DNA from: a virus
Length of the DNA: 64,000 bases
IMG/VR virus record: IMGVR_UViG_3300042914_003763
Span: 1-64,000 of that record
Reading direction: 5' to 3' (one strand)
Below the pieces are notes generated by a model. It ran no database searches, was not told where the DNA came from, and worked only from the letters and a program-made list of their open reading frames with translations. Positions 1 through 64,000 of this stretch are shown here, piece by piece. The first letter of the stretch is position 1; the number at the start of each line of letters is the position of its first letter. The position numbers and the translations under genes are program-made.

Positions 1-398
1 TAAAAGACGATCGTCGTCAAGTTGTAACTGTAGCCAAGTAGTAGCTACACATTACGTGACGTTACGATCTATTAGATACCTGATAAGCCAGTTCTCACTA
101 GCCTAACCTGTTACGGTACGGTATCTCTCTTTCTTTGTGATATCAATATATCCCGGATACCCGTACAGTAGTTAACCTAGATCCACCATGTTTGAAGGAT
201 ATGTAAACAGCTGTAACCCTTATGTAGCAAGGGTTTTGGGTATCGCTTATATACGAATAAGCGCGTAGTGGGAATGAGAGATTAACAAATACACTAAATC
301 ATATTCCCCTAACCAAATCAACACTTATCAAATATATCAATTACAATATCAACATAACTGTTACATCAACTTATCACCTAGAAACACCAATTATCTTC

Positions 399-1103
399 AT
401 GGCATTCAATGAACAATATGAGTGGTTAAAGATAGAAAAAGAATATATCCAAGGAATTAAAACTCGTAACATTGAGACAGGTGAAATAACAATAACTTAC
501 CCGACACACCAAGATATATGTGACAAATACGGTATGCACCTAAAAACATTGCAGATACGTTCATCAAAAGAAAGATGGGGTATGCGCCGCAAACAGTATC
601 AAGCTAAACTCAAATACAAAAACAGCGATGTCAACTTTGAAGACATACTTGGTGAATCAGCTAAATTCGATGCTCTGATATTACAAGTAAACGAGAATGT
701 AGCATCACTTCTATTAGATAAACTTAAACCTTACCTCGAAATAATGAAAGCTAACGATGAAAATAATACTGAGTTAGCAGATAAATATTATGATGAAGAT
801 GGTAACTGTTCACTACCACCGTTAACAGTACGTGAACTTAAAGATATAGCGTTAACAGGTAAAGAGATAATTAATACAGTAAGAAATATACTTGGTGAAG
901 GTAACAACGTCAACTTACTAGATAACATCCGTGATCAAATACAACTTGATTACGATAACAAACGTAGACAACGTATCTTACCTAAATCACATATCAGACA
1001 ACAACTTAAACAAATGGATGAGATAGAAAAACAAGCTAGTGAACTTCAATTGAGAAAAGAAGAACTAAAAAAAATGTTAGATGAACGCAATAATAAACAA
1101 TAG
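399..1103 (+). CDS. Probable terminase small subunit
   Basis: N-terminal HTH-like segment (YPTHQDICDKYG...RSSKERWGMRR), helical C-terminus, upstream of TerL. Confidence 0.6.
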   Translation: MAFNEQYEWLKIEKEYIQGIKTRNIETGEITITYPTHQDICDKYGMHLKTLQIRSSKERWGMRRKQYQAKLKYKNSDVNFEDILGESAKFDALILQVNENVASLLLDKLKPYLEIMKANDENNTELADKYYDEDGNCSLPPLTVRELKDIALTGKEIINTVRNILGEGNNVNLLDNIRDQIQLDYDNKRRQRILPKSHIRQQLKQMDEIEKQASELQLRKEELKKMLDERNNKQ

Positions 1104-1202
1104 AATGAGAATAACAACGAATAAAACAAAGGCGCGACTTAACGTAATATCAAAGTGTATAAAATAACTCAGTAGTTAACATCGCGCCATCTCATTCATT
1201 AG

Positions 1203-1427
1203 CTAATTAATAAATTCAGCTTTGTAAATAACATAGCCTTCTATATCAGTTACTTCAACCATTTCACCTATTTGCGGTGGAGATGATAACAACCACGATC
1301 TAACTGAAATATACTTATCGTTAGGTAATTGAATTACAAACTTAGGTGGATGTTGTTTGTAGAATACTTCAATTGGTGTAGGAAACTCAACTTTGTATTC
1401 CTCATTATCGTAAATAAAGCTAACCAT
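1203..1427 (-). CDS. Hypothetical protein
   Basis: ORF with natural composition; hairpin GGCGCGA...TCGCGCC (1131-1188) between it and the convergent TerS gene. Confidence 0.55.
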   Translation of the reverse strand: MVSFIYDNEEYKVEFPTPIEVFYKQHPPKFVIQLPNDKYISVRSWLLSSPPQIGEMVEVTDIEGYVIYKAEFIN

Positions 1428-1802
1428 TTTTTCTACCCTTTCTTAATCGCAGCTAATATAATTCTATCATGTTTGATGAAGTTAAGAAATGTTGTGGGAC
1501 GTGGAATGTCCTGGTGTAACATAGGCTAGTGTTTGTATGGTATGTCTTATTATTATTATTGTTATTAATAATAACTTATACCAAACTAATTGTTATTTAA
1601 TACTCGTTATTAGGATTGACTAATAGGAGTTAGTGAGTTGTATCACCATCATGCCCGAAGTTAGTTGAAGTTTCTTGTTGTGTTATTACTATTATAACTA
1701 ACTAATCTAAATATGGTGATGAGATAGAAAAATAAATAAGGGTCGAAGTAAATATATAAGCGCATTATAGTAGTGACAAGTCTAAGCAGTTCTAGAGTAA
1801 GA

Positions 1803-1828
1803 TAAGCGGCATTATAGGTTGCCGCTTA
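1803..1828. terminator. Hairpin terminator
   Basis: TAAGCGGCA-ttataggt-TGCCGCTTA just downstream of minus-strand ORF 1839..2504. Confidence 0.6.
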
Positions 1829-1838
1829 ATGTAATTAA

Positions 1839-2504
1839 CTACATTATCAACTTACGTTTAACTAATCTACTACTCTTAGGTTTAACATCGCCTATTTTAG
1901 ATATTGCATCTAGTTCTAAATCTTTAAGTCTACTAATACCGACTACTCCAATCCCACCCATTAACTTACCTTTAGTTGTATTATCGTCCCAATAATCTGA
2001 CTTACTATCAATATCAGAATAACATTTTGCTCCATCAATAAAACCACGTTCATATTTTTCTTGTAACATTAAGCTAAATAAACATTCAATTTCATTATCA
2101 CAATCTAATTCTTGTTGTTGTAACTTATTTAAGTCGTTATCACCATTAACTAATGTCTCTAATTGAGTTAGGCGGCGATCTAGTTGTTTAATTAAACTAC
2201 CTTCATTACCTAAATTAAAGTATGGTTCTAGTTGTTCAACAAATTCATTAATATCATAAGTACCATAATGGTCTATTTGTACATCATTACGGTAGATAGT
2301 GAAGTTGCAACTTGTTCCTTTATACTTAGATGAATAAGTAACTACAACGCTAATAGCAACAGGATTAGTTTTAGTTGGTTTAGTTTCATAACTAGCAACA
2401 ATACTATCACTAGTTTCATTAAACTCTGTAAATGGTAAGTGAGCTACTGCTGCTTTAAATTGCGCCAACTTGGAATTACTACGACTAACTTTGTTACGAA
2501 TCAT
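1839..2504 (-). CDS. Hypothetical protein
   Basis: 221 aa ORF in a minus-strand run. Confidence 0.65.
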   Translation of the reverse strand: MIRNKVSRSNSKLAQFKAAVAHLPFTEFNETSDSIVASYETKPTKTNPVAISVVVTYSSKYKGTSCNFTIYRNDVQIDHYGTYDINEFVEQLEPYFNLGNEGSLIKQLDRRLTQLETLVNGDNDLNKLQQQELDCDNEIECLFSLMLQEKYERGFIDGAKCYSDIDSKSDYWDDNTTKGKLMGGIGVVGISRLKDLELDAISKIGDVKPKSSRLVKRKLIM

Positions 2505-2521
2505 TTTTCTACCTTATTGAA

Positions 2522-2830
2522 TTAGTTATTAAAAACATCGTTTCCTACATCAACTTTAACATTTTTACCTAACAGATCATAATCATTTAAGATTTCTTTT
2601 ACTAATGCAACAATTTCGTCTTTGTTATCACCATTATAGATAGTAGTAACACCACTCATCTTACATATAACAGTAACTTCAAACGTATTATCATTAGTAT
2701 CACTAACTTCAAGTTGTCTTAGTAGTGTTAGTAGTTGTTCCTTAATACTATTAAGATCGTAATCAAATAAGGTACAACTCTTGTTACCTAACCACAAGTT
2801 AATAGATACAGGGTATTTGAATACTTGCAT
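2522..2830 (-). CDS. Hypothetical protein
   Basis: 102 aa ORF coupled to the ClpP-like gene (TAATG overlap). Confidence 0.6.
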   Translation of the reverse strand: MQVFKYPVSINLWLGNKSCTLFDYDLNSIKEQLLTLLRQLEVSDTNDNTFEVTVICKMSGVTTIYNGDNKDEIVALVKEILNDYDLLGKNVKVDVGNDVFNN

Positions 2831-3369
2831 TATAATACCTCATTAACTAGTTGTAAGTCTAATGCTTGTTTCGCGCCGAAGAATATTTCTTCTTGCATCA
2901 TATCTTTAGTTATCTTAGTATGCTTACTGTAGATATCAACAAACTGTTGAAACAACATCTCACTGAATGTGCTGCTAACCCAAGTAGATGCTGATTGTAT
3001 TATGAAGTTAGTATTACTGGTACACTTTCTCTTGTCAGTACCAAGCAGTGGAATAATAGCAGTACTAGAAATAACTCCTGATGCAATAACAGTTATATCT
3101 AAACTACTATTTCTTAACACATCATACATCAACAAACCAGAAGTACAATGACCACCATTACTAGTTAAATACAACTTACAAGTCTTATCAACATAATCAC
3201 GTTTACTTTTTTCTATCTCATGTAATAAGTACATGAATCTGTAAGCACTTTTGTCATCAATGTCACCCGTGAAATACAAGTTACCATCTTGTATTTCTAC
3301 TATCGCAGTAGACGGTTCAAAGAAGTTGTTGTTAGTATCTGTTTGTGTTGTTGTCATATCGTAATTCAT
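2830..3369 (-). CDS. ClpP-like protein, probably catalytically degenerate
   Basis: LYFTGDID, LYLTSNGG, GLLMYD, GVISSTA, FFGAKQALDLQLVNEV match the ClpP fold; catalytic His position reads IIQS. Confidence 0.8.
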   Translation of the reverse strand: MNYDMTTTQTDTNNNFFEPSTAIVEIQDGNLYFTGDIDDKSAYRFMYLLHEIEKSKRDYVDKTCKLYLTSNGGHCTSGLLMYDVLRNSSLDITVIASGVISSTAIIPLLGTDKRKCTSNTNFIIQSASTWVSSTFSEMLFQQFVDIYSKHTKITKDMMQEEIFFGAKQALDLQLVNEVL

Positions 3370-3400
3370 TATCTAAGTTACTATGTAGCTATGCTATCAC

Positions 3401-5077
3401 ATGATCTACATGAGTAACAATCCACAAAGAGATGCAATAAGGAGAGAATTATTAGAGATAGAAAAAAAGTTAAACGATCTACAACTAAAACAACAAGATT
3501 ATGACTTACCCAAACTTGAATCACTTATTGAAGAACAAAGTTATATTGAAGCTTATGAAAGTAGTTATCAATTCCTACAACATAGCTGGTCTACATTTGA
3601 ACCATCAGATTTTCTACCTGCTAAACATCTTCATGCTATAAGTGAACATCTTGATGCTTGTTTAGCTGGTCAAATTAAAAAACTTATCATTAACTTACCA
3701 CCACGATTCAGTAAATCATCTTTAGTTAGTAAAGCATTTCCACCATACTGTTGGATTAAAGATCCTGGTAAACGTATTATCAACATAAGTTACTCCAAAA
3801 GATTAGCAGTAGGTGATTCACTTGTAAGCCGCAATATTATTGAAAGTGATTGGTATCAAAAAGGATTAAACACCGTATGGAAAGATATTAATAAATGGAA
3901 GTCAATATGGGAATTAAGTAAGGATCAGAACACTAAAGAAGATTACCGTAACACTTGGGATGGTAGACGTTTTGCTACTTCAACAGGTGGTACGTTAACG
4001 GGTGTAGGTGGTGACATCATATTAGTGGATGATCCACTTAATCCTGAAATGGCACACAGTAAGATTGAGCGTGATAATTGCAACGAATGGGCATCACAAA
4101 CATTACCATCACGACTTGATGATAAACAAAATGGTGTGATCATACTGATTCAACAAAGATTGCATGATCTTGATTTAACAGGTTATTTCCTTGAACAAGG
4201 AATATGGGAACATCTTTTTCTACCTAATGAATGGGAAGAATCACGGCGTTTTTGGACTAGTATTGGTTGGACTGATTGGCGTGTTAAGGAAAACGAATTA
4301 CTTGATCCAGTACGACACTCACAAGAAGTAACTGAACAACTTAAAGTTCAAATGGGAGAATATGGTTATGCGGGTCAGTATCAACAGAATCCTGTACCTC
4401 TAGGTGGTGGACTAATTAAACAAGAGTGGTGGAAGTATTGGTTTGTGTTACCTAACTACTTCGATAGTGCTTGTATTGCTATGGACTTATCTATTAAAGA
4501 TGGTAAGGATAATGATAATACAGCATTAGTTGCAATAGGAAAACGTGATAACAAGTTCTACATAATAGATGTTGTTTATGGAAAGATGGACATCGTTAAG
4601 CAAGTAGAAACTATAACTAACTTCTGTGATAAACATAACTGGATAAGAGCTAAGTTAATAGAAGACGCTGCTAATGGTAGTCCTGTATCTCGTATGTTAG
4701 ATAACAGAATAACAGGTCTTATTAAAGTAGCAAGTAAAGGTGTACCTAAAGATGTTCGTATTATGGCAATGATACCTGAGATTAATGCAGGTAATGTACT
4801 AATACCAGATCCTAAAATTCATAATTGGATAACACCATTATTAACAGAAGCTAATATGTTTCCTAAAGGTAAACATGACGATCTGTTAGATAGTATTCAG
4901 TATGGTTTAGACTACTTATTAGAACATAATACTTATTGTCGTATGCCAGTTGATATAATAACTGAAAGTGCTAATACAGTAAGTAGAAATCAAATAAGAG
5001 AACTTGTTGCATTAACAGATAGATTTAATAACCCTGTTAATGCAACAAGAGAATATATGAGAGGATTGTTTAATTAA
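3401..5077 (+). CDS. terL: Terminase large subunit
   Basis: Walker A INLPPRFSKS, GGTLTGVGGDIILVDDP, IQQRLHDLDL, GQYQQNP, IEDAANG, FPKGKHDDLLD. Confidence 0.95.
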   Translation: MIYMSNNPQRDAIRRELLEIEKKLNDLQLKQQDYDLPKLESLIEEQSYIEAYESSYQFLQHSWSTFEPSDFLPAKHLHAISEHLDACLAGQIKKLIINLPPRFSKSSLVSKAFPPYCWIKDPGKRIINISYSKRLAVGDSLVSRNIIESDWYQKGLNTVWKDINKWKSIWELSKDQNTKEDYRNTWDGRRFATSTGGTLTGVGGDIILVDDPLNPEMAHSKIERDNCNEWASQTLPSRLDDKQNGVIILIQQRLHDLDLTGYFLEQGIWEHLFLPNEWEESRRFWTSIGWTDWRVKENELLDPVRHSQEVTEQLKVQMGEYGYAGQYQQNPVPLGGGLIKQEWWKYWFVLPNYFDSACIAMDLSIKDGKDNDNTALVAIGKRDNKFYIIDVVYGKMDIVKQVETITNFCDKHNWIRAKLIEDAANGSPVSRMLDNRITGLIKVASKGVPKDVRIMAMIPEINAGNVLIPDPKIHNWITPLLTEANMFPKGKHDDLLDSIQYGLDYLLEHNTYCRMPVDIITESANTVSRNQIRELVALTDRFNNPVNATREYMRGLFN

Positions 5078-5089
5078 CTAATATAACTT

Positions 5090-5407
5090 ATGTTTTTTCT
5101 ATCTGATTTATCAACTTATGCTAGATCACTTGGAGCTAAAGATAAAAAGAAAAGAATACGTAAACGTGGAGTATTATTAATTAGTAATAAACTAATGCCT
5201 GGATATAAACCACATCAAACTACATATATTGGTAACAGTGAAAACAATAATAAGATATTACGAGTTCAATATCAACATAAAGATGGAGAAGAAAACAATT
5301 TAGCTTTCTTAGGTAAACCAAGATATCTTAATGTTAAAGAACGAGTACAGTTACTTAAACAAGGTTTTCTTAAAGGTGACTATAAACAAGATGGAACTAC
5401 ACATTAA
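5090..5407 (+). CDS. MFFLSD-leader family basic protein
   Basis: Starts MFFLSDLSTY-ARSLGAKDKKKR. Confidence 0.75.
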   Translation: MFFLSDLSTYARSLGAKDKKKRIRKRGVLLISNKLMPGYKPHQTTYIGNSENNNKILRVQYQHKDGEENNLAFLGKPRYLNVKERVQLLKQGFLKGDYKQDGTTH

Positions 5408-5443
5408 GTTATCATATTAATGTAACGTCATAACAACTTAACT

Positions 5444-5737
5444 ATGACTACCTTATTACAAGAACTAAAGTTAGCACATAAAGAACAAATCAAAGTTAGT
5501 TTGTTTATTGAAGGAACAGCTTATCCTTATGATGATGTAATTATCAAAAGTATTAATCGTAGTACGATAACATTTGTTGCACCTTATGTTGATAATAAAG
5601 ATAAGACAACTAAATTAGAACAAACCACAGTTAAGAAAGAATTAGTTAATGGCGTTAGCTATGTTATTGCGACAGTAGATAACGATGATAAGTTAGATGA
5701 TGAAGATGGTTGGATTGTGTTGTTTGAAGATATGTAA
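5444..5737 (+). CDS. Hypothetical protein
   Basis: 97 aa ORF followed by hairpin AATGCGTCGT...ACGGCGCATT (about 5760-5788). Confidence 0.6.
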   Translation: MTTLLQELKLAHKEQIKVSLFIEGTAYPYDDVIIKSINRSTITFVAPYVDNKDKTTKLEQTTVKKELVNGVSYVIATVDNDDKLDDEDGWIVLFEDM

Positions 5738-5848
5738 CTAACGTTAGATAGAAAAAAGAAATGCGTCGTTGAACAAATACGGCGCATTACCAATTTTCTA
5801 TTTAGTTAAATAATAAAACACCCCGTTACAGAGGCGTTATTTTCATTA

Positions 5849-6184
5849 TTATGCTGCTACTTCATTTTCAACTTGATTGCTATAACGCAATTTAGATTGA
5901 TAAGCTTTAGCTGCACGGAACTTAGGTGATCTATGTGCAGGTACAGTTACACTACCTTCAGGACGTAGCTTGGTTAGTTCATTAACAATTACACGTTCCT
6001 TAGCATCAATAGCTAAGAACTTACCAAAGTCTTTAATAGTAACAGATTCACCTGCTGCTACAGTTTCAGCAATAATGTTGAAAACTGATGCAATAGCATA
6101 TTCCAACTTGTAAACTGGTAAAACCTTACCGTACTTAACCTCAAGATTCTTGTTAACTAAGGTAGCTAGTTGTTTAACGTTCAT
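5849..6184 (-). CDS. HU/IHF family DNA-binding protein
   Basis: GESVTIKDFGKF, AKER..N, VPAHRSPKFRAAK. Confidence 0.9.
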   Translation of the reverse strand: MNVKQLATLVNKNLEVKYGKVLPVYKLEYAIASVFNIIAETVAAGESVTIKDFGKFLAIDAKERVIVNELTKLRPEGSVTVPAHRSPKFRAAKAYQSKLRYSNQVENEVAA

Positions 6185-6421
6185 GATTCAATTTCCTTAT
6201 AGTGTTTGATTATTGTTTCACTATAAGCTAGTATAGTATAGTTATTAGATTAATGACAACTAAATTAAGATGAAATACAAAAAGAAATTACCAGATCATC
6301 TTAGACCTAGTAAGAGCAAGAAGCATAAGTCTGTTAAGTCAGGTAGAAAAAAATAAAGTTAAGTGATTACATCAAATTGAAGTTAGGTTTGTCATAGTGT
6401 TTATATCATTAGGTAACTAAG

Positions 6422-7366
6422 ATGGGTCACATTAAACTGTTTGAATACAACGCTAATCACATTGAATATGTACCAGGTCATGAGTTCTTTAATGGTACTC
6501 AGATGGCTAAATCTTGTGGGAAGGAAATTAAACATTGGTTAGAAAACTTACAAGCTGCCGAACTATCTTACGTATTAGCTAGAAAAAATGGAGAGGTCGT
6601 GATTCCGACTTCGCTTGAATGGCAAGGGTTTTCGACCACTCAGAAAATACGAGTAGCTAAACAAAATAAATACTGGAAGTATATTCGGATACATAAAGGG
6701 GGTGACACTCCATATCAAGGTACGTACCTTCATAAGCACATTGCAATTGCTTTTGCTCAATGGTGTAGTGCCGAATTTGCACTTCAAGTATCAGAATGGG
6801 TAGAACAATTAGCTACTCACGGTAAAGTAATTCTCAACCCAACCGAAGCTGCTGACTTTGAGAAGTTCAAACAACAACAACGTAGTAAACTTCAACTACC
6901 ATGTGAACCAGTAGATGAAATTGACTTACAGTTTCGTATATTAGATTGGGTTAACTTATGTGTCAATAACGCACGTTTCAATATCGAAGTTCCTATGTTG
7001 AATAGCAAAAACAAAGTGCGCCGTATTGACTTCATTAAGAACAACGGACGTAATGTAATAGCTTACGAACTGAAACTCAATAAGATAACACTTAATGATG
7101 TAACTGAAGCAATAGCTAATCGTGAATACTTTGAGTTGTTAAGCAATTACTTTAATCGTCCCATTACTTTTATTTTTCTATCTCCATTAGGTATCGCTGA
7201 TAATGCAACTACATTGTTACGAACTATGCCTAATATCAAGTTCCAAACTGTACATGAGTTATGTTATCAGTATTATCTTAAAGGTATTAACAACAAGTGG
7301 AAGAATAATGTTGTTAACTTAACTAACAATATGAACACTAATAGGTTTAGTTGCTTATTCAATTAG
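6422..7366 (+). CDS. KilA-N domain protein with C-terminal PD-(D/E)xK-like segment
   Basis: FNGTQMAK..GK...HWL and QGTYLH..IAIAFAQWCSAEFALQV (KilA-N); RRIDF...AYELK. Confidence 0.8.
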   Translation: MGHIKLFEYNANHIEYVPGHEFFNGTQMAKSCGKEIKHWLENLQAAELSYVLARKNGEVVIPTSLEWQGFSTTQKIRVAKQNKYWKYIRIHKGGDTPYQGTYLHKHIAIAFAQWCSAEFALQVSEWVEQLATHGKVILNPTEAADFEKFKQQQRSKLQLPCEPVDEIDLQFRILDWVNLCVNNARFNIEVPMLNSKNKVRRIDFIKNNGRNVIAYELKLNKITLNDVTEAIANREYFELLSNYFNRPITFIFLSPLGIADNATTLLRTMPNIKFQTVHELCYQYYLKGINNKWKNNVVNLTNNMNTNRFSCLFN

Positions 7367-7405
7367 TGGGGCATTAAAAGTCACCCCCTTTTTTCTATCT
7401 CTACA

Positions 7406-8656
7406 TTAAGTTATTAACTTCTTCAATCTTTGTACTTCATTACGAAGATATTGATTCTCTATTCTTAACCTATCTAACTCACTTATTTCATTCTTAACAT
7501 CTAACATCTTATCGAATGCTTTGTTATGTGTTGTATGATCCATCCACTTCTGATAAGTCTTAGTATGTTCTTCAACACTATGTCCCATCCACTTAGCTGC
7601 TATATCAACAGCTATTCCTAATTCACTAGCTCTAATAGCATAACGATGTCGTAAGTTATAAGCAGGTTGATTGAAACCATATCTTTGAAATGCTTGATTA
7701 AGTATGCTAATAATGTTTTCAAGTTTAGTTGATGCAGTAACAAATTGCATTACATCTAACAACTCAAACTTATCTACCCATTCTGGATGAATAGGATAAA
7801 CAATACGTTCACCTGTTTTAGTATCATCAGAAATATGTAATACATTACGGTGATTACTTTCAGAAGTAAACTTACTGTAACAATCTTCTGTTAGTAAGAA
7901 TAACTCACTAGGACGTAAACCATAAGTAGCTATCATTCCGAATGTCCATGCTACTTGTCTAGGCATACCATTGAAAGTAGCTTCAATATAACCATCAGTA
8001 GGTAATGTGCGTTTCTTAGGTTGATATTTACATCTGAATTGTTTCCAATCAATATCATCTTTGATTCCAACATGATCAGCTAAACATTTAATAACACGAA
8101 TTAGATCAGCACGTGGTTTGCTGTTAGGTTGTGTTGAATCAATCCAGTTACTAATATTTGATTCAGTTAACAGTTGATCATCAGGTATCTTTAAGAATAT
8201 ATCGGTGTAACTTTTTTCCCAAGTTGATAATGTTTTACGAGACTTCTCTCTTGTTTTCCAATATGATTCGGTAAATGCCTCCTTCACTTCAAACATAGTT
8301 TGGGGTTTAAGTTGTTCAACTTTTTTCTTCTGATAATCAGGTAGTAATAACCACCATTCTTTACCACCATATTTCAAATAGGAATCTACTTCGCGGCATT
8401 TGTTTTCAGCATCAATTACCCCTTGAATAGTGGTTTCATTGAATGGTATCCAATATCTTTTTGTAGTGTTTGGGTCTTCAATTACAGGTAATGTGCCACG
8501 TAAGTACAGACGTTTATTTTTTCTATCTATCAATAACTTTGCTTTACCACTACTGTTGAGACGATTGTTGGCATCAGTAATAGCTGTATCAATTTGTACA
8601 AGAAAATTATCTTGCTTACTACGTGACTCTTCACCAACATACTTCCTGTTAACCAT
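7406..8656 (-). CDS. int: Tyrosine integrase of cyanobacterial XisA/XisC type
   Basis: LYLRGTLP, ATYGLRPSE, KTGER, YNLRHRYA, MGHS..EH..TY give the catalytic R-K-H-R-H-Y residues. Confidence 0.92.
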   Translation of the reverse strand: MVNRKYVGEESRSKQDNFLVQIDTAITDANNRLNSSGKAKLLIDRKNKRLYLRGTLPVIEDPNTTKRYWIPFNETTIQGVIDAENKCREVDSYLKYGGKEWWLLLPDYQKKKVEQLKPQTMFEVKEAFTESYWKTREKSRKTLSTWEKSYTDIFLKIPDDQLLTESNISNWIDSTQPNSKPRADLIRVIKCLADHVGIKDDIDWKQFRCKYQPKKRTLPTDGYIEATFNGMPRQVAWTFGMIATYGLRPSELFLLTEDCYSKFTSESNHRNVLHISDDTKTGERIVYPIHPEWVDKFELLDVMQFVTASTKLENIISILNQAFQRYGFNQPAYNLRHRYAIRASELGIAVDIAAKWMGHSVEEHTKTYQKWMDHTTHNKAFDKMLDVKNEISELDRLRIENQYLRNEVQRLKKLIT

Positions 8657-8802
8657 AAGTTTTCTACAATTTCTTCTACACAGTTGTCAAATGTTTACTT
8701 ATCAATCAAGTTATCTGCTAAATATCAAGTGATAAGTTGAAAATGTTTTCCGAGATAGAAAAACACTATTGCAACGATTGTAGAAGAAATGTTTATTTTA
8801 GT

Positions 8803-8864
8803 CAACAGATTGCTAATCTGTTAGAGGCGCAAGCTTCTCATGGGTTCAAATCCCATCCTCTCCG
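8803..8864 (+). other. attP-like core: 3' portion of tRNA-Ser(GCU)
   Basis: Anticodon arm ACAGA-TTGCTAA-TCTGT, long variable arm AGAGGC-GCAA-GCTTCT, T-arm ATGGG-TTCAAAT-CCCAT, 3' acceptor CCTCTCCG; no 5' acceptor or D-arm; about 150 bp from the integrase start. Confidence 0.8.
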
Positions 8865-8870
8865 TTGTTT

Positions 8871-8889
8871 GAGGTATTTAAAATACCTC
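8871..8889 (+). terminator. Hairpin after the tRNA fragment
   Basis: GAGGTATT-TAA-AATACCTC followed by a T-rich tract. Confidence 0.5.
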
Positions 8890-9028
8890 TTCTTTGGATT
8901 GCTTCTACATAACTTTCTACAACCAAAGGTATATGTTCCTATTCTGCAACAATTGGGACGTATACCTTTCTACATATTTTTCTACAGTGGTTACAATTAT
9001 AAGTATTAAGCCACCACGAAGTTCTTTC

Positions 9029-12000
9029 ATGTTAACTACTTACGTCCTCAATCAGAATAATATACTAAGTAATTACAGCAAGCCTAAACAAACACCACCT
9101 GTTAAATCGCAACTATCAAACAAACAGGTAGAAAAAATAGTAAGACAACAGGATATTGTTGTTAATAGATTTATAGATACGCTTGATAATAATATTCAAA
9201 ACTATCTAATTGGTAATATCGGTAAAAGTAGTATTAACTTTTTTCTACCTATTAAGAATGCACTATGGCAACTTTGGAATGAGTCATGGTTATTGGGACA
9301 AATTAATGCTGCTGAAGAATTACGTGCTGCTAAGTTTACTAGTAGTAGTGATGAGTTAATTAAATTTAACAATGCTGATGATTTATTACGTGCAGATCGT
9401 AAAAAAAGAAGAGAAGAAGCTAAACAAACTTATTTAATAGAAAAATTAAAAGGATTTAATGATAAATACAAAACAGGAAATGAATTTGATGATGATAAGA
9501 TAAGAAAATATGTTGAGTCAACAGGTATAAAAAATGTAACACCTGAATTAATAGCAAGATATAAAGATGAATTAGTAAAAGATGAGGAAGATTTATTTAA
9601 AAGATTAAAAAATAGCGAAACCCCTAAAACCGTTAAACAAAAGATAGACAAAAAAGAACGTGTTGCAAAAAAACAAATTAAAAAAGCAAGTAATGTGACT
9701 AATGATAAAAAAGAATTAACTAATGAAGAAAGAGAACAGCTTAAAGATAAATACTACGAAGGTAGACAGACTGAAAATGAACAAATAGGTAAAGTTAAAC
9801 CAGTTAAAGAACGTAAGGAAACTAAAGTAGATAACAAACAATATAAGTTTCCTAGTAACAAATCAAGTAACGAAGCTTATGAACAAGTACAACAGTTACG
9901 TGAACAACAAGAAGAAACACTTCCATCTAACCTTGAACAAACTAGTTTTGGACAAGCTTATCTAGATAAAAGATTAGATGTAATTAGTGGTTCATTGAAT
10001 CAACAGTTTGTTACGTCTTATAAAGATAAGTTAGTTAAAGTAGATAATAATAACAAAGTTATTGGTGGTATAATACCAGATTATTTTAACGATAATAGAT
10101 CAGATAAAGATAAGAGCTATGTTACTAAAATACGTCGTATGTATATTAGTGATACAAGAAATATAGATGAATATAAGCAAAAGGATAATGATTTAACTAG
10201 AATTATAAGTAGTTATAAAAAAGTTGAAGTTGTAGATAATACAGAGAGTTTAAAAAGAGATATAGGTAAATTAAGTCTTGAACTTCGTAATACACCTGTT
10301 AGGCAACGTCAGAAAATAGCTGATAAAATTAACGAATTAGAACAAGAATTAGCTAACGAAAATAAACGAATTAAAAAAGAAATAGATGAATCAGAAGATA
10401 AGAGTAAACAATTTGTTGTTATATCACAACAATATAAGGAGAAACTTAAACTAACTAAGGATACTTATTCAATTAAAGAATTAAATCAAATAAGAAGTGA
10501 TGTTCGTAAACAGATACGACAACAAGATCAGAACTTCTATAACACTAAACGTATTGCACTAACTGAACTTAATGCTGCATATAACTTAGGTAGATTAGAT
10601 TATTACCAGAATAACAATATTGATTATGTACGTTGGGAAGTTAGTGTTGAACACAAACGTAGAGAACTTAATAATGCTAACAAGAATGATGCTGGTACTA
10701 TAAGAAGTTACAATAGTACGTATTATGGTAATTTAGCTGGCAACTATAAAGGATCTGTATGTCCTGTATGTTGGGAACGTAACGGTAAAGAGTTCTCAAT
10801 TGATGAAGTAACAAGTAATCCTGAATTACAAATACCAGTTCATCCTTTTTGTGCTTGTATATTAGTACCAGTTACAGATAAAGATGATAATGATAAAGAT
10901 AGAAAAAAGAAAATTAAGTTAAAAAAATCAGAGTTATTAAATAATAGTGTATTGAAATGGGCTGCTGGTGCTGGTTTACTTATACTTGGTACTGCGGCGA
11001 TGTATGCTGCATTTCGTATGACAAGACGTAATCCAATACAACCTACCATAGCTGAACAAACACCTCAAGTAACTAAAATAATACCTAAAAAAGTTAAAGC
11101 ACCTGAATATATTAAACGAATAGCAGATGAAACTATAGAAACGATCATTGAAAATGAAGAACAGTTAATTAGAAAAGTTAAAGCTGCTAAGAACGTTAAG
11201 ATTAAACCGTCGCAACAACCACAAGTTGATAATGATACTAATGAAATAGTAGATGATGTTGCTAATCAAGTAGATGATTCACCAAGTCTTATTGATGTAG
11301 CTAGAGAAAACCAAGATGAGATATTAGAACAATTACCGCGTAACTTAGATGATATAGACAATGATGTTCCTATTCCATTAGACGAACTACAACCTAAAAG
11401 TAGTAAGCTACCTGAATTACGTAATCAATTAGATGAAGAATTTGTTTATGTAGATCCTGTTCCATTAAACATACCAACTAAAACTGTAGATATAAAACCT
11501 TACGAACAACAAGTTAACAGAGCAATTAATCAAGATTATTTAGATGAAGTAGGAGATGTACTTGATGATGCAATAAGACAGCGTAATAACTTTAATACTG
11601 TTAACCCTGCAAGTGTTGTTAGTATTCCAACTCGTAATGAATTAGATGAGATAACTGAACGATTACAAGGATATAAAGAATATGTACGTAGTGCATTAAC
11701 TAAGGAACAACGTAATGCAATAATAAAACAATACCGTAATGACATAAGGCAAGTTAATAATATCATTAATAAGTACGAACAAGATAATGTACTTATCTAC
11801 ACTGAAATAAGAACTCTAATGTCATTAAGAGAAGAAGGTATATCTAAACTTACTAATGTATTAGGTGAGGTAGATGATGACATAGCAACTATATTTGGTA
11901 GTACCAATATAGGAAGACAAATAAATCAAGAGTTGATTGATTTAGAAAGAATACTTATTAATAGATATGATGATTTAAACGTTAACTTAGGTGGTTATTA

Positions 12001-12460
12001 CAATAGAGCTAATGAAATTAAAAGTGAGATAGTTAATGCTAATCCCAACTTAATATTAGATTATTTAAAGAAAATAAAAGGTACTTTAACTACATCCCTT
12101 AGCAAGATTAGAACTAATGACTTTAATATTAATTATGTAGATAGAGTATTAAATGAATTAGAAGTTATATTCGGTAAAACAGGTAGAATAAGTGATAAGG
12201 ATTTCTTTTATTATTCAAGTAGATTAGATGAATTAACTAAAGAAGTTAAGACATTTGAAAAACAAATTACAAAAACACTATTAGATGTTGATTTAAAATC
12301 CCTAATTAAACAAATGTCTAATTCCCCTAACCCAGATAATGATTTATTGATTATGGCTATCGTATTATCTGATTACCGAAATATAATTAAAACAACTTAT
12401 AATAGGATTAATAGTTTGAATGTTAATCTAATAACTAAATTTAATTCGTCGCTTGATTAA
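9029..12460 (+). CDS. Very long MuF/SPP1 gp7-like head morphogenesis protein (ATG 9029 preferred over TTG 8894)
   Basis: RIALTELNAAYNLGR, VRWE, VCPVCWERNG, PVHPFCAC; then a hydrophobic helix and a long C-terminal extension. Confidence 0.8.
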   Translation: MLTTYVLNQNNILSNYSKPKQTPPVKSQLSNKQVEKIVRQQDIVVNRFIDTLDNNIQNYLIGNIGKSSINFFLPIKNALWQLWNESWLLGQINAAEELRAAKFTSSSDELIKFNNADDLLRADRKKRREEAKQTYLIEKLKGFNDKYKTGNEFDDDKIRKYVESTGIKNVTPELIARYKDELVKDEEDLFKRLKNSETPKTVKQKIDKKERVAKKQIKKASNVTNDKKELTNEEREQLKDKYYEGRQTENEQIGKVKPVKERKETKVDNKQYKFPSNKSSNEAYEQVQQLREQQEETLPSNLEQTSFGQAYLDKRLDVISGSLNQQFVTSYKDKLVKVDNNNKVIGGIIPDYFNDNRSDKDKSYVTKIRRMYISDTRNIDEYKQKDNDLTRIISSYKKVEVVDNTESLKRDIGKLSLELRNTPVRQRQKIADKINELEQELANENKRIKKEIDESEDKSKQFVVISQQYKEKLKLTKDTYSIKELNQIRSDVRKQIRQQDQNFYNTKRIALTELNAAYNLGRLDYYQNNNIDYVRWEVSVEHKRRELNNANKNDAGTIRSYNSTYYGNLAGNYKGSVCPVCWERNGKEFSIDEVTSNPELQIPVHPFCACILVPVTDKDDNDKDRKKKIKLKKSELLNNSVLKWAAGAGLLILGTAAMYAAFRMTRRNPIQPTIAEQTPQVTKIIPKKVKAPEYIKRIADETIETIIENEEQLIRKVKAAKNVKIKPSQQPQVDNDTNEIVDDVANQVDDSPSLIDVARENQDEILEQLPRNLDDIDNDVPIPLDELQPKSSKLPELRNQLDEEFVYVDPVPLNIPTKTVDIKPYEQQVNRAINQDYLDEVGDVLDDAIRQRNNFNTVNPASVVSIPTRNELDEITERLQGYKEYVRSALTKEQRNAIIKQYRNDIRQVNNIINKYEQDNVLIYTEIRTLMSLREEGISKLTNVLGEVDDDIATIFGSTNIGRQINQELIDLERILINRYDDLNVNLGGYYNRANEIKSEIVNANPNLILDYLKKIKGTLTTSLSKIRTNDFNINYVDRVLNELEVIFGKTGRISDKDFFYYSSRLDELTKEVKTFEKQITKTLLDVDLKSLIKQMSNSPNPDNDLLIMAIVLSDYRNIIKTTYNRINSLNVNLITKFNSSLD

Positions 12461-12462
12461 TT

Positions 12463-14013
12463 ATGTTTTTTCTATCTGATCTATCTACATTTAAGAAACA
12501 AAAAGATGAAGAAAAGAAACCTAATCGTACTATTCAAAAAGTTAAAGGTATTGCGTTATTAGGAGGATCTGGTATTGTTGGTACTCAAGCTGTAAGAAGC
12601 GGTTTACCTAGATTAGTTGGTGCTAGGTTAGAACAACATGGTACAAGTCGTAAAGCTGCTGCAAATATTATTAAAGAAGGTTATTTAGATCCTGCTTATG
12701 GTGGTGCAGAAAGTGGTGTTACTGCATCAATGAAGTTACCAAAAGAGTTTATGGATAGAGCTAAAGGTTACACATTTATTAGCGGTAAGAACCCTAATCA
12801 TCCATTTTGGAATGAACGTAACCCATTAAGTCCTATATGGGATGTAATTAATAGAAAAGTACAAGTATTAGGTTATCGTGGATCTAAAGCAGGTAAATTA
12901 ACAGATAAAGATGTAGAAAAAGGGGCTAAGTTTATTGGTGGTACTCTATCTTCAATGCTGAATCCACTTGAGAAAAAATTAAATGATATGACTCCTGAAA
13001 AGTATTTAGAAGAAATCAAAAAAAAAGCCGAAAGTGGAAATCGTTTCTATAAGTCACGTTATGAACGATTGAAAAATAATTCAGATGAACTTAAAGCTGA
13101 AGTTAGAAGAACTCAAAAAGATATTAAAAAAGTAATTAAACAAACTAAAGATATAGCTAAGAGAAGTTATAAAGATCCCAGTAGAATTAAAGGTATTAAA
13201 AATACACAACTTAAATATAAAGAATTATTTAATGAATATAAAGATGAATTTAAAGAATATATTAAGAACAAAGATAACATTCTTAGAGTTAGTAGTTATG
13301 AAACAAATAAACTTTTAAAAGGATCTTCATATAAACGTACATTGGATAAATTTTTAAGTGATAAAGCTAAAAGTGGAGATAAAAAGGCAGCTAGATTACT
13401 TAAATTACAAGAGTCATTACAAGATCAAATTGGAACTCAAAAAACGTCTAAATATTTAGGTTTAGGTGCTGGTTGGACTCAAAAGCTAGTTAGTTCTCCT
13501 GCTCTTGGTGCTGTTGGTGTAGGTAAAACATTATATATTCCTGGTACAGATGATTATTTCAACAATACTGAAAGGTTTAAGTATGACATAGATGATCCAT
13601 TTGGTAACCCATTAAAAATGGGTAAGTCATTTCAATCAGAACAAGGTGGTTTTGGTGGTAATGCACTTAAAACAAAAGAAAAAGTAAGAGCATTTGGTAA
13701 TAGGTTTGCTGCAACTAAATATCTGTTAGAACAAGAAGGTAATGGTAATTTATTCAAAGGTGCTGGTAAGTTAATAGCAGCTAACCCTAAACGTGCATTA
13801 GCTGGTGCAGCAATATTAGGATTAGGTGGTGCTGGTAGTTATATGTTAGGTAAGAAAGGTATTAATTTAATTAAAGGTGGTCAACCTGATAAATTAAGAG
13901 ATAGAAAAAGCAAAGTAAAATCGTATGTTCGTAAAGGTAAATTAGTTAAAGGTTTTGAAAGATTGAATCCATTTTATAATAAAAATAAAGTCAAACGTCG
14001 TAAATCTAATTAA
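12463..14013 (+). CDS. MFFLSD-leader protein with ADP-ribosyltransferase-like motif
   Basis: MFFLSDLSTF; QHGTSRKAAANIIKEGYLDP...YTFIS; Gly-rich hydrophobic segments; C-terminal KVKSYVRKGKLV. Confidence 0.65.
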   Translation: MFFLSDLSTFKKQKDEEKKPNRTIQKVKGIALLGGSGIVGTQAVRSGLPRLVGARLEQHGTSRKAAANIIKEGYLDPAYGGAESGVTASMKLPKEFMDRAKGYTFISGKNPNHPFWNERNPLSPIWDVINRKVQVLGYRGSKAGKLTDKDVEKGAKFIGGTLSSMLNPLEKKLNDMTPEKYLEEIKKKAESGNRFYKSRYERLKNNSDELKAEVRRTQKDIKKVIKQTKDIAKRSYKDPSRIKGIKNTQLKYKELFNEYKDEFKEYIKNKDNILRVSSYETNKLLKGSSYKRTLDKFLSDKAKSGDKKAARLLKLQESLQDQIGTQKTSKYLGLGAGWTQKLVSSPALGAVGVGKTLYIPGTDDYFNNTERFKYDIDDPFGNPLKMGKSFQSEQGGFGGNALKTKEKVRAFGNRFAATKYLLEQEGNGNLFKGAGKLIAANPKRALAGAAILGLGGAGSYMLGKKGINLIKGGQPDKLRDRKSKVKSYVRKGKLVKGFERLNPFYNKNKVKRRKSN

Positions 14014-14023
14014 CTAATTAATT

Positions 14024-14683
14024 ATGTTTTTTCTATCTGATTATGATGTTTCAGAATACCGTAAATTAGGTGCTAAAGATAAAACTCCTCGTAAACGTAA
14101 TTGAAAAAAGATATTAGGTTATGGTGCATTAGGTATAGGCGGTTTAGCTGCATCTGGTTTGTTATTAAGAAGGGCAGGTAAAGATTTATATAAAGCCAAG
14201 AATGTTGCTAAAAGCGTTCAAGATAATATACCCACTGTTAATACAACACCTACTAACTTTCCCAAAGTACCTCAACAACCATCTAGTGGTGTGTATAAAG
14301 ATTGGAGTGAAGAAGCAGTAAAGAAAAACCTAGATAATCCTAATTATGTTTGGGAATTTAATAGCAGCGAACTAACTACATTTAAACGAGGACGAGATAG
14401 AAAAAAGAAAGCTAAACGTATGGGTTAGTAGGGTGCTAAAGTTCGTGTTGGTACTGGTAGTGCAATGGGAGCTACTACATTAGGTACAGCAAGTTAAGTT
14501 GTTGGTGGTAAAAAAGGCGCAATGATTGTTGCTTCTTTAGGTGGAGTATTGGGTACTGCCGGATCATATCTTGAACATCGTAATTCACCTTACTCACCAA
14601 TTGGTAAAAATAAATGGAAGAATTACAAACAATCATCGAGATGGTATGGTATTCCAACTGAAAAACTTGATTTAATAGGTTAA
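14024..14683 (+). pseudogene. MFFLSD-leader family gene with four in-frame stops
   Basis: ATG 14024 MFFLSDYDVSEYRKLGAKDK; stops at 14102 (TGA), 14426 and 14429 (TAG TAG), 14495 (TAA); frame continues to SPYSPIGKNKW as in paralogues. Confidence 0.8.
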
Positions 14684-14689
14684 TAATTA

Positions 14690-16264
14690 ATGTTTTTTCT
14701 ATCTGATGTTAAGTCTGTAGAGTTTGCTAAAAGTAAAACTAAAGTAAAATCATATGTTCGTAAGGGTCGTATTGTAAGACAACATGATCGTAAAGTTGAT
14801 ATTAAATCGGCATTACTGGGTGGCGGCATTGGAATATTAGGAGTTGGTACATTAACTGGTGCTTACTTATTAGGGAAAGGTAAAGTTAAACCTCAACAAT
14901 TTAAAGTTGATACAGATGAAATAGCTAATAAGATAATTAGCAAGTTACCTAAAGAAAATATTGTTAATGTAGATGATATTGTTAGTAGAGTTAGTGAAGC
15001 AACACCTAGACCTATAGCTAAAGTTAAAATTGTTAGACCTAAACAACCTGTACAACAAACACTAACTAAACAAGATGTTGAAGATGTAGTTAAAGGTGTG
15101 TTAGATAAACAACCTAAACCTAAAACTACTAATATTGATTATGAAGAGATAGCTAAACGATTAACAGCATCTTTACCTAAACAACAAATACAAACAACAA
15201 GTAGTGTTAGTAATGTTGTTGATAGTAATTTACCAGTATTACCATTGAAAAGAGTTAATCTACCTATTAAGATATATAAACTTAGTCCTAAGAAAATAGA
15301 AGAAGAGACAAAAAAAGCAAGTGAAATGTTAGATGATGAACTCGACATTAAAATTAATGAGTTATACGAAGAAATGAAACCATTTATTGATGTAGAAGAT
15401 CAAATTAACTCCAGTAAAAGATTAAAAGAGTTGATAGAAGAATATAAAAAATTAGATAAAGAAGCAAGGCAAAGAGAAAGATGGCTAACAGAACCTAAAA
15501 ATCTTATTAATAAAATTGGTTTAAGTAAAGTAATAGATAAAGATATATCATTAGATAAAATAGATTTTGTTTTAGAAGATGATCCAGAATATTTAGAAAA
15601 ATTAAAGAAACAATTAACTAGAATGAGTAAAATTAAAAATATTTATACTGAAGAATTAAAAAAAAGAAAAAAATTAACTAGAAATCCTAATGCGTATAGT
15701 GACAATGGAATTAGTAAATCTGTAGATGTAGATGCTCCTATAATTACTACTAGTCAAGAAGAGATTGATAGACTAAATGACTTCCTAAGTGACTTTTCCG
15801 CCGCTAATGACTTAGTTAAATTTTGCAAAAAAATGAATCAACTTAACGATTCACACCTATTTTTTCTATCTGACTTAGAAGTTACATTTGCTAGACGATT
15901 AGGAAGTAAGGATAAAGTTAAACGTATGAGTAGATTAGGTGCTGGTTTACGTATTGGAATACCAGCAACAATTGGTGCAGCTATAGGTGGAGTAGCAGGT
16001 AACATGATCAGTGTTCACAATGAAGGTATTAGATCACAACTTAACAATGTTAATCCTAATTACAAGAAAGCCGCAATAATTGGTAGTTTAGTTGGTGGTA
16101 CGTTAGTAGGTGGAGCAATGGCAGGTTCTAGTTATTTAGAACATAAAGCGTCACCATATTCACCAATTGGTAAGAAGAAATGGCGCAATTATCCTGTAGA
16201 ACCAAAAGTATATGGGATACCTGTTAAAAGTTTATCATTAATTAAAGGACTAGATCAACAATAA
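14690..16264 (+). CDS. MFFLSD-leader polyprotein-like protein
   Basis: N-terminal MFFLSDVKSVEF plus KVKSYVRKG; second internal LFFLSDLEVTF-ARRLGSKDK; SPYSPIGKKKW. Confidence 0.75.
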   Translation: MFFLSDVKSVEFAKSKTKVKSYVRKGRIVRQHDRKVDIKSALLGGGIGILGVGTLTGAYLLGKGKVKPQQFKVDTDEIANKIISKLPKENIVNVDDIVSRVSEATPRPIAKVKIVRPKQPVQQTLTKQDVEDVVKGVLDKQPKPKTTNIDYEEIAKRLTASLPKQQIQTTSSVSNVVDSNLPVLPLKRVNLPIKIYKLSPKKIEEETKKASEMLDDELDIKINELYEEMKPFIDVEDQINSSKRLKELIEEYKKLDKEARQRERWLTEPKNLINKIGLSKVIDKDISLDKIDFVLEDDPEYLEKLKKQLTRMSKIKNIYTEELKKRKKLTRNPNAYSDNGISKSVDVDAPIITTSQEEIDRLNDFLSDFSAANDLVKFCKKMNQLNDSHLFFLSDLEVTFARRLGSKDKVKRMSRLGAGLRIGIPATIGAAIGGVAGNMISVHNEGIRSQLNNVNPNYKKAAIIGSLVGGTLVGGAMAGSSYLEHKASPYSPIGKKKWRNYPVEPKVYGIPVKSLSLIKGLDQQ

Positions 16265-16266
16265 TT

Positions 16267-17472
16267 ATGACAACTAAAAAATCTAAAGTTAAGAGTTATG
16301 TAAGAAAAGGAAAAGTAGTTAGATCATATGATCGTAATAAGAAGAAAGTTTCTTTAGCTATGCGTGCTGGTGCATTAACAGGACTAGTTGGAGGATTAGG
16401 TGCTACAGCATTATTAGCTAGAAAATATCCTAATATTGATATAAGTACACTTACTAACTTAGGTACGCAAGCTTCTATGTACGGCGCACTTGGTGGTGCT
16501 ATAGCTGGGAAAGCCATTGGTAACAGATTTTTTCTATCTCCTGAAGAACGTGAGATACAACAACAAAAACAAATAGAGTTAGAAAAAAAGATGATACCAT
16601 ATCAAGATAAAGACTTATCTGGTATTCAAGAGGGTATTTCAACAGGTACTAATTTAGCAATGTTAGGTGGTGCAGGATCATTACTTTACAGTGGTGCTAA
16701 GTTAGCTAAACAAATTAAAAAGAAATACCCTAATATTAGCCCATTAAAAGCATTGGAAGCTAGAATAGATCCTGCTGTATTACAAAGTTATGGTGGTAAA
16801 GCTTTTAAAGGTGCAGGTAAAGTGGCATTAACAGCAGGTGTAGTTGGTGCTGGTTTAGGCTACTTAGGTGGTCGTAAAAGTGCAGATAAGATTAACAAAA
16901 GATTGGGACGTGATGATATTAAAGAATCAAATAAAGAACGTGCAATTAAAATAGCTAAAGGTGTTGGTGCAGCAGCTATTGGTGCTGGTGTTTTAGCAGG
17001 ATTAAGTTATGGGATTGGTAAATTAAGTGCTAGTAATCCTGCATATCAACTTCAACGAGATAAGTTAAGAGCTATATCAGATCAGTTAGGTCAACAAAAT
17101 AGAATTAAAACTGAAGCTAAATTAAGAGAAAGTGCTAGTAAGTTAGTTGATGAATATCAATACTTATCTAGAAATAACAAAGATATTAAGTTATTAGGAG
17201 ATGGTACTAACCTTAACCCCGATGTTAATAGTTATGACATTATACGTGAACAAATTAAACGTAAAGGTGAACTTATTGGTAGAGGTATTGCTAGAAGATC
17301 AAAGCAAAATACTAATGCACTTATTAAATGGGAAAACTATTTAACCAATCCTAATAATTCAGGTAAGTTAGCAGCAGCTATCTATGCTCCTACTGGTGCA
17401 GTTGCAGGGTTAGGATTATATAAAACTAGTTATGGTGGGGATAAGTATCGTAAACGTAATAAGAATAAATAA
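16267..17472 (+). CDS. Basic Gly-rich protein with VKSYVRKG motif and several hydrophobic segments
   Basis: KSKVKSYVRKGKVVRSYDR; multiple GxxxG helices. Confidence 0.75.
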   Translation: MTTKKSKVKSYVRKGKVVRSYDRNKKKVSLAMRAGALTGLVGGLGATALLARKYPNIDISTLTNLGTQASMYGALGGAIAGKAIGNRFFLSPEEREIQQQKQIELEKKMIPYQDKDLSGIQEGISTGTNLAMLGGAGSLLYSGAKLAKQIKKKYPNISPLKALEARIDPAVLQSYGGKAFKGAGKVALTAGVVGAGLGYLGGRKSADKINKRLGRDDIKESNKERAIKIAKGVGAAAIGAGVLAGLSYGIGKLSASNPAYQLQRDKLRAISDQLGQQNRIKTEAKLRESASKLVDEYQYLSRNNKDIKLLGDGTNLNPDVNSYDIIREQIKRKGELIGRGIARRSKQNTNALIKWENYLTNPNNSGKLAAAIYAPTGAVAGLGLYKTSYGGDKYRKRNKNK

Positions 17473-17475
17473 CAT

Positions 17476-18156
17476 ATGCAATTCGCACTCTTCAACAAGA
17501 AAGAAGTTAGAGTTAAGTCATTTACCAGAAAAGGTAAAGTAGTTAAAGGATATAACCGAATACAAGATGCACTAATTAAAAAGAATAGTAAAGGTAAGAA
17601 AGAACTTACTAATTTAAGTAAAGGATTAATTGGTGTTGGTACATTAGGAACATTAGCTTTAGGTTACAAAAATAGAAGATTAGTAGAAGATGTTTTACAT
17701 AAGGTAAAGAAGAAAATTAATAGTGATAAGTTATCTCAAGATGTAACGTTAGCAGTTGGTAAACCTTTTACTTCTGGTGTAGGACAAACCGCAGTTAATA
17801 TGTACAAGAATGCGCCGGATTTAACACCAGAAGAAACTAAAAAGTTAAAAGAAATGATAGAAAAAGGTATTAAAGCTCAAGGTAAATTAAATACAACTGC
17901 AACAGGTGATGAATTTTTTAAATTAAGAGACAGACGCGACTTACGTAATAAAAATAAACTAGAAAAACGTAAAGAAAATGCTAGAGGTTTAATAGGTGGT
18001 TATAAAAATTATAGTTTTGATGATGATTTATATACTCAAATAAATATAAACCGTCGTAATAATGGAAATAGAAAAAAACGTAAAGAGTTAGCTAATAAAT
18101 TACGTGAACAGTTAGGTGGTAACTTTAGAAGATTTAATAGATTAAGGTTCTTCTAA
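17476..18156 (+). CDS. Basic protein with VKSFTRKG motif and hydrophobic segment
   Basis: MQFALF-NKKEVRVKSFTRKGKVVKGYNR; GLIGVGTLGTLALG. Confidence 0.7.
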   Translation: MQFALFNKKEVRVKSFTRKGKVVKGYNRIQDALIKKNSKGKKELTNLSKGLIGVGTLGTLALGYKNRRLVEDVLHKVKKKINSDKLSQDVTLAVGKPFTSGVGQTAVNMYKNAPDLTPEETKKLKEMIEKGIKAQGKLNTTATGDEFFKLRDRRDLRNKNKLEKRKENARGLIGGYKNYSFDDDLYTQININRRNNGNRKKRKELANKLREQLGGNFRRFNRLRFF

Positions 18157-19001
18157 TCATAAAGATATTTGATTATAGGTAGAGTTACTAACTTATTAGT
18201 ACCTTTACCTTCTTGTAAATAAGCATTTAACATATGAGTATTAATATTATTAATAACAACTGCGTTCTTTGATTTAAGTGGTGCAAACCAATCATTATCG
18301 CCCATTATGTTAAGTGCTTTTTTAGTTGGATGTATTTTAAAATCAGAACTTGCTATTGTGGTAAGTTTAAGTTTGACACCTTTTTTATCTAACATAAATT
18401 GAATATCACGCGCCATATTAGATCCAGCACTGTATCCAATTATATTTATCTTCTTAGTTGGATTTTTCATATACCAACTATATATTTGTTCTGCTAACTT
18501 AACAGATTCATCATTACGTCCACTAAATAAAGGTGATGATATTTTTTTAAATGCCGTAGGGAAATATAATATTTGATTCTTAGGTGGTGTAAATGTAAAG
18601 TTATGATCTAATGCTACAAACTTATGATTTTTTCTAACTTTACTATTCATATCTTTTCTTATAGCAGTCATAATAGCTTCTGCTTGTTTTAAGGGTGATT
18701 CATCTCCTTTAGCTTTACCACTACCAAATCCACCAATAGTAAACGTAATATCTTTAACATTATCTGCTAACTTCTCACCAATATCAGGATTAGCTTTTAA
18801 GTTATTAGCTACAACATTTAAGTTATTAACATAACGTTTTCGTAATACAAGATAAGTAATAGCACTAACACCTAATGCGCCGCCAATTATTTTAGCTGTA
18901 TTAAGTAACGTATTATTTTTTCTATCTTGTTTACGTTTGTAGTTTCTTACTAACTTACCTCTTCTTACATAACCCTTAACATTAACATCTTGCTTAGGCA
19001 T
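18153..19001 (-). CDS. Alpha/beta-hydrolase (lipase/esterase-like) with VKGYVRRG motif and TM helix
   Basis: TIGGFGS oxyanion-like loop, INIIGYSAG nucleophile elbow, MGDND, NTH. Confidence 0.65.
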   Translation of the reverse strand: MPKQDVNVKGYVRRGKLVRNYKRKQDRKNNTLLNTAKIIGGALGVSAITYLVLRKRYVNNLNVVANNLKANPDIGEKLADNVKDITFTIGGFGSGKAKGDESPLKQAEAIMTAIRKDMNSKVRKNHKFVALDHNFTFTPPKNQILYFPTAFKKISSPLFSGRNDESVKLAEQIYSWYMKNPTKKINIIGYSAGSNMARDIQFMLDKKGVKLKLTTIASSDFKIHPTKKALNIMGDNDWFAPLKSKNAVVINNINTHMLNAYLQEGKGTNKLVTLPIIKYLYD

Positions 19002-19016
19002 AGTACGGTATATCAG

Positions 19017-19256
19017 TTATATATCAGATAGAAAAAATATAGGTTGTTTGTTTAGTACCTTACTAAACTGAATTAGTGTTTCAACATCAACTGATTGTTT
19101 AGCACTTTCAATATAACTAATGTTACTGTTGTCACAAAACATTAGATTAGCTAATTCTATTTGTGTTAAGTTAGCTTCTAGTCTTGCTTGTTTAATACGT
19201 TTAGCTACTAATTGTCTGTATTTGTTTTCAACTCTTGTTTCTTTAGTTATTGACAT
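19017..19256 (-). CDS. XRE-family HTH transcriptional regulator
   Basis: RIKQARLEANLTQIELA...ISYIESAKQSV...L...SKVL. Confidence 0.9.
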   Translation of the reverse strand: MSITKETRVENKYRQLVAKRIKQARLEANLTQIELANLMFCDNSNISYIESAKQSVDVETLIQFSKVLNKQPIFFLSDI

Positions 19257-19355
19257 ATTGAGTGTATTTCAAATTAGTTACTACATCTACTATACATAAG
19301 ATAACGTATGTATAGATAACAAGCTTAGTTGTCTATGATTAATTAGCTATTTAAC

Positions 19356-20618
19356 ATGACAAAGTTAATCCATTTCGACAGTGGATTTATAGATAACAGT
19401 AATTATTCAACTAATGACGATGGTACTGTTACAACAGGAGGTTTAATCTTAGTAGAAGGAACTCATACTGATAGTAAGAAGAAAACACATATATTCAGTA
19501 GGAACAGATTATTCAAGATAGCTGAAAACACTAATGCGCTATTTGATAGTGGTGCTACTATTCCTGTACTTGATAATCACAATAAGTCTACTAAGGATAC
19601 ATTAGGATCGCTTGAAAGTGGTGTAAGACTAGAAGTAATAACTGAAGATAACCTACCTAACAAACGAGCTAAACATCTTATTGGTAAATTAGGTTTGTTT
19701 GTTGATGAAGTAGTTATCAAAGCTGCTGATGCAGTAGAAAAAGTTAGTAAGAATATTGTTAAAACAGTTAGCCCTGGACTTGATCTTGCTACTGAAACAA
19801 TACGCGAACTTTCATTAACACCACAACCCGCTATAGTAGGAATGTCTCTATATAGTGAAAATGCTAGTTACGGTAACTTCGGTAATAATTCTACTGCATT
19901 AACATTTGATGATCTTCGTAATGATAACGATCAAATGGAACAGTTAGAAGAACAATACGAATTACTAACTGAACAACTTTGGACTATTACTAAGAACATA
20001 CAAATGGCAGATGATGACTTACTTAATGGTGCAGATCCTAGTGAGTTACAAATGCAAGCTATTCAAGAATTTGTTGATCAGTTTGTTGAATTAATTGGTA
20101 TGAATCAAGATGAACAAGAAGAAGAGGAATACCAAGATCCACGTATGATGCAACAAGGTAGAGGTGTTAATCCTAATGTTGGTTACAGTAGTGATTTACC
20201 ATTAGCTGCATTTAGTATGGCGGATATGGAAGCTATATATAATTCTGAAAATGCAGAATTTGGCTATCGTCAAGCCGTAAGTGGTGTATTAAAAGCATTA
20301 AGACAACGTGGTACTACTGGTAAGACACTAGGTGAAATTGGTAGTAAGTTTGGAAGTAAAATGCTTAATGCTACTAAAGGTAAGTTAGCCGGTGTTGGTA
20401 GATTAGGTAAACGAATAGGTCAAACTATATCAGGATCTAGTGTTACTAAGAATCCTAAGTTATCTGATCGTCAACGTAAAGTAGCTACTAATGTAATTAC
20501 TAAGTCAGGTGGAAGAATGTTAACTAAATCAGGTAAGTTCATACCATCTAGTAATTTACAAACTAAAGCTAAACAATTAAGAACAAAAAATACTTTTGTT
20601 GTTGATAGTCCATTATAA
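19356..20618 (+). CDS. Prohead protease (Mu gpI-like) with acidic linker and basic C-terminal tail
   Basis: PVLDNH, TVSPG, ELSLTPQPAIVGM; lies upstream of scaffold and capsid. Confidence 0.7.
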   Translation: MTKLIHFDSGFIDNSNYSTNDDGTVTTGGLILVEGTHTDSKKKTHIFSRNRLFKIAENTNALFDSGATIPVLDNHNKSTKDTLGSLESGVRLEVITEDNLPNKRAKHLIGKLGLFVDEVVIKAADAVEKVSKNIVKTVSPGLDLATETIRELSLTPQPAIVGMSLYSENASYGNFGNNSTALTFDDLRNDNDQMEQLEEQYELLTEQLWTITKNIQMADDDLLNGADPSELQMQAIQEFVDQFVELIGMNQDEQEEEEYQDPRMMQQGRGVNPNVGYSSDLPLAAFSMADMEAIYNSENAEFGYRQAVSGVLKALRQRGTTGKTLGEIGSKFGSKMLNATKGKLAGVGRLGKRIGQTISGSSVTKNPKLSDRQRKVATNVITKSGGRMLTKSGKFIPSSNLQTKAKQLRTKNTFVVDSPL

Positions 20619-20631
20619 ATAATTAACAATT

Positions 20632-21207
20632 ATGACTAGACCTATTGCTGCTTTCTCAATGGAAGATTACGAACGTTTAACTCGTAACGCTTATCAAGCT
20701 GCTGAATTTAAACGTGGTAAAGATAAAAAGAAACGTAAAAAACGTGGATTAGGATTTTATGCAGGTGTCGGTGCTGGTGGTTTAACTGGAGCAGGTGCTT
20801 TAGCGGCTGGTGCTAGATATGGAGGTGCTGAATTAGGTTCTCGTAAAGCAGGTAAAGAGTTATCTGATTTAAGAATGAAAACTGGACTTGGTGGATCTGT
20901 AGATCCTAATGAAAGTCAAAGATTAGCTCGTAAGATGCGAGGTGGTGCTAAAGGTCAATTAAATCGTGACGTTCAAGCAGTTAAAGATTTTGGTAGTAAA
21001 GTTAAGAACTACGATTATAAAGGTATTCCTGGTCGTGTAGGTGAAGCTGCTAAAAATGTTGCTGGTAAAGCTGGTAATGCTTGGATGAACTCTTATGGTA
21101 AGTTAGGTTTACTTGGTGGTGGACTTGCTACAGCAGGTACATTAGGTGCTTTAGGTGCTGCTGGTTATGGTGCTTACCGTATGATGAACAAAAAGAAAAA
21201 GAAATAG
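20632..21207 (+). CDS. Leader-family basic Gly-rich protein (AAFSMED leader variant)
   Basis: PIAAFSMEDY...AAEF-KRGKDKKKRKKR; two GxxxG segments. Confidence 0.75.
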   Translation: MTRPIAAFSMEDYERLTRNAYQAAEFKRGKDKKKRKKRGLGFYAGVGAGGLTGAGALAAGARYGGAELGSRKAGKELSDLRMKTGLGGSVDPNESQRLARKMRGGAKGQLNRDVQAVKDFGSKVKNYDYKGIPGRVGEAAKNVAGKAGNAWMNSYGKLGLLGGGLATAGTLGALGAAGYGAYRMMNKKKKK

Positions 21208-21216
21208 GTACTAATC

Positions 21217-21498
21217 ATGTTTTTTCTATCTGACTACAATATATCTGAATACGGTAGAAAAAAGGGTAGTTCAGATAAGATTCCTAGTTGGAGAAGGAAT
21301 CTAAGACGATTACGTGACTCAACTTTCAATCCTAATACTGCTAATGCTGCTGCTGTAGGTGCAACTCTTGGTTTAACAGGTGGAGCAATTGCTGGTAGCA
21401 CTCCTAGAGCTAATAAGATTGGTGCTATTGCAGGATTAGCAGCAGGTACTACAGCAGGTATTGTAAGCTCATATCGTAATAAACGTAAAAAATACTAA
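21217..21498 (+). CDS. MFFLSD-leader glycine-zipper protein
   Basis: MFFLSDYNISEY-GRKKGSSDK; two Gly/Ala helices. Confidence 0.75.
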   Translation: MFFLSDYNISEYGRKKGSSDKIPSWRRNLRRLRDSTFNPNTANAAAVGATLGLTGGAIAGSTPRANKIGAIAGLAAGTTAGIVSSYRNKRKKY

Positions 21499-21517
21499 TT
21501 CTCCAAGTGGAAATAAT

Positions 21518-22465
21518 ATGGAAACACAACAAGCAATTCAATATAATACTGACTTATTTAACGAAACTATTGCCAACTTTGAAAAGATGTATGAGTTGGG
21601 GCAAATTGATGGTGAAGAATTTGAAGGATTACGAATTAACGCATATCAAGAATATCAAGAACGTCTTGAAAATATTCTTGATATTGATGCAGAAGGTTAC
21701 GATGAACTTGAATACGGTGCTGATGATAGCGATTATGCTGAGTTCAGCGTTGGTAGTCAATATGGTGCTGCTTTACTAGAACTAGGTGAAGCTGTTGGTT
21801 TTGAAGATGTTGAATCTTACTGTTACGGTTTAGCTGAGGCAACTGGTTACGATCCTAATGATATCTACAGTATCTTGACTGGTGAACTCGACCCATCTGA
21901 TGAGTTCAGTATTGATGTAGCTAATGCAATTGATCCTGGTAATGAAGAATTAGAAGCTAACCTATTCATCGCTGGTGTTGAAGAACGTGGTGAAGATATT
22001 AATGATTACTTAAATGATGAAGATGAGTACGAAGAAGATGAAGATGAAGATGAAGAATACGACAGTGAAGCATCTTACCGTGTAGCTCAACTTGAATCTG
22101 AAATTGCCGAGTTCAAATCCGCCGCTACCATTAAAGATGAATTACAAATGATTGAACAACAAGCATGGGCTTTAGTTCAACAAGGTAAAGTAACTCCTAA
22201 TGTTGTACAAACAATGTTAGGTAATTTTTCTACCGATGGAGATCGTTACGCTCACTTTAGTTCCTTATGCGATCAGAAGGGTTTGAATCCTGCTATTGAA
22301 TTATACGGAATGAATTACGCATTACGTGTACTTGAAACAATGCCTGAAATTGCATCTTTTGGTTACGAAGTAGAAGAAGAAATCAGTGATGAAGAATTAG
22401 AAGAAGAAGATGCTATTTCTCAAATTGCGGCTGAAATGATCAAGTTTCGTAATCAAAACAAATAA
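21518..22465 (+). CDS. Probable head scaffolding protein
   Basis: Very acidic and helical, lies between protease and capsid genes. Confidence 0.6.
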   Translation: METQQAIQYNTDLFNETIANFEKMYELGQIDGEEFEGLRINAYQEYQERLENILDIDAEGYDELEYGADDSDYAEFSVGSQYGAALLELGEAVGFEDVESYCYGLAEATGYDPNDIYSILTGELDPSDEFSIDVANAIDPGNEELEANLFIAGVEERGEDINDYLNDEDEYEEDEDEDEEYDSEASYRVAQLESEIAEFKSAATIKDELQMIEQQAWALVQQGKVTPNVVQTMLGNFSTDGDRYAHFSSLCDQKGLNPAIELYGMNYALRVLETMPEIASFGYEVEEEISDEELEEEDAISQIAAEMIKFRNQNK

Positions 22466-22487
22466 TCAATAAGGTAATTAATTAAAT

Positions 22488-23363
22488 ATGGCTTACTGGT
22501 CACGTAATAATGGTTCATTCGCAGTTGATCCTGCAATCTTAGTTAACGTTGGTGCTGACATTAACGTTGCTAACCGTAATAGTCTTGTTACTTCTGATTA
22601 CATTAGTTTAAATAATGAAGCTAAATCTGAAGTACCTGCTGGTCTATTTGTTGCAACAATGACTAATGGTGTAGATCGTTTCTTACCTCGTTGTAAAACA
22701 AAAACAGCTGTTACTGCATCTAGCACAACTACTGTTACATTATCTCCTTACAACATCTTTGTTCCTGGCGATATCTTACATACAGTAGAACCTTACGTTA
22801 CTTTAACTATTACTACTGTTAGTGCAGCACAAACTGTTACTGTAACATTAGAAGGCGTTATTGCAACAGCAACAGCAACAACTAATAACACTACTACTAC
22901 TGCTAGTGAAGTAGTTAATGCTATTAACTCTACTCCTATCATAAAGGATCGAGTTTATGCTCTTAATGCAGCTAACGTTGTTTATATTTATGCTAAGAAT
23001 GGAATTAGCTTATATACCTTAACTACTGGTGGTACTGTTACATCAGCAGCATTAAGTAATAGTGGAGTTATGGCACATAACAATACTGCAATTGGAACTA
23101 TTCAATCAATTGCTTATGCTACTGGTATTGCTACATTAACTGCTGCTGCTACTGCTACTGTTCCTGTTGGTGCTAACTTAGGAGTAAGAGGTATTAGTGA
23201 GATTAAGGGATTACATATTCACGCTGTTGACTTTACTGTAATCAAATCTCAAGCATTAAGTTTATATGCTCATTCTGTTGGCGTACGAACTCAGTTATTA
23301 CCTTACTTTGATCACACTTTGATTACAGCGTTACCTAAGTTAACATTCGGAACTATATTCTAA
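22488..23363 (+). CDS. Probable capsid decoration/cement protein
   Basis: VPAG-type motif, Thr/Ala-rich beta composition, immediately before the capsid gene. Confidence 0.55.
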   Translation: MAYWSRNNGSFAVDPAILVNVGADINVANRNSLVTSDYISLNNEAKSEVPAGLFVATMTNGVDRFLPRCKTKTAVTASSTTTVTLSPYNIFVPGDILHTVEPYVTLTITTVSAAQTVTVTLEGVIATATATTNNTTTTASEVVNAINSTPIIKDRVYALNAANVVYIYAKNGISLYTLTTGGTVTSAALSNSGVMAHNNTAIGTIQSIAYATGIATLTAAATATVPVGANLGVRGISEIKGLHIHAVDFTVIKSQALSLYAHSVGVRTQLLPYFDHTLITALPKLTFGTIF

Positions 23364-23448
23364 TTCAATAAAAGATAGAAAAATAAAGGTTAGAGTCCCG
23401 CAATGTTTTGAGTTTGCAACATAAACAAACTTATTAACATTCATAATC

Positions 23449-24657
23449 ATGGGCGCAATTCAATCTTTTCTGACTGATAAATTACAAGCTAAATATGCTG
23501 AACAATTAGTTGACGATACAATGTTTCGGGTTAAGCAACGTTCTCGTTTGCTTGATCAATTCATGCCTATCAAGACTTTCGATAACAATAAATTCATTGG
23601 TTATTTAACTGAGAAGTTAATGCCAATTGCCTCTTTCATCACAAGAGATGGTCGTATTCCTACTGCTGCTCATGGTGGTTTCCAACGTATGGTTGGTGAA
23701 CTACAATTAGTAGGTTTAGCTCATCAATTTGATGGTAAAACTCAAGAAGAAATGCTTGAGTTAATGGAAGAAGCGCAATATAAGAATCAACCTATCATGT
23801 CTATGCCTAATATGAGTGGCACGGGTATGATTCGTGGACTTAACGATACTTTTGCTGAAACTATTTATAACAAGATTGAAGGATTAGTATTTGGTATAAC
23901 TGACGTATTAACAGCAATGAGTTGGGATGTAGTTTGTACTGGTGAAATCAACCGTACTGACGCTCGTACTGGTGTTTCTCTTGTAGTTAACTTCAAAGAT
24001 GATTCCGCTAGTTATACATCTAAACATTTTCCTACTGCGTTAGTGACAACAGGTAATACTGCTAATCCTAAATTAAATAAATGGGATGATTTAGAATATG
24101 CAGATGGTATTGGTTTATTACAAGATTGGGTACTTGATTATCAAGATACTAATGGTTTTAAACCTGATCTGATTGTAATGTCAGAACGTCGTTTAATCAA
24201 TTTGTGTCAACAAAAAACAACCATTGAAAAATCACGACAATTAGCAGGTTTTGGTGGTGTTGGTGCTGTTAGTATGAACACATTATCTCAAGTGTTAATT
24301 GCTTATGGTATTCCTCCAATTAAGACTTATGATGAATACTATCAAGTTCCTTACACCAATGCTCAAAACTCAACCGCAACTAGAGATAAATATGTTGATA
24401 ACGCACGTTTCTTACCTGAAAATCGTGTAGTAATGTTGAAGACTGACATGGGTGTTCAAGCAATGGGTCAAACTATTGAAATGAAACACTTCCAAAACAA
24501 CATCAACCAAACACGTCTATCTCAAGAAGGTAGTTCTATTTTGGTTATGGTTAACTCTCGTAGTCAACTTCCTTTGTTAGATACGATTGAATCTATGAGT
24601 GTTCTATTACCTGTAGTTATGAATCCTAAATACTTAGCAGGTCGCGTAGTAGTTTAA
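23449..24657 (+). CDS. Major capsid protein (lambda gpE-like family)
   Basis: LDQFMP, KWDD..ADGIG, GFKPDLIVMS, IKTYDEYY, RFLPENRVV; 402 aa; strong terminator follows. Confidence 0.8.
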   Translation: MGAIQSFLTDKLQAKYAEQLVDDTMFRVKQRSRLLDQFMPIKTFDNNKFIGYLTEKLMPIASFITRDGRIPTAAHGGFQRMVGELQLVGLAHQFDGKTQEEMLELMEEAQYKNQPIMSMPNMSGTGMIRGLNDTFAETIYNKIEGLVFGITDVLTAMSWDVVCTGEINRTDARTGVSLVVNFKDDSASYTSKHFPTALVTTGNTANPKLNKWDDLEYADGIGLLQDWVLDYQDTNGFKPDLIVMSERRLINLCQQKTTIEKSRQLAGFGGVGAVSMNTLSQVLIAYGIPPIKTYDEYYQVPYTNAQNSTATRDKYVDNARFLPENRVVMLKTDMGVQAMGQTIEMKHFQNNINQTRLSQEGSSILVMVNSRSQLPLLDTIESMSVLLPVVMNPKYLAGRVVV

Positions 24658-24670
24658 TAACAGGTAGAAA

Positions 24671-24708
24671 AAATAACGCCGTATCTTGTAATGAGTACGG
24701 CGTTATTT
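24671..24708 (+). terminator. Rho-independent terminator after the capsid gene
   Basis: AAATAACGCCGTA...TACGGCGTTATTT. Confidence 0.75.
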
Positions 24709-24735
24709 AGTTTTTATTGTTATGGAATTAAATAT

Positions 24736-25587
24736 ATGTTTTTTCTATCTGATATTAATGTTGAGTTTGGTAGACTTTTAGGTTCTAAAGATAAAAAGAA
24801 ACGTAAATCAAAATTTATTCGTAATATTGGACTAGGATTAGGAAGTACAGGTTTAATATTAGGATTAGGTTATTTAGGATTAAAAGGTAAAGGTAATAAA
24901 ATACCCCCAACTTTTAAATTAGATCCTAAGAATATATTAGAAACACCACCTAATGCGACAAGTTCTAATAAAGCGATTCAAGGCAATTTAAAGTTACAAG
25001 GTGTAGTAGGTAAAGATAATTTAAAAGAAAGAATTGATGATAGAAGAATGGCTGTAACAGGTTCAAGAACATTAAAAGATGCTAAATATTATATTAATAA
25101 CTTAAAGAAAAAATACGGTAATAAAAAAACTGCTCAAATGATGAGAGAAAATGCAACTAGGATAAAAAAAGATCGTATTGCGATAATAGGTTATTATTCT
25201 GCTAATAATAATGATGTAATTGAATTTGGTAGGAGAACTGGTAGTAAGGATAAGAAGAAAAGAAAAGTTTATAGATTAAGAAATGGGCGCATTTTGAAAC
25301 CTAATCAAATTGTTAATGCTAATGATGGTAAACACAAAAAAATAGTATTAGCAAGTAAAGTTGTTAACGGTGAACGTAAATATAAAGTAATTCGTTTTGG
25401 TGCTAAGGGATACGGACATAATTATTCACCAGAAGCTAGAAAAAACTACCTTAAACGTAGTGGTGGAATAAGAAATAAAAGTGGCGAATTAACTAAGGAT
25501 GATAAGTTTAGTAAAAACTATTGGGCTAGAAAAATACTATGGGGTCGTAATACTAAACCATCTGGCACTGGTAGGTTTGCTAAATGA
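24736..25587 (+). CDS. MFFLSD-leader polyprotein-like protein (true start likely 24736)
   Basis: MFFLSDINVEF-GRLLGSKDKKKRK; internal VIEF-GRRTGSKDKKKRK; C-terminal IRFGAKGY...YLKRSGGI...FSKNYWARKILW domain. Confidence 0.75.
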   Translation: MFFLSDINVEFGRLLGSKDKKKRKSKFIRNIGLGLGSTGLILGLGYLGLKGKGNKIPPTFKLDPKNILETPPNATSSNKAIQGNLKLQGVVGKDNLKERIDDRRMAVTGSRTLKDAKYYINNLKKKYGNKKTAQMMRENATRIKKDRIAIIGYYSANNNDVIEFGRRTGSKDKKKRKVYRLRNGRILKPNQIVNANDGKHKKIVLASKVVNGERKYKVIRFGAKGYGHNYSPEARKNYLKRSGGIRNKSGELTKDDKFSKNYWARKILWGRNTKPSGTGRFAK

Positions 25588-25982
25588 ATAACAATTACAC
25601 CAAACCATCATTAAGAGAACGCATTAAAAAAAGTATTAAAAATAGTAATGTTGGTGGTACTGCTGCTGGTAAATGGAGTGCTAGAAAAAGTCAAATACTA
25701 GTTAAAAGATATGAAGAAGCAGGTGGTAGTTACAAACGTAGAAAAAATAGTACACAACGTAGTTTGAAAAAATGGTCGTCCGAAGAGTGGACTACGAAAT
25801 CAGGTAAACCTAGTAGCGTAACAGGTGAACGTTATTTACCAAAGAAAGTCATTAAGAAACTATCACCACAGCAATACGGTAGTGCAACAAGAAGTAAACG
25901 TAATGCAACTAAAGAAGGGAAACAATTCGCACCTTATAGTGATAACTTAAATAGTATAATGAAACAAAACAAGATATATTAA
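25584..25982 (+). CDS. Conserved basic phage protein (resembles DUF5872, from memory)
   Basis: YTKPSLRERIK, GKWSARKSQ, KKWSSEEW.TKSG, GERYLP. Confidence 0.7.
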   Translation: MNNNYTKPSLRERIKKSIKNSNVGGTAAGKWSARKSQILVKRYEEAGGSYKRRKNSTQRSLKKWSSEEWTTKSGKPSSVTGERYLPKKVIKKLSPQQYGSATRSKRNATKEGKQFAPYSDNLNSIMKQNKIY

Positions 25983-26002
25983 CTTTTTTATCTTTATTAA
26001 TT

Positions 26003-26488
26003 ATGGCAATAAGACTTCCAATCGCAGTAAAGAACGCATTTCGTTCAAGAACAGGTAAAGTTTTTACAGCACCCAAAGTTTTAGGACGTAAAAATATTGT
26101 ACGTAAACCTTTAAGATTACCAACTGTAGGTAATACACAACCTTACAGTAATAACTTAATTAATAGAACTGGTAAGAACGTAACAACTTATGCAACTAAA
26201 AGTGCTGCTAGACGTGCAGCTAAACAACAATCATTTCAACAAAGTAGAAATAACTTTAAAGCAGTAGGAATAGGTGAACGTCTAAGTAACTTGCGTAATA
26301 AAATAGCACCACCTAAACCTCCTCAACCAAAGGGTCTTAGTAAGCAAGCATTTAATGCACCTAAAGTTGGTGAGTCATTTGGTGCATATAACAAACGAAC
26401 TGCATTCCCTAAACCATTAAAAGCAGCAGGTAAGAGAACATTCGGTCAAATGATAGCTAAACCTAGATTCGGTAGTATGTCTAAATGA
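26003..26488 (+). CDS. Highly basic Pro/Lys/Arg-rich protein
   Basis: 161 aa with almost no acidic residues. Confidence 0.65.
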   Translation: MAIRLPIAVKNAFRSRTGKVFTAPKVLGRKNIVRKPLRLPTVGNTQPYSNNLINRTGKNVTTYATKSAARRAAKQQSFQQSRNNFKAVGIGERLSNLRNKIAPPKPPQPKGLSKQAFNAPKVGESFGAYNKRTAFPKPLKAAGKRTFGQMIAKPRFGSMSK

Positions 26489-26543
26489 TTAATTACTTAT
26501 TTTTTCTATCTCTTAATGGTATTTATTTGCGTCGTTATCACTT

Positions 26544-27815
26544 ATGACAATAACTAAACAACAACTTACAGATAAATATAATGAAGTTTATAGTGCAGAT
26601 AATGGTGTTAACAAAACATTTAATCAGTTAACTAAAGATGAGAAAGTAGAAGCATTACTTCAATTTATAACTGATAGTAGTGGAGGTGGTGATGCAAGTG
26701 CAGCTAACCAAGTTATAGGAAATACATCACTAACAAGTATTAACGGTAAGTTGCCTGCATTAGTCAATGGCAAAGTTCCGGTAGATATTGCCAGTCTTAG
26801 TGTAACTGTTAATAACGCAAATTTAGAGATTTCTAATGACGTAGGAAATCCTGTACCTGTTAGCGGCACATTTTGGCAAGCAACACAACCTGTAAGTGCT
26901 AGTAGTCTGCCTTTACCAGGCGGTGCTGCTACTAGTAGTTTACAAACTACCGCCAATACATCTTTGTCTAGTATAGACACCAAAACTCCGGTACTAGGAC
27001 AAGCGTTAGCTGCTGCTAGTACCCCAGTTGTTTTACCTGCTACCCAAATTACAGCTTTAACTCCGCCAACATCTGTGGGTATCAGTGGTACATTACCAGC
27101 ATTTACATCTACACCTACTTTTAATATAGGGACTGCACCTAATCTCACATTTACTAATACTAGCTTCACCGCAAACGCAGGTACTAATTTAAACACATCT
27201 CTGTTGGCACTAGAGTCTGGTGGCAATTTAGCAAGCATTAACACCAAATTACCTAGTAACCTAACTGTCACAGCTACTCGACTACTGGTGGATGGTAGTG
27301 GGGTAACTCAACCTGTGTCATTGACTGCCTTGCCAGCTTTGCCCGTCGGCACTAATAACATAGGGTCACTAACCAACATTACAGGCACAATTAGTTTACC
27401 CACGGGTGCTGCTACAGCAGCAAATCAGACCACTGGCAATACATCATTAAGTAGTATTGACGGCAAACTCCCCTCGACATTAGGGACAAAAACTTCTTCC
27501 GCTTCTCTATCTGTAAGTCCCGCTTTTGCGGCAACATCAACATTAACAAACGTAGCCAGTAGTGCGACATCTGTAACATTATTGGCGGCTAACAACAACA
27601 GAAAAACAGTGATAATACTAAATGACTCAACAGCAGACTTATATGTAACGCTAAACGCTAGTGCAGCAAGCACGACAAACTACTCGCTATTTTTAGCTGC
27701 TAAAGTAGGCAATACTCCATCATCTGCTATTTTTGGAGGAGATGACTACTCAGGTGAAATCAGAGGTATCTGGTCAAGTGCAAACGGATTTGCAAGGATT
27801 ACGGAGGTTGTGTAA
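26544..27815 (+). CDS. Fibre-like virion protein
   Basis: Repeated GAATxxxQTTxNTSLSSIDxK units; C-terminal jelly-roll-like segment (LLAANNNRK...GEIRGIW). Confidence 0.65.
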   Translation: MTITKQQLTDKYNEVYSADNGVNKTFNQLTKDEKVEALLQFITDSSGGGDASAANQVIGNTSLTSINGKLPALVNGKVPVDIASLSVTVNNANLEISNDVGNPVPVSGTFWQATQPVSASSLPLPGGAATSSLQTTANTSLSSIDTKTPVLGQALAAASTPVVLPATQITALTPPTSVGISGTLPAFTSTPTFNIGTAPNLTFTNTSFTANAGTNLNTSLLALESGGNLASINTKLPSNLTVTATRLLVDGSGVTQPVSLTALPALPVGTNNIGSLTNITGTISLPTGAATAANQTTGNTSLSSIDGKLPSTLGTKTSSASLSVSPAFAATSTLTNVASSATSVTLLAANNNRKTVIILNDSTADLYVTLNASAASTTNYSLFLAAKVGNTPSSAIFGGDDYSGEIRGIWSSANGFARITEVV

Positions 27816-28729
27816 TGGGAATTGTTATAAATAATCCGAGTAGTGCTACAAGGGATAACCGCAACTATATTATTAATAGTGACTTCAAAGTAGCTCAGGC
27901 GGCTACTTCAGCAACAATTACAGCCGGGAACGCCATCCCTACAGCTTCTTTAGGGTATCCAGTTCTTGACTGCTGGTTTGCTTATTCTGTAGGAGCTAAT
28001 TCAACTTTATCGCAAGAAGGAAACTTATCTGCAAAAAGACTGCAAATACAGACTAACGCTAATACAGCAGCTATGGGAATAGGGCAAAGAATAGAATCCG
28101 CCGACGCTGTTAATTTAGCAACAAAAACAGTAACTTTATCCTTTGAATGTTCTCATAGCAATTTAACTTCTTTAACAATTACAGCGAGCAGACCTACGAC
28201 ATCTGCTGACACTTTCGGAACTATTGCTAGTCCCACAAAAACTCAAATTGCTACTACAACAATCTCTATTACCAACGCTTCAACTAGATTTTCCTGGAGT
28301 TTTACTTGTCCTCAAGAAGTAGAAAGAGGTCTAGAAGTTTTATTTACATTTGGTTCTAATGCTTCTTCTGGAACTTTCCAATTAGCAAATGTAAAATTAG
28401 AAGAAAGTTCTTCAGCTACTAGTTTTATTCCTACAATCTATGTAGAAGAATTAAGAAAGTGTCAGAGATATTTTATAAGAATGTCTGACCATTTATATAG
28501 TTATTACACCGCCGCTGGTCAAAATCTAACTACCGAAAGTCTACACCTAAATATGTTTGGGACTACTAGAATTAGAAATCTAATTTCCTCAAATCCCACT
28601 TTTGGCACTTCATCAATTACTGTAAGTGCAGGAATTAGTGCCGACTCCACTAGAGCCACCTATACAAGCCCAGCGGCGGGATTCTATGGAGGCAGTCCCA
28701 TATACACAGTATCAGCTTACATTCCTTAA
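27815..28729 (+). CDS. Fibre/carbohydrate-binding virion protein
   Basis: RNYIINSDFKVAQ, DCW, GQRIES, VKLEE, EELRKCQRYF. Confidence 0.65.
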   Translation: MGIVINNPSSATRDNRNYIINSDFKVAQAATSATITAGNAIPTASLGYPVLDCWFAYSVGANSTLSQEGNLSAKRLQIQTNANTAAMGIGQRIESADAVNLATKTVTLSFECSHSNLTSLTITASRPTTSADTFGTIASPTKTQIATTTISITNASTRFSWSFTCPQEVERGLEVLFTFGSNASSGTFQLANVKLEESSSATSFIPTIYVEELRKCQRYFIRMSDHLYSYYTAAGQNLTTESLHLNMFGTTRIRNLISSNPTFGTSSITVSAGISADSTRATYTSPAAGFYGGSPIYTVSAYIP

Positions 28730-28743
28730 ATAAAAGCAAAAAT

Positions 28744-29172
28744 ATGAACTTCTCTTATCAACTATTGGCAAACGATTCTGATTCAATATTGAGGTCAGAT
28801 GGAGCAATTATCCCCAAAGGAAATAATGGTGACTGGCAACTTTACGAAATTTGGTTAAAGGAAGGCAATACTCCTGACGCTGCTGACGTTGTAGCTGTTC
28901 TTCCTAATTGGGATGAACTTTACTGTAGTCTTTTGGTTGGTAGCTTAAAACCTTTATATTTAAGTTTAAAAGAGGCAGCTAAAACTAATAATATTGTTTC
29001 TGTTGATTACGTAAATCTTATTATGGTTATTTCCAGCATTCGCACAGAACAAGCATTGAAAGAATGTTTTGATGAGTTAATTAATGATGGATATTCAACG
29101 AGTCCAGACCACATTACTGCATGGAATACTGCATTAATTAATTTTGGTTTCAGTTCATCTGTACAACTTTAA
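28744..29172 (+). CDS. Fibre-associated/chaperone-like protein
   Basis: RSDGAIIP...DWQLYEIWLKEGNTP. Confidence 0.55.
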   Translation: MNFSYQLLANDSDSILRSDGAIIPKGNNGDWQLYEIWLKEGNTPDAADVVAVLPNWDELYCSLLVGSLKPLYLSLKEAAKTNNIVSVDYVNLIMVISSIRTEQALKECFDELINDGYSTSPDHITAWNTALINFGFSSSVQL

Positions 29173-29261
29173 TTGGCTGAATTTGGTGTTGTATTGGTTA
29201 ATGAAATTGAAGAGTTAATTTAGTATAATTAAACTAATAACTTTAACTCAATTTAACAACT

Positions 29262-29615
29262 ATGACAATCTCATCTTCATTTAAGCGCGAAAAACTAAAT
29301 CCTACTTTATCTAAAGCATTATCATTTACTGGTGCTATTGCTGAAGGTACGAATGAATTTATTGTTGATATTAACTTAACTATTACTAAAGATGATGCAA
29401 GTACAGTAACTAAGACTGTTCAACGTATTGTATTACCACTTATTATTCTCAATAATGAATTAACTGTTGTACCTAAACAATACGTGTTTCCAGGTAATGC
29501 AACAATTTATTCTAGTGGTGGTGTAACACCAGCATTAACTTCCGCAACATCTGGTAATAAATCTGATTTAAACACATTTCTAACTCAAGCTGGTGATGCA
29601 CCAGAAAACTCATAA
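29262..29615 (+). CDS. Hypothetical virion protein
   Basis: ORF in the late operon. Confidence 0.6.
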   Translation: MTISSSFKREKLNPTLSKALSFTGAIAEGTNEFIVDINLTITKDDASTVTKTVQRIVLPLIILNNELTVVPKQYVFPGNATIYSSGGVTPALTSATSGNKSDLNTFLTQAGDAPENS

Positions 29616-29618
29616 CAT

Positions 29619-30032
29619 ATGCCTAATCCAACTGATCAATATTACATCATTGCTGAATTTCTTCATAATAGTAATAGATATGCTCCATCAACAAGACCTT
29701 ATTTATATGGTGAATTAAGTAACTTACCAAAACATATATTGGAAAATCGTAACTTTATAGTTGCTGTTAGTGAAGCTACTATTACATCAGAGCTAATTAG
29801 AGATAATACCGTTGAATTAACAGTTAATGACAGTGAAACTAAGTTACTACAAGAACGAGTAACTATTCAACTTAAAGAAGTACAAGAACCTGAACTAATA
29901 AAAGAAGTAGTTAATGAAGTAGAGATAGAAAAAAGTGAAAGTAATGAAGAAAAAATTGAAGTTAGTGAAGTAGAAGTACCTGAAGTTGAAGTAGTTAAAT
30001 CTAAGTTAAGTCGTAAACCTAAGAAGATTTAA
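29619..30032 (+). CDS. Hypothetical protein
   Basis: ORF with Glu/Val-rich C-terminus. Confidence 0.6.
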   Translation: MPNPTDQYYIIAEFLHNSNRYAPSTRPYLYGELSNLPKHILENRNFIVAVSEATITSELIRDNTVELTVNDSETKLLQERVTIQLKEVQEPELIKEVVNEVEIEKSESNEEKIEVSEVEVPEVEVVKSKLSRKPKKI

Positions 30033-30034
30033 TT

Positions 30035-30271
30035 ATGTTTTTTCTATCTGACTTTCAAGAGAACTTAGAGTTCAGTAAAGGTAGAAAAAAAGGATCAAGA
30101 GATAGAAAAAAAAGGGTGAGACGCAAAGAAGATAAAAACAATTTACGTAAAAATATAAATACAGGAACAAGTACAGTTCGCACTGGTATTCACACAGCAA
30201 AAGAAGCTAGAGGTGTTAGTCGTGAGGTACGCGGTTGGTTATCACTTGCTAATAAATTAGGGATTATTTAA
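30035..30271 (+). CDS. MFFLSD-leader basic protein
   Basis: MFFLSDFQENLEF-SKGRKKGSRDRKKR. Confidence 0.75.
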   Translation: MFFLSDFQENLEFSKGRKKGSRDRKKRVRRKEDKNNLRKNINTGTSTVRTGIHTAKEARGVSREVRGWLSLANKLGII

Positions 30272-30273
30272 TT

Positions 30274-30736
30274 ATGTTTTTTTTTATCTGACTATCAAAG
30301 TATTGGATTCAAAAGAGGTAAAGATAAGAAGAAACGTAAAAGCAAAGTGGGTAGTATGATGATTCCGGCTATTCCTGGTGGGGCAGCAATTGGTATGTTA
30401 CCTGCTGCTGGTTATGCCGCACTTCAACTAGCACGTAAAAAACCAGTTAATATGAAAACATTAGGTTATACATTAGGTGCTGGTGCAGGAATTGGTGCTA
30501 TCGGTGGTGCAATAGCAGGAGATAGACTTGATAAAAAAATGAAAACCGGACGATATGAACGATTAAGACGTGGCGACACCATCAATGCTAAAACTTATGT
30601 TAAAGGTGGTTGGTTTGGTTTAGGTCTTAGTAAAGGTAAACCGCTCAAAGTTAAATCAACTGGTAACGATCAAAAAGACGCTATTAAATTAGCTAAAACA
30701 TTTTATAATCGTGAAAAGAAAGCTGGTAGAATGTAA
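30274..30736 (+). pseudogene. MFFLSD-leader gene with +1 frameshift in a poly-T tract
   Basis: ATG followed by T9 (T8 at 32251); removing one T gives MFFLSDYQSIGF-KRGKDKKKRK in frame with ORF 30347..30736. Confidence 0.75.
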
Positions 30737-30753
30737 TACTAAACAGTAATATA

Positions 30754-31350
30754 GTGACATACACACCAATTTACGTAACAAAGGAAGCGATAGCAGAGAA
30801 GTTACGTTATCGCTTACCTATTAGACCTAGTAGTATTACAGATCCGATATATCAACAAAACCCAACATCAATACCAGTTAGTGATGTACTTGTTGATATT
30901 GTAATTGAACAGAAAGAGAACTTTGTTAATTTGATATTACAACAGATATATGAATTACCATTAAACAACCAACAACCTATTATTACAGATATTGTTGAAA
31001 GTTTAGTGATAGCAGAACTATTACGTATTCACTTTCAAGGACAAGGAATAAGTCAATTAGGTGGTGATCTTGCTGGTACTGGAAGTGACTTAAAGTTGTA
31101 TGCTTATGGGTTGTTACAAATGCTTACTGCTGGTATGAACATCTACATACCAGGACAACCACCTGTACCAGAAATACCAGGTAAACCGCCACAACCAATT
31201 GTACTAGTTAATGAAGTAAGACGTGTTAACTATCAGAACTTAGATACGATAACTAATGCACCAGTTTATGTTAGCAAGTTAACTAGTGATAACGTAACTA
31301 ATGCGTTAGTAGATGTTGACTTCATAAGTGGTTATAAGGATAGGTATTAA
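30754..31350 (+). CDS. Probable head-tail adaptor (Mu gp36-like)
   Basis: FVNLILQQIYELPL...IITDIVESLV; position after head genes. Confidence 0.55.
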   Translation: MTYTPIYVTKEAIAEKLRYRLPIRPSSITDPIYQQNPTSIPVSDVLVDIVIEQKENFVNLILQQIYELPLNNQQPIITDIVESLVIAELLRIHFQGQGISQLGGDLAGTGSDLKLYAYGLLQMLTAGMNIYIPGQPPVPEIPGKPPQPIVLVNEVRRVNYQNLDTITNAPVYVSKLTSDNVTNALVDVDFISGYKDRY

Positions 31351-31875
31351 ATGTTTTTTCTATCTAATTTATCAGAGTACGGCAGAGGTAAAGATAAACG
31401 ACCACGTAAGAAACGTAATATGGTTATTGGAGCAATAGGTGGTACTGCTATAGGTGCTGGTATTGGTTATGCTAGTAAACCTAGTAAATATAAATTAACT
31501 GGAATTAAAAGATATAATGATATTGAGAAAGAATATAAAAAATCTATTATTGAAACCACAAAAGATATTAATAATCCAGATTTTGATAAAAGTTATAATC
31601 AACAACGTCTTGCTAATATGCAAAAAGAATTAATAGAATGGCAAAATAATAAAAATAAAATTATTAAAGGTTACGCTCAACATACAAAAGGATCTGAAAC
31701 AATGAAAAAATTTGATTTCATGCACAATCAGAAACAATTAGATAAGTTAGGTAAACTATCTAATAAAATAGGTTCTAAACGTGCATTAATTGGATCAGGT
31801 ATTGGATTAGCAGCAGGTTTAGGTGGTACTTATCTATATAACAAGTTAAGAAGTAACAATGAAAATAAACGTTGA
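31351..31875 (+). CDS. MFFLS-leader Gly-rich protein
   Basis: MFFLSNLSEY-GRGKDKRPRKKR; two GxxxG helices. Confidence 0.75.
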   Translation: MFFLSNLSEYGRGKDKRPRKKRNMVIGAIGGTAIGAGIGYASKPSKYKLTGIKRYNDIEKEYKKSIIETTKDINNPDFDKSYNQQRLANMQKELIEWQNNKNKIIKGYAQHTKGSETMKKFDFMHNQKQLDKLGKLSNKIGSKRALIGSGIGLAAGLGGTYLYNKLRSNNENKR

Positions 31876-32245
31876 TAAGTTAGATAAGTTTGTTACTAAC
31901 TTTAAACAAACACAAGATAAAGTTAATAATCTCAGTAGAGATGCTATTCCTGTAATAAAACAAGAATTACCTAAAACATTACCTAACGTTAACATTGAAA
32001 CTTCAAGTAATATTAACTTAGGTAATAAGTTACCTTATGTAAGTCAACAAAGTAAACAAATTAAAAAGTTAATTGAAACAAATAGTGTTATTCCTATTGC
32101 ATTACCTAAAGCAGTTAGTCAACCTAAGTTAGTTAGTAATAATATTGCAATAAGAAGTAGTAATAAGAAACAACCGTTAACTAAAGTAGGTTATAGTAGT
32201 GCTAAGATAACCATTAATTGGTTGTTTAATATTAACAACAATTAA
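31859..32245 (+). CDS. Hypothetical protein, possibly neck
   Basis: Position between adaptor and tail terminator. Confidence 0.5.
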   Translation: MKINVDKLDKFVTNFKQTQDKVNNLSRDAIPVIKQELPKTLPNVNIETSSNINLGNKLPYVSQQSKQIKKLIETNSVIPIALPKAVSQPKLVSNNIAIRSSNKKQPLTKVGYSSAKITINWLFNINNN

Positions 32246-32250
32246 CAACT

Positions 32251-32598
32251 ATGTTTTTTTTATCTGATATTGATTCAAGTAATTATGGGAGAGGTAAAGA
32301 TAGAAAAAAGAGAAAACAAAAAATGAGTAAGTTAGGTGCAGGGTTACGATTGGCTACTGCTAGTACAGTAGGAGCAGGAATGGGTACATTAGCTAGTTTA
32401 CCTTGGAGAATTAAATATGGTAATAAAGCTAATTTAATTGGTGCAGGAATTGGTGCTGGTATATTAGGAGGTGCAGCTTATTTAGATCATAGTAATAGTC
32501 CTTATTCGCCTATAGGTAAAAAGAAACATAAACCATTTTCAGATAATCATCCTATGAGAAAATTAATGTTTCAAGATATGAGTCGTATTGATGACTAA
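32251..32598 (+). CDS. MFFLSD-leader Gly-rich protein
   Basis: MFFLSDIDSSNY-GRGKDRKKRK; MSKLGAGLR; SPYSPIGKKK. Confidence 0.75.
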   Translation: MFFLSDIDSSNYGRGKDRKKRKQKMSKLGAGLRLATASTVGAGMGTLASLPWRIKYGNKANLIGAGIGAGILGGAAYLDHSNSPYSPIGKKKHKPFSDNHPMRKLMFQDMSRIDD

Positions 32599-33064
32599 CA
32601 ATACTTATGGCGCATTAGATACAGCACATGACATATTACAAGACACCAACTTACTTTGTTTAGGTAACTATATTAAAGATGAACTTAATCGGCGCAATAC
32701 ATTAGCTAACACAATTATAGTAAGAACAGTTTATAATTATGATGCTTACAATATTCCAGTAAGCGATCTACCTGTACTAAAGTTATCAAGACAAAGTTCA
32801 TTCTATTTACCTAATAACAAACGTAAGTCTAGTATTGAATTACAATACGGTCTTGCATTACCAGAACATGAAAGATTATTACCGTATTTGAATTGGGTAG
32901 ATTACAATATTAATCAGATCCTTAGTGTAATAACGCAACTCAAAAGTATATTTATAGAAGAAACAAGTAAAAGGTGTCAGTATCGTACACTAATAAGTGA
33001 AATGGGAATACCTGTTTACTCATTCTTGCGATTTAGTTTTACAATAACAGAAGGAAGCTATTAG
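32588..33064 (+). CDS. Probable tail terminator/completion protein
   Basis: Size, DLPVL strand, C-terminal aromatic strand, directly before the tail tube gene. Confidence 0.5.
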   Translation: MMTNNTYGALDTAHDILQDTNLLCLGNYIKDELNRRNTLANTIIVRTVYNYDAYNIPVSDLPVLKLSRQSSFYLPNNKRKSSIELQYGLALPEHERLLPYLNWVDYNINQILSVITQLKSIFIEETSKRCQYRTLISEMGIPVYSFLRFSFTITEGSY

Positions 33065-33121
33065 TTATAATACGCCGCATAATTAACTTCATTCATTTTT
33101 CTACCTCTAACTAATTAACAT

Positions 33122-33913
33122 ATGTCAATTCTCAAACGCAATGAAACCTTCAAAGGTGTAGCTGAATTAGCAATTATCAGATTGTCTGATGGTGCATTAC
33201 TTAATATCCCTAAACCACTTAACGTAGTCATTGATAACCAAATTGATCAGCGTATTCAAATGACGCAGAACAGTCAAGGTGAAATGACTCGTGCCAATAG
33301 TTACATTAAGGGTCGTACTCCAACAATCAGACTTGTTTACTCTCACATTCAACCTGAATTACTTCAATTCAAAACAGGTAGATTGTATGAAAGTCAAACT
33401 AAATCAATGGATGTAGTTAAATCTTATCTCGTTACTACTGGTACTTTTGCAGGTGAAACATCTGTTAGTAAATCTGGTCATGCTGTACTTGAAGATGCAC
33501 CAAGTAAGGCATCCATTATTCGTAATAACTTGAGTGTTCAGTTAGTTCAACAACCTTACGATACCTTTAATGCTACTACTAATGATACGTTTGCTATTGG
33601 TGCTAATTTAGCAGTTAAGTTCAGCACTAACTTAGTAACAGCAAAAGAAATTGTTACATTAACTACTACCGAATCACTAACTGTAACTGGTATTGGTGAT
33701 GATATAATTGGGGCGCATAAAATAATTGCAATGTTAGTTACTACTGAAAATCAACTAGTTAGTTTCAAAGCTGAAAACTGTTCTTGTTCTTTTGAAGGTA
33801 GTGCTATTGACTTTGGTGCAGATCAAATGGAAATTCCTTGGTTTATCAATGATGTTCCTGGTGCTTGTTTCCCTTATACATTAGACTATACTAGTAAGTA
33901 TGTTGGTTGTTAA
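33122..33913 (+). CDS. Probable major tail tube protein
   Basis: Beta-rich 263 aa; synteny before chaperones and tape measure. Confidence 0.6.
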   Translation: MSILKRNETFKGVAELAIIRLSDGALLNIPKPLNVVIDNQIDQRIQMTQNSQGEMTRANSYIKGRTPTIRLVYSHIQPELLQFKTGRLYESQTKSMDVVKSYLVTTGTFAGETSVSKSGHAVLEDAPSKASIIRNNLSVQLVQQPYDTFNATTNDTFAIGANLAVKFSTNLVTAKEIVTLTTTESLTVTGIGDDIIGAHKIIAMLVTTENQLVSFKAENCSCSFEGSAIDFGADQMEIPWFINDVPGACFPYTLDYTSKYVGC

Positions 33914-33932
33914 TTAATTACGGTAATACAAA

Positions 33933-34394
33933 ATGACAGTTCATACCATTGAATATAAAGATGAGAAGGGTAATGTAATAGGAACTGACATTATTACAGT
34001 TCCTAAGAGATCAAAACTTAAAGAGATATTAGTATTACAACAAGCATTAATTGAGGGAATGTATCAGCACATTGATCCCATTAAAGTAAAATGTGTTTAT
34101 TCAGGTAGTTTATTACTTGATGATGCTGTATGGGGTAATGTAGAAAAATTAGCTAAGTTAATACCTGTTATCGGTAAAGAAGGTGGTATTGATTTAGATA
34201 AACTTGAAAGTGACATTCCTCAATTAATCAAACTATTCTTTTCTCAAAGTTGTGATGATGTAGGAAACATTACCGTTGATTTAGAAGATAATTCGTTTTT
34301 TCTACCTTCTGTACTATCGGAGTTATATAGATTTAACTTCCCTAAGTTCATAAAAGAGATGTTCGACAAAGGACAAGTAGTGAAACAGGAATAA
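33933..34394 (+). CDS. Probable tail assembly chaperone
   Basis: Synteny between tube and tape measure. Confidence 0.55.
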   Translation: MTVHTIEYKDEKGNVIGTDIITVPKRSKLKEILVLQQALIEGMYQHIDPIKVKCVYSGSLLLDDAVWGNVEKLAKLIPVIGKEGGIDLDKLESDIPQLIKLFFSQSCDDVGNITVDLEDNSFFLPSVLSELYRFNFPKFIKEMFDKGQVVKQE

Positions 34395-34423
34395 ACCAAC
34401 AACCAATAAGCGGTAATTCCGAT

Positions 34424-34639
34424 ATGGAAGAATTAGCTGCATTAATTGAAATATATAAAACAGTTGATGCAGCTTTTCTCATTAGGGATAAACTAACTCA
34501 TCTTGAAATACAAGACTTGATTAAAGAAACAAATGAGTTACGTAAAGATTCAAAACTTAAAGATGCAGAAGAGATAGAAAAAAACTATGCGAAATTAAAA
34601 GAAGAAGATCCAACTATAAGTCAATTCATGAATTACTAA
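34424..34639 (+). CDS. Probable tail assembly chaperone, second part
   Basis: In the -1 frame of the upstream chaperone, immediately before tape measure. Confidence 0.5.
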   Translation: MEELAALIEIYKTVDAAFLIRDKLTHLEIQDLIKETNELRKDSKLKDAEEIEKNYAKLKEEDPTISQFMNY

Positions 34640-34640
34640 T

Positions 34641-37600
34641 ATGTCTCAATTAATGAATGATTATCAACAAGAAGTAGCCCTTAAATTTGAAGGAGAAGAT
34701 AATCTTAGTAAAGTTGTTGATAATATTTCTGAGCGTATTAGTAATATGCAAACTAAGGTTATGGCTGCTAACCTTGGACTTGGAGGATTGAAAAAAGTTA
34801 CAGGTGATAATGTAACTACATTAGAAAAATTTGGAAAACAAATTGCAGCTACAGATAAATTATTAATGAAAGCATTCAATGTAGCAACTTTCGCTAAAAT
34901 CGGCGCAGTATTAGCTGATGGTATTAAGAATGCAACAAGAGAATTATCAGGTTTTTCTACAGGAATTAAAGCATTTACCGCTTCAGGATACACAACTCAA
35001 ATAATTGATGATTTCACTAAGGTTCGAGATGCAATCTTAGGTAGTAAAGAAGCAGTAGATCAATTCAGTTTGCAAGCTTTAACTGCTTATAATCGCTACA
35101 AGAAAGCACAAACTGAAGTAGAAGTATTATTCAGTAAAGGTAGTGAATTTATTGGTGATTTAAGTAAGAACATTCAAAATCTTGTTAATAACGATCTCAA
35201 AAATGCTATAAGTTCGATTGATGCGTTAGGTGCAGCATATCAAGCGGCATCTGCTAGTTTCACAGAAGCAAGTGAAAATACGGCTGTGATGACAGCAGGT
35301 TTGAAGTTAGCTAAAGCTGGTGGTGCTGACACTGGTGCGACAATGAAAGTGTTGACACAAACAATACGTGCTTATAATATGTCAGCTACAGACTCCAATA
35401 AAGTAGCAGCAGTATTGAATAAAACTATTCAGTTAGGTATCACAACGATGCCTGAACTTGCTAATGGTTTTGCACAATCAGCCGTAACAGCTAACGCCGC
35501 AAAAGTTAAATTAGAAGAATTAGCAGCAGGCGTAGCAGCACTAACTCTACAAGGTTTTGATACTCCTAGTGCATTAACTGGATTAGAAGCATTATTCAGA
35601 AACATCATTAACAAAACACCTCAAGCAGAAGCGGCATTACGTAGTTTGAGAGATGAAGTAGGTAAACCAATTAGATTCGATATTGCTGAAATTAAGACTA
35701 AAGGTTTTGCCAAGGCATTAGATGATTTAAATAAAGCGGCTAAAGGTAACGCTGAAACATTAGCAACTATTATCCCAGAAGCCACTGCTTACAATACAGC
35801 ATTAGCGTTAATGAGTAATAATGCTCAACAATTAAAAGATAATAGTAAATCAATGTTTGAGATTACTGAAACAGGTAAAAAAGCTAGAGAAACATTAGAT
35901 GAAGTATTTGGCATTAAGATATCATCACAAGCTGAAAAGTTTGATGCAATTATTAATCGTATAACAGAACAATTTATTCAGTTCGGTGAACAAATAGCAC
36001 CATTCTTTCAAGTTGGTGTAGATGTGTTAGAAAAAACTGTTAGTGCTTTATCTTCTATCTCTCCAGAAATGAAGAAGATAATTGCACAATGGATAATATT
36101 TCAAATGGGCGCAGGTCAAGTTACTAATGCAATTGGACAATTAGTAGGTGCAGCAACTCAAGCGTTTATGATATTCCAAGGTTGGAGGATTTTTACAGGT
36201 TTGTTTAATGGTGAATTACTCAAACAAGTAAAGATAGTACAAGAACTTGCTAAAGCTAATATTGGTTTATTACCTGTAGTTAAACAAGTAATAGGAATAG
36301 ATCAACAACATCTGTTACTAGGACAAGAACTTAATTTACAACAACTTAATAGATTTCAAATTATAGGTAAGTTACGTGAACAAAATTTAGGACTAATTGC
36401 ACAAGCTAAACAGTTAATAGGAATAGATCAATCACATCTACTAGTAGGGCAACAATCATTAACATTAGATGAACAACGAGAAGAAATATTAAATAGGTTA
36501 GTTGAACAAAATAAAGACTATAAAAAAGTATCTAAAGAATTAAGTAACATAGAAAAAGAACATTTAGATATTACAACTAAAGTTAAAGAAGCAGAAGATA
36601 AGTTATCTGAATCATATACTAAGTTAGCTAAAGATAAATACGATAAATCAAAGTTAGAAAAAGAACTTAATTCATCTACTGCTAAATCGGCAGATGAACA
36701 ATATCAGTTAGCAGAACGTTATCAACAACAACAAGAACTTATAGCTAAATCTGAAGCTGAATTAGCAGTTAACAAGAAAAATAAACTTGACTTAGATGAA
36801 AAAGCAGCTAAGTTACAACAAGAAGTTGCTGATAAAACCGCTAAAGCTGAAAAAATCTCACAAACAGTTAAAGATAATACGCTCAAAATACAAAAGGCGC
36901 AGACGTTAGCAGAAGAATTACAACGTAAAGCTGTTGAAGCTAGAACATTAGCTGATTTAGCATCTAGTCAAGCTCAAACAGCTAAAGCAGCCGCAGATGC
37001 AGCAGGTGGAACTAATGCAACACTTAACGCAGCAGCAGAAGTAGCATTAGCTAACGCAACAACTCTTGAAACAGCAGCAGAGGTAGCTAACACAACAGCT
37101 ACTAACGCTAATAATGCAGCAAGAACTTTAGGTACAACATTAGCAACAGAACAAGGTATTGCTGAAGGTAGATTAATTAAAATTAGAACATTAGCAGGAG
37201 AACAAATAGTTAAAAATACATTACTTAACCGAATGTTAGGTTTTTCATTTAAAGACTTAATTCCCAAAATGGATGACGTTAAAAAGACAAGTGGCAACTT
37301 ATGGACTAACTTAAATAAACCAATTAATTTTAGTGGAATTAAAGATGGCGTTAGTAGTTTATTTAGTAAGCTTAGTGGAATGTTACCTATTGTTGGACAA
37401 ATAGGAACTAAGTTATTAACATTCGCACCAATACTATTACCAGTAGCAGGAGCAGCAGCATTACTATATGATCAATTCGCTGGTACTTCTGCTCAAGTTA
37501 GAAAACTGCAAGAAGATTTAACTAAGATAAATAAAGAACTAGAAGTATCAAAACTTAAAACACTACAAGACTTAGATAGTAAAGGTAAGTTGAGTTATGA

Positions 37601-40600
37601 AATGAAGAAACAACTTATTATGATGGAACACAATAATGAGTTAGCTAAACTTAATGGATTTGAAAATACAAAGTTAGTAGGTATATGGGAAAACATTGGT
37701 AATGCAATAGGTGCTGCATTTAATGGAGTAATTGGTTTTGGTAAAGCTATATTTGATATGTTTGATAAAATATTACCTATTTTCAGTTTATATAAAGCAA
37801 TACGGTATGATCAAGTTATTTCTACCTTTAGTGAAATTGAAGCACAGATAGAAAAAACAAGTGCTGCGACTTTAAAATTTGCTGAAGTTAATAGCAAATT
37901 AAAACAAGGATTCACTGATATTGAAAAAGTAAACAAGAAAATACGTGAAGGTAAATCACTTGAACCAGATGATATAACTAAGTTAAAAAATCAAGCTGAA
38001 GAACGACTTAAATTAATTGATGATGAGATAGCAGCTAATGATAGACGACTTGAAGCATTAAAAGAAAAGTTAAAAGATTATGATGCACTTGATCCCGAAA
38101 AACAAAAACAAGCTGCTGCTGAAGATCAAGACTTAGCTAGCCGTAGAGATGTACTTGAAGCACAAAATGAAAATTTAAAGAAGCAACGACAAATAAATGC
38201 TGATACAAGTAAAGCAAATATAGAATACTTACAACAACGTAATATATTTGTTAAACGGTTACAAGAAGCTAATCCTAATAAAAACGATCCTAATAATAAG
38301 AAAAATGACTTCTTAGATGAAGACTTTGAAGGTCAAGTTGGCAATAAAGTTAACTCGTTACAAGTAAGAATGCGCCGTAGTTTTAGGCAATCAAATGAAG
38401 ACTTACAAGAGTATGCTAAGAAAGTTGAAGCTACATTAGATGGTACTAATAAATATATAGATAGAGAAGGTAAAGAAGTTAAACTTGATGTTACTCAATT
38501 AGGACAATATGTTCAAGACTTTGATAAGAATGTAGAAACAACAGTAGCAGGAATAGGTCAGTTATATGAAGGTAATTATATTAATGCTAAGGAAGCTAAT
38601 GAAAAGTTACAAGCAGTATTGAATCAACAAGTAGGTGATACTAAAAAGAAAGTTAAAGATTTGTTTTCAACAGAACAATTACAAGAGTATTATGCTCAGA
38701 TAATTGAATACAGTAAGAATGCCAGTAAAAAACAAATAGACCTATTAAGTAAAGATGCTGAAATACAACAACAATTAATATCAGCAGGTGTTAAATCACA
38801 AATTGATGGCAGTAAGGAAATTAGAAAGATACAACAACAACAACTTAAAGCACAGATAGATGACTTAGAAAAAACATTACAATTACAACTTGATATTGCA
38901 CCAGCATTAAAACAAGAGTTAGAAAAACAATTAAAACTACTAAAAGCACAATTTAATGCGGCGGATAAAGAAGATCAACGTAAGTCAATAGATGAACGTT
39001 ATCAACAACAACAAGTTGCGTTAGATAAAGAAGTAGCCGCATTTAAGTTAAGTCGTGCCAAGTTTGTTTCTACAGAAAAAGAAAGTATTGTTAAGTTAGA
39101 GCAACTACAAAAACAACAACTATTACAACAACAAAATAAATTACAAGAACAACTTAAACTTGTTGGTAATGATAAAGAAGAACGTACTAAGTTAGAAACA
39201 GAGTTATTGAACTTACAACTACAGTATCAACAAATTGTTACTAGTAGTTTACAACGTGAATTTGACAAACGTAATAAGCAATTAAGTAATGATATAGAAA
39301 GACAGAAACTCGAATACGGTAAGTTAACAAGAACGTTATCTAGTACAACAGATAGCTTACAAGAAGAATTGAAGATTATTGAAGCTAGAAACAAATCTAT
39401 TCTTGCAGCTAATCAATATGAAACAAGTAGATTACAAAACCAACTTCGTGTTACTGCTGATATTGAAAAACGTGCCGATATTGAAGTACAACTAGTTGAA
39501 TTAAAAAACAAGAATAGTGAAGTAACATTAGCACAAGAAGCTAAGTCATTACAATATCAACAGAAGTTAGTAGATTTAGGTTTCCAAAAACAACAAATAG
39601 AACTTGATATTAATAAGTTACAAAATGAATCACAACGTAAGTTACTAGAACTAGAACTAAAACGTGCTTTAGAACAAAAGCAAAGTAAAGAAGAAATTGA
39701 AACACTACAAACTAAATTAGATATCAATATTGAAGAATCTAAATCATTAGAAAGTAAAAGTAAGTTACAACAAGAAGTTAGACGTAATCAATTAGAAATA
39801 AACAACTTAACTAAACAAGATTTAGAGTACAAATTAGCATTAACTAGAGAAGGTGGTGAATTAGATGTTGAAATAGCTAAACAAAATCGTGTATTAGCAA
39901 CTTATGAAAAACAAGCACAACAAGCTAAAGTAAGTGCTGAATTAGCTGAAATATCTGCTAACAAACAACTTGTACAAAATAACTTAATACTGAAGTCATA
40001 CGAAAACAGAATTAACTTAACACAGAAACAACTTGATTTAGAGCAACAACAACAAAATAATACTCAACGTATGTTTAAGTTAGCTGGCGATCTTGCAACA
40101 ACAGATTATCAGAAACAAGAGTTTGCTAAGTTAGCAGCACGTCAAGAGTTAATGGCGTTAGACAAGAAACAAGAGATAGAAAAACAATTATTAGAGATAC
40201 AAATAAAAAGTAATAACTTAGCTTTACAAAGACAAGAGATAGAACAAAAGACAGCAGAACTAAAATTAGCAGCGGAACTTAAAGTACAAATAGCTGAAAC
40301 AAAAAAAGTCTTAGCTAGTAAAACTGCTACCAATGAAGATAAAGCAGCAGCATCGGCGCAACTTGAAGCTAAACAATTTGCATACGAAGCTAAGTTAGCA
40401 GAACGTCCACTACTAGAACAACAACGACAGTTAAGTAAGTTTGATGATAATATCAAGCGTTATCAGTTACAACAAAATCAAAGTAATGAAGTACAAGATA
40501 AGTCAGTTGCTTATGCTAAGACTACTTTTGGTATTGGTGACGATATGGAAATATATCGAGCTATCAGAAATAACTTAGCATCTGTAATTGATGATGTAAC

Positions 40601-40913
40601 TAATGAGATTAATAATAAAGACCTTAACTATAACAAAATTTTTTCTAACTCTAATGTAGTTGTACCAGTTGCACCTAAGTTAACTTACGATACTGTAGGT
40701 AAGAATAACATAGTACCATTAAGTAACAACACTAATACAATTAGTAATGATAAACAAGTTGTAATTAACTTCACTAACACTAATGATGTAACTATTGAAG
40801 GTAATGCAAGTAGTAAAGAAGTTACTAACGGTATTAAAGATGCTAATGATGATGCAATTAAAAAGTTGTACGATGTATTTAGGAAAACAAATGTTGAATT
40901 AGGAAATAAGTAA
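34641..40913 (+). CDS. Tail tape measure protein
   Basis: 2090 aa; TP901-type core (KTIQLGITTMPELA, LEELAAGVAALT), hydrophobic patches, long coiled coil. Confidence 0.92.
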   Translation: MSQLMNDYQQEVALKFEGEDNLSKVVDNISERISNMQTKVMAANLGLGGLKKVTGDNVTTLEKFGKQIAATDKLLMKAFNVATFAKIGAVLADGIKNATRELSGFSTGIKAFTASGYTTQIIDDFTKVRDAILGSKEAVDQFSLQALTAYNRYKKAQTEVEVLFSKGSEFIGDLSKNIQNLVNNDLKNAISSIDALGAAYQAASASFTEASENTAVMTAGLKLAKAGGADTGATMKVLTQTIRAYNMSATDSNKVAAVLNKTIQLGITTMPELANGFAQSAVTANAAKVKLEELAAGVAALTLQGFDTPSALTGLEALFRNIINKTPQAEAALRSLRDEVGKPIRFDIAEIKTKGFAKALDDLNKAAKGNAETLATIIPEATAYNTALALMSNNAQQLKDNSKSMFEITETGKKARETLDEVFGIKISSQAEKFDAIINRITEQFIQFGEQIAPFFQVGVDVLEKTVSALSSISPEMKKIIAQWIIFQMGAGQVTNAIGQLVGAATQAFMIFQGWRIFTGLFNGELLKQVKIVQELAKANIGLLPVVKQVIGIDQQHLLLGQELNLQQLNRFQIIGKLREQNLGLIAQAKQLIGIDQSHLLVGQQSLTLDEQREEILNRLVEQNKDYKKVSKELSNIEKEHLDITTKVKEAEDKLSESYTKLAKDKYDKSKLEKELNSSTAKSADEQYQLAERYQQQQELIAKSEAELAVNKKNKLDLDEKAAKLQQEVADKTAKAEKISQTVKDNTLKIQKAQTLAEELQRKAVEARTLADLASSQAQTAKAAADAAGGTNATLNAAAEVALANATTLETAAEVANTTATNANNAARTLGTTLATEQGIAEGRLIKIRTLAGEQIVKNTLLNRMLGFSFKDLIPKMDDVKKTSGNLWTNLNKPINFSGIKDGVSSLFSKLSGMLPIVGQIGTKLLTFAPILLPVAGAAALLYDQFAGTSAQVRKLQEDLTKINKELEVSKLKTLQDLDSKGKLSYEMKKQLIMMEHNNELAKLNGFENTKLVGIWENIGNAIGAAFNGVIGFGKAIFDMFDKILPIFSLYKAIRYDQVISTFSEIEAQIEKTSAATLKFAEVNSKLKQGFTDIEKVNKKIREGKSLEPDDITKLKNQAEERLKLIDDEIAANDRRLEALKEKLKDYDALDPEKQKQAAAEDQDLASRRDVLEAQNENLKKQRQINADTSKANIEYLQQRNIFVKRLQEANPNKNDPNNKKNDFLDEDFEGQVGNKVNSLQVRMRRSFRQSNEDLQEYAKKVEATLDGTNKYIDREGKEVKLDVTQLGQYVQDFDKNVETTVAGIGQLYEGNYINAKEANEKLQAVLNQQVGDTKKKVKDLFSTEQLQEYYAQIIEYSKNASKKQIDLLSKDAEIQQQLISAGVKSQIDGSKEIRKIQQQQLKAQIDDLEKTLQLQLDIAPALKQELEKQLKLLKAQFNAADKEDQRKSIDERYQQQQVALDKEVAAFKLSRAKFVSTEKESIVKLEQLQKQQLLQQQNKLQEQLKLVGNDKEERTKLETELLNLQLQYQQIVTSSLQREFDKRNKQLSNDIERQKLEYGKLTRTLSSTTDSLQEELKIIEARNKSILAANQYETSRLQNQLRVTADIEKRADIEVQLVELKNKNSEVTLAQEAKSLQYQQKLVDLGFQKQQIELDINKLQNESQRKLLELELKRALEQKQSKEEIETLQTKLDINIEESKSLESKSKLQQEVRRNQLEINNLTKQDLEYKLALTREGGELDVEIAKQNRVLATYEKQAQQAKVSAELAEISANKQLVQNNLILKSYENRINLTQKQLDLEQQQQNNTQRMFKLAGDLATTDYQKQEFAKLAARQELMALDKKQEIEKQLLEIQIKSNNLALQRQEIEQKTAELKLAAELKVQIAETKKVLASKTATNEDKAAASAQLEAKQFAYEAKLAERPLLEQQRQLSKFDDNIKRYQLQQNQSNEVQDKSVAYAKTTFGIGDDMEIYRAIRNNLASVIDDVTNEINNKDLNYNKIFSNSNVVVPVAPKLTYDTVGKNNIVPLSNNTNTISNDKQVVINFTNTNDVTIEGNASSKEVTNGIKDANDDAIKKLYDVFRKTNVELGNK

Positions 40914-40932
40914 ACCAATCATTAATATACAT

Positions 40933-41670
40933 ATGTTATTTTTTCTATCTGATTATAAATATTCTAATTATGCTAGAACATTAGGTGCTAAAGATAAGAA
41001 AAAGAGAAAAAGTAATTTGTTACGTAACGTAGCTATAGGTGCTGGTGGATTAGCATTAGCTGGCGGACTAGGTTATTTAGCATTACGAGGAAAAGGTAAA
41101 CCAAGCGGTGGATCTAATTCGCTTAGTGGTGCTAGTTCACCATCATCATCTACTACACCTTCTGTATCAAATAATAGAGCATTAAATGATGTTGATGTTA
41201 AAATTGAAGCACCTAAAATTAAACAATCTAAACCACAAATAGAGTCTCAATCAAGAATAACACCTCAGAGTGAACCCACTAAACCATATCCAACTAGAAG
41301 TTTCACACAAGATGAATTATTACAACGTGGTAACTTGAAAGCTAGATATAATTCAGATCCTTTATATACAAATAAGAAGGTAGGTTTATATGGTAGCTTA
41401 ACTAAAAAACAACTTAATTCAAGACGTATTGCAGAGAGAAGACAAAAAATTGCAAATGAGTTAATTACTTCTCCTAATAAAAATAATTATACAGGTATTA
41501 ATAGCAATAGGTATAGTTACGTTCAGAGACCTGGTAAATCAACATTGTATGGATCTAAAGATTCTTACGATACACAAATAAGAAAATCAATATCTAAAGA
41601 TATTAAGTCACTGAACAAATCCTACATAGATAGTAATTACAAAACATACCGTAACTACATTAACTTATAA
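40933..41670 (+). CDS. FFLSD-leader basic protein
   Basis: MLFFLSDYKYSNY-ARTLGAKDKKKRK; GAGGLALAGGLG helix. Confidence 0.75.
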   Translation: MLFFLSDYKYSNYARTLGAKDKKKRKSNLLRNVAIGAGGLALAGGLGYLALRGKGKPSGGSNSLSGASSPSSSTTPSVSNNRALNDVDVKIEAPKIKQSKPQIESQSRITPQSEPTKPYPTRSFTQDELLQRGNLKARYNSDPLYTNKKVGLYGSLTKKQLNSRRIAERRQKIANELITSPNKNNYTGINSNRYSYVQRPGKSTLYGSKDSYDTQIRKSISKDIKSLNKSYIDSNYKTYRNYINL

Positions 41671-41698
41671 TGATAGTAGTTAAATTAGGAAATAAGTA

Positions 41699-42322
41699 AT
41701 GTTACAATTTAGTATTTCAATACCACTATTTAAAGCATACGTTCGTAATGAATACTTGTTTAACTTAGAAGAGCAACATAGTAACATAACACCTGTAGTT
41801 GCATTTGGTTGTACATCACTAAATGGTCGCGCTATTGGTTTTCATATTATGACTAACGGTGGAGCGCAAGTAGCACGTATTCCTGTTAGTGGATTAGTAC
41901 ATAAAGAAGATGCCCCTAACTTACCATTAGATTGGTTACAGTTATGGGATTGTTTCAGTTATCAAGTACAAGCAGTAACTTACGATTACCTTAGTGAAAT
42001 GAAATGTAAGGTACTACTTAAAGATCGTAATTGGTATGAAGGTCAATATATGTTTACTTTAGATTGGATAGGTGGTGATTATGCAGAAGAAGCTAGTGAA
42101 TATAAATGCGGTCATGTTATTGCATTAGATAACGGATGTTTTGCTATTCAACCTAACAACAGGATATTCTGGTTAGGTGATCCTAGTTTCATAACACAAC
42201 CGCTAACTGCTAATCCTGGTTACAAAGTTAATACATATAACTGGAAGTGTGAAAATAGTGGTTCTAAGTGGTTAACTGAAAATAGTGATAGGTTTTTCTA
42301 TGAGGTAGAAACAAAAGAGTAG
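41699..42322 (+). CDS. Conserved phage hypothetical protein
   Basis: LQLWDCFSY, YMFTLDW, KCGHVIALDNG..AIQPNNRI. Confidence 0.7.
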   Translation: MLQFSISIPLFKAYVRNEYLFNLEEQHSNITPVVAFGCTSLNGRAIGFHIMTNGGAQVARIPVSGLVHKEDAPNLPLDWLQLWDCFSYQVQAVTYDYLSEMKCKVLLKDRNWYEGQYMFTLDWIGGDYAEEASEYKCGHVIALDNGCFAIQPNNRIFWLGDPSFITQPLTANPGYKVNTYNWKCENSGSKWLTENSDRFFYEVETKE

Positions 42323-42358
42323 TTATAATAAAGATAAGGTACATTTAATTAACTACTC

Positions 42359-42395
42359 AACTCTCTTAGTTGTATAACTAAGGGAGTTTTATTTT
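42359..42395 (+). terminator. Rho-independent terminator
   Basis: AACTCTCTTAGTT-GTAT-AACTAAGGGAGTT followed by Ts. Confidence 0.65.
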
Positions 42396-42466
42396 TGCTA
42401 ACCACACACAAAACAAAATTGGTAGTTATAATAGAGAGGTAATTAATTAGATACGGTAACACTACT

Positions 42467-43303
42467 ATGAGTATCGAGAAAGTTAAACCAGTTGTTGACG
42501 ACGGTATTGAGTTTTATATCTCAAGTGATGAAACTGCTTCTGGGATGAGTATTAGCGGTTTATCTGCATTTATAACGGTAGATCGCCGAGTAATAGGACG
42601 TTTGGTAGAAAAAATTAATTCTACTGAGGATGGGCTTGTAGAGCTACCTGAATGTCTGAAACCCTTTCAGGGTAATGCTTTGAGTCCGGGCTTAGAAGGA
42701 ATCAACAGAGCTAAAATTATACCCTCAACAACGTGTGAAGCTATAATTTTCTATTATGCTTATGAATCTGATAATATTTCAGATGAAGTTAAACAAGCTG
42801 CTAAATTTGCCCATCGTAAATTTGCACAACTTGGTTTACATCAACACATTAAAAATATATCTGGATGTATTGAAAAAAGAAATGAAGACTTATTATTAGC
42901 TGAATTTAGATATATTAGAACTGAATTAGAATCTGTTAAATCATTAAGTAGAGAATTAATCGTGATTAGAAATACCACTACTGCATTTATGCCAGGTTGT
43001 AAAGACTTATTAGATGAAATAGTTGAATCAACAGGCGATGATAACTTGTATTTACCTACTGAAGATGGTGCATTATCAATTGAAGGTTGGTTACACAATA
43101 AAGGTATAACTCTAACATCAACTAAATTTAGACAGTTAGCTCACATAACAGCAGCAACGTTCAAGTCAATGACTAAACAAGATCCAAGTAAAGCACATTT
43201 CAAACTTGTTAATGGTAAAACTAAATATAATGTAAGTGTTTATGAACCACAACACTTTGCAATTATTCAAATGTGTTTTAACAAAATATTACATGATGAC
43301 TAA
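42467..43303 (+). CDS. Antirepressor-like DNA-binding protein
   Basis: GIEFYIS...SGMSISGL, IIFYYAYES, KFAQLG; C-terminal GITL...VSVY. Confidence 0.55.
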   Translation: MSIEKVKPVVDDGIEFYISSDETASGMSISGLSAFITVDRRVIGRLVEKINSTEDGLVELPECLKPFQGNALSPGLEGINRAKIIPSTTCEAIIFYYAYESDNISDEVKQAAKFAHRKFAQLGLHQHIKNISGCIEKRNEDLLLAEFRYIRTELESVKSLSRELIVIRNTTTAFMPGCKDLLDEIVESTGDDNLYLPTEDGALSIEGWLHNKGITLTSTKFRQLAHITAATFKSMTKQDPSKAHFKLVNGKTKYNVSVYEPQHFAIIQMCFNKILHDD

Positions 43304-43320
43304 GAGATAGAAAAAAGGAT

Positions 43321-43360
43321 AAAAATAAGGCGTGTTTCAAGCGATTCACGTCTTATTTTT
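43321..43360. terminator. Bidirectional terminator flanked by inverted 11-mer motifs
   Basis: AAAAATAAGGCGTG...CACGTCTTATTTTT between convergent genes. Confidence 0.65.
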
Positions 43361-43430
43361 CTATCTATATTTAATTACTTAACCCTTATCTCTTCAACTT
43401 TCCATTCATTAAACAGGAATAAACCTAATA

Positions 43431-43694
43431 CTAACAATCATCATCAAACTCCTTAATTGTTTTGTCAAACATAAGTTTATCAGCAAAATCAGATATCTCT
43501 TTCATATCACTATTAAGATTCAACCAATAGTTATACATACTTGTAAATGCTTCCAAATCTACTTCTAGTAAATTAAGTGCATATTGTATTTTAATCTTAT
43601 TACAACAATAAGCAATACAAACTAAATTTAATATTTCATCTGTACTTATTGTTCTGTTATTTTTACATAACTGTTCAAACATCATTACCTCCAA
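43431..43694 (-). CDS. Hypothetical protein
   Basis: ORF downstream of the phosphatase gene. Confidence 0.55.
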   Translation of the reverse strand: MEVMMFEQLCKNNRTISTDEILNLVCIAYCCNKIKIQYALNLLEVDLEAFTSMYNYWLNLNSDMKEISDFADKLMFDKTIKEFDDDC

Positions 43695-43742
43695 TCTTAT
43701 TAGTCACAAAATCCATTAGTTCATTCACTTTTTTCTACCTTT

Positions 43743-44423
43743 CTATTTAATTTTTGTAACTACGTCTACTAAATCAACTATACGCCATTTATTACTCTTG
43801 GCATTAACTTGATACACAACTTGATTATCTAAATCTAATCCAGTTAACCATCCTGTAGCATAAGCACTTGTGTCAATATCCCACCAGCCACGTCCAGAAG
43901 CCACGTTACCAGGCTTAACTTTACTAAAGGTACTTGTTATCGTATGACCTATTACGACCTGCTTATCGTCAAAGTAGGGTGTGTTAATTGAATGGAATGG
44001 TTGTCGTATGCGCCGGAAGTCGTCTGGTTCTTGTTGTTCAAATGTCTTAGCGGGATCTAATCCTGCATGACAAATAAAGTAATCACCTAAGTCAATATAA
44101 AGTGGTAGTTGTTGCATGAACGCTAAGTGAATATCCCATAACTCAGGATGCTTATAACAGTATTGATCTCTAGTTCTGTTACAATAATATTCCTTCTTTT
44201 TTTTACCTGCTTCAATCATCATCCATTCATGATTACCTTGAACCGAATGAAAGTTAGATGTTGTTCTTACTAATTCAACTACTTCAGGACTACCTTTACC
44301 ACGATCTATTAAATCACCAACAAAGTATATTTCATCATCGTTAGTAGGGTTAACAAGATCCAATAACCTACATAAAGTAATGAAATAACCGTGTACATCT
44401 CCAATAACAATACGACGTTTCAT
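43743..44423 (-). CDS. Ser/Thr protein phosphatase (PPP metallophosphoesterase)
   Basis: GDVHG, GDLIDRG, GNHE, HAG, GHT, IDT. Confidence 0.92.
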   Translation of the reverse strand: MKRRIVIGDVHGYFITLCRLLDLVNPTNDDEIYFVGDLIDRGKGSPEVVELVRTTSNFHSVQGNHEWMMIEAGKKKKEYYCNRTRDQYCYKHPELWDIHLAFMQQLPLYIDLGDYFICHAGLDPAKTFEQQEPDDFRRIRQPFHSINTPYFDDKQVVIGHTITSTFSKVKPGNVASGRGWWDIDTSAYATGWLTGLDLDNQVVYQVNAKSNKWRIVDLVDVVTKIK

Positions 44424-44515
44424 AATACAACAGTAATAACAGTTAAATCGTACTTACTTAACATATCTATTATTCCTTTAACTACAATAAGATAATGTAA
44501 CTATATTATCTTATT

Positions 44516-45025
44516 ATGACTTGTAACTACGTTAACACTAATATTCGTAAACTATATTTTGAATGTCAAGAAACAATACTAAATCAATTTAATATTGATA
44601 CTAAGAATAGAGCTACTATTAATAGTGTTAGTTATTTAATGTTACCCGTTGATGGTAATAACTATACTAGAAATATAACTGATACAACAGGTAAGCAAGA
44701 TACATTTAGTAGTGCTAGTATCACACCTAAGTTAGTAACAGTTAGTTTTACAGTTAATGTAGAAGATCAACAATGGAAGATGAAACGTTGTTTAAGTTAT
44801 TTAGCTAAGTCTAGTATTAGTAGTAGTTACACTACGTTTATTCCTGTAACTTGCTTAGATTATGTAAGACCTGAAATAGAAGATGATATTATGACATCAA
44901 GGAAAGGAATACTTAATGTTGAATCAGGTGGTGGTACTAGTGGCACTGATGGAACAGGTAAACCACTTTATGTAACGCCTTATTCAATTACCTTTACAGA
45001 GATAGAAAAAAGATTAGTAATGTAG
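44516..45025 (+). CDS. Possible distal tail protein
   Basis: Beta-rich 169 aa ending SITFTE; upstream of the hub-like gene. Confidence 0.45.
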   Translation: MTCNYVNTNIRKLYFECQETILNQFNIDTKNRATINSVSYLMLPVDGNNYTRNITDTTGKQDTFSSASITPKLVTVSFTVNVEDQQWKMKRCLSYLAKSSISSSYTTFIPVTCLDYVRPEIEDDIMTSRKGILNVESGGGTSGTDGTGKPLYVTPYSITFTEIEKRLVM

Positions 45026-45073
45026 TAGTATATCAATTAGGAACTAGTTATTACAGTTCAAAGAGCTATCAAG

Positions 45074-45103
45074 TTGACATAATAGTTAGACTTATATTAA
45101 GAT
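45074..45103 (+). promoter_or_regulatory. Sigma70-like promoter inside an inverted repeat
   Basis: TTGACA-18 bp-TAAGAT, flanked by AGAGCTATC (45062) and GATAGCTCT (45101). Confidence 0.5.
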
Positions 45104-45113
45104 AGCTCTATAT

Positions 45114-45217
45114 GCAGAAGTGACAGAGTGCTTAAATGTTGATACTAGCTAGACGTGGGAAGTGAAACTAGATATTCCATACTTAACACACCGTACGTTG
45201 GAATCGTACCTTCTGCA
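45114..45217 (+). ncRNA. tRNA-like RNA with non-canonical middle
   Basis: Acceptor GCAGAAG/CTTCTGC-A, D-arm ACA..TGT, T-arm GTACG-TTGGAAT-CGTAC; no canonical anticodon arm; 104 nt. Confidence 0.55.
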
Positions 45218-45239
45218 ATTCACGTTATGCGTGAACTAG

Positions 45240-45385
45240 AGATACACTAGATTAATTGGGACGATTAACGTCCTGGTAACAATGTATCAATTAGGATGTA
45301 GCCGATGGACGTAAGTTCAACATCCCGTTACCTGTATGGTCGTGGCAATTCCGGTAAAGACGTTCGATGAGTGAATAACTCAACC
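45240..45385 (+). ncRNA. Putative structured ncRNA
   Basis: GC-enriched non-coding stretch with stems GATACA/TGTATC, GGACG/CGTCC, GGATGT/ACATCC, GAGT/ACTC. Confidence 0.4.
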
Positions 45386-45403
45386 TTTTACTTAGTTATG
45401 TAG

Positions 45404-45432
45404 TTGACATACTCTAACTCAATAACTATAAT
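45404..45432 (+). promoter_or_regulatory. Consensus sigma70 promoter
   Basis: TTGACA-17 bp-TATAAT. Confidence 0.8.
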
Positions 45433-45579
45433 TACCAATAAAGCGTAGGTACTCTTTGATATAAAGTTAGTAATACTAGCAGAATATTAGACCCTACGCG
45501 ATGATTAAAACAGTGATGGTAAAAAAATCAGTAGAGTTATCGTTAATGTGCTTTATGCTCCGTGTAACCCTACTATTAT

Positions 45580-45650
45580 GGGACTATAGTGTAATGGTAA
45601 CACAAGGTTCTGTCTAAACCTTATTGCAAGTTCAATCCTTGCTAATCTCA
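45580..45650 (+). tRNA. Atypical tRNA, anticodon GTC (Asp-like)
   Basis: GGGACTA/TAATCTC acceptor with a C-A mismatch, GTGT/ACAC D-stem, AGGTT-CTGTCTA-AACCT, GCAAG-TTCAATC-CTTGC; U37, A73. Confidence 0.65.
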
Positions 45651-45676
45651 TTAAACATCAAGCTAAAACAACAATT

Positions 45677-45712
45677 AACTCCAGTAGCAATTAAGTCACT
45701 GGAGTTTTTAGT
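45677..45712. terminator. Terminator closing the RNA cluster
   Basis: AACTCCAGT...ACTGGAGTTTTT. Confidence 0.65.
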
Positions 45713-45737
45713 TATTGAAAAATGGTACATCTTTCGT

Positions 45738-46007
45738 TTACCTATTATTAACTTGCACCTCTCTTATTTCAACTTCACTACCATCAATAACAGTAATAGT
45801 GTAGTTACCATTATCATGATAAACACAACTAACTATCTTAACATCACCTGTTAACTTATCAAGTTGTACTATACGTTCTTCTTGTAGTAAGTTACCATCA
45901 TAGATATAACTTATTGTTTGTTTGAGAAACTGACTTTCCCAATTGATAGTAGTGGTAAGTCCTAACTCATTAGTAACTGTAGTTTCTCTATCATTAACGT
46001 ATTTCAT
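45738..46007 (-). CDS. Hypothetical protein
   Basis: 89 aa beta-rich ORF with natural composition. Confidence 0.5.
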   Translation of the reverse strand: MKYVNDRETTVTNELGLTTTINWESQFLKQTISYIYDGNLLQEERIVQLDKLTGDVKIVSCVYHDNGNYTITVIDGSEVEIREVQVNNR

Positions 46008-48762
46008 GTGGCAACTTACTTCTCCTAACTTATCTTACTTTGAATATTATGCTAACAGTGCTAATAACTTATCTATTCTTAAACCTAATACTTCGTTTAC
46101 TGGAAGTGGTTTATTAACTAAACTATTTCAAGAACTAACTCAAGTTAATACAAGTGTTACTGTTGGATCTGAATTTAATACATATAATTTTACTACAACT
46201 AATATTCCATTAACAGTTACAAGTAATAATACTACCTTTAAGTTAGCTAGTGATTACAGTAATCCGTTACCAGACGAATTTACTTTCAATAATAATGTAG
46301 TTACTATTTACAGTTCGAGTACATTAAATACTGTTAGTTACATTAATAAACCACCTATTGATACGTTAGCTGTTAGAACAATACCATCTTTTTTCTACAA
46401 TTTACCTGCTATTGGTGGATTTAGTATAACAGACAGTTGGCAGGATCATCCTACTGCTAATTTAGTATTTATAACTAAACCTAACCTATTACAAGAATAT
46501 CGTACAATTTTCAAAACTGGTGCATTAGTAGATATATACGGATATAGTTTTCTTGTAAATAGTTATAGTGAAGATGTAAGTAAAGAAGATTATTCAGCAA
46601 CAGTATCGGTTAGTCTACGTGGTAAGTGGGAGATGTATATGAATCTACCCATTGAACTTAATCCTAATCCTGGTGTATTAAAAGATAACTTTCAAGATCC
46701 AGAATGTCAGATAGGTTATAACCCAATTAATAGTAATAATTATACATCTATTAATGCTATAGCAGGTAAAATTGGAGCAAGAATTTCAGGTTTAAATACT
46801 CCAATTAAAGTTCCTACTAATACACCTGATAGCATAACTACAACTCTTTCAGGAGAGATAGAAAAATGGTTAGATATTAAAAGTAGTGTAATTGATTATT
46901 CAGACGGTAATACTATTCAAGTACGTAATATTAATACAGTACAAACCCATTATATTAACGATGGTATGTTGTTGTCTAACTTCAATACAACAATAAATCG
47001 TAAACCAATTGCGCCGTTAAGTTCAGGTAATATTAGTATTAATAACATTAATTACACAGCACTTGTTCCAACAACAATAACAAGTAAACCTATTTTTTCT
47101 ACCTTTGAAGATAATAATTTAATACCTAAACCTACATTACAAAATTATGTTGTTTCTGATGTATTTGATAATAGTGGTAATAAGATTGTAGATGTAAATG
47201 AACCAACTCAAACTTTACCACCACGTTATCAACAACGTAAAGTTAAAAGAAGAACTTACAATAAAGGTGATCTTGATGCTCCTTTTTGTCCTCCTAATGT
47301 AATTAAGTTAACTGATTTATCTCTTAACTTTGATAAGAGTGGTGTAACTAAAACCATAGTTATAGTAACAGAAGAAGATGGTTTTCCTATTACTGAAATA
47401 ACAAGACGTTATGGTTTTGCATATAGGGCTGTAGATATAACAAAAGTGATTACTGTTAATGGTAACGATTTAAAACCTATCTTAGAGGAAGATTATCCCG
47501 CAAATTGGTGGGTTTTAATTGAAGAAAAAGTAACTACTTATTTATATGATGACGGTTTAAGTGCTGATACCGGAACTGGTTATTTACTTGGCTACGACAT
47601 TGTAGGTAGTAGGTTATTACGTCCTGAAGTGGAAGGTGATGATATTTATACACAAAAATATTATCTTGAATTTAATTATAAAAGCGGTAGTCCTAAACCT
47701 ACTGACTTTGAAACAGCTAAATATAATACTTATGTGTTTAGATATATACCTTTATATGGCGCAAAAAGATATTTGTTAAACGCACATCGTGATCACTATA
47801 AGAACTTTGAAAATGAAGAGAAATTTTACAAAAAGTGTAACAAAGATGGTTCTAGTAGTTGGGAAGTACGTCCTGATTATGTTGAACCTATGTTCGCTAT
47901 TAGTGAAGCAGAGGAAATAAGTTGCTATTTACAAGTTAGTAACCCTAAAAACTTATTACGTGATGTTAAAGCAAATCCACCTGAACCATATTACCCACCA
48001 CTCATTACAGGTGAAGAATCATATCGTCGTAGTTTCATTAACATATTAGAATCTAAAAATACAACTAAAGCTATCTTTACAGTTGATAGTATACCAGAAC
48101 AAGATCGGTACATAACTTTTAACTCTACTTTTTCATCACAAGAACCTGGATTTGGTGCAGTTCTAGAAGAAACAAGTACAAGTCAAACTGATGGAATACC
48201 ACCTGTTCACACAAAAAAACCTAAACCTTATGAACTCGTAGAATCTAAGAAAGAAGATAAACCTAAAGAACAAAAACAGTTTAGATATGTACTATTCACA
48301 AGTCCATATAACGGTGGATTCCCACGTACAGGTAGTTTCAGTTTTGAAAAAGCTAATAGTGTAGATGAAGTAATTCGTGCTGTAAATAATCAACTTAAAA
48401 TTGATGATATTCGTAATACTCTAAGTAGTAGTTGTACTATCCCATTAAATATGAGTATTAAGAGTGGTGATAAAGTTGTATTAAGTGTGGAAGGAACAAC
48501 ATATAAACGTAGGGTAATCTCAGTTCAACATAACTTTGTATTTGAAGGTATTAATACAGTTACTAGATTACCTCTTGTTACTGGTACTACTCAATTAACA
48601 ATGGGAATAGATAGGGATAATATTAACGTTAGTAGCATTAAAGAAGTTATCCCTAAACCTAATAGTAATAACAGTAATAGTAGTGGTATATTAGATATAA
48701 TTAAAAAAGATATAACGTTGGGATCACTATTACCAAGTGCATTACCGGGACGTGGACGATGA
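46006..48762 (+). CDS. Probable tail tip/baseplate hub protein (ATG 46006 preferred)
   Basis: Large beta-rich protein ending in hub-like NMSIKSGDKVVL...RRVISVQH...TQLTMG. Confidence 0.6.
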   Translation: MWQLTSPNLSYFEYYANSANNLSILKPNTSFTGSGLLTKLFQELTQVNTSVTVGSEFNTYNFTTTNIPLTVTSNNTTFKLASDYSNPLPDEFTFNNNVVTIYSSSTLNTVSYINKPPIDTLAVRTIPSFFYNLPAIGGFSITDSWQDHPTANLVFITKPNLLQEYRTIFKTGALVDIYGYSFLVNSYSEDVSKEDYSATVSVSLRGKWEMYMNLPIELNPNPGVLKDNFQDPECQIGYNPINSNNYTSINAIAGKIGARISGLNTPIKVPTNTPDSITTTLSGEIEKWLDIKSSVIDYSDGNTIQVRNINTVQTHYINDGMLLSNFNTTINRKPIAPLSSGNISINNINYTALVPTTITSKPIFSTFEDNNLIPKPTLQNYVVSDVFDNSGNKIVDVNEPTQTLPPRYQQRKVKRRTYNKGDLDAPFCPPNVIKLTDLSLNFDKSGVTKTIVIVTEEDGFPITEITRRYGFAYRAVDITKVITVNGNDLKPILEEDYPANWWVLIEEKVTTYLYDDGLSADTGTGYLLGYDIVGSRLLRPEVEGDDIYTQKYYLEFNYKSGSPKPTDFETAKYNTYVFRYIPLYGAKRYLLNAHRDHYKNFENEEKFYKKCNKDGSSSWEVRPDYVEPMFAISEAEEISCYLQVSNPKNLLRDVKANPPEPYYPPLITGEESYRRSFINILESKNTTKAIFTVDSIPEQDRYITFNSTFSSQEPGFGAVLEETSTSQTDGIPPVHTKKPKPYELVESKKEDKPKEQKQFRYVLFTSPYNGGFPRTGSFSFEKANSVDEVIRAVNNQLKIDDIRNTLSSSCTIPLNMSIKSGDKVVLSVEGTTYKRRVISVQHNFVFEGINTVTRLPLVTGTTQLTMGIDRDNINVSSIKEVIPKPNSNNSNSSGILDIIKKDITLGSLLPSALPGRGR

Positions 48763-48935
48763 CACAAGAAGAACTATTACAGAAACTCAAAGATGAACTA
48801 AAAAAGTTATTGCAACGCAAAGTAACTGTAACAGAGGTAGAAAAAAATTATGTAGTTGATATAAAAGGGACTCAAATTAAAGTCCCTAAGATAAACAATA
48901 ATGTTGTTAGTAGTAATAAGTTAAACAGTAAGTAA
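48759..48935 (+). CDS. Small protein, 58 aa, not in the ORF track
   Basis: ATGA overlap with hub gene; MTQEELLQKLKDELKKLL... Confidence 0.55.
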   Translation: MTQEELLQKLKDELKKLLQRKVTVTEVEKNYVVDIKGTQIKVPKINNNVVSSNKLNSK

Positions 48936-48985
48936 AACAATAGCGGCGTAACAGTTGTAGTTGATTCGCCGCTTAGTTAATTATC

Positions 48986-49300
48986 TTATTTTTCTACCTT
49001 TATTTCACTAACAGTTTTCTTCATTTCACTAGCAATACGATATGCTATTTCATCAATACTTAAATTCTCAATATCATCAATAGGTATTTCCTCTATTTCT
49101 ATATCACTAAACATTTCTTCTAGTTCAGCTTTACGTTGTTCTAGTACAGTTACATCGTATGACAATTTAATGCACTTAATAAATGTGATTGCTGTTGCAA
49201 TAACTAGTTTAGATAATCCACTTACTTTAATGTAAGTCTTATTAGCTATAACTTTAGCTTTGAGTTTAGTTAAATTAGTCTTGAATTGCTCTAGAGACAT
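48986..49300 (-). CDS. Hypothetical protein
   Basis: ORF; hairpin AGCGGCG...CGCCGCT at about 48942-48974. Confidence 0.55.
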   Translation of the reverse strand: MSLEQFKTNLTKLKAKVIANKTYIKVSGLSKLVIATAITFIKCIKLSYDVTVLEQRKAELEEMFSDIEIEEIPIDDIENLSIDEIAYRIASEMKKTVSEIKVEK

Positions 49301-49405
49301 TAGCTGTTCCCTTAATGATGTACTTTACTTTGATATTATAGCGTTAGTCTAGTTAATCTTATTACTAGAGTACCTGCCGGAAAAGAGATAGAAAATAAAG
49401 GACGA

Positions 49406-49993
49406 TTAATCAGCTAATGAAACATTTAATATTTTTTCTATCTCTTGTTGTATTCCCCATACATCATTATCTTGTTGTGAATATGGAGTTATATTATTAC
49501 GTGCTAATTGAATTAATTGTTTAATTAAATAACTGTGATTAGTATTACGTTTTTGAAGTTTATATTCTAAGTTTCGTACTTGATCTCTTAACTCATCATT
49601 CTTTTCTTCTAGTTCTGTTACTTTAGATTCAAGTTCATCTATTCTCTTATCGTAATTACTACTACCATTACAAAGTAACTCATATACTTTAGCTAATACG
49701 TCACTTGATATATGTTGTAAGTCAACTTCTTCTATATCATTAATTAACTTTTTACGTAATTGATTAACTCTTAACTCCTCTAATTGTTTAGGTGTTGGTA
49801 AATAAATATGAGGATTATCTAACCAATTGTATTTATTTTTAGGTCTAATTAAATTACCAGTTTCCTTATTGAACTTATTACTACCACATATTATTTGTGT
49901 CTTAGTAACATGAGTTACTGTAATCAAACGTGTGCTAACTCTAGTTGCATAAACAACAGTATCACCAACTATTACATTATCTAAGTTATTCAT
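49406..49993 (-). CDS. Hypothetical protein (SH3-like N-terminus, coiled coil)
   Basis: VGDTV...VTKTQI...KFNKETG; GGAG RBS upstream. Confidence 0.65.
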   Translation of the reverse strand: MNNLDNVIVGDTVVYATRVSTRLITVTHVTKTQIICGSNKFNKETGNLIRPKNKYNWLDNPHIYLPTPKQLEELRVNQLRKKLINDIEEVDLQHISSDVLAKVYELLCNGSSNYDKRIDELESKVTELEEKNDELRDQVRNLEYKLQKRNTNHSYLIKQLIQLARNNITPYSQQDNDVWGIQQEIEKILNVSLAD

Positions 49994-50055
49994 TTACGTC
50001 TCCTAAATTAAACTACTACAATGAATAGATAGAACAAACAATAACACATTACGGT

Positions 50056-53000
50056 ATGACTTATACAAGTTACGCTTCTGGGAGATCAACCTTACCAATA
50101 TCAGGTAACACTTTTGTAGTTACTAACAATGGTAACTTAGGTGTAACAGGAACTTATTATGTAGGACTAATAGCAGAGAATCGTGTTGGTTTATCACTAA
50201 CATCAACATTAACTGCTGTTACGTTAACTACAACAAGTAAATTAACTATTACATTACCTACAATATTAGCTGGTGAAGACTGGCAAAACATTATTATTGG
50301 TGCATCATTAACTAATGATGTTACTACTTTAACTCAAATAGCTAGTGTGAGTAAAGTAGATTTTTCTACCCCTCTTGTATTAACTACTAATCAAGTATTC
50401 AAATTAACGTTAGTTGAACGTACTGTAGCTAATCCTGCGGCATTACCTGTAACACCAGAACAAGGTTTATGTCGTTACATTACATCACTTAACTACTATT
50501 ACAAGTATGACAAGTATAGTGATAAGACTGTTGATAACCTTAATGTACTTAACGCTACAACTGGTAGATGGTTACGAATTGGATCAATAAGTACATATCA
50601 AAGTAACACTAGTTCAAGTGGTGGTTGTGATGTTGATGTAAGAACACCTAACTTAACTGTTGTTACTCCTAATTACTTGTGTGATGGTAGTACAGGAGAG
50701 GGTGTTTTATATTGGTTACGTAATGATGGAGATGATGACATTCCTAGTGGTACTAGAATTAGTTGTCTTATTAGATTAGGAGATGAAGATTACTCTCAAC
50801 GTTTCAGCGGAATGTTTGAGTTAGAAATAATGGGTTATGTTAACTTAACCAGTGCTGTTCTTGATATAACAGCGAGTAGTAATCCAATAACTTATGATCC
50901 TAAAGTTGAATGGTTAACATTAACTGAAGATTTACAACCTAATAATGCAGTAGTAATTAAAGTATCACCTCAATTTCGTGCCGAACAATTAAGTGGTGCA
51001 ATTCCATATAATGCTGCTATTAGTGCTTACTTACAGTTTTCACCAACTACAGGTATTTACACACCTGGAGTATTTGGTAACTTGATTTATCAAGATAGAA
51101 ATAAATGGCGCATTGTTCCTAATACTGGTTTATCACTATTACGATTAGCTGGTAGTGGTATTGTTGCTAAACAGGAACTTAATGCTCTTGGTGATTACAT
51201 TGTTACAGGACTTACTGCTAATACTGCTAACCAGAATATTTTTCTATCTAGTAACGGTACTGCTTTTGTTAATGCAGCTAATACATTAGATGGTGTTGCT
51301 AAACGTTGTAAGGTCAGTACAGTTAATGGCACTGGTATTGTAACTAGTTATGGTAATGTTAACTTAGATAACACTAAACAACTAACAGTAACAGTTAATT
51401 ATCCTACTGCAATAAGAAGTGATTATCCTGATACGTTAATAGCAGGATTAAATAAAGGTAAGTTTAATGCAAGTAAAGTTGTTATATATATTAAGAACAG
51501 TAGTAACCAGTATTTCAAAATAGAAAAAATTATAACTCCTAATGTAACAAGTGATAGTTGGACTGTTGATTATAGTGAGTTCTCAAGTGCGGCGTTACCA
51601 TCTGTAGATAATAACTTTGGATTGTACAAACCTACTTCAGTTACACCAACTACTACTACTGTTGCATCTACTTTTACAAGTGGTAGTTACGAAGTGTTAA
51701 TTGCGTTTGTTTATAGTGGAGTAGTTACAGTAATTGATCATAGTGTTAGCGAGTTGTATGAAATTACTGCTGATCTACAAACTATATTTGAAACAGTAGC
51801 TACAGTATGGTATAGCGATAATGGTATTCCAAGTAATTCATTAGGTGAAAACGGCGCATATTATCTTAACTATGATACTGCTAATATTTATAAGAAAGTT
51901 AATGATACTTGGGTGTTAGATGGTAATATTAGCGTTAGTACACCATCATTTGGAACTATTGCCGTTAGTGGTCAGAGTAATGTAGTAGCTGATAATAGTA
52001 ACGACACCTTAACTCTTGTAGCAGGAACAGGTATTACATTAACTACTAATGCAACAACTGATGCTATTACTATTACTGGAACTAGTGTTAGTAATACATT
52101 TAGCACTATTGTAGTAGCAGGACAATCTAACATAGTTGCTGATAGTGGAACTGATACATTAACTATTGAAGCTGGGAGTGGTATTACTTTAACTACTAAT
52201 GCAACTACAGATACATTGACTATCGCTAGTAATGTAGCTAACAATACTTTTTCTACCTTATCTGTACCAGGACAAAGTGATATAGTTGCCGATACTTCTT
52301 CTGATACTTTAACTATAGTTGCTGGTAGTGGTATTACTTTAACTACTAATCCTACAACCGATACGTTAACTATCACAGGTAGTAGTGTTAGTAATACGTT
52401 TAGTACAATTGCAGTTAGTGGTCAATCTAATGTAGTAGCTGACAGTGCTAATGATACTCTTACATTAGTTGCTGGTACAGGAATGACTATTACAACTGAT
52501 GCAACTAGTGATACTATTACGTTAGCTACTAGTGGAACTAGCGCAACTGTTAATGTTGGTACTGTAACTACACTTAACCCTAATCAATCTCCTACTGTAA
52601 CTAATACTGGAACTACAAGTGCTGCTGTATTAGCATTTGGATTACCATCTGCTCCAACTACATCTATTGGAACTGTTAGTACATTAAGTGCTGGATCTAG
52701 TGCTACAGTTACTAATACAGGAAGTAACGGTAATGTTGTACTTAACTTTGGTATTCCACAAGGAGCAACTGGAAATGTAAGTTCTACTCCTAATTTAACA
52801 TTAAGTGAAGTATCTGTAGCACCGGCGACTTTAACAAATGAATTAAAAGTTTTTAACAAGAATAATGCTTTATTTCTTAAATTAGAAAGTGATGGGGCTG
52901 AATCAGAAATAGCTCTTAAAAAATCAAGAAAAGATATTAGTATTATATCAAGTTCTTTATTTAATGCAGCCCATCAACAAACTACATTTACGGCTAGTCC

Positions 53001-53313
53001 TGGATTTATTTGTTATGGGATTGCTACAGATAAACCTGCTAGAATAAGATTGTATAATAATACAACTAAACAAGCCGCAGATGTTGGTAGGATTATTCCT
53101 TCTACATTACAAGCTGCTTTAGATTTTAATGCTAGTGGTGCTGGTTTATTGTTAGATGTTGTAACCACTGTGTCACTATTAACTATTCCTTTATCGCCAA
53201 TAGTTAATATTGCAACATTACCAAGTTCAACATCTATTCCAATTACAATAACCAATCTTTCTGGATCAACAGGAACAGTACAAGTAACTTTAACAATAAT
53301 GGAGATTGAATAA
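50056..53313 (+). CDS. Tail fibre / receptor-binding protein
   Basis: 1085 aa, Thr-rich; PSNSLGENGAYY; four tandem repeats; GTVTTL/LNFGIPQG linkers. Confidence 0.8.
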   Translation: MTYTSYASGRSTLPISGNTFVVTNNGNLGVTGTYYVGLIAENRVGLSLTSTLTAVTLTTTSKLTITLPTILAGEDWQNIIIGASLTNDVTTLTQIASVSKVDFSTPLVLTTNQVFKLTLVERTVANPAALPVTPEQGLCRYITSLNYYYKYDKYSDKTVDNLNVLNATTGRWLRIGSISTYQSNTSSSGGCDVDVRTPNLTVVTPNYLCDGSTGEGVLYWLRNDGDDDIPSGTRISCLIRLGDEDYSQRFSGMFELEIMGYVNLTSAVLDITASSNPITYDPKVEWLTLTEDLQPNNAVVIKVSPQFRAEQLSGAIPYNAAISAYLQFSPTTGIYTPGVFGNLIYQDRNKWRIVPNTGLSLLRLAGSGIVAKQELNALGDYIVTGLTANTANQNIFLSSNGTAFVNAANTLDGVAKRCKVSTVNGTGIVTSYGNVNLDNTKQLTVTVNYPTAIRSDYPDTLIAGLNKGKFNASKVVIYIKNSSNQYFKIEKIITPNVTSDSWTVDYSEFSSAALPSVDNNFGLYKPTSVTPTTTTVASTFTSGSYEVLIAFVYSGVVTVIDHSVSELYEITADLQTIFETVATVWYSDNGIPSNSLGENGAYYLNYDTANIYKKVNDTWVLDGNISVSTPSFGTIAVSGQSNVVADNSNDTLTLVAGTGITLTTNATTDAITITGTSVSNTFSTIVVAGQSNIVADSGTDTLTIEAGSGITLTTNATTDTLTIASNVANNTFSTLSVPGQSDIVADTSSDTLTIVAGSGITLTTNPTTDTLTITGSSVSNTFSTIAVSGQSNVVADSANDTLTLVAGTGMTITTDATSDTITLATSGTSATVNVGTVTTLNPNQSPTVTNTGTTSAAVLAFGLPSAPTTSIGTVSTLSAGSSATVTNTGSNGNVVLNFGIPQGATGNVSSTPNLTLSEVSVAPATLTNELKVFNKNNALFLKLESDGAESEIALKKSRKDISIISSSLFNAAHQQTTFTASPGFICYGIATDKPARIRLYNNTTKQAADVGRIIPSTLQAALDFNASGAGLLLDVVTTVSLLTIPLSPIVNIATLPSSTSIPITITNLSGSTGTVQVTLTIMEIE
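51946..52530 (+). repeat. Four tandem repeats of about 50 aa in the tail fibre
   Basis: FSTIxVxGQSxxVADxxxDTLTxxAGxGITLTTNxTTDTLTI four times. Confidence 0.85.
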
Positions 53314-54110
53314 TGCCTAATGCAGTAATTACATCAACTACATTCAGTGCCGATGGTACTCAAGCATCTATCATAAATCAACTTAATACAGCAATGTTAA
53401 CGGCTGGGTTTACTCAGATTGATAGTTTTGTGACGGCAGGTAACGAACAAAGGGTATGGCAATTTGATGCAGATCCTGCTGATACCTTATATGGTAAAAT
53501 GACAATTCACGGGGGTTTCAGTGCTACTACCACTTTACGAGTAAGAGGATATTCTTCATATACACCTGCCACAGATTCAGGACTGAATGAAAGCACTACA
53601 TCATCAACAGGTGCAGCAGCTTTAACTTCAACCTACACTTTGTACATCTGCAATCATCCCGAAGTAAGAGGTGTAATCATGATGGAAGGTTCAACATTCA
53701 GGAAGTTTTTTGGTTATATGCGACCATCGGTTAAACCACCTGCTTGGGGTGATTTTACTTATGGTTTTATGGATTCAGGTACAAACCCTTATGTTTCTTC
53801 ATCTCTACAGACAATATCATCTTTAAGACCTGCTACGGTTAGTGTTTCAATTGGTACTGTCGGATATATTAACAATACTACACCAAACATAGAAATATGG
53901 AATGGGAGACCTTTTATAACCAACTGCTTGCTATCGGACATCACAAATACAAAACCTATCGCTTTTTTTAGCAATGATATTATCTCTGTAGGTATGTCAG
54001 GAATGAATATTTTAAATGAATTTTTTAATCCTATAACTAACTCTACCTATACTATCTTTGATAATCCAGGAGCTTCATCCAGAATGGCAATAAAAACAGC
54101 AGGAGCGTAA
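53313..54110 (+). CDS. Tail-fibre-associated protein
   Basis: Coupled to the fibre gene; beta-rich. Confidence 0.55.
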   Translation: MPNAVITSTTFSADGTQASIINQLNTAMLTAGFTQIDSFVTAGNEQRVWQFDADPADTLYGKMTIHGGFSATTTLRVRGYSSYTPATDSGLNESTTSSTGAAALTSTYTLYICNHPEVRGVIMMEGSTFRKFFGYMRPSVKPPAWGDFTYGFMDSGTNPYVSSSLQTISSLRPATVSVSIGTVGYINNTTPNIEIWNGRPFITNCLLSDITNTKPIAFFSNDIISVGMSGMNILNEFFNPITNSTYTIFDNPGASSRMAIKTAGA

Positions 54111-54111
54111 T

Positions 54112-54309
54112 ATGGAAGGTTTGTTTTATCTAAATTCTTATGTTGTAGGTGTTATAAGAAGAACAGCAAATCCATTCTTGAATACATATACGTCAGCAAT
54201 TAGAAAACAGACAGGAACTTTTTCATTAATAGGTACGGGAGGTGGTGAATCTACATCTGTAACTGTACCAACTACAGGGCAAATTTATCCACGAACGATA
54301 AATATTTAA
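54112..54309 (+). CDS. Small tail-associated protein
   Basis: GGGEST...PTTGQIYP C-terminus; GGAG RBS; hairpin at about 54318-54340. Confidence 0.5.
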   Translation: MEGLFYLNSYVVGVIRRTANPFLNTYTSAIRKQTGTFSLIGTGGGESTSVTVPTTGQIYPRTINI

Positions 54310-54345
54310 TGAGTGTCAGTGGGTGAAATTCCCACTTTTTAATAT

Positions 54346-55998
54346 ATGAACGAACGTAAACTAATAGATGAAATTAAGCTATCACTTCAACAAGAAGTTA
54401 TTGCTGGTTATTGGAATGGTAAAGTATTTGTTAGTGATGACAAGAAAACATATACTAACATTATTTCTAACTCTCAACCTATTGGAGTAGGTTTCATAGT
54501 ACCTTATGAGGGTAGATGGTTACTTGTTGTTGGTAATAGTAATAGTGAAGGTAGAAAAAATATTATTAATAGTAAGAGAAGTAGACGTAAACCTTTGATA
54601 GAGGAATTAGTCTATCCTGTTATTACTTTATTTAATATTGATCAAACTTTTGAAAACTCATTTGAAAAAGAAACTAGATGGGTATATTTAGGTGGGAATA
54701 AACCAAGTAATAGATTAGCAGTTAGAAATGGAGAGGATGTGGAGTTTATAAATATTCCTTTTGAGATAGAGGGAGAAGTTACAACAGCAATAAGAGGTTT
54801 TATATCAAGTAAAGATATTTATTTTAAATATAATGTTGGAATGCTAATCACTTTTTTATCAATTATAAATAAACAGAAAATAATGACAACAATAGAATTA
54901 ACTGGAGGTACAGATGTAGGAATGTGTGAGATATATAAAGGTGACGGGTTATGGGAATCAAGTCAATTTATCTCACGAAATCAAATGCACCCCGTCACAG
55001 TAAATGGAGAATTTTTAACATTTTCTCGTTCAGAACAAAATGGATCTGTTTACGCAACTTGGAACGGTAACTTTTCTTGGGAAAGAACAAGTCCATCTCC
55101 ATTGTTTCCCAACCAATTTCCACCATCCTATACAGATACAGTTATTGCGTCCTTACCTGTTTTGAACTTTAAAGAGGATTACTTTTTACAAGATTTAAGT
55201 TTCGTGATAGAGGCTGAGGGCGGCATTCCTTTGAACAATAAAATATATACAGAGGAGACAAACAACATCACTTTAGTTAACAAAAAAACTGGAGCATCAC
55301 GAGCTATTAACTCTGATGATTATATTCGTATAGCTAGTTATTTTACTGATGAAATAACAGATACAAGTGGTGTAATTACCGCTTTATCGAGATATCTGCC
55401 AAATTTGCAACCTGAATACATGATAGGTATGCCAATACTTTTTTATTATGATGATCATTTACATTATGGATTCATAGAAAATGCTGTTATAGTAACTGGA
55501 TTTTCATCCAATGGACGGGAATTTGTAGATCAAGGATTGAGAGTAACAATGTCATTTACTAAAAAAGTAAAACGTCCTTGTAGCTTCATTGGATTAATAG
55601 GACACAATGGTTCTTTCTTCAATTATTTCTATAAAAATAGCCCAGGGTTTATAAGATTAAGACCAGATTTTATAGGTTTTGATAATATAGAAGTTTTTTG
55701 TGGCCAATACGAAAAATTTACAAACATAAATGATAGTCACTTACTTCATTTAGATTGTACTAGGATAGTACATTTAGATACATTAAAAGGTAATAAAATC
55801 TATTCAGTTATATCACCTAGAAAAGATTTAGAAGGAAAAATATTAGGAGAGTTAAAGGATACTGTCTACATAGAAGTCTGGAAGATAACAGAAGACGGTA
55901 AAATACTGTATTCTGACTTGATAACAGCTAATTATAACAACCTCAAAGAATCTCGATTTGATTTTAAAAATATTTATGCACACAATTATGTGTTGTAA
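54346..55998 (+). CDS. Hypothetical protein, possibly tail/host-range
   Basis: 550 aa ORF in the tail region. Confidence 0.6.
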   Translation: MNERKLIDEIKLSLQQEVIAGYWNGKVFVSDDKKTYTNIISNSQPIGVGFIVPYEGRWLLVVGNSNSEGRKNIINSKRSRRKPLIEELVYPVITLFNIDQTFENSFEKETRWVYLGGNKPSNRLAVRNGEDVEFINIPFEIEGEVTTAIRGFISSKDIYFKYNVGMLITFLSIINKQKIMTTIELTGGTDVGMCEIYKGDGLWESSQFISRNQMHPVTVNGEFLTFSRSEQNGSVYATWNGNFSWERTSPSPLFPNQFPPSYTDTVIASLPVLNFKEDYFLQDLSFVIEAEGGIPLNNKIYTEETNNITLVNKKTGASRAINSDDYIRIASYFTDEITDTSGVITALSRYLPNLQPEYMIGMPILFYYDDHLHYGFIENAVIVTGFSSNGREFVDQGLRVTMSFTKKVKRPCSFIGLIGHNGSFFNYFYKNSPGFIRLRPDFIGFDNIEVFCGQYEKFTNINDSHLLHLDCTRIVHLDTLKGNKIYSVISPRKDLEGKILGELKDTVYIEVWKITEDGKILYSDLITANYNNLKESRFDFKNIYAHNYVL

Positions 55999-56083
55999 TA
56001 ATAACATTATTAATTTTGTGTCATATGATTACAGTTATCATCCTGCATAATAGTAATAGATAACATATTAAATTAATGTAACT

Positions 56084-57439
56084 GTGAATAACTTATTTCT
56101 AACTTCCAAGATTACAGCATTAACAACAGGAGTAGTACAAACTTTAAGCAATCCTAATAAACATACAATAAAAGAATATAAGGAAACATTACGTAATCCT
56201 TGGTTACGTGCTTGCATTAGAATGAAAGGTCAACGTGCTGCTAACTCAATAGGAGAATACCAATTTAAGAATAAAGAGATAGAAAAATGGGTTAAAAATA
56301 ACATTAACAACGTACATGGTAACTTACGTGAATTAGTTGGTGTGTTAGCTAGTGGTGCTAGTGCATTTGGACATATGGCAGTTGAAACAGCTAAGGAACG
56401 TAAGTACGGTAATAAGTTCCGTAAAATTGAATGGCACTTAGGTGGATTTAACGTATTAGATCCTGAACGAGTACATTATGCAGGTAACTATGGCGCAATT
56501 AGTTATGTTAAATATCAAGATGCTGTTAGAGAATTATATATACCTTATGAAAAATGTCTTCATATTACTAACTCAGGAACATTAGACTTTAATAATGGTA
56601 GTGTTTATGGCGATCCAGATTGTGAAGTAGCTTTTCCTTACGTTAAGTTGTATAACATTATAATGTCTGAAATGGCTATTAGTGCTAAGACATTAGCTAC
56701 TGGTATTATTGTTGGATTAGCAGATGGAGATAATACAGTTTACTTGTATGACAATAACGGTGATCCGTTACGTGATAGTAATAACAACTTAATCAAACGT
56801 AATGCAGTACAACATCTAGCTGATCAACTAAAACAACTAGAAAATAGAAGTCATATTGTTACGGATAAGAAAAATAGTGTTGTACCATTACAAATACCAG
56901 CAGGTGAACAGTTCTGGACAATTAGCGAGAATATGTTGAAACGTAATATATTTGCTAGTTGCGGTGTTCCAGTAATGGTATTTGATGAAGGTAGTAGTGC
57001 AATAGCTACTGCAACATTAAGTGTGAAACAAGAAACAACTCTTGATACCACTATTGCTGATATAGTGGCGCAAATTAAGGATCAATTGATAGAAAAAGTT
57101 ATACGTCCGTTGATTGTTGCTAATTTTGGTAAGCAATCCGACTATGGCGATTTCGTAGTTCAAGCAAGCGCAGATCCAGCACAAGACAGCTTAATAACCA
57201 GCAACTTGATGACAGCATTCAGTCTTGGATTGTTACAATCAAGTGATATTGATGCAGTTAACGCATTACGTGAAAGGTTGAAACTACCACCTGTAACACC
57301 CGAACAACAGCAACAACAAGCACAAATGACAGCTATGTTACAACAATTGCAACAACCTGCTGCACCTGAAGCTGACCCTAATAGTCAACCTCAAGAACAA
57401 CAGGATGAAAGTTATGATCAGCAATATCTAGCAGCGTAA
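56084..57439 (+). CDS. Probable portal protein (Mu gp29/DUF935-like)
   Basis: LRACIRMK, FGHMAVE, VYGDP, LIEKVIRPLIVANFG, LRERLKLP; 451 aa; no other portal candidate in the window. Confidence 0.75.
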   Translation: MNNLFLTSKITALTTGVVQTLSNPNKHTIKEYKETLRNPWLRACIRMKGQRAANSIGEYQFKNKEIEKWVKNNINNVHGNLRELVGVLASGASAFGHMAVETAKERKYGNKFRKIEWHLGGFNVLDPERVHYAGNYGAISYVKYQDAVRELYIPYEKCLHITNSGTLDFNNGSVYGDPDCEVAFPYVKLYNIIMSEMAISAKTLATGIIVGLADGDNTVYLYDNNGDPLRDSNNNLIKRNAVQHLADQLKQLENRSHIVTDKKNSVVPLQIPAGEQFWTISENMLKRNIFASCGVPVMVFDEGSSAIATATLSVKQETTLDTTIADIVAQIKDQLIEKVIRPLIVANFGKQSDYGDFVVQASADPAQDSLITSNLMTAFSLGLLQSSDIDAVNALRERLKLPPVTPEQQQQQAQMTAMLQQLQQPAAPEADPNSQPQEQQDESYDQQYLAA

Positions 57440-57555
57440 TCAAGAGATAGAGAAAATAAGGTGCATTTAGAGGATGCTGCTATTTAATCATTATTTGTAA
57501 TTGCTTATCATAACTACTCCCGTATTGTTTCTTTACATTCTTGTAACCAGATGTT

Positions 57556-58974
57556 TTAATCTTCATCTGTGTATTCTATTTCGACATTTTCTTCAGAATT
57601 ATGTTCTTGTAACTCGATGTAACTTGTTACACTATTATTTTCCAAATTAAATTCAATTACTTCAAGTAAGTCTTTTTTGTGATAGATAAAGCAACCATGA
57701 TTCTCTGTGTAAATAATAATCCACTCATCATCAACTTCACTAACAAACGATCTGACCCAACAACCTCTACTACCATCAACGTGCATCCAATGTACTTGAT
57801 TAGTAAAGTCATCATAAGTTAAATTACTTTCCTTATGCCTTGCAAAATCCGTAACGTCTAAATAACTCATCATAAATACTTTTTCACTCCTAACTTACCT
57901 TCTTTTCCATGACCATTACTAACGTTATATAACTGATAAACCTTATTATCATTACGATAAATACCACAACGTTCGTATTTAATTAACAAATCATCTAACG
58001 CAACAAATAGATAACTTACATCACCTTCATACAATGTGTATTCTTGGTTGAATACGTCATCTAAAACTTCACTAACAGTTGTTACAATCATAGTTTTTAT
58101 AATAGATAGAAAAATAATGGTGCGGCGTTCAATCTAATTCGCCGCTTACTTGTGAATTACTTAACTACTTTAATGCTGTTATCTTTCAACAACAACATTA
58201 CTTCATCTAACTTACTTTTTTCTACCTCTATTAAGATAGTTGTAGTTGTTTGTTTTTTCTTCCATAACTTAAACGCTGATTCAAACTCAATTCTAAAATT
58301 AACAGCATCATTAACAAAGTAACCTAACTCTGTTAATTCGTATTCTTCATCGTCATTAAGTACCCATATATTAGGATACTTATCACAATCCCATAATATA
58401 TCTGCTGGTAATTCAAATGTATCGTCATTCCAAAACTGTTTAATTTCACTACCTAATACTTTCATAACTAATCTCCTAATTTAATTAATGTATCTCTAAT
58501 CGTAATTAGTCTTCTTGTGGTGTCGGTACAAATTTATAATTTAACTTCAATAAATTTTGCATAGTAGCATAACCAGGACTACCATTATGTTCTTTGTAAT
58601 CGGGTATTGCTAATGAATGTTCGTTATATCTAACACCATTAGCACCTGTTTCAGTAACATCAACATACAATATTAAGTTACCACTACTTTCACGTCTCCA
58701 TTGCATTAATTTACTGTGGGACATAATACACTCCTACAATTACGTTATTGTTATACATATTGTCATAAGTTAAGTTAGTAACTTGTAGTTGTAATTCTTG
58801 ATTAGCAATTGAAAGATTAGTTGCTAACTTAACAAAGTGTTTAGCTAGATTAGCTAATTCTTCCTTACTACACTTACCACTGTCAATATGATCAAGTAAC
58901 TTAACTTCATTAATCTTTGTTTGTAACTTTGACTTAGCTAAGATATCATCCATGATTAGTAACTCCTTGTTCAA
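57556..58974 (-). CDS. Run of five small hypothetical genes (57556-57873, 57870-58091, 58157-58465, 58506-58724, 58711-58974)
   Basis: Tightly packed co-oriented ORFs, several overlapping, some with GGAG RBS. Confidence 0.6.
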
Positions 58975-59425
58975 TTAGATAACACATTCCTATAGCAGCA
59001 CTATCACTACTATGATCAGATAGAAAAATAGACTTATCAACTTTAAAATAATTAGCAGCGTTACTAGCTACTAATTCTTTATCAGCTTTACCATCTCCTG
59101 TTACTTGTTTCTTTATATGAGTAGCACTATATGAAATTATAGTAGCACCAACTTTAGCAGCATTAAGTTTAATAACACCTAATGCTTGACTAATGTTAGT
59201 ACCATTAACACCTCTACCAATGAAACAAGGTTCTTCATACACAAATACTTCAGGTTTGTACTTATTAAATAACTCGCCGTACTTGTTATCTATATTAAGT
59301 AACTTATCCTGAAGTAATTTGTGTTTACTAACTACATCACCTACTTCTAATATAGTTAAGGTTGTTGTGTCAATAACACAGTAACTATTATTTATAACAC
59401 CACAATCAGTTCCGATTAATATCAT
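58946..59425 (-). CDS. ruvC: RuvC-like Holliday junction resolvase
   Basis: ILIGTDCG, FVYEE, IKKQVTGDGKADK, DHSSDSAAIG. Confidence 0.88.
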   Translation of the reverse strand: MILIGTDCGVINNSYCVIDTTTLTILEVGDVVSKHKLLQDKLLNIDNKYGELFNKYKPEVFVYEEPCFIGRGVNGTNISQALGVIKLNAAKVGATIISYSATHIKKQVTGDGKADKELVASNAANYFKVDKSIFLSDHSSDSAAIGMCYLIEQGVTNHG

Positions 59426-59576
59426 AATGATATTACAATAAGGTAATTGTTAATATCATAACAATATTAATCAATCAATCTTCTAACGCTCATTGTAATA
59501 CTTTATTAAATTACTCTACTTTATCAATAGTTCCATTAAGTGCGGCGATCAACTCTTCTACTGTTATTAGTTTCAT

Positions 59577-60071
59577 TTATTTTCTCCTCACATAGTCAAC
59601 ATAACTGTAACCATCATTCATTACTGTTTTTTCTATCTCCCATTCGCTATTCACGAATCGAAAATAAGTATCAGCATCGGGAAAATCTTGAAAAATATGA
59701 GTAATATACATCTTCTCCACATGAGGTAGAAAAATATTGTATATCTGTGAACCACCAATTACAAACACATCTTTCTTGAAACTTTTAGCAAGTTGTAATG
59801 CAGTAGCAGGATTATTAACATAGTACAACTTACCAAAGTCATCAGTGCTAACATCGTAGTTCAAAGCTGATGATGTGAGTACGATATTGATACGATTAGC
59901 GAGTCTCTGACCACCCAAATCGCCATCAAAAGTTCTTTTACCTACAATGACAACGGTATCAGTTGTAAGCTGCTTGAATCGTCTCTTATCGTCTCTATTG
60001 TTCCACACCAAACCACCATTAGCACCAAGTTCACCGTTATGTCCAATTGCTGCTATTAAGTTAATCGTCAT
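59577..60071 (-). CDS. folA: Dihydrofolate reductase
   Basis: LIAAIG..G.LG, LVW...D..RFK..T, VGKRTF, L.NR.NIVLT, VIGGSQIY, ADTYF. Confidence 0.93.
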   Translation of the reverse strand: MTINLIAAIGHNGELGANGGLVWNNRDDKRRFKQLTTDTVVIVGKRTFDGDLGGQRLANRINIVLTSSALNYDVSTDDFGKLYYVNNPATALQLAKSFKKDVFVIGGSQIYNIFLPHVEKMYITHIFQDFPDADTYFRFVNSEWEIEKTVMNDGYSYVDYVRRK

Positions 60072-60345
60072 TTTCTTTTTCTACCTCATACATATCAAAT
60101 AAACTTTTTACGTAAAGTAAACCACGTAAATAACCTTCAGTTTCTACAGCATTAATTGTTAGATGATGATCGTTCTTTAGTTCATCAATTAAACGTCTAG
60201 TGTTTTCAATTTCACAATATAATTCTCCATTAACATCTTCGTAGATATCACCTTGTCTAATTAGACTCGCTGTTTTATTTCTAACTAATTGATCAACTTT
60301 CTTATTGATATAAGATTCTAATTCTTGTAGTAAGTTATCTTTCAT
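60061..60345 (-). CDS. Hypothetical protein
   Basis: ORF overlapping the DHFR start. Confidence 0.6.
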   Translation of the reverse strand: MKDNLLQELESYINKKVDQLVRNKTASLIRQGDIYEDVNGELYCEIENTRRLIDELKNDHHLTINAVETEGYLRGLLYVKSLFDMYEVEKENDD

Positions 60346-60347
60346 AA

Positions 60348-60561
60348 TTAACCTCTTCTAATATAATCACGCCAAGATTCATCATTAAACTTTAAGTCAA
60401 CTCGTAATTGTTTAACTTGTAGTTCTAAGTTGTTAATTCTATTATCTTTTGCTTCAATTCTATTAACAAAGTATTCATACATGATTAACAACAGTTTCTT
60501 TTCTTGTTCTGTTAATTCAACATTAATACGTTCTTTAAGCCAACGTTGAAAGTTTTTTCAT
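60348..60561 (-). pseudogene. Small gene with +1 frameshift in an A6 run after ATG
   Basis: Removing one A gives MKNFQRWLKERINVELTEQEKK...DYIRRG*, filling the gap between neighbours. Confidence 0.45.
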
Positions 60562-60578
60562 GTCTGATGTTCACTACT

Positions 60579-60851
60579 TTACCAAGTTAATCCTAAGTTA
60601 TCAGCATTACCTCTACAAGTAAAGTTAGGATTATTATGACAAATCCAACTCTTACTAACTTGTAGTTGTAGTTCTGGTGATTGTTGTTTTAAAGCTTCAC
60701 TACATTCAATATAAAGTTTACAAGTTACTGCACAATCTGAACATGACTTTGGTAGTAGTGGTAGTTCTCTATTATCATAATTTAACATCCTCATAAAGTA
60801 TTCTTCATTGTATTCAGTTTTTGGAGTGATATTACATTTAATTTTTTTCAT
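60579..60851 (-). CDS. Cys-rich hypothetical protein
   Basis: CSDC, WICH, TCRG; possible metal binding. Confidence 0.55.
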   Translation of the reverse strand: MKKIKCNITPKTEYNEEYFMRMLNYDNRELPLLPKSCSDCAVTCKLYIECSEALKQQSPELQLQVSKSWICHNNPNFTCRGNADNLGLTW

Positions 60852-60855
60852 TTTT

Positions 60856-61632
60856 CTATCTCTTAATTCTATAAACAATCATTTCTTTAACAGGTGTTCT
60901 ATCACCATTACAACTAATACTTCGTGGTGCAATAACATCACTAACTATGAAATCAGCATCACTATATAACTTAACTAACGTATCATCATAACTATTACTA
61001 GCTATAACAGTACAGTTAAGTTGGGATAACCAATTAACTAATCGTAGTTGATCTTCCCATTTGAAGTCTTGTTGTGCATATTTAGTGAATACATTATAGT
61101 AAGGTGGATCTACATATACAAAATCATCATCATTAATCTCAAGTTGTTCAAAATCACTACAAGAGAAACAATAGGTAGAAAAAAGATTAGTGTAGTTAGT
61201 GAAGTCTTGTAGCAACTTAACTGTTTTGTATTTACCGTATGGTACATTAAATTCTCCTTTGTTATTGAATCTACAAAGACCATTGAAACAATGTTTGTTT
61301 AGATAGTAAAACAATAACGCCGCATCTTTAGTTAAGTAGTTATTTTCTTCTATCCAAATATTAAACTGATTACGCCAAGTGTAATAGTAACTTTCATCAT
61401 TAACAAACAAATCTAAGTTAATATCTAGTTGTTGTTGTATTTGTTTATAGAGGTTAATTAAGTGAGGATTAACGTCATTAAGTAATGCAACTTCTGGTTC
61501 AATATGTAATGTAACAGCACTAGCACCACAAAACGGTTCAACTAATCGTTTATAGCTACCAGCATAATAATGTTCTGCTATATGATTAGCAAGGTGTCCT
61601 TTTGATCCACACCATTTTAACAAGGGTTTCAT
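60856..61632 (-). CDS. dam: DNA adenine methyltransferase (Dam family)
   Basis: LKWCGSK, VEPFCG, LNDVN, FNGLCRFN..G.FNVPYG, VYVDPPY. Confidence 0.92.
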   Translation of the reverse strand: MKPLLKWCGSKGHLANHIAEHYYAGSYKRLVEPFCGASAVTLHIEPEVALLNDVNPHLINLYKQIQQQLDINLDLFVNDESYYYTWRNQFNIWIEENNYLTKDAALLFYYLNKHCFNGLCRFNNKGEFNVPYGKYKTVKLLQDFTNYTNLFSTYCFSCSDFEQLEINDDDFVYVDPPYYNVFTKYAQQDFKWEDQLRLVNWLSQLNCTVIASNSYDDTLVKLYSDADFIVSDVIAPRSISCNGDRTPVKEMIVYRIKR

Positions 61633-61634
61633 AA

Positions 61635-61787
61635 CTACTCTCCATAAGGAAATAACACTAACAATGGTAAGCTACAGATGGTCGCAATAGTAAAGCTGTA
61701 ATAATCACCAGCTAACCATCTGTCACATAAACCAAATGCAAAACCACCAGATAGAAAAATAAATGCTGCGAGTTTAATGTAAGTCAT
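61635..61787 (-). CDS. Small two-helix membrane protein, 50 aa, not in the ORF track
   Basis: MTYIKLAAFIFLSGGFAFGL...FTIATICSLPLLVLFPYGE. Confidence 0.45.
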   Translation of the reverse strand: MTYIKLAAFIFLSGGFAFGLCDRWLAGDYYSFTIATICSLPLLVLFPYGE

Positions 61788-62115
61788 CTGTAAATACCCG
61801 ATCAAATAATTTATTTATGTTGTGTAAGTCAAATGATCCTTCATTTGTTATATTGAAACCTTCATACTTAACATAAGTTAAATCCATAAAAAGATTTATA
61901 CCTACATCAATAGCTAAATTATATTCAACATCTATAACAGGTTCTTGCCAACAATGAATAATTATACTATCAACTTCTTTAATATCATGTTTATCTAAAT
62001 AACTAAACAAACATTCAACGATATTACGTAACTTCTGTATTGTTTCATTATCATAACTAGTCGTTAGTTCTTGTATTCTGTTGTTACAATACCGTAATGC
62101 TTCACTTGTCAACAT
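61774..62115 (-). CDS. Hypothetical protein
   Basis: ORF with GGAG RBS. Confidence 0.6.
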   Translation of the reverse strand: MLTSEALRYCNNRIQELTTSYDNETIQKLRNIVECLFSYLDKHDIKEVDSIIIHCWQEPVIDVEYNLAIDVGINLFMDLTYVKYEGFNITNEGSFDLHNINKLFDRVFTDDLH

Positions 62116-62126
62116 AACTATAACTC

Positions 62127-62885
62127 CTAATCTGGTATTCGTTTATTGCGCCGCACAAAGTCTAAAGCCGTTAGTAATCTATTATATGTTTTTTCTACCT
62201 CTTTCAGTCTATCTTCTGATATTTCATCGTTGTGTTCACTTGCAAACTGTATTTGTATAACACCATAATAATTGTTCTTTTCACCATTAACAGGAATAAG
62301 TCTAGTGTAAACAGCTTCTAATCCTATGCTATTAAGATATTGCTTGCAACCATTATCAACGTTAACATCTGAAATAGCATTACGAGTAAACTTATCTGAT
62401 TGGTAAGTTAATAACTCATCTTCTATTCCAGTTACATCAATATTCTTATAGCGTTTACGTAATGATGTTATACCAGTTTTAAGTGACTCATATGCCAGAC
62501 TTAACTTAGTGAAATGAAAACTCCCAACACTAGTACCATTATGAAACAATCCTACTACAACACGATCTGCATCAGTTAACGCTCTTAACTCAATTAATAT
62601 TTGTTCTATTTTCTTCTTCTGTTGAACCGAATCCTTATTGATGTAAGCTATTATGTTACCAGTTGTTGTTTTAAGTAATCTTATTTTACTAATATGATTT
62701 TGTATCACTACTACACTAGCTAGTAGTAACAATAATAAGTTAATAAAACTAATAGTACCTGTTTCTTTATATATTTTAATAGTATCTGTAATTAATTCTA
62801 TTTCTACATTAGTATTAGGTTCTTTAGTTGTACTTGTTGTTTGAGCAATGAACATAAAATATGATGTACGATATTGAATTACCAT
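62127..62885 (-). CDS. TM helix plus GAF-like domain protein, possible holin
   Basis: FINLLLLLLASVVVI; ADRVVVGLFHNG; YGVIQIQF. Confidence 0.55.
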   Translation of the reverse strand: MVIQYRTSYFMFIAQTTSTTKEPNTNVEIELITDTIKIYKETGTISFINLLLLLLASVVVIQNHISKIRLLKTTTGNIIAYINKDSVQQKKKIEQILIELRALTDADRVVVGLFHNGTSVGSFHFTKLSLAYESLKTGITSLRKRYKNIDVTGIEDELLTYQSDKFTRNAISDVNVDNGCKQYLNSIGLEAVYTRLIPVNGEKNNYYGVIQIQFASEHNDEISEDRLKEVEKTYNRLLTALDFVRRNKRIPD

Positions 62886-62927
62886 ACATCATATTTTAAC
62901 TGATTACCGTAATACTACTACAATAGT

Positions 62928-63416
62928 TTATACATCGTTATTGTGTTCATCTTTCGTCTCATTACTTAACTTAATAAGAGAAGATAACACTGAATTAAAT
63001 ATTTCACGTTTCTCTTCTATTTGACCACCAGCGATAACTTCGTGTAAATCAAAGTCCTTCGATTCAATACCGAACTCTTTTACATAACTATTCACGTAAT
63101 TAGCCCGATTTAAGTTGGAATATAACCATTTCAACAAATCAAAGGTATAAATATTTGATTCAATTTCAATATCTAAATCCTTTAATTCATTGATACTACT
63201 ATCAGCAATCAAACTAAGTACATCAACAATATAATTATACACATAGTCATCAGGCATCATGTCACCATGAGCTACACGACATAATTCTTGTAATTTAGGA
63301 TCGGCATCATCTTTTCGCTTGTAGGTAGAAAAATTTTCAGTTCGTTCTAACGGTTCAAACTGATCAACATAACGTGCTGCTAATTCTCGTACTGCATCCA
63401 CATTGTAATCTGACAT
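62928..63416 (-). CDS. Acidic Ocr-like/antirestriction-like protein
   Basis: AHGDMMPDD.VY, NIYTFDLLKWL, IAGGQ.EE..EI; acidic and helical. Confidence 0.45.
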   Translation of the reverse strand: MSDYNVDAVRELAARYVDQFEPLERTENFSTYKRKDDADPKLQELCRVAHGDMMPDDYVYNYIVDVLSLIADSSINELKDLDIEIESNIYTFDLLKWLYSNLNRANYVNSYVKEFGIESKDFDLHEVIAGGQIEEKREIFNSVLSSLIKLSNETKDEHNNDV

Positions 63417-63485
63417 AATTCCTCTTTTTCTATCTCTAATAGCCACCAACAACAGTAATTGGAAACTTAATGAACGGATGACTAA

Positions 63486-64000
63486 TTACCAATTTAAAGC
63501 ACTACTTACAATTGGTAATTCTGTAATGAACAATTGTTTAACTTCATTAGCTAAATCGTAATGTTCTTTCTGTGTGCCAGATTCAGGGTTAGCACGAACA
63601 TTTAAATAATGAATCCAACTCCTGATTGTACCATTCATATACATCTTAGTTGTACTACTCATTGGTAATATACGTCTCGCTGATTCTTTAGCAATACCTT
63701 TATCTAATGCTTCATTATAGGTAGAAAAAAGTAATTGGTTTATGTAATTAACATTATCATCAAACCACTGTTTTGTTTCTACCTCTAAATCATCAATACT
63801 ATTCTGACGGTTTTTCACATCTTGACGACGTGGAATAGTTGGTTCAACTGTGAGAACTTTGGCGTATCGTTGTGAAAACTCTTGAAACGAAAAAGATTTA
63901 TGTCTAATTATTTGTGCTGATATATCTCTCGATGTAGTTAATTCAACACACATATTACCCATTTCAAATATAGACCAGTGTTGATGCTCAATACAATATC
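63486..64000 (-). CDS. thyX: FAD-dependent thymidylate synthase (5' end outside the window)
   Basis: [52 protein letters not shown]. Confidence 0.95.

Follow-up and report, generated by a model that had tools for sequence, protein, structure and literature searches.

An 11-nucleotide word repeated about once per kilobase in a temperate cyanophage genome, with its own dialects in related phages

The window analyzed here (64,000 nucleotides, positions 1 to 64,000 of IMG/VR virus record IMGVR_UViG_3300042914_003763) is strewn with copies of one asymmetric word, AGRTAGAAAAA, and the question is on what level the word is selected and what might read it. An exact search for AG[A/G]TAGAAAAA finds 69 copies between 430 and 63729 (34 on the + strand, 35 on the - strand), in line with the 65-70 copies, split about equally between strands, of a first-pass annotation; its estimate of fewer than one expected copy per 64 kb also holds, as dinucleotide-preserving shuffles (n = 100) give 0.24 ± 0.49 copies with a largest value of 2, and 69 was reached in 0 of 100. 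The exact copies are listed below by coordinates, strand and form of the word, with placement in a crude set of 164 ORFs (90% coding).

430..440, +, AGATAGAAAAA, in ORF 399-1103+, sense
1021..1031, +, AGATAGAAAAA, in ORF 399-1103+, sense
1722..1732, +, AGATAGAAAAA, not fully in ORF
2504..2514, -, AGGTAGAAAAA, adjoins ATG of ORF 1839-2504-, RBS position
3208..3218, -, AGATAGAAAAA, in ORF 2830-3369-, sense
3456..3466, +, AGATAGAAAAA, in large terminase gene, ORF 3401-5077+, sense
4215..4225, -, AGGTAGAAAAA, in ORF 3401-5077+, antisense
5094..5104, -, AGATAGAAAAA, in ORF 5090-5407+, antisense; reverse complement is MFFLSD leader
5746..5756, +, AGATAGAAAAA, not fully in ORF
6341..6351, +, AGGTAGAAAAA, not fully in ORF
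7173..7183, -, AGATAGAAAAA, in ORF 6422-7366+, antisense; word also at orthologous Scytonema position
7390..7400, -, AGATAGAAAAA, not fully in ORF
8518..8528, -, AGATAGAAAAA, in ORF 7406-8656-, sense
8753..8763, +, AGATAGAAAAA, not fully in ORF
9126..9136, +, AGGTAGAAAAA, in ORF 8894-12460+, sense
9240..9250, -, AGGTAGAAAAA, in ORF 8894-12460+, antisense
10897..10907, +, AGATAGAAAAA, in ORF 8894-12460+, sense
12467..12477, -, AGATAGAAAAA, in ORF 12463-14013+, antisense; MFFLSD leader
13899..13909, +, AGATAGAAAAA, in ORF 12463-14013+, sense
14028..14038, -, AGATAGAAAAA, MFFLSD-type start of short frame
14395..14405, +, AGATAGAAAAA, in ORF 14159-14428+, sense
14694..14704, -, AGATAGAAAAA, in ORF 14690-16264+, antisense; MFFLSD leader
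15861..15871, -, AGATAGAAAAA, in ORF 14690-16264+, antisense; each relative's own dialect at orthologous position
16529..16539, -, AGATAGAAAAA, in ORF 16267-17472+, antisense
18917..18927, -, AGATAGAAAAA, in ORF 18153-19001-, sense
19026..19036, +, AGATAGAAAAA, in ORF 19017-19256-, antisense
21221..21231, -, AGATAGAAAAA, in ORF 21217-21498+, antisense; MFFLSD leader
23373..23383, +, AGATAGAAAAA, not fully in ORF
24662..24672, +, AGGTAGAAAAA, not fully in ORF
24740..24750, -, AGATAGAAAAA, MFFLSD leader, start at 24736
26501..26511, -, AGATAGAAAAA, not fully in ORF
29923..29933, +, AGATAGAAAAA, in ORF 29619-30032+, sense
30039..30049, -, AGATAGAAAAA, in ORF 30035-30271+, antisense; MFFLSD leader
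30079..30089, +, AGGTAGAAAAA, in ORF 30035-30271+, sense
30100..30110, +, AGATAGAAAAA, in ORF 30035-30271+, sense
31355..31365, -, AGATAGAAAAA, in ORF 31351-31875+, antisense; MFFLSN leader
32298..32308, +, AGATAGAAAAA, in ORF 32251-32598+, sense
33096..33106, -, AGGTAGAAAAA, not fully in ORF
34297..34307, -, AGGTAGAAAAA, in ORF 33933-34394+, antisense
34572..34582, +, AGATAGAAAAA, in ORF 34424-34639+, sense
37846..37856, +, AGATAGAAAAA, in ORF 34641-40913+, sense
40174..40184, +, AGATAGAAAAA, in ORF 34641-40913+, sense; identical word at orthologous Scytonema position
40940..40950, -, AGATAGAAAAA, in ORF 40933-41670+, antisense
43305..43315, +, AGATAGAAAAA, not fully in ORF
43356..43366, -, AGATAGAAAAA, not fully in ORF
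43730..43740, -, AGGTAGAAAAA, not fully in ORF
45000..45010, +, AGATAGAAAAA, in ORF 44516-45025+, sense
46856..46866, +, AGATAGAAAAA, in ORF 45943-48762+, sense
47094..47104, -, AGGTAGAAAAA, in ORF 45943-48762+, antisense
48835..48845, +, AGGTAGAAAAA, in ORF 48759-48935+, sense
48989..48999, -, AGGTAGAAAAA, in ORF 48986-49300-, sense
49433..49443, -, AGATAGAAAAA, in ORF 49406-49993-, sense
51239..51249, -, AGATAGAAAAA, in ORF 50056-53313+, antisense; G005 dialect at orthologous position
52248..52258, -, AGGTAGAAAAA, in ORF 50056-53313+, antisense
54549..54559, +, AGGTAGAAAAA, in ORF 54346-55998+, sense; G005 dialect at orthologous position
56277..56287, +, AGATAGAAAAA, in ORF 56084-57439+, sense; word also at orthologous Scytonema position
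58104..58114, +, AGATAGAAAAA, 12 nt upstream of ATG of ORF 57870-58091-, antisense to ORF
58217..58227, -, AGGTAGAAAAA, in ORF 58157-58465-, sense
59018..59028, +, AGATAGAAAAA, in ORF 58946-59425-, antisense
59628..59638, -, AGATAGAAAAA, in ORF 59577-60071-, sense
59724..59734, +, AGGTAGAAAAA, in ORF 59577-60071-, antisense; word also at orthologous Scytonema position
60076..60086, -, AGGTAGAAAAA, 4 nt upstream of ATG of ORF 59577-60071-, RBS position
60851..60861, -, AGATAGAAAAA, in ORF 60579-60878-, sense
61173..61183, +, AGGTAGAAAAA, in ORF 60856-61632-, antisense
61749..61759, +, AGATAGAAAAA, in ORF 61635-61805-, antisense
62190..62200, -, AGGTAGAAAAA, in ORF 62127-62885-, sense
63323..63333, +, AGGTAGAAAAA, in ORF 62928-63452-, antisense
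63425..63435, -, AGATAGAAAAA, in ORF 62928-63452-, sense
63719..63729, +, AGGTAGAAAAA, in ORF 63486-64115-, antisense

The complete phage genome measures 117,113 bp, and its ends overlap by 127 bp, which indicates a circular assembly; the carrier of the word is a cyanophage of 117 kb, which an integrase gene marks as temperate. The genome holds 112 copies (57 on + and 55 on -), about one per kb, in genes and gaps and on both strands. In unbiased k-mer enrichment the word family ranks first for k = 9 to 12, and at k = 8 the top rank is held by the sub-word TAGAAAAA. The word is sharply bounded: each single-letter variant is found 0-5 times, near background, position 3 being the exception (A 64, G 48, T 12, C 3 across the whole genome). 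The flanks are almost free of information, with a weak G at -1 and a weak A at +11 and +13.

It is the DNA, not protein or codon usage, that is under selection, as is supported by the fate of the coding copies. When the 112 copies are placed against the crude ORF set, 46 lie in sense, 37 in antisense and 29 not fully within an ORF; synonymous-codon shuffling, the first of two refutation tests set in the first-pass annotation, leaves 6.4 ± 2.2 of the 83 coding copies (300 shuffles, maximum 12), and the enrichment survives. The word is realized in 83 of the 97 peptide contexts that permit it, and the peptides named in the first-pass annotation (EIEK/QVEK, DRKK/GRKK, FFLS/FFLP and FST) were correctly read, with EVEK, KVEK and IFLS found besides, as was the DNA-level selection deduced from them. 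Since residue-shuffled proteins supply just 15.7 ± 3.9 permitting contexts compared with the real 97, the protein sequences have been bent by the word too. AGRTAGAAAAA is almost certainly a selected DNA-level word. That it has no orientation relative to transcription, as had been proposed, agrees with the sense and antisense counts and with the balance of strands within each block (20 on + and 22 on - in the structural block; 30 and 26 in the early block). Sense copies slightly but consistently outnumber antisense ones (46:37, 44:30 and 44:31), which the reading proposed below does not account for.

Individual sites are under purifying selection in the clade of a related phage, G005. In its strain L070, at a background divergence of 14.6%, 8 of 8 sites are kept with 0 differences across 72 motif columns (10.5 expected), and 60 of the 434 positions in the 30-bp flanks have changed; L153 and L066 each keep 9 of 9 sites (4.4 and 5.2 expected), and motif columns show 0 differences in all 11 strains compared. 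Among near-identical strains of the present phage (G000) there is no sign of site conservation: with G001, about 1% divergent, 51 sites are common and 4 are found in G001 only, and the motif columns differ 13 times where 6.9 differences are expected, chiefly at the ends of blocks.

The second test, that of a host repeat, also leaves the finding standing. HIP1 is rejected, with 0 copies of GCGATCGC in the phage genome, as the annotation had said. Neither the Scytonema host chromosome nor any of the 401 cyanobacterial genomes sampled has the word as a repeat: its density in them is at most 0.018/kb, and the highest value among the 401 is 86 copies in 4.8 Mb. The host has at most about one copy in 50 kb. 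The Scytonema assembly does contain 153 copies of GGTAGAAAAA against 63 of the reversed control, 59 of the 153 on the contig of a prophage, and the chromosomal flank holds none of them.

Related phages instead speak dialects, all in the same register as the word of the present phage. The Scytonema prophage uses (T)GRTAGAAAAA, i.e. (T)G[G/A]TAGAAAAA (164 copies of TAGAAAAA, 59 of GGTAGAAAAA); G005, representing a 53%-TerL clade, uses GTAAGAAAA, with 87 copies and equal sharpness; and L154 uses AGTAAGAAAA. G005 realizes 44 of 54 peptide contexts for its own word and 1 of 13 for that of G000, which in turn realizes 0 of 27 contexts for the G005 word; the Scytonema prophage realizes 73 of 132. At orthologous codons the Scytonema word occurs at 7 of 41 alignable G000 sites and the G005 word at 3 of 36, in the same register. 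A dialect proper to each lineage in an unchanged register points to a phage-encoded reader, probably a protein, whose specificity co-evolves with the word. The absence of a host repeat and the dialects support the word as a phage-private mark, in line with the self-recognition mark among the annotation's readings; the annotation's strand-indifference is revised below. The word may alternatively reflect a molecular drive without cellular function.

How a co-evolving reader would use the word is suggested by the spacing of copies, judged against nulls in which sites are placed uniformly and coding constraints are ignored. The observed coefficient of variation (CV) of the gaps is 0.79 in G000 (0.99 simulated, P 0.003) and 0.69 in G005, below every simulation, and the z values for strand runs are +2.1 and +3.4, respectively; in the Scytonema prophage the copies are not evenly spaced (CV 1.28), and one gap reaches 14 kb. 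Same-strand pairs closer than 1 kb number 32 in G000 (52 expected) and 12 in G005 (33 expected), and opposite-strand pairs number 57 (53 expected) and 34 (34 expected). The annotation's claim that the word is not oriented relative to strand calls for refinement: copies on opposite strands are independent, but those on the same strand avoid each other within about 1 kb. Such avoidance together with independence of opposite strands makes the two orientations separate series, which argues against an orientation-blind DNA organiser as the reader and for a polar one; that reading is strand-specific is somewhat favored by these counts, although same-strand avoidance could in part be a product of redundancy under any selection on site density.

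The genes that bear on candidate readers, on the temperate lifestyle and on the search for relatives are as follows.

3401..5077, + strand, large terminase gene (phrog_38), which served to find relatives
5849..6184, - strand, HU/IHF-family DNA-binding protein gene (PF00216 E 3.9e-11, phrog_379), candidate reader only; homologues 41% (Scytonema element) and 37% (G005) identical
6422..7366, + strand, KilA-N domain protein gene (PF04383 E 8.8e-18), candidate reader only; kept in both relatives
7406..8656, - strand, integrase gene (phrog_1); a 65% identical homologue lies where the Scytonema prophage joins its host
19017..19256, - strand, XRE-type helix-turn-helix gene (PF01381 E 3e-9, phrog_3), candidate repressor or reader only; conserved in both relatives (Scytonema element, G005)

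No link to the word was found for the HU/IHF-family, KilA-N or XRE gene, and no RecBCD/AddAB-type nuclease-helicase was recognized among about 70 phage proteins scanned.

In the mechanism favored here, a sequence-specific factor encoded by the phage would read the word, its specificity changing with it. The copies in each orientation would make up a separate series, evenly spaced and self-avoiding, with a copy about every 2 kb on each strand. They would serve a directional transaction that could proceed in both directions on a phage chromosome that is circularly permuted or recombining. In one version the word would be a Chi-like switch, and to our knowledge its 11 nt would make it longer than any known Chi; in the other, a bound roadblock would signal to a processive helicase-nuclease that the DNA is that of the phage and not of the host. 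Nuclease or recombination control specifically is less likely than not. For the wider reading we have only tentative confidence: the word may be a self-mark private to the phage, which a co-evolving factor of the phage reads in the course of a directional DNA transaction.

The word AGRTAGAAAAA (AG[A/G]TAGAAAAA) occurs 69 times in the window (34+/35-) against 0.24 copies expected from dinucleotide-preserving shuffles, in good agreement with the roughly 65-70 copies, split between strands, reported in the first-pass annotation. The whole of G000, the 117-kb temperate cyanophage genome to which the window belongs, has 112 copies (57+/55-), or 0.96 per kb. The suspected k-mer enrichment is also borne out: in an unbiased screen the word family ranks first at k = 9 to 12, and at k = 8 first place goes to its sub-word TAGAAAAA. 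Single-letter variants number 0-5 copies each, with the exception of position 3 (A 64, G 48, T 12, C 3). The motif strand consists of 10 purines and one T, and the word ends in an A-tract beside a TA step. Its flanks carry almost no information; thus the word is not part of a longer repeat, and a longer repeat or MITE as its source is ruled out.

Placement relative to genes was assessed against 164 crudely called ORFs (90% coding). In this set 46 copies have the sense orientation and 37, in several frames, the antisense one, while 29 lie wholly or partly outside the ORFs; overall the copies fall into five frame/orientation classes plus non-coding DNA; the latter, ~10% of the genome, holds 29 of the 112 copies, ~2.5 times its share. 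When synonymous codons were shuffled gene by gene, leaving proteins and codon usage unchanged, 6.4 ± 2.2 of the 83 coding copies survived (300 shuffles, maximum 12), which upholds the earlier proposal that selection acts at the DNA level. The word is present in 83 of the 97 protein contexts that permit it by synonymous choice. Residue-shuffled proteins offer 15.7 ± 3.9 such word-compatible contexts versus the 97 real ones, indicating that amino-acid sequences have been bent towards the word too. The signal thus sits in the DNA and is near saturation, and an artefact of codons, dinucleotides or peptides is ruled out by the matching nulls. Among intergenic copies, several antisense ones directly follow a short self-complementary stretch, by eye a terminator stem, so that their T-run would act as the U-tract of a terminator; sense ones lie 0-4 nt before an ATG, in the position of a ribosome-binding site.

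Near-identical IMG/VR fragments share this density, as illustrated by G001, which has 55 word copies in 50 kb and 0 of the reversed control. No close relative was found by a single-protein scan of viral contigs, megablast of the phage collection gave no match, and tblastn with the head-region ORF 19356-20618 reached two Pseudanabaena phages only; distant relatives were reached via terminase homologues, which also include ones at 90, 72, 57, 51 and 50% TerL identity on further long contigs (P0001, P0002, P0005, P0010, P0012). A 155,752-bp contig of Scytonema sp. NUACC26 (TerL 66%; accession NZ_BAACAP010000247.1; L130-L137) carries its own version, or dialect, of the word in the same register, (T)G[G/A]TAGAAAAA, from ~24 kb to the contig end; TAGAAAAA occurs 164 times there and GGTAGAAAAA 59 times. 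The clade at 53% TerL identity, which includes the 111,623-bp record G005, has the dialect GTAAGAAAA (87 copies), as sharp as that of G000, and G005 has 0 copies of G000's word. The dialect of L154, a relative at 47% TerL identity, is AGTAAGAAAA, at ~0.5 per kb. The metagenome contig L152 (TerL 49%) shows a weak excess of AAGCAAAAC (8 copies vs 0.46 expected in 18 kb of its 92 kb), too weak to be counted as a dialect and therefore left out; judged on those 18 kb, it is the sole screened relative above 45% TerL identity that has no clear dialect. At ≤35% TerL identity a k-mer screen of three relatives (L105, L127, L157) gave nothing comparable, and a comparably frequent 10-mer was found in none of the others at that distance. 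The Pseudanabaena phage Pam2 (L160, 1-50000), a cultured distant relative, carries a word, (G)CAGAAAAA(G/A), that is weaker and less strictly defined, with 23 copies of CAGAAAAA in 50 kb (15+/8-) and 15 of GCAGAAAAA vs 1.35 expected; the AGAAAAA core is common to this word and the dialects.

The dialects have xG..AGAAAA in common and differ at positions 3-4. The Scytonema word is exact at 7 of 41 alignable G000 sites (orthologous codons, ~45% amino-acid identity) and the G005 word stands in the same register at 3 of 36 (AGATAGAAAAA vs AGTAAGAAAAA); words in one register at orthologous codons show the dialects to be homologous. Each genome nevertheless writes its own form: G005 realises 44 of its 54 compatible contexts for its own word and 1 of 13 for that of G000, and G000 realises 0 of 27 for that of G005.

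Conservation of individual sites cannot be judged from G000's own strains, which are too similar. G000 and G001 (~1% divergent) have 51 sites in common, with 4 more in G001 only; 13 differences fall in 605 motif columns vs 6.9 expected, mostly at the ends of alignment blocks, and breakpoints between the two genomes do not coincide with entries in the word-site list. Near-identical copies of G000 occur in public runs labelled lake-water or freshwater metagenome; of the 21 runs found, 10 have at least half of the sampled words. Four lake runs are ~99.8% identical to G000, and 0 of 40 listed differences (of 44) lie within 22 covered copies, where ~0.5 would be expected. A 490-bp stretch with ORF 72407-72697 is absent from all four lake-metagenome runs covering genome 72233-72724 (L144:8114-8605). 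The joint falls between two direct word copies having AGGTAGAAAAA(A)TAGTA in common, so that word copies can be deletion or insertion junctions for small early genes.

The G005 clade, whose strains diverge by up to 14.6%, is more informative. In strain L070, 8 of 8 sites are intact and the 72 motif columns show 0 differences (10.5 expected), while the 30-bp flanks differ at 60 of 434 positions; L153 and L066 each keep 9 of 9 sites (4.4 and 5.2 expected, respectively). The number of motif-column changes is 0 in all 11 strains compared, and conservation ends exactly at the edges of the word. On this comparative evidence individual sites are under purifying selection in the G005 clade; conservation in related phages was among the checks suggested in the first-pass annotation.

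G000 is a single contig of 117,113 bp (GC 32%) whose ends overlap by exactly 127 bp, and therefore the assembly is circular and the genome complete. Predicted TerL, capsid and tail genes mark it as a tailed phage. Early and replication genes occupy a - strand arm from 57 kb to 117 kb that encodes DHFR, a Dam-class methyltransferase, dUTPase, RNR, DNA polymerase, a primase-like protein, helicase, SSB, exonuclease and Sak4-like (AAA_24), RuvC-like, RecJ-like DHH and ThiF/E1 proteins. Features of the window on which the argument draws are as follows.

Features of the window (positions of the record; strand where assigned)
3401-5077, + strand, large terminase gene, T4-like headful type (PF17289)
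7406-8656, - strand, integrase gene
18153-19001, - strand, 282-aa ORF, antisense inside the + strand structural block, kept in both relatives
19017-19256, - strand, XRE-type HTH gene, 79 aa (PF01381), antisense inside the + strand structural block, common to both relatives
23449-24657, major head protein gene
34641-40913, 2090-aa ORF, tape measure by size and position only
45579-45651, + strand, tRNA-Asp (GTC) gene, the sole tRNA found in the window
5090, 12463, 14690, 21217, 24736, 30035, 31351 and 32251, + strand, MFFLS(D/N) starts in the head and tail region

The 282-aa ORF has 0 Pfam or PHROG matches and displays, by eye, a hydrophobic stretch and a GxSxG motif; it was dropped as a candidate for the reader, i.e., the presumed factor that recognises the word. 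A repeated leader peptide was considered as the cause of the word, since the strand opposite 9 of the 112 copies encodes an MFFL(S/P) start, but it accounts for just those nine and was rejected. Eight ORFs of at least 78 aa start with MFFLS, seven of them encoded by the word's reverse complement; in the eighth, at 32251, the Leu codon is TTA, hence no word. The Scytonema prophage has 5 M[FYI]FLSD starts, with the full word in only 2 (by reading the DNA), and G005 has no start of that pattern. From these predicted proteins MFFLS looks like a common N-terminal tag, perhaps a capsid-targeting signal.

The Scytonema contig also bears on the hosts of the family. Its first 19 kb carry chromosomal genes (KdpD, AnmK, Ser/Thr kinases, PP2C, an ABC transporter, a response regulator) at host-like GC and HIP1 density, with 0 GGTAGAAAAA; there is no G[AG]TAGAAAAA before 24,171, and an integrase 65% identical to that of G000 lies at ~23.6 kb. 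This conjunction of chromosomal flank and integrase at the onset of the word identifies the relative as an integrated prophage, and hosts of the phage family thus include heterocystous cyanobacteria. The prophage measures at least about 130 kb, with its left junction at ~22-24 kb, where no tRNA was found, and the contig ends within the element. Small clusters of the word on contigs C230, C231, C134 and C159 of the same assembly may be further pieces or a second element.

Outside the phages the word is scarce. The whole 11.3-Mb Scytonema assembly has 153 GGTAGAAAAA vs 63 of the reversed control; the prophage contig accounts for 59 of these 153, which leaves 94 in ~11 Mb. Among 401 cyanobacterial genomes the top word density is 86 copies in 4.8 Mb, or 0.018 per kb (phage 0.96). 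In that genome (G319, sequence C2) AGGTAGAAAAA occurs 86 times vs 16 for the reversed control, scattered roughly every 60 kb, plus a period-54 tandem array at 521586-522082, without any phage-like cluster; these copies are probably an unrelated host repeat with the same letters by chance. The earlier concern that the motif might be an already described host repeat thus finds no such repeat in the Scytonema host or the 401 genomes searched. A host repeat or host Chi is ruled out for the genomes searched only. The cyanobacterial repeat HIP1 (GCGATCGC) resembles the word in being highly iterated and sharply defined, but it is a palindromic octamer of host genomes, whereas the word is asymmetric and no host repeat. 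HIP1 is present in the Scytonema flank and has been taken up by the prophage (55 copies in 134 kb), and G000 and G005 have 0 copies; the motif is indeed not HIP1, as had been stated. Short palindromes in general are strongly avoided in G000 (2 GGCC and 2 CGATCG in 117 kb) and in G005 (GGCC 4, CGATCG 0), a pattern that fits evasion of cyanobacterial restriction systems. GATC, with 340 copies in G000, is not avoided.

Copies of the word are evenly spread. In G000 the coefficient of variation (CV) of gap length is 0.79 where chance gives 0.99 (P 0.003), and gaps reach 3.4 kb at most, against a median of 5.3 kb; for G005 the CV, 0.69, lies below every simulated value. Strand labels alternate above expectation (z = +2.1 in G000, +3.4 in G005). 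Both properties are explained when pairs of copies less than 1 kb apart are split by orientation: same-strand pairs are depleted (32 vs 52 expected in G000, 12 vs 33 in G005), whereas opposite-strand pairs occur as expected (57 vs 53 and 34 vs 34) and come as near as 30-51 bp start to start, with 19-40 bp between words. The two orientations behave as independent self-avoiding series, each of ~one copy per 2 kb. For a site that is read without regard to orientation any close pair would be redundant, yet only same-strand pairs are depleted, which suggests that each orientation serves one strand or direction. The earlier statement that the motif is oriented relative to neither transcription nor strand therefore holds in its first part (46 sense, 37 antisense) and fails in its second. 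Word strands are balanced in both transcription blocks (20+/22- in the + gene block, 30+/26- in the - gene block), so that the directional process is unlikely to be transcription. Density by conservation of the ORF that contains the copies is 0.54 copies per kb in ORFs without homologues in the relatives, 1.09 in those with a homologue in one and 0.86 in those with homologues in both. The set in the Scytonema prophage is less even and less saturated (CV 1.28; a 14-kb gap with more HIP1; 73 of 132 contexts realised), which is tentatively ascribed to decay or remodelling during long residence.

These results commit us to a phage-private, selected recognition word, whose reader we infer to be phage-encoded, co-evolving and polar. 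The interpretation given in the first-pass annotation is upheld in part. In the mechanism we favour, the word would be a self-mark for a DNA-tracking enzyme, acting either as a Chi-like switch or, when bound, as a polar block to a helicase-nuclease. Ends and breaks can point in either direction where a genome is circularly permuted and recombines, so both orientations would be needed everywhere at short regular intervals, and 11 letters would be long enough for near absence from a host genome of several Mb. No RecBCD/AddAB-like enzyme was recognised among the G000 proteins scanned. Candidate readers common to G000, the Scytonema prophage and G005 are the HU/IHF-like, KilA-N, XRE, Bro-N, primase-like, helicase and exonuclease proteins and five proteins of unknown function (5444-5737, 44516-45025, 76276-76887, 89119-89469 and 94414-95004). 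That the private polar word and its co-evolving reader form, in this temperate cyanophage lineage, a phage-encoded counterpart of Chi or DUS with dialects, by which a DNA-tracking enzyme would tell phage from host DNA at any point of the chromosome and whichever way it travels, is a possibility that we put forward tentatively.

The pattern of the word comes nearest to that of DNA uptake sequences (Neisseriaceae DUS, Pasteurellaceae USS). DUS are 9-12 nt long, occur at ~1 per kb and have dialects in related lineages. DUS and USS are described, in the portion of the source available, as non-palindromic, unbiased in orientation between the two strands and commoner in non-coding DNA (PMC1939737). 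The word is likewise non-palindromic, balanced (57+/55-), present at 0.96 per kb and over-represented in non-coding DNA (29 of 112 copies in ~10%), and some of its copies double as terminator parts. DUS and USS, unlike the word, are carried on chromosomes of competent bacteria, whose uptake machinery recognises them; the word belongs to a phage, is missing as a repeat from the host-type genomes searched, and is part of a genome that has no uptake step, packaging being the nearest analogue. The comparison with Chi concerns phages that are rich in the host's site: LLS has one per 1.86 kb and P1 one per 1.90 kb, and in the accessible text such phages copy the host's 8-mer and lack a recombination module of their own, 20 of 23 LLS sites share one orientation, and the gathering of this polar signal is interpreted as selected (PMC12315714). 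As in those phages, the word is the most frequent of its genome at ~one per 1-2 kb, but it has 11 letters, is phage-private and is balanced in orientation, and G000 encodes Sak4-like, SSB, exonuclease and RuvC-like proteins. Avoidance on the same strand together with independence of the opposite strand fits a polar reader; a helicase-nuclease entering from a DNA end, as for Chi, was recognised in none of the proteins scanned.

Several other functions were weighed against this reading. Stoperators have a lineage-specific consensus that co-evolves with the repressor. Those of cluster A mycobacteriophages are, as far as the consulted part of the source describes them, asymmetric 13-mers that occupy over twenty sites in each genome and are bound by an immunity repressor of the L5 gp71 type, a monomer with two domains; they sit in promoters or short intergenic spaces and follow transcription, and reversal abolishes their function (PMC9283540). 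An operator of this kind, with an immunity repressor binding 112 sites and silencing the 117-kb prophage free of the mycobacteriophage orientation rule, would account for an asymmetric word of similar length in many copies in a temperate phage that has an integrase and a relative integrated in the Scytonema chromosome; a monomeric reader is plausible, the XRE-type gene (the only HTH protein recognised in G000 as a possible repressor) is kept in all three lineages, and several copies in intergenic DNA immediately precede the start of an early gene. It is nonetheless unlikely, since the word is ~four times more numerous than stoperators and 83 of its 112 copies are inside ORFs in either orientation (46 sense, 37 antisense), and since the long-resident Scytonema prophage, which should select a silencer most, has the least saturated and least even sites.

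Improbable, too, are nick or priming sites, at which a phage nickase or primase would act on the word-bearing strand ~every 2 kb per strand, on the scale of Okazaki fragments. The polar self-avoiding series (mean ~2.1 kb per strand), the purine-rich motif strand and the phage's primase-like protein, helicase, DNA polymerase and SSB agree with such a role. Conserved motifs are nicked in T5-type and LUZ24/tf-type phages, where the nicks number from a handful to about a dozen sites and are reported on one strand. By analogy the word, too, would be a conserved short motif marking one strand, but it is on both strands in 112 copies, and for the contigs of the lake runs no points at which DNA molecules start or stop were reported. 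Simple theta or rolling-circle replication would need sites on one strand per arm, whereas the strands balance everywhere; opposite-strand copies 30-51 bp apart would risk a double-strand break if both were nicked; the primases known to us read 3-5 nt; and no HNH, GIY-YIG or other nickase family match was obtained among the G000 proteins scanned.

An architectural role, with an HU/IHF-family protein or other organiser bending the DNA at each copy and thereby compacting or organising the chromosome, is consistent with the A-tract next to a TA step, with the even spread of copies and with an HU/IHF-family gene that lies beside the terminase region and is kept in all three lineages. It is quite unlikely in view of the spacing, because a bender blind to orientation predicts redundancy of any close pair and only same-strand pairs are depleted; furthermore, HU/IHF sites are degenerate, and the word tolerates almost no mismatch. 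Decidedly doubtful is a packaging uptake word, for which terminase or small terminase would prefer word-bearing DNA, so that the word would build up through a drive of the sort suggested for the uptake sequences of bacteria. The T4-like headful terminase (PF17289), the circular assembly and the existence of lineage dialects in DUS/USS are in line with it. Packaging, however, runs one way along a concatemer, so that one orientation would be enough, a small terminase was recognised in none of the proteins scanned, and a hundred pac-like sites are not known to us from any phage.

It is very improbable that the word is an ops-like element recognised on the non-template strand by a NusG/RfaH-like factor of the phage that moves along with RNA polymerase. 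The ops element of RfaH contains GGTAG, as does the G form of the word, a small sense excess is found in three genomes, and ORF 113131-114213 (- strand) has a weak match to the NusG N-terminal domain (E 3.6e-4). At 21.4 bits, however, this match is below the curated Pfam cutoff of 22.2, the ORF was not found in G005 by tblastn although G005 has a dialect, and nearly half of the copies are on the template strand. Least credible is a word that has no reader, as a by-product of a host repeat, host Chi, a repeated peptide or leader, codon usage or mutation bias: although nine copies coincide with an MFFLS leader at the start of a gene, the AT content and lysine usage of the genome are high, and phages gathering the host Chi site are known (PMC12315714, part of the text), this explanation is largely refuted by codon- and residue-preserving nulls that fall short 5- to 13-fold, by copies in five frame/orientation classes and non-coding DNA, by a Scytonema host and sampled cyanobacterial genomes that lack the word as a repeat, by recombination genes of G000's own, unlike Chi-rich phages, and by conservation that ends exactly at the word edges.

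Returning to the phage-encoded, polar self-mark, the literature found on overrepresented or evenly spaced words in phages and cyanophages describes no such word or system (supplementary tables aside), searches with the word strings gave no phage-word context among the matches listed, and no motif of this kind is mentioned in the available part of the Pam1-5 paper. Should the reader exist and be phage-encoded, a self-recognition system would be written into ~1% of the viral genome, by a word strong enough to alter proteins, word-compatible peptide contexts being six times commoner than chance. Thanks to the dialects and the polar spacing, the reader is within reach of experiment: the two natural dialects AGRTAGAAAAA and GTAAGAAAA permit a clean swap, and the Scytonema sp. 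NUACC26 prophage and, more weakly, Pam2 are possible laboratory entry points. The word would also be a sequence signature by which metagenomic fragments could be assigned to the phage lineage. If true, the proposed reading would bear on how phage and host DNA are kept apart in degradation, recombination, replication or packaging.

What the first reader, a model, noticed from the sequence alone, without database searches (positions are those of the whole stretch)
5090..5107. Dual coding: the DNA repeat spells the FFLS leader
Seen: ATG TTT TTT CTA TCT GAy contains the reverse complement of the 11-mer directly after the start codon in nine family genes, using CTA for Leu where this genome mostly uses TTA. 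At 32251 and 30274 the Leu codon is TTA, so the peptide is kept while the DNA motif is lost; most other motif copies encode no leader. Both levels therefore look selected. Inference: either the repeat seeded new leaders (an ATG before a motif copy recruits any downstream ORF), or a regulator binds at the translation starts of this family.
Basis: partly seen in the sequence, partly recalled or inferred. Interest (0 to 1): 0.72.

Follow-up and report, generated by a model that had tools for sequence, protein, structure and literature searches.

The report
Genome-wide DNA word overlapping protein leaders
In this uncultured 117-kb lake phage, a short DNA word scattered evenly over both strands of the whole genome has also been written into the first codons of a family of late proteins that share a conserved N-terminal peptide, so the same bases serve two unrelated purposes.

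Summary
ATGTTTTTTCTATCTGA occurs 8 times exactly in the window, against 0.04 expected. Each copy opens an ORF whose first ~27 residues fit M-F-F-L-S-D...F-[AG]-R-x-x-G-x-K-D-K-K-K-R-K, followed by a Gly-rich hydrophobic segment.

Both levels are selected, but independently.
- **Peptide:** relatives keep the leader with other codons or residues, such as MYYLSD and MIFLSD. A profile finds 96 clusters among 1.84 billion proteins.
- **DNA:** TTTTTCTAYCT is the commonest 11-mer of the complete genome, with 112 copies (55 + and 57 − strand).
  - Only about a tenth of the copies are leaders. Sites on each strand are evenly spaced.
  - They show no bias towards the direction of transcription.
  - None of 561 word positions differs from a ~99% identical relative, where about 6 differences were expected.
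  - Copies inside genes were created by amino-acid changes.

The leader's Leu codon tracks each lineage's word: CTA here and in a Scytonema-associated relative, CTT in a relative whose word is TTTTTCTT.

The repeat did not seed the leaders, and it is not a leader-specific operator. What the word does is unproven. My leading guess is start sites for the phage's own gp4-like primase.

The parts
5090..5106 (+). Leader start (ATG plus word) of ORF 5090-5407, MFFLSDLSTYARSLGAKDKKKRIRK...
12463..12479 (+). Leader start of ORF 12463-14013 (516 aa). The basic part of this leader is diverged.
14024..14040 (+). Leader start of a family gene broken by an in-frame TGA at 14102-14104. Further stops follow at 14426, 14429 and 14495. 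A close relative has TGG at the first of these.
14690..14706 (+). Leader start of ORF 14690-16264 (524 aa). It is followed by a second basic module, KVKSYVRKGRIVRQHDRK.
15857..15873 (+). Internal, in-frame, complete leader copy (CTA in place of ATG; ...HLFFLSDLEVTFARRLGSKDKVKR plus a Gly-rich segment) at residue 390 of ORF 14690-16264. It looks like a fusion of two family genes.
   Evidence: the profile hit to P0025 covers residues 390-421
16529..16539 (+). Word inside ORF 16267-17472, coding FFLS at residue 87. The L045 orthologue has FAVN there.
19017..19256 (-). Conserved XRE-type HTH regulator. Its C-terminus IFFLSDI is coded by the word (19026-19036, - strand). Relatives keep [IV][YF]FLSD[IF] with other codons.
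21217..21233 (+). Leader start of ORF 21217-21498 (93 aa)
24736..24752 (+). Leader start of ORF 24736-25587 (283 aa). The C-terminal part matches phrog_220, 'minor head protein and DNA pilot'.
30035..30110 (+). Leader of ORF 30035-30271. The word lies at 30039-30049. Two reverse-complement words at 30079-30089 and 30100-30110 code GRK and DRK of the same leader.
30274..30292 (+). Frameshifted family member: ATG plus nine T. FFLSD (TTA Leu) lies in the +1 frame.
   Evidence: a different, intact allele sits at this place in the close relative
31351..31367 (+). Leader start of ORF 31351-31875 (MFFLSN; the word is intact)
32251..32308 (+). Leader of ORF 32251-32598. It uses TTA Leu, so the word is lost at the start. 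A reverse-complement word at 32298-32308 codes DRK.
40933..40952 (+). Leader start of ORF 40933-41670 (MLFFLSD; word at 40940-40950)
1..64000 (.). 69 exact copies of TTTTTCTAYCT in the window.
+ strand starts (35): 2504, 3208, 4215, 5094, 7173, 7390, 8518, 9240, 12467, 14028, 14694, 15861, 16529, 18917, 21221, 24740, 26501, 30039, 31355, 33096, 34297, 40940, 43356, 43730, 47094, 48989, 49433, 51239, 52248, 58217, 59628, 60076, 60851, 62190, 63425.
- strand starts (34): 430, 1021, 1722, 3456, 5746, 6341, 8753, 9126, 10897, 13899, 14395, 19026, 23373, 24662, 29923, 30079, 30100, 32298, 34572, 37846, 40174, 43305, 45000, 46856, 48835, 54549, 56277, 58104, 59018, 59724, 61173, 61749, 63323, 63719.

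Best explanation
Two independent signals overlap at these gene starts.

**1. An old protein module.** It is about 27 residues long, M-[FYI]-[FY]-L-S-D-x(2-5)-[FY]-[AG]-R-x-x-G-[SA]-K-D-K-K-K-R-K, usually followed by a Gly-zipper hydrophobic segment. It heads (and is sometimes repeated inside) about a dozen late proteins per genome in this phage family. I infer that it is an assembly or virion-targeting signal, or a topology signal, comparable in logic to the T4 capsid-targeting sequence.

**2. A strand-specific DNA word.** It is TTTTTCTAYCT, with core TTTTTCTA. It is kept at about one site per 1.9 kb on each strand of the whole 117-kb genome, whatever lies there. The word has been written into coding sequence in every frame that permits it, including by amino-acid changes. 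It also sits in terminator T-tracts and in front of start codons. Because F-F-L-S can be spelled TTT TTT CTA TCT, nearly all leader starts were recoded to carry it. When the word differs in a relative (TTTTTCTT), the leaders' Leu codon differs with it (CTT).

**Consequences.** The leaders predate the word. The word neither created them nor regulates them specifically.

**What the word does (inferred, not shown).** It is the recognition site of a phage-encoded factor that acts on DNA. My leading specific guess, at about 30%, is that it marks Okazaki-primer start sites for the phage's own T7-gp4-like primase. The template 5'-TTTTTCT-3' would be copied, and the 3' flank that varies between lineages would be recognised but not copied. 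My second guess, at about 25%, is that the sites are dispersed operators of a DNA-binding protein.
For: **The word is a DNA-level element.**
- It is the commonest 11-mer of the genome: 64 TATCT plus 48 TACCT copies, with no conserved flanks. The 8-mer TTTTTCTA occurs 172 times against 11.6 expected.
- 55 copies lie on the + strand and 57 on the − strand. With A allowed at position 9 the split is 62 and 62.
- By context: 43 antisense in a CDS, 37 sense in a CDS, 32 intergenic or straddling a gene end.
- Spacing on each strand is more even than random: CV 0.74 (P=0.010) and 0.72 (P=0.003), with largest gaps of 6.3 and 6.0 kb.
- Peptides it spells exist almost only where the word is:
  - FFLS: 11 of 12 coded by the word, 0.16 expected.
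  - [EQK][IV]EK: 33 of 37, 1.6 expected.
  - [FIVL]FL[SP]: 25 of 27.
- Orthologous positions in relatives carry other residues: DKK for DRK, FAVN for FFLS, LFAP for FFLP, EVED for EIEK.
- Against a ~98.9% identical 50-kb relative there are 497 differences in 44,537 aligned bases, but 0 in the 561 word positions (51 sites; binomial P=0.0018).

**The leader is a protein-level element.**
- The alignment of 21 leaders from five phages is.
- A profile search finds 96 cluster representatives at E<=1e-3. Their N-termini read MFFLSD 18, MYYLSD 7, MIFLSD 7 and others, and the F-A-R..G.KDKKKRK part is the most constant.
- Relatives without the word in their leaders use the background TTA codon.

**Covariation between leader codon and genome-wide 8-mer.**
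- Own region: TTTTTCTA 36, TTTTTCTT 6; leaders use CTA.
- L045: 6 and 29; leaders use CTT in 5 of 7.
- Scytonema-associated relative: TTTTTCTA 143 against 12.3 expected; leaders use CTA in 4 of 4.

**The word belongs to the phage, not the host.** In the 11.3-Mb Scytonema sp. assembly, 21 of the 86 copies of the 11-mer lie within 100 kb of one phage-like contig.

**A candidate factor exists.** The phage has a split gp4-like primase (genome 78693-79538; Zn finger and TOPRIM motifs visible; phrog_47 and phrog_239) next to the helicase and the DNA polymerase. T7 Okazaki fragments of 1,000-6,000 nt and the 'cryptic' uncopied 3' base are described in passages of PMC8599759.
Against: **On the word's function.**
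- No experiment or read-level data bears on it.
- Known DnaG/gp4-type primases recognise 3 to 5 nt, not 8 to 11 (PMC8599759 passages, and recalled knowledge).
- The primase idea does not explain two observations:
  - Word copies within 130 bp of each other are inverted in 15 of 17 cases.
  - The TATCT form dominates the late region (41:15) and the TACCT form the early region (23:33) (Fisher P=0.001).
- Both observations sit more easily with a DNA-binding regulator or with RNA pairing.
- I could not test whether the primase sequence co-varies with the A/T allele. IMG/VR held only 23-36% identical primases, and only 21 kb of each metagenomic relative was available.

**On the covariation.**
- TTTTTCTT enrichment in L045 is modest: 29 against 4.1-5.7 expected, with no extended consensus. 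It could partly reflect Lys-rich coding.
- Paralogues are not independent, so the codon probabilities overstate significance.

**On the leader's role.** It is inferred only from gene position, one phrog_220 domain and analogy. No prohead protease was found.
Confidence: 0.72

Rival explanations
1. Dispersed operator model. The word is the asymmetric binding site of a phage-encoded DNA-binding protein, either a repressor/silencer or an architectural protein. That protein would coat the genome at about 124 sites, as the L5-type repressor does at stoperators. The leader starts would simply be some of those sites.
For: - An 11-bp asymmetric site at about 1 per kb is the size and density of L5-type sites. 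L5 has more than twenty 13-mers bound by a monomer across the genome (PMC9283540 passages).
- A small XRE-type HTH regulator is conserved at the same place in all relatives.
- There is a weak integrase-like hit at 7406-8656 (E=0.014).
- Word copies are enriched 2.4-fold within 30 bp of gene boundaries: 34% against 14% for random positions.
- Close pairs are inverted in 15 of 17 cases.
- Two sequence classes are split between early and late regions. These could be two affinity classes.
Against: - Stoperators are oriented with transcription and lose function when reversed (PMC9283540 passages). Here orientation is unrelated to transcription: 43 antisense against 37 sense.
- 71% of copies lie inside coding sequence.
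- The conserved HTH regulator is also present in relatives in which I saw no word (L057, L059).
- No binding has been tested.
Confidence: 0.25
2. Nick-site model. The word marks site-specific single-strand interruptions made by a phage nickase in virion DNA, as in T5, the phiKMV-like phages and tf.
For: - Known nick sites are short asymmetric consensus words specific to each phage.
- They co-evolve with the nickase: tf has TACT/RTGMC, while relatives carry a one-base variant (PMC3517423 passages).
- This parallels the A/T allele seen here.
Against: - In every described case the sites lie on one strand only and number 4 to 14 (PMC3517423 passages).
- Here there are 62 on each strand.
- Nicks on both strands every ~1 kb, some only 21-50 bp apart on opposite strands, would fragment the genome.
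- No nickase candidate was identified.
Confidence: 0.08
3. RNA pairing model. Sense (U-rich) and antisense (A-rich) copies within one transcript pair to form helices that control translation or processing. These helices would include ones that sequester the start of leader genes.
For: - Neighbouring copies within 130 nt are inverted in 15 of 17 cases (P=0.002).
- Two leaders carry the word at the start and its complement 40-60 nt downstream.
- The Y/R variable position still allows U-A, C-G or G-U pairs; this follows from the sequence.
- Sense and antisense copies are balanced.
Against: - Most copies have no partner within 200 nt: only 18 adjacent pairs among 124 copies are that close.
- An 11-bp A-U-rich helix is weak.
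- Depletion of close direct repeats is also expected from deletion avoidance (inference).
- Amino-acid changes made to create isolated copies are hard to justify on this model.
Confidence: 0.1
4. Paralogue homogenisation only. The identical 17-mer reflects recent duplication or gene conversion among family genes. On this view there is no nucleotide-level function at the leader starts.
For: - The genes are paralogues.
- Module shuffling does occur. There is an internal leader copy in ORF 14690. There is also a different leader-module arrangement at 30274 in the ~99% relative.
Against: - Identity is a sharp 17-nt block, with background-level identity immediately on both sides. That is too short for conversion tracts (inference).
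- Non-leader FFLS sites use the same spelling: ORF 16267, and the HTH C-terminus, which was recoded from TAT TTT CTA AGY in relatives.
- The Leu codon follows the genome-wide word in three lineages.
Confidence: 0.05
5. Host-recognised word. The word is Chi-like, or an ameliorated host repeat such as the cyanobacterial GCGATCGC palindrome. The phage would accumulate it to exploit or evade a host enzyme.
For: - Balanced orientation and even spacing on each strand would suit protection of a circularly permuted genome from an end-entering nuclease (inference).
- The contig has a 127-bp terminal overlap, so the genome is complete and either circular or permuted.
- The Scytonema-associated relative has clearly taken up a host-type repeat: GCGATCGC occurs at 49 sites against about 1 expected.
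Against: - In the Scytonema sp. assembly the 11-mer is not a genome-wide host word. There are 86 copies in 11.3 Mb against 39 for the reversed control, and 21 of the 86 lie in the phage-like contig.
- That relative and this phage share TTTTTCTA although only one of them carries GCGATCGC. They therefore probably have different hosts.
- The host of this phage is unknown, so its genome could not be tested.
Confidence: 0.05

Closest known systems
Capsid targeting sequence (CTS) of phage T4 internal proteins
   Same: Both are short conserved N-terminal peptides shared by otherwise unrelated late proteins of one phage. In T4 it is the only conserved part of a diverse set of internal proteins, and it directs them into the scaffolding core (PMC3012670 passages). 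Here about 12 late-module proteins share only the first ~27 residues.
   Different: - There is no sequence similarity.
- This leader is strongly basic and is normally followed by a Gly-zipper hydrophobic segment.
- It can occur internally or repeated.
- Packaging, cleavage and a prohead protease are all unshown.
- As far as I recall, the T4 CTS does not coincide with a genome-wide DNA word.
Stoperators / dispersed asymmetric operators of Cluster A mycobacteriophages (L5, Bxb1)
   Same: Both are short asymmetric sites scattered over the whole phage genome at roughly one per 1-2 kb. Both are enriched near gene boundaries. Both vary in sequence between related phages (PMC9283540 passages).
   Different: Stoperators lie in short intergenic spaces and are oriented with transcription. 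This word is 71% intragenic, unrelated to transcription direction and balanced 62/62 between strands. No cognate binding protein has been identified.
Site-specific nick consensus sequences of T5, phiKMV-like phages and tf
   Same: Both are phage-specific asymmetric words of 7 to 20 nt. Relatives carry one-base variants, which suggests co-evolution with a phage enzyme (PMC3517423 passages).
   Different: All known nick sites lie on one strand and number 4 to 14. Here there are 124 sites, equal on both strands and some only 21-50 bp apart.
Primase recognition sites of T7 gp4 (5'-GTC-3' plus flanks)
   Same: - The phage encodes a gp4-type primase beside its helicase.
- Sites are strand-specific and needed on both strands.
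- The per-strand spacing here (mean 1.9 kb, maximum about 6 kb) lies in the range given for T7 Okazaki fragments (1,000-6,000 nt).
- In T7 the 3' base is recognised but not copied (PMC8599759 passages). Here the 3' side of the word is the part that varies between lineages.
   Different: Known sites are 3 to 5 nt and need no enrichment. An 8-11-nt site that the genome must be rewritten to supply has not, to my knowledge, been described.

Membership tests
T4-type capsid targeting sequence | A short N-terminal peptide shared by otherwise unrelated late proteins | tested here: met
   About 12 ORFs of the late module share only the first ~27 residues. In 96 database clusters the match sits mostly at residue 1.
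T4-type capsid targeting sequence | The proteins are packaged into the prohead and the peptide is removed by the prohead protease | not testable with these tools
   There is no proteomics. No protease was recognised among the head-module ORFs.
T4-type capsid targeting sequence | Sequence relationship to the T4 CTS | not tested
   No comparison with the T4 sequence was run. Pfam and PHROGs gave no family for the leader.
Stoperators (L5-type dispersed repressor sites) | Many copies of one asymmetric site spread over the phage genome | tested here: met
   112 to 124 copies in 117 kb.
Stoperators (L5-type dispersed repressor sites) | Orientation correlates with the direction of transcription | tested here: not met
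   43 antisense against 37 sense copies inside ORFs. There is no strand bias in the +-strand late block or the −-strand early block.
Stoperators (L5-type dispersed repressor sites) | Located in short intergenic spaces | tested here: not met
   Only 32 of 112 copies are intergenic or straddle a gene end.
Stoperators (L5-type dispersed repressor sites) | Bound by the phage immunity repressor | not testable with these tools
   A conserved HTH protein exists, but binding is unknown.
Phage site-specific nick sites (T5, tf, phiKMV) | All sites lie on one DNA strand | tested here: not met
   55 + and 57 − copies, or 62 and 62 with A allowed at position 9.
Phage site-specific nick sites (T5, tf, phiKMV) | Physical interruptions in virion DNA | not testable with these tools
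Primase recognition sites (gp4/DnaG type) | The phage encodes a cognate primase | tested here: met
   Genome 78693-79538 matches phrog_47 (E=7.7e-6) and the primase half of phrog_239. A CxxC...C..C zinc finger and EGEK...DxD TOPRIM motifs are visible, and the gene is adjacent to the helicase.
Primase recognition sites (gp4/DnaG type) | Strand-specific sites present on both strands at Okazaki-fragment spacing | tested here: met
   62 sites per strand, mean gap 1.9 kb, maximum 6.0-6.3 kb, more even than random. The comparison range comes from PMC8599759.
Primase recognition sites (gp4/DnaG type) | Recognition element of 3 to 5 nt | tested here: not met
   The conserved word is 8 to 11 nt.
Primase recognition sites (gp4/DnaG type) | Primers start at the sites | not testable with these tools
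   This needs biochemistry or mapping of RNA-DNA junctions.
Chi-like or host-ameliorated word | Over-represented throughout the host chromosome | tested here: inconclusive
   It is not enriched in the Scytonema sp. assembly outside the phage-like contig: 65 copies in about 11.1 Mb, against 39 genome-wide for the reversed control. The host of this phage itself is unknown.

The most novel reading that the evidence does not exclude
This phage family uses a 'priming code'. Its gp4-like primase would need an 8-11-nt start signal. Such a signal is too rare to occur by chance, so the whole genome has been rewritten to supply one about every 2 kb on each strand. The rewriting includes protein sequences and the first codons of a dozen late genes. 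When the primase's specificity switched between A and T at one position in different lineages, all the leader genes changed their Leu codon in concert.
Probability: 0.25. Interest if true: 0.85.

Novelty: new variant of a known kind. Interest (0 to 1): 0.66.

Why it matters
- **A clean natural case of overlapping constraints.** A genome-wide DNA signal is strong enough to dictate amino-acid sequences and codon choice across a whole virus. It leaves a visible footprint on a conserved protein signal.
- **A testable handle on an uncultured phage.** The word's per-strand balance, even spacing and lineage-specific alleles point to a sequence-specific DNA transaction not described for phages in this form: priming, silencing or nicking.
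- **A new protein family.** The leader family (96 clusters, no Pfam or PHROG family) is a candidate virion-targeting or membrane-topology signal.
- **A practical lesson.** Repeated 'protein motifs' such as EIEK or FFLS in a phage proteome can be by-products of a DNA word.

Tried and rejected
- **Family searches.** PHROGs and Pfam on the leader proteins gave no family for the leader. They gave only weak Gly-zipper hits and one phrog_220 C-terminal domain.
- **Word-indexed homologue search.** A search with residues 1-40 of the 24736 protein returned only the protein itself.
- **ESM Atlas.** Nothing above a chance score.
- **Complex prediction.** Major capsid protein (alignment A1) with leader (A3): no verdict. 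The score was 0.00 and the controls were not run.
- **Read laying.** All 24 listed runs are kept as contigs, so molecule ends could not be seen in any case.
- **The genome search on the metagenome loci L045-L060.** These records are not held. Whole-genome word counts for those relatives were therefore impossible, and all statements about them rest on about 21 kb each.
- **Primase relatives in IMG/VR.** Only 23-36% identical hits, so covariation between primase and allele could not be tested.
- **Close phage relatives.**
  - Nucleotide search of the phages collection: no match.
  - Protein search with TerL: at most 34% identity.
  - The exact 17-mer in IMG/VR: multi-copy only in three near-identical contigs; the other 34 contigs had one match each.
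- **Leader-specific translation signal.** Leaders lack a Shine-Dalgarno sequence, but so do most late genes, so this was rejected.
- **Word as intrinsic terminator.** Only 13 of 112 copies follow a hairpin of -8 kcal/mol or stronger, against 6.5% of other T5 runs. This is a minority use and not the function.
- **Literature.**
  - Full-text search for the four motif strings: 61 papers, and none of the 20 listed concerned phage.
  - Search for over-represented phage motifs on both strands: nothing matching (listing only).
- **Earlier scan notes.** Nothing on this genome, this protein or these words.
Full report
**What the window is.** The window is the first 64 kb of a single 117,113-bp contig with 32% G+C. 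The contig's ends overlap by 127 bp, so the genome is complete at 116,986 bp and is circular or permuted.

It is a tailed phage.
- Large terminase: 3401-5077.
- Major head protein: 23449-24657.
- Tape-measure protein (2,090 aa): 34641-40913.
- Late genes lie mostly on the + strand from about 9 to 57 kb. Early and replication genes lie on the − strand from 57.5 kb onwards.
- The replication genes include a DNA polymerase, a DnaB-like helicase, a split gp4-like primase and an exonuclease.

No close relative is in the phage collection. The nucleotide search found nothing, and TerL matched at 34% identity or less. Public runs that hold this DNA are lake or freshwater metagenomes.

**The observation.** ATGTTTTTTCTATCTGA is exact at 5090, 12463, 14024, 14690, 21217, 24736 and 30035. 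It has one mismatch at 31351 and 32251. The window holds eight exact copies against 0.04 expected.

All these sites open ORFs that begin MFFLS[DN]. 40933 begins MLFFLSD. Nucleotide identity among nine paralogues is a sharp 17-nt block, with background identity on both sides. CTA is 12% of Leu codons (TTA 58%) and TCT is 21% of Ser codons.

Two details need correcting.
- At 30274 the sequence is ATG followed by nine T, so FFLSD is out of frame with the ATG.
- The 14024 gene is interrupted by TGA at 14102, where a ~99% identical relative has TGG.

**The leader is a real protein module.** Similarity extends about 27 residues: MFFLSD, then 2-5 variable residues, [FY]-[AG]-R, two residues, G-[SA]-K-D-K-K-K-R-K. 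A Gly-rich hydrophobic segment usually follows (weak Gly-zipper Pfam hits).
- A complete copy lies inside ORF 14690-16264 at residue 390, with CTA where the ATG would be.
- Relatives were found through the major head protein: 15 homologues at 38-93% identity, then 17 metagenome loci. They carry the same module on several late genes:
  - L045 (64% MCP identity): MFFLSD.
  - L057: MFFLSH.
  - L060: MFLSD.
  - L048: MYILSD, MQLLSD and MFLMTD.
  - L059: MYYLSE and MHYISD.
- A profile of 20 leaders searched against 1.84 billion representatives finds 96 proteins at E<=1e-3.
  - Most matches start at residue 1. Some are internal or repeated.
  - N-termini read MFFLSD (18), MYYLSD (7), MIFLSD (7) and others.
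  - The FAR..G.KDKKKRK part is the constant core.
- No Pfam or PHROG family covers the module.

The genes sit among head, connector and tail genes. One of them (24736) ends in a phrog_220 'minor head protein and DNA pilot' domain. By analogy with the T4 capsid-targeting sequence (PMC3012670, passages), I infer an assembly or virion-targeting role. A topology role for small membrane-active virion proteins is the alternative. Neither is shown.

**The DNA word is genome-wide and independent of the leader.** TTTTTCTAYCT is the commonest 11-mer of the genome: 64 TATCT plus 48 TACCT copies. It has no conserved flanks beyond a T before it and a C after it. The core TTTTTCTA occurs 172 times against 11.6 expected.

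*Distribution.*
- Strand split: 55 + and 57 −. With A allowed at position 9 it is 62 and 62.
- Context: 43 antisense within an ORF, 37 sense within an ORF, 32 intergenic or straddling a gene end. There is therefore no link to transcription direction.
- On each strand the sites are more evenly spaced than random: CV 0.74 (P=0.010) and 0.72 (P=0.003). The mean gap is 1.9 kb and the largest gaps are 6.0-6.3 kb.
- Copies are enriched near gene boundaries: 34% lie within 30 bp, against 14% for random positions.
- Thirteen of 112 copies supply the T-tract after a strong hairpin. Several lie just before a start codon (AGGTAGAAAAA-ATG).

*Effect on coding sequence.* The word imposes peptides.
- FFLS: 11 of 12 tetrapeptides in the proteome are spelled by it (0.16 expected).
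- [FIVL]FL[SP]: 25 of 27.
- [EQK][IV]EK: 33 of 37 (1.6 expected).
- [DG]RK: 14 of 22.

At orthologous positions relatives carry other residues: DKK, FAVN, LFAP and EVED. The copies were therefore made partly by amino-acid replacement. The conserved HTH regulator ends in [IV][YF]FLSD[IF] in every relative. Only here is that spelled ATA TTT TTT CTA TCT GAT; relatives use TAT TTT CTA AGY or other codons.

*Purifying selection.* A 50-kb viral contig aligns with 13191-64116 at about 98.9% identity. It shows 497 differences in 44,537 bases, but none in the 561 bases of 51 word sites (binomial P=0.0018).

**Relation between the two signals.** The word differs between lineages.
- Homologous 21 kb of this phage: TTTTTCTA 36, TTTTTCTT 6.
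- L045: TTTTTCTA 6, TTTTTCTT 29.
- L048 and L053: TTTTTCTTAC, 8 and 6 copies on both strands against about 0.07 expected.
- L057, L059 and L060: no enrichment.

A more distant relative (MCP 40% identity) lies in a 155.7-kb contig of a Scytonema sp. assembly.
- It has TTTTTCTA 143 times in 115.7 kb against 12.3 expected.
- It is also loaded with GCGATCGC, which I recall as the cyanobacterial HIP1 repeat. This phage has none.
- In that 11.3-Mb assembly, 21 of 86 copies of the 11-mer lie within 100 kb of that one contig. The word therefore belongs to the phage and not to the host.

The leaders' Leu codon follows the local word.
- Here: CTA in 9 of 11.
- Scytonema-associated relative: CTA in 4 of 4 (background 13%).
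- L045: CTT in 5 of 7 (background 16%). The other two use TTA AGT.
- L048: the word does not fit the leader, and its leaders use TTA or CTA without uniformity.

It also shows the direction of events. The leader is older and more widespread than any one spelling of the word. Its tolerant second and third residues (F, Y or I) let it be recoded to host the word.

I found no 'naked' ATG+word that had recruited an unrelated ORF. The only other ATG-T-word, at 62186 (TACCT form), lies antisense inside a −-strand gene.

**What the word does.** This is inference.

It is asymmetric, strand-balanced, evenly spaced on each strand and indifferent to transcription. It is phage-specific, has alleles between relatives, and those alleles do not follow the MCP tree.
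- **Stoperator-type operators** fail on orientation and on intergenic location (PMC9283540, passages).
- **Nick sites** fail on strand. All known sites lie on one strand and number 4-14 (PMC3517423, passages).
- **A host Chi-like word** is not supported in the one host assembly available.

The phage has its own gp4-type primase, with a zinc finger and TOPRIM motifs. The per-strand spacing lies in the range quoted for T7 Okazaki fragments. The invariant part, TTTTTCT, could be the copied template. The part that varies between lineages lies on the 3' side, where T7 has its recognised but uncopied base (PMC8599759, passages).

I therefore put primer start sites first, at about 30%.

Against this guess:
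- Known sites are 3 to 5 nt.
- The idea does not explain why close neighbours are inverted (15 of 17 within 130 bp).
- It does not explain why TATCT dominates the late region and TACCT the early region (41:15 against 23:33, P=0.001).

Those two facts favour a DNA-binding regulator (about 25%) or RNA pairing (about 10%). Nothing here tests binding, priming or nicking.

**Limits.**
- Relatives other than the 50-kb viral contig and the Scytonema contig are known only from about 21 kb of their late regions.
- Gene calls are my own greedy ORF map: 162 ORFs covering 89% of the genome.
- The codon-probability arguments treat paralogues as independent.
- The complex prediction gave no verdict, and read-level evidence was unavailable.

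Noticed in passing
window 19017-19256 (- strand) and the syntenic genes in L045, L048, L053, L057, L059 and the Scytonema contig: A 79-aa XRE-type HTH regulator lies antisense inside the head-gene block in every relative examined. Its C-terminus, [IV][YF]FLSD[IF], resembles the N-terminus of the leader family. This may be no more than the usual hydrophobic last helix of such domains, but the six-residue match within one phage family is curious.
   Followed up: partly
window 14690-14790, 16267-16340, 13930-14010; L048 388, 2930, 3658: There is a second conserved basic module, (K)VKSY(V)RKGKxV(R/K)x(Y/F)xR. It occurs at N-termini, after the leader, or at C-termini of the same set of Gly-zipper late proteins. 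It often takes the place of the FFLSD leader.
   Followed up: no
window 30274-30740, compared with L005:16536: At this position the ~99% identical relative has an intact leader joined directly to ...RLRRGDTINAKTYV. This genome has a frameshifted leader plus an extra Gly-rich module before the same sequence. This looks like module gain or loss by recombination between leader repeats.
   Followed up: partly
window 14024-14690: This family gene has four in-frame stops: TGA at 14102, TAG TAG at 14426-14431 and TAA at 14495. It is a paralogue of the C-terminal third of ORF 14690-16264 and is probably a decaying pseudogene. The first stop is TGG in the close relative.
   Followed up: partly
G006:C247 (Scytonema sp. 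assembly contig), 40-155 kb; loci L064-L070: This is a phage-like region of about 115 kb or more, related to this phage (MCP 40%, primase 44%, helicase 42%, HTH 58% identity). It carries 49 GCGATCGC sites against about 1 expected, so members of this phage family infect or reside in filamentous cyanobacteria. I did not determine whether it is integrated.
   Followed up: partly
whole genome; word position 9: The TATCT form of the word dominates the late region (41:15) and the TACCT form the early region (23:33) (Fisher P=0.001). A third form, TAACT, occurs 12 times.
   Followed up: partly
whole genome: Neighbouring word copies within 130 bp are in inverted orientation in 15 of 17 cases. Several of these pairs flank terminator-like hairpins, for example 43305/43356 and 102726/102756.
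   Followed up: partly
window 7406-8656 (- strand); window 6422-7366; genome 113131-114213: Three accessory genes stand out: a weak tyrosine-integrase-like hit (E=0.014), a KilA-N domain protein, and a 360-aa protein with a weak NusG-like domain. The integrase-like hit hints at a temperate lifestyle and the NusG-like protein at phage control of transcription elongation.
   Followed up: no
window 45579-45651: A tRNA-Asp (GTC) gene lies between tail-region genes.
   Followed up: no
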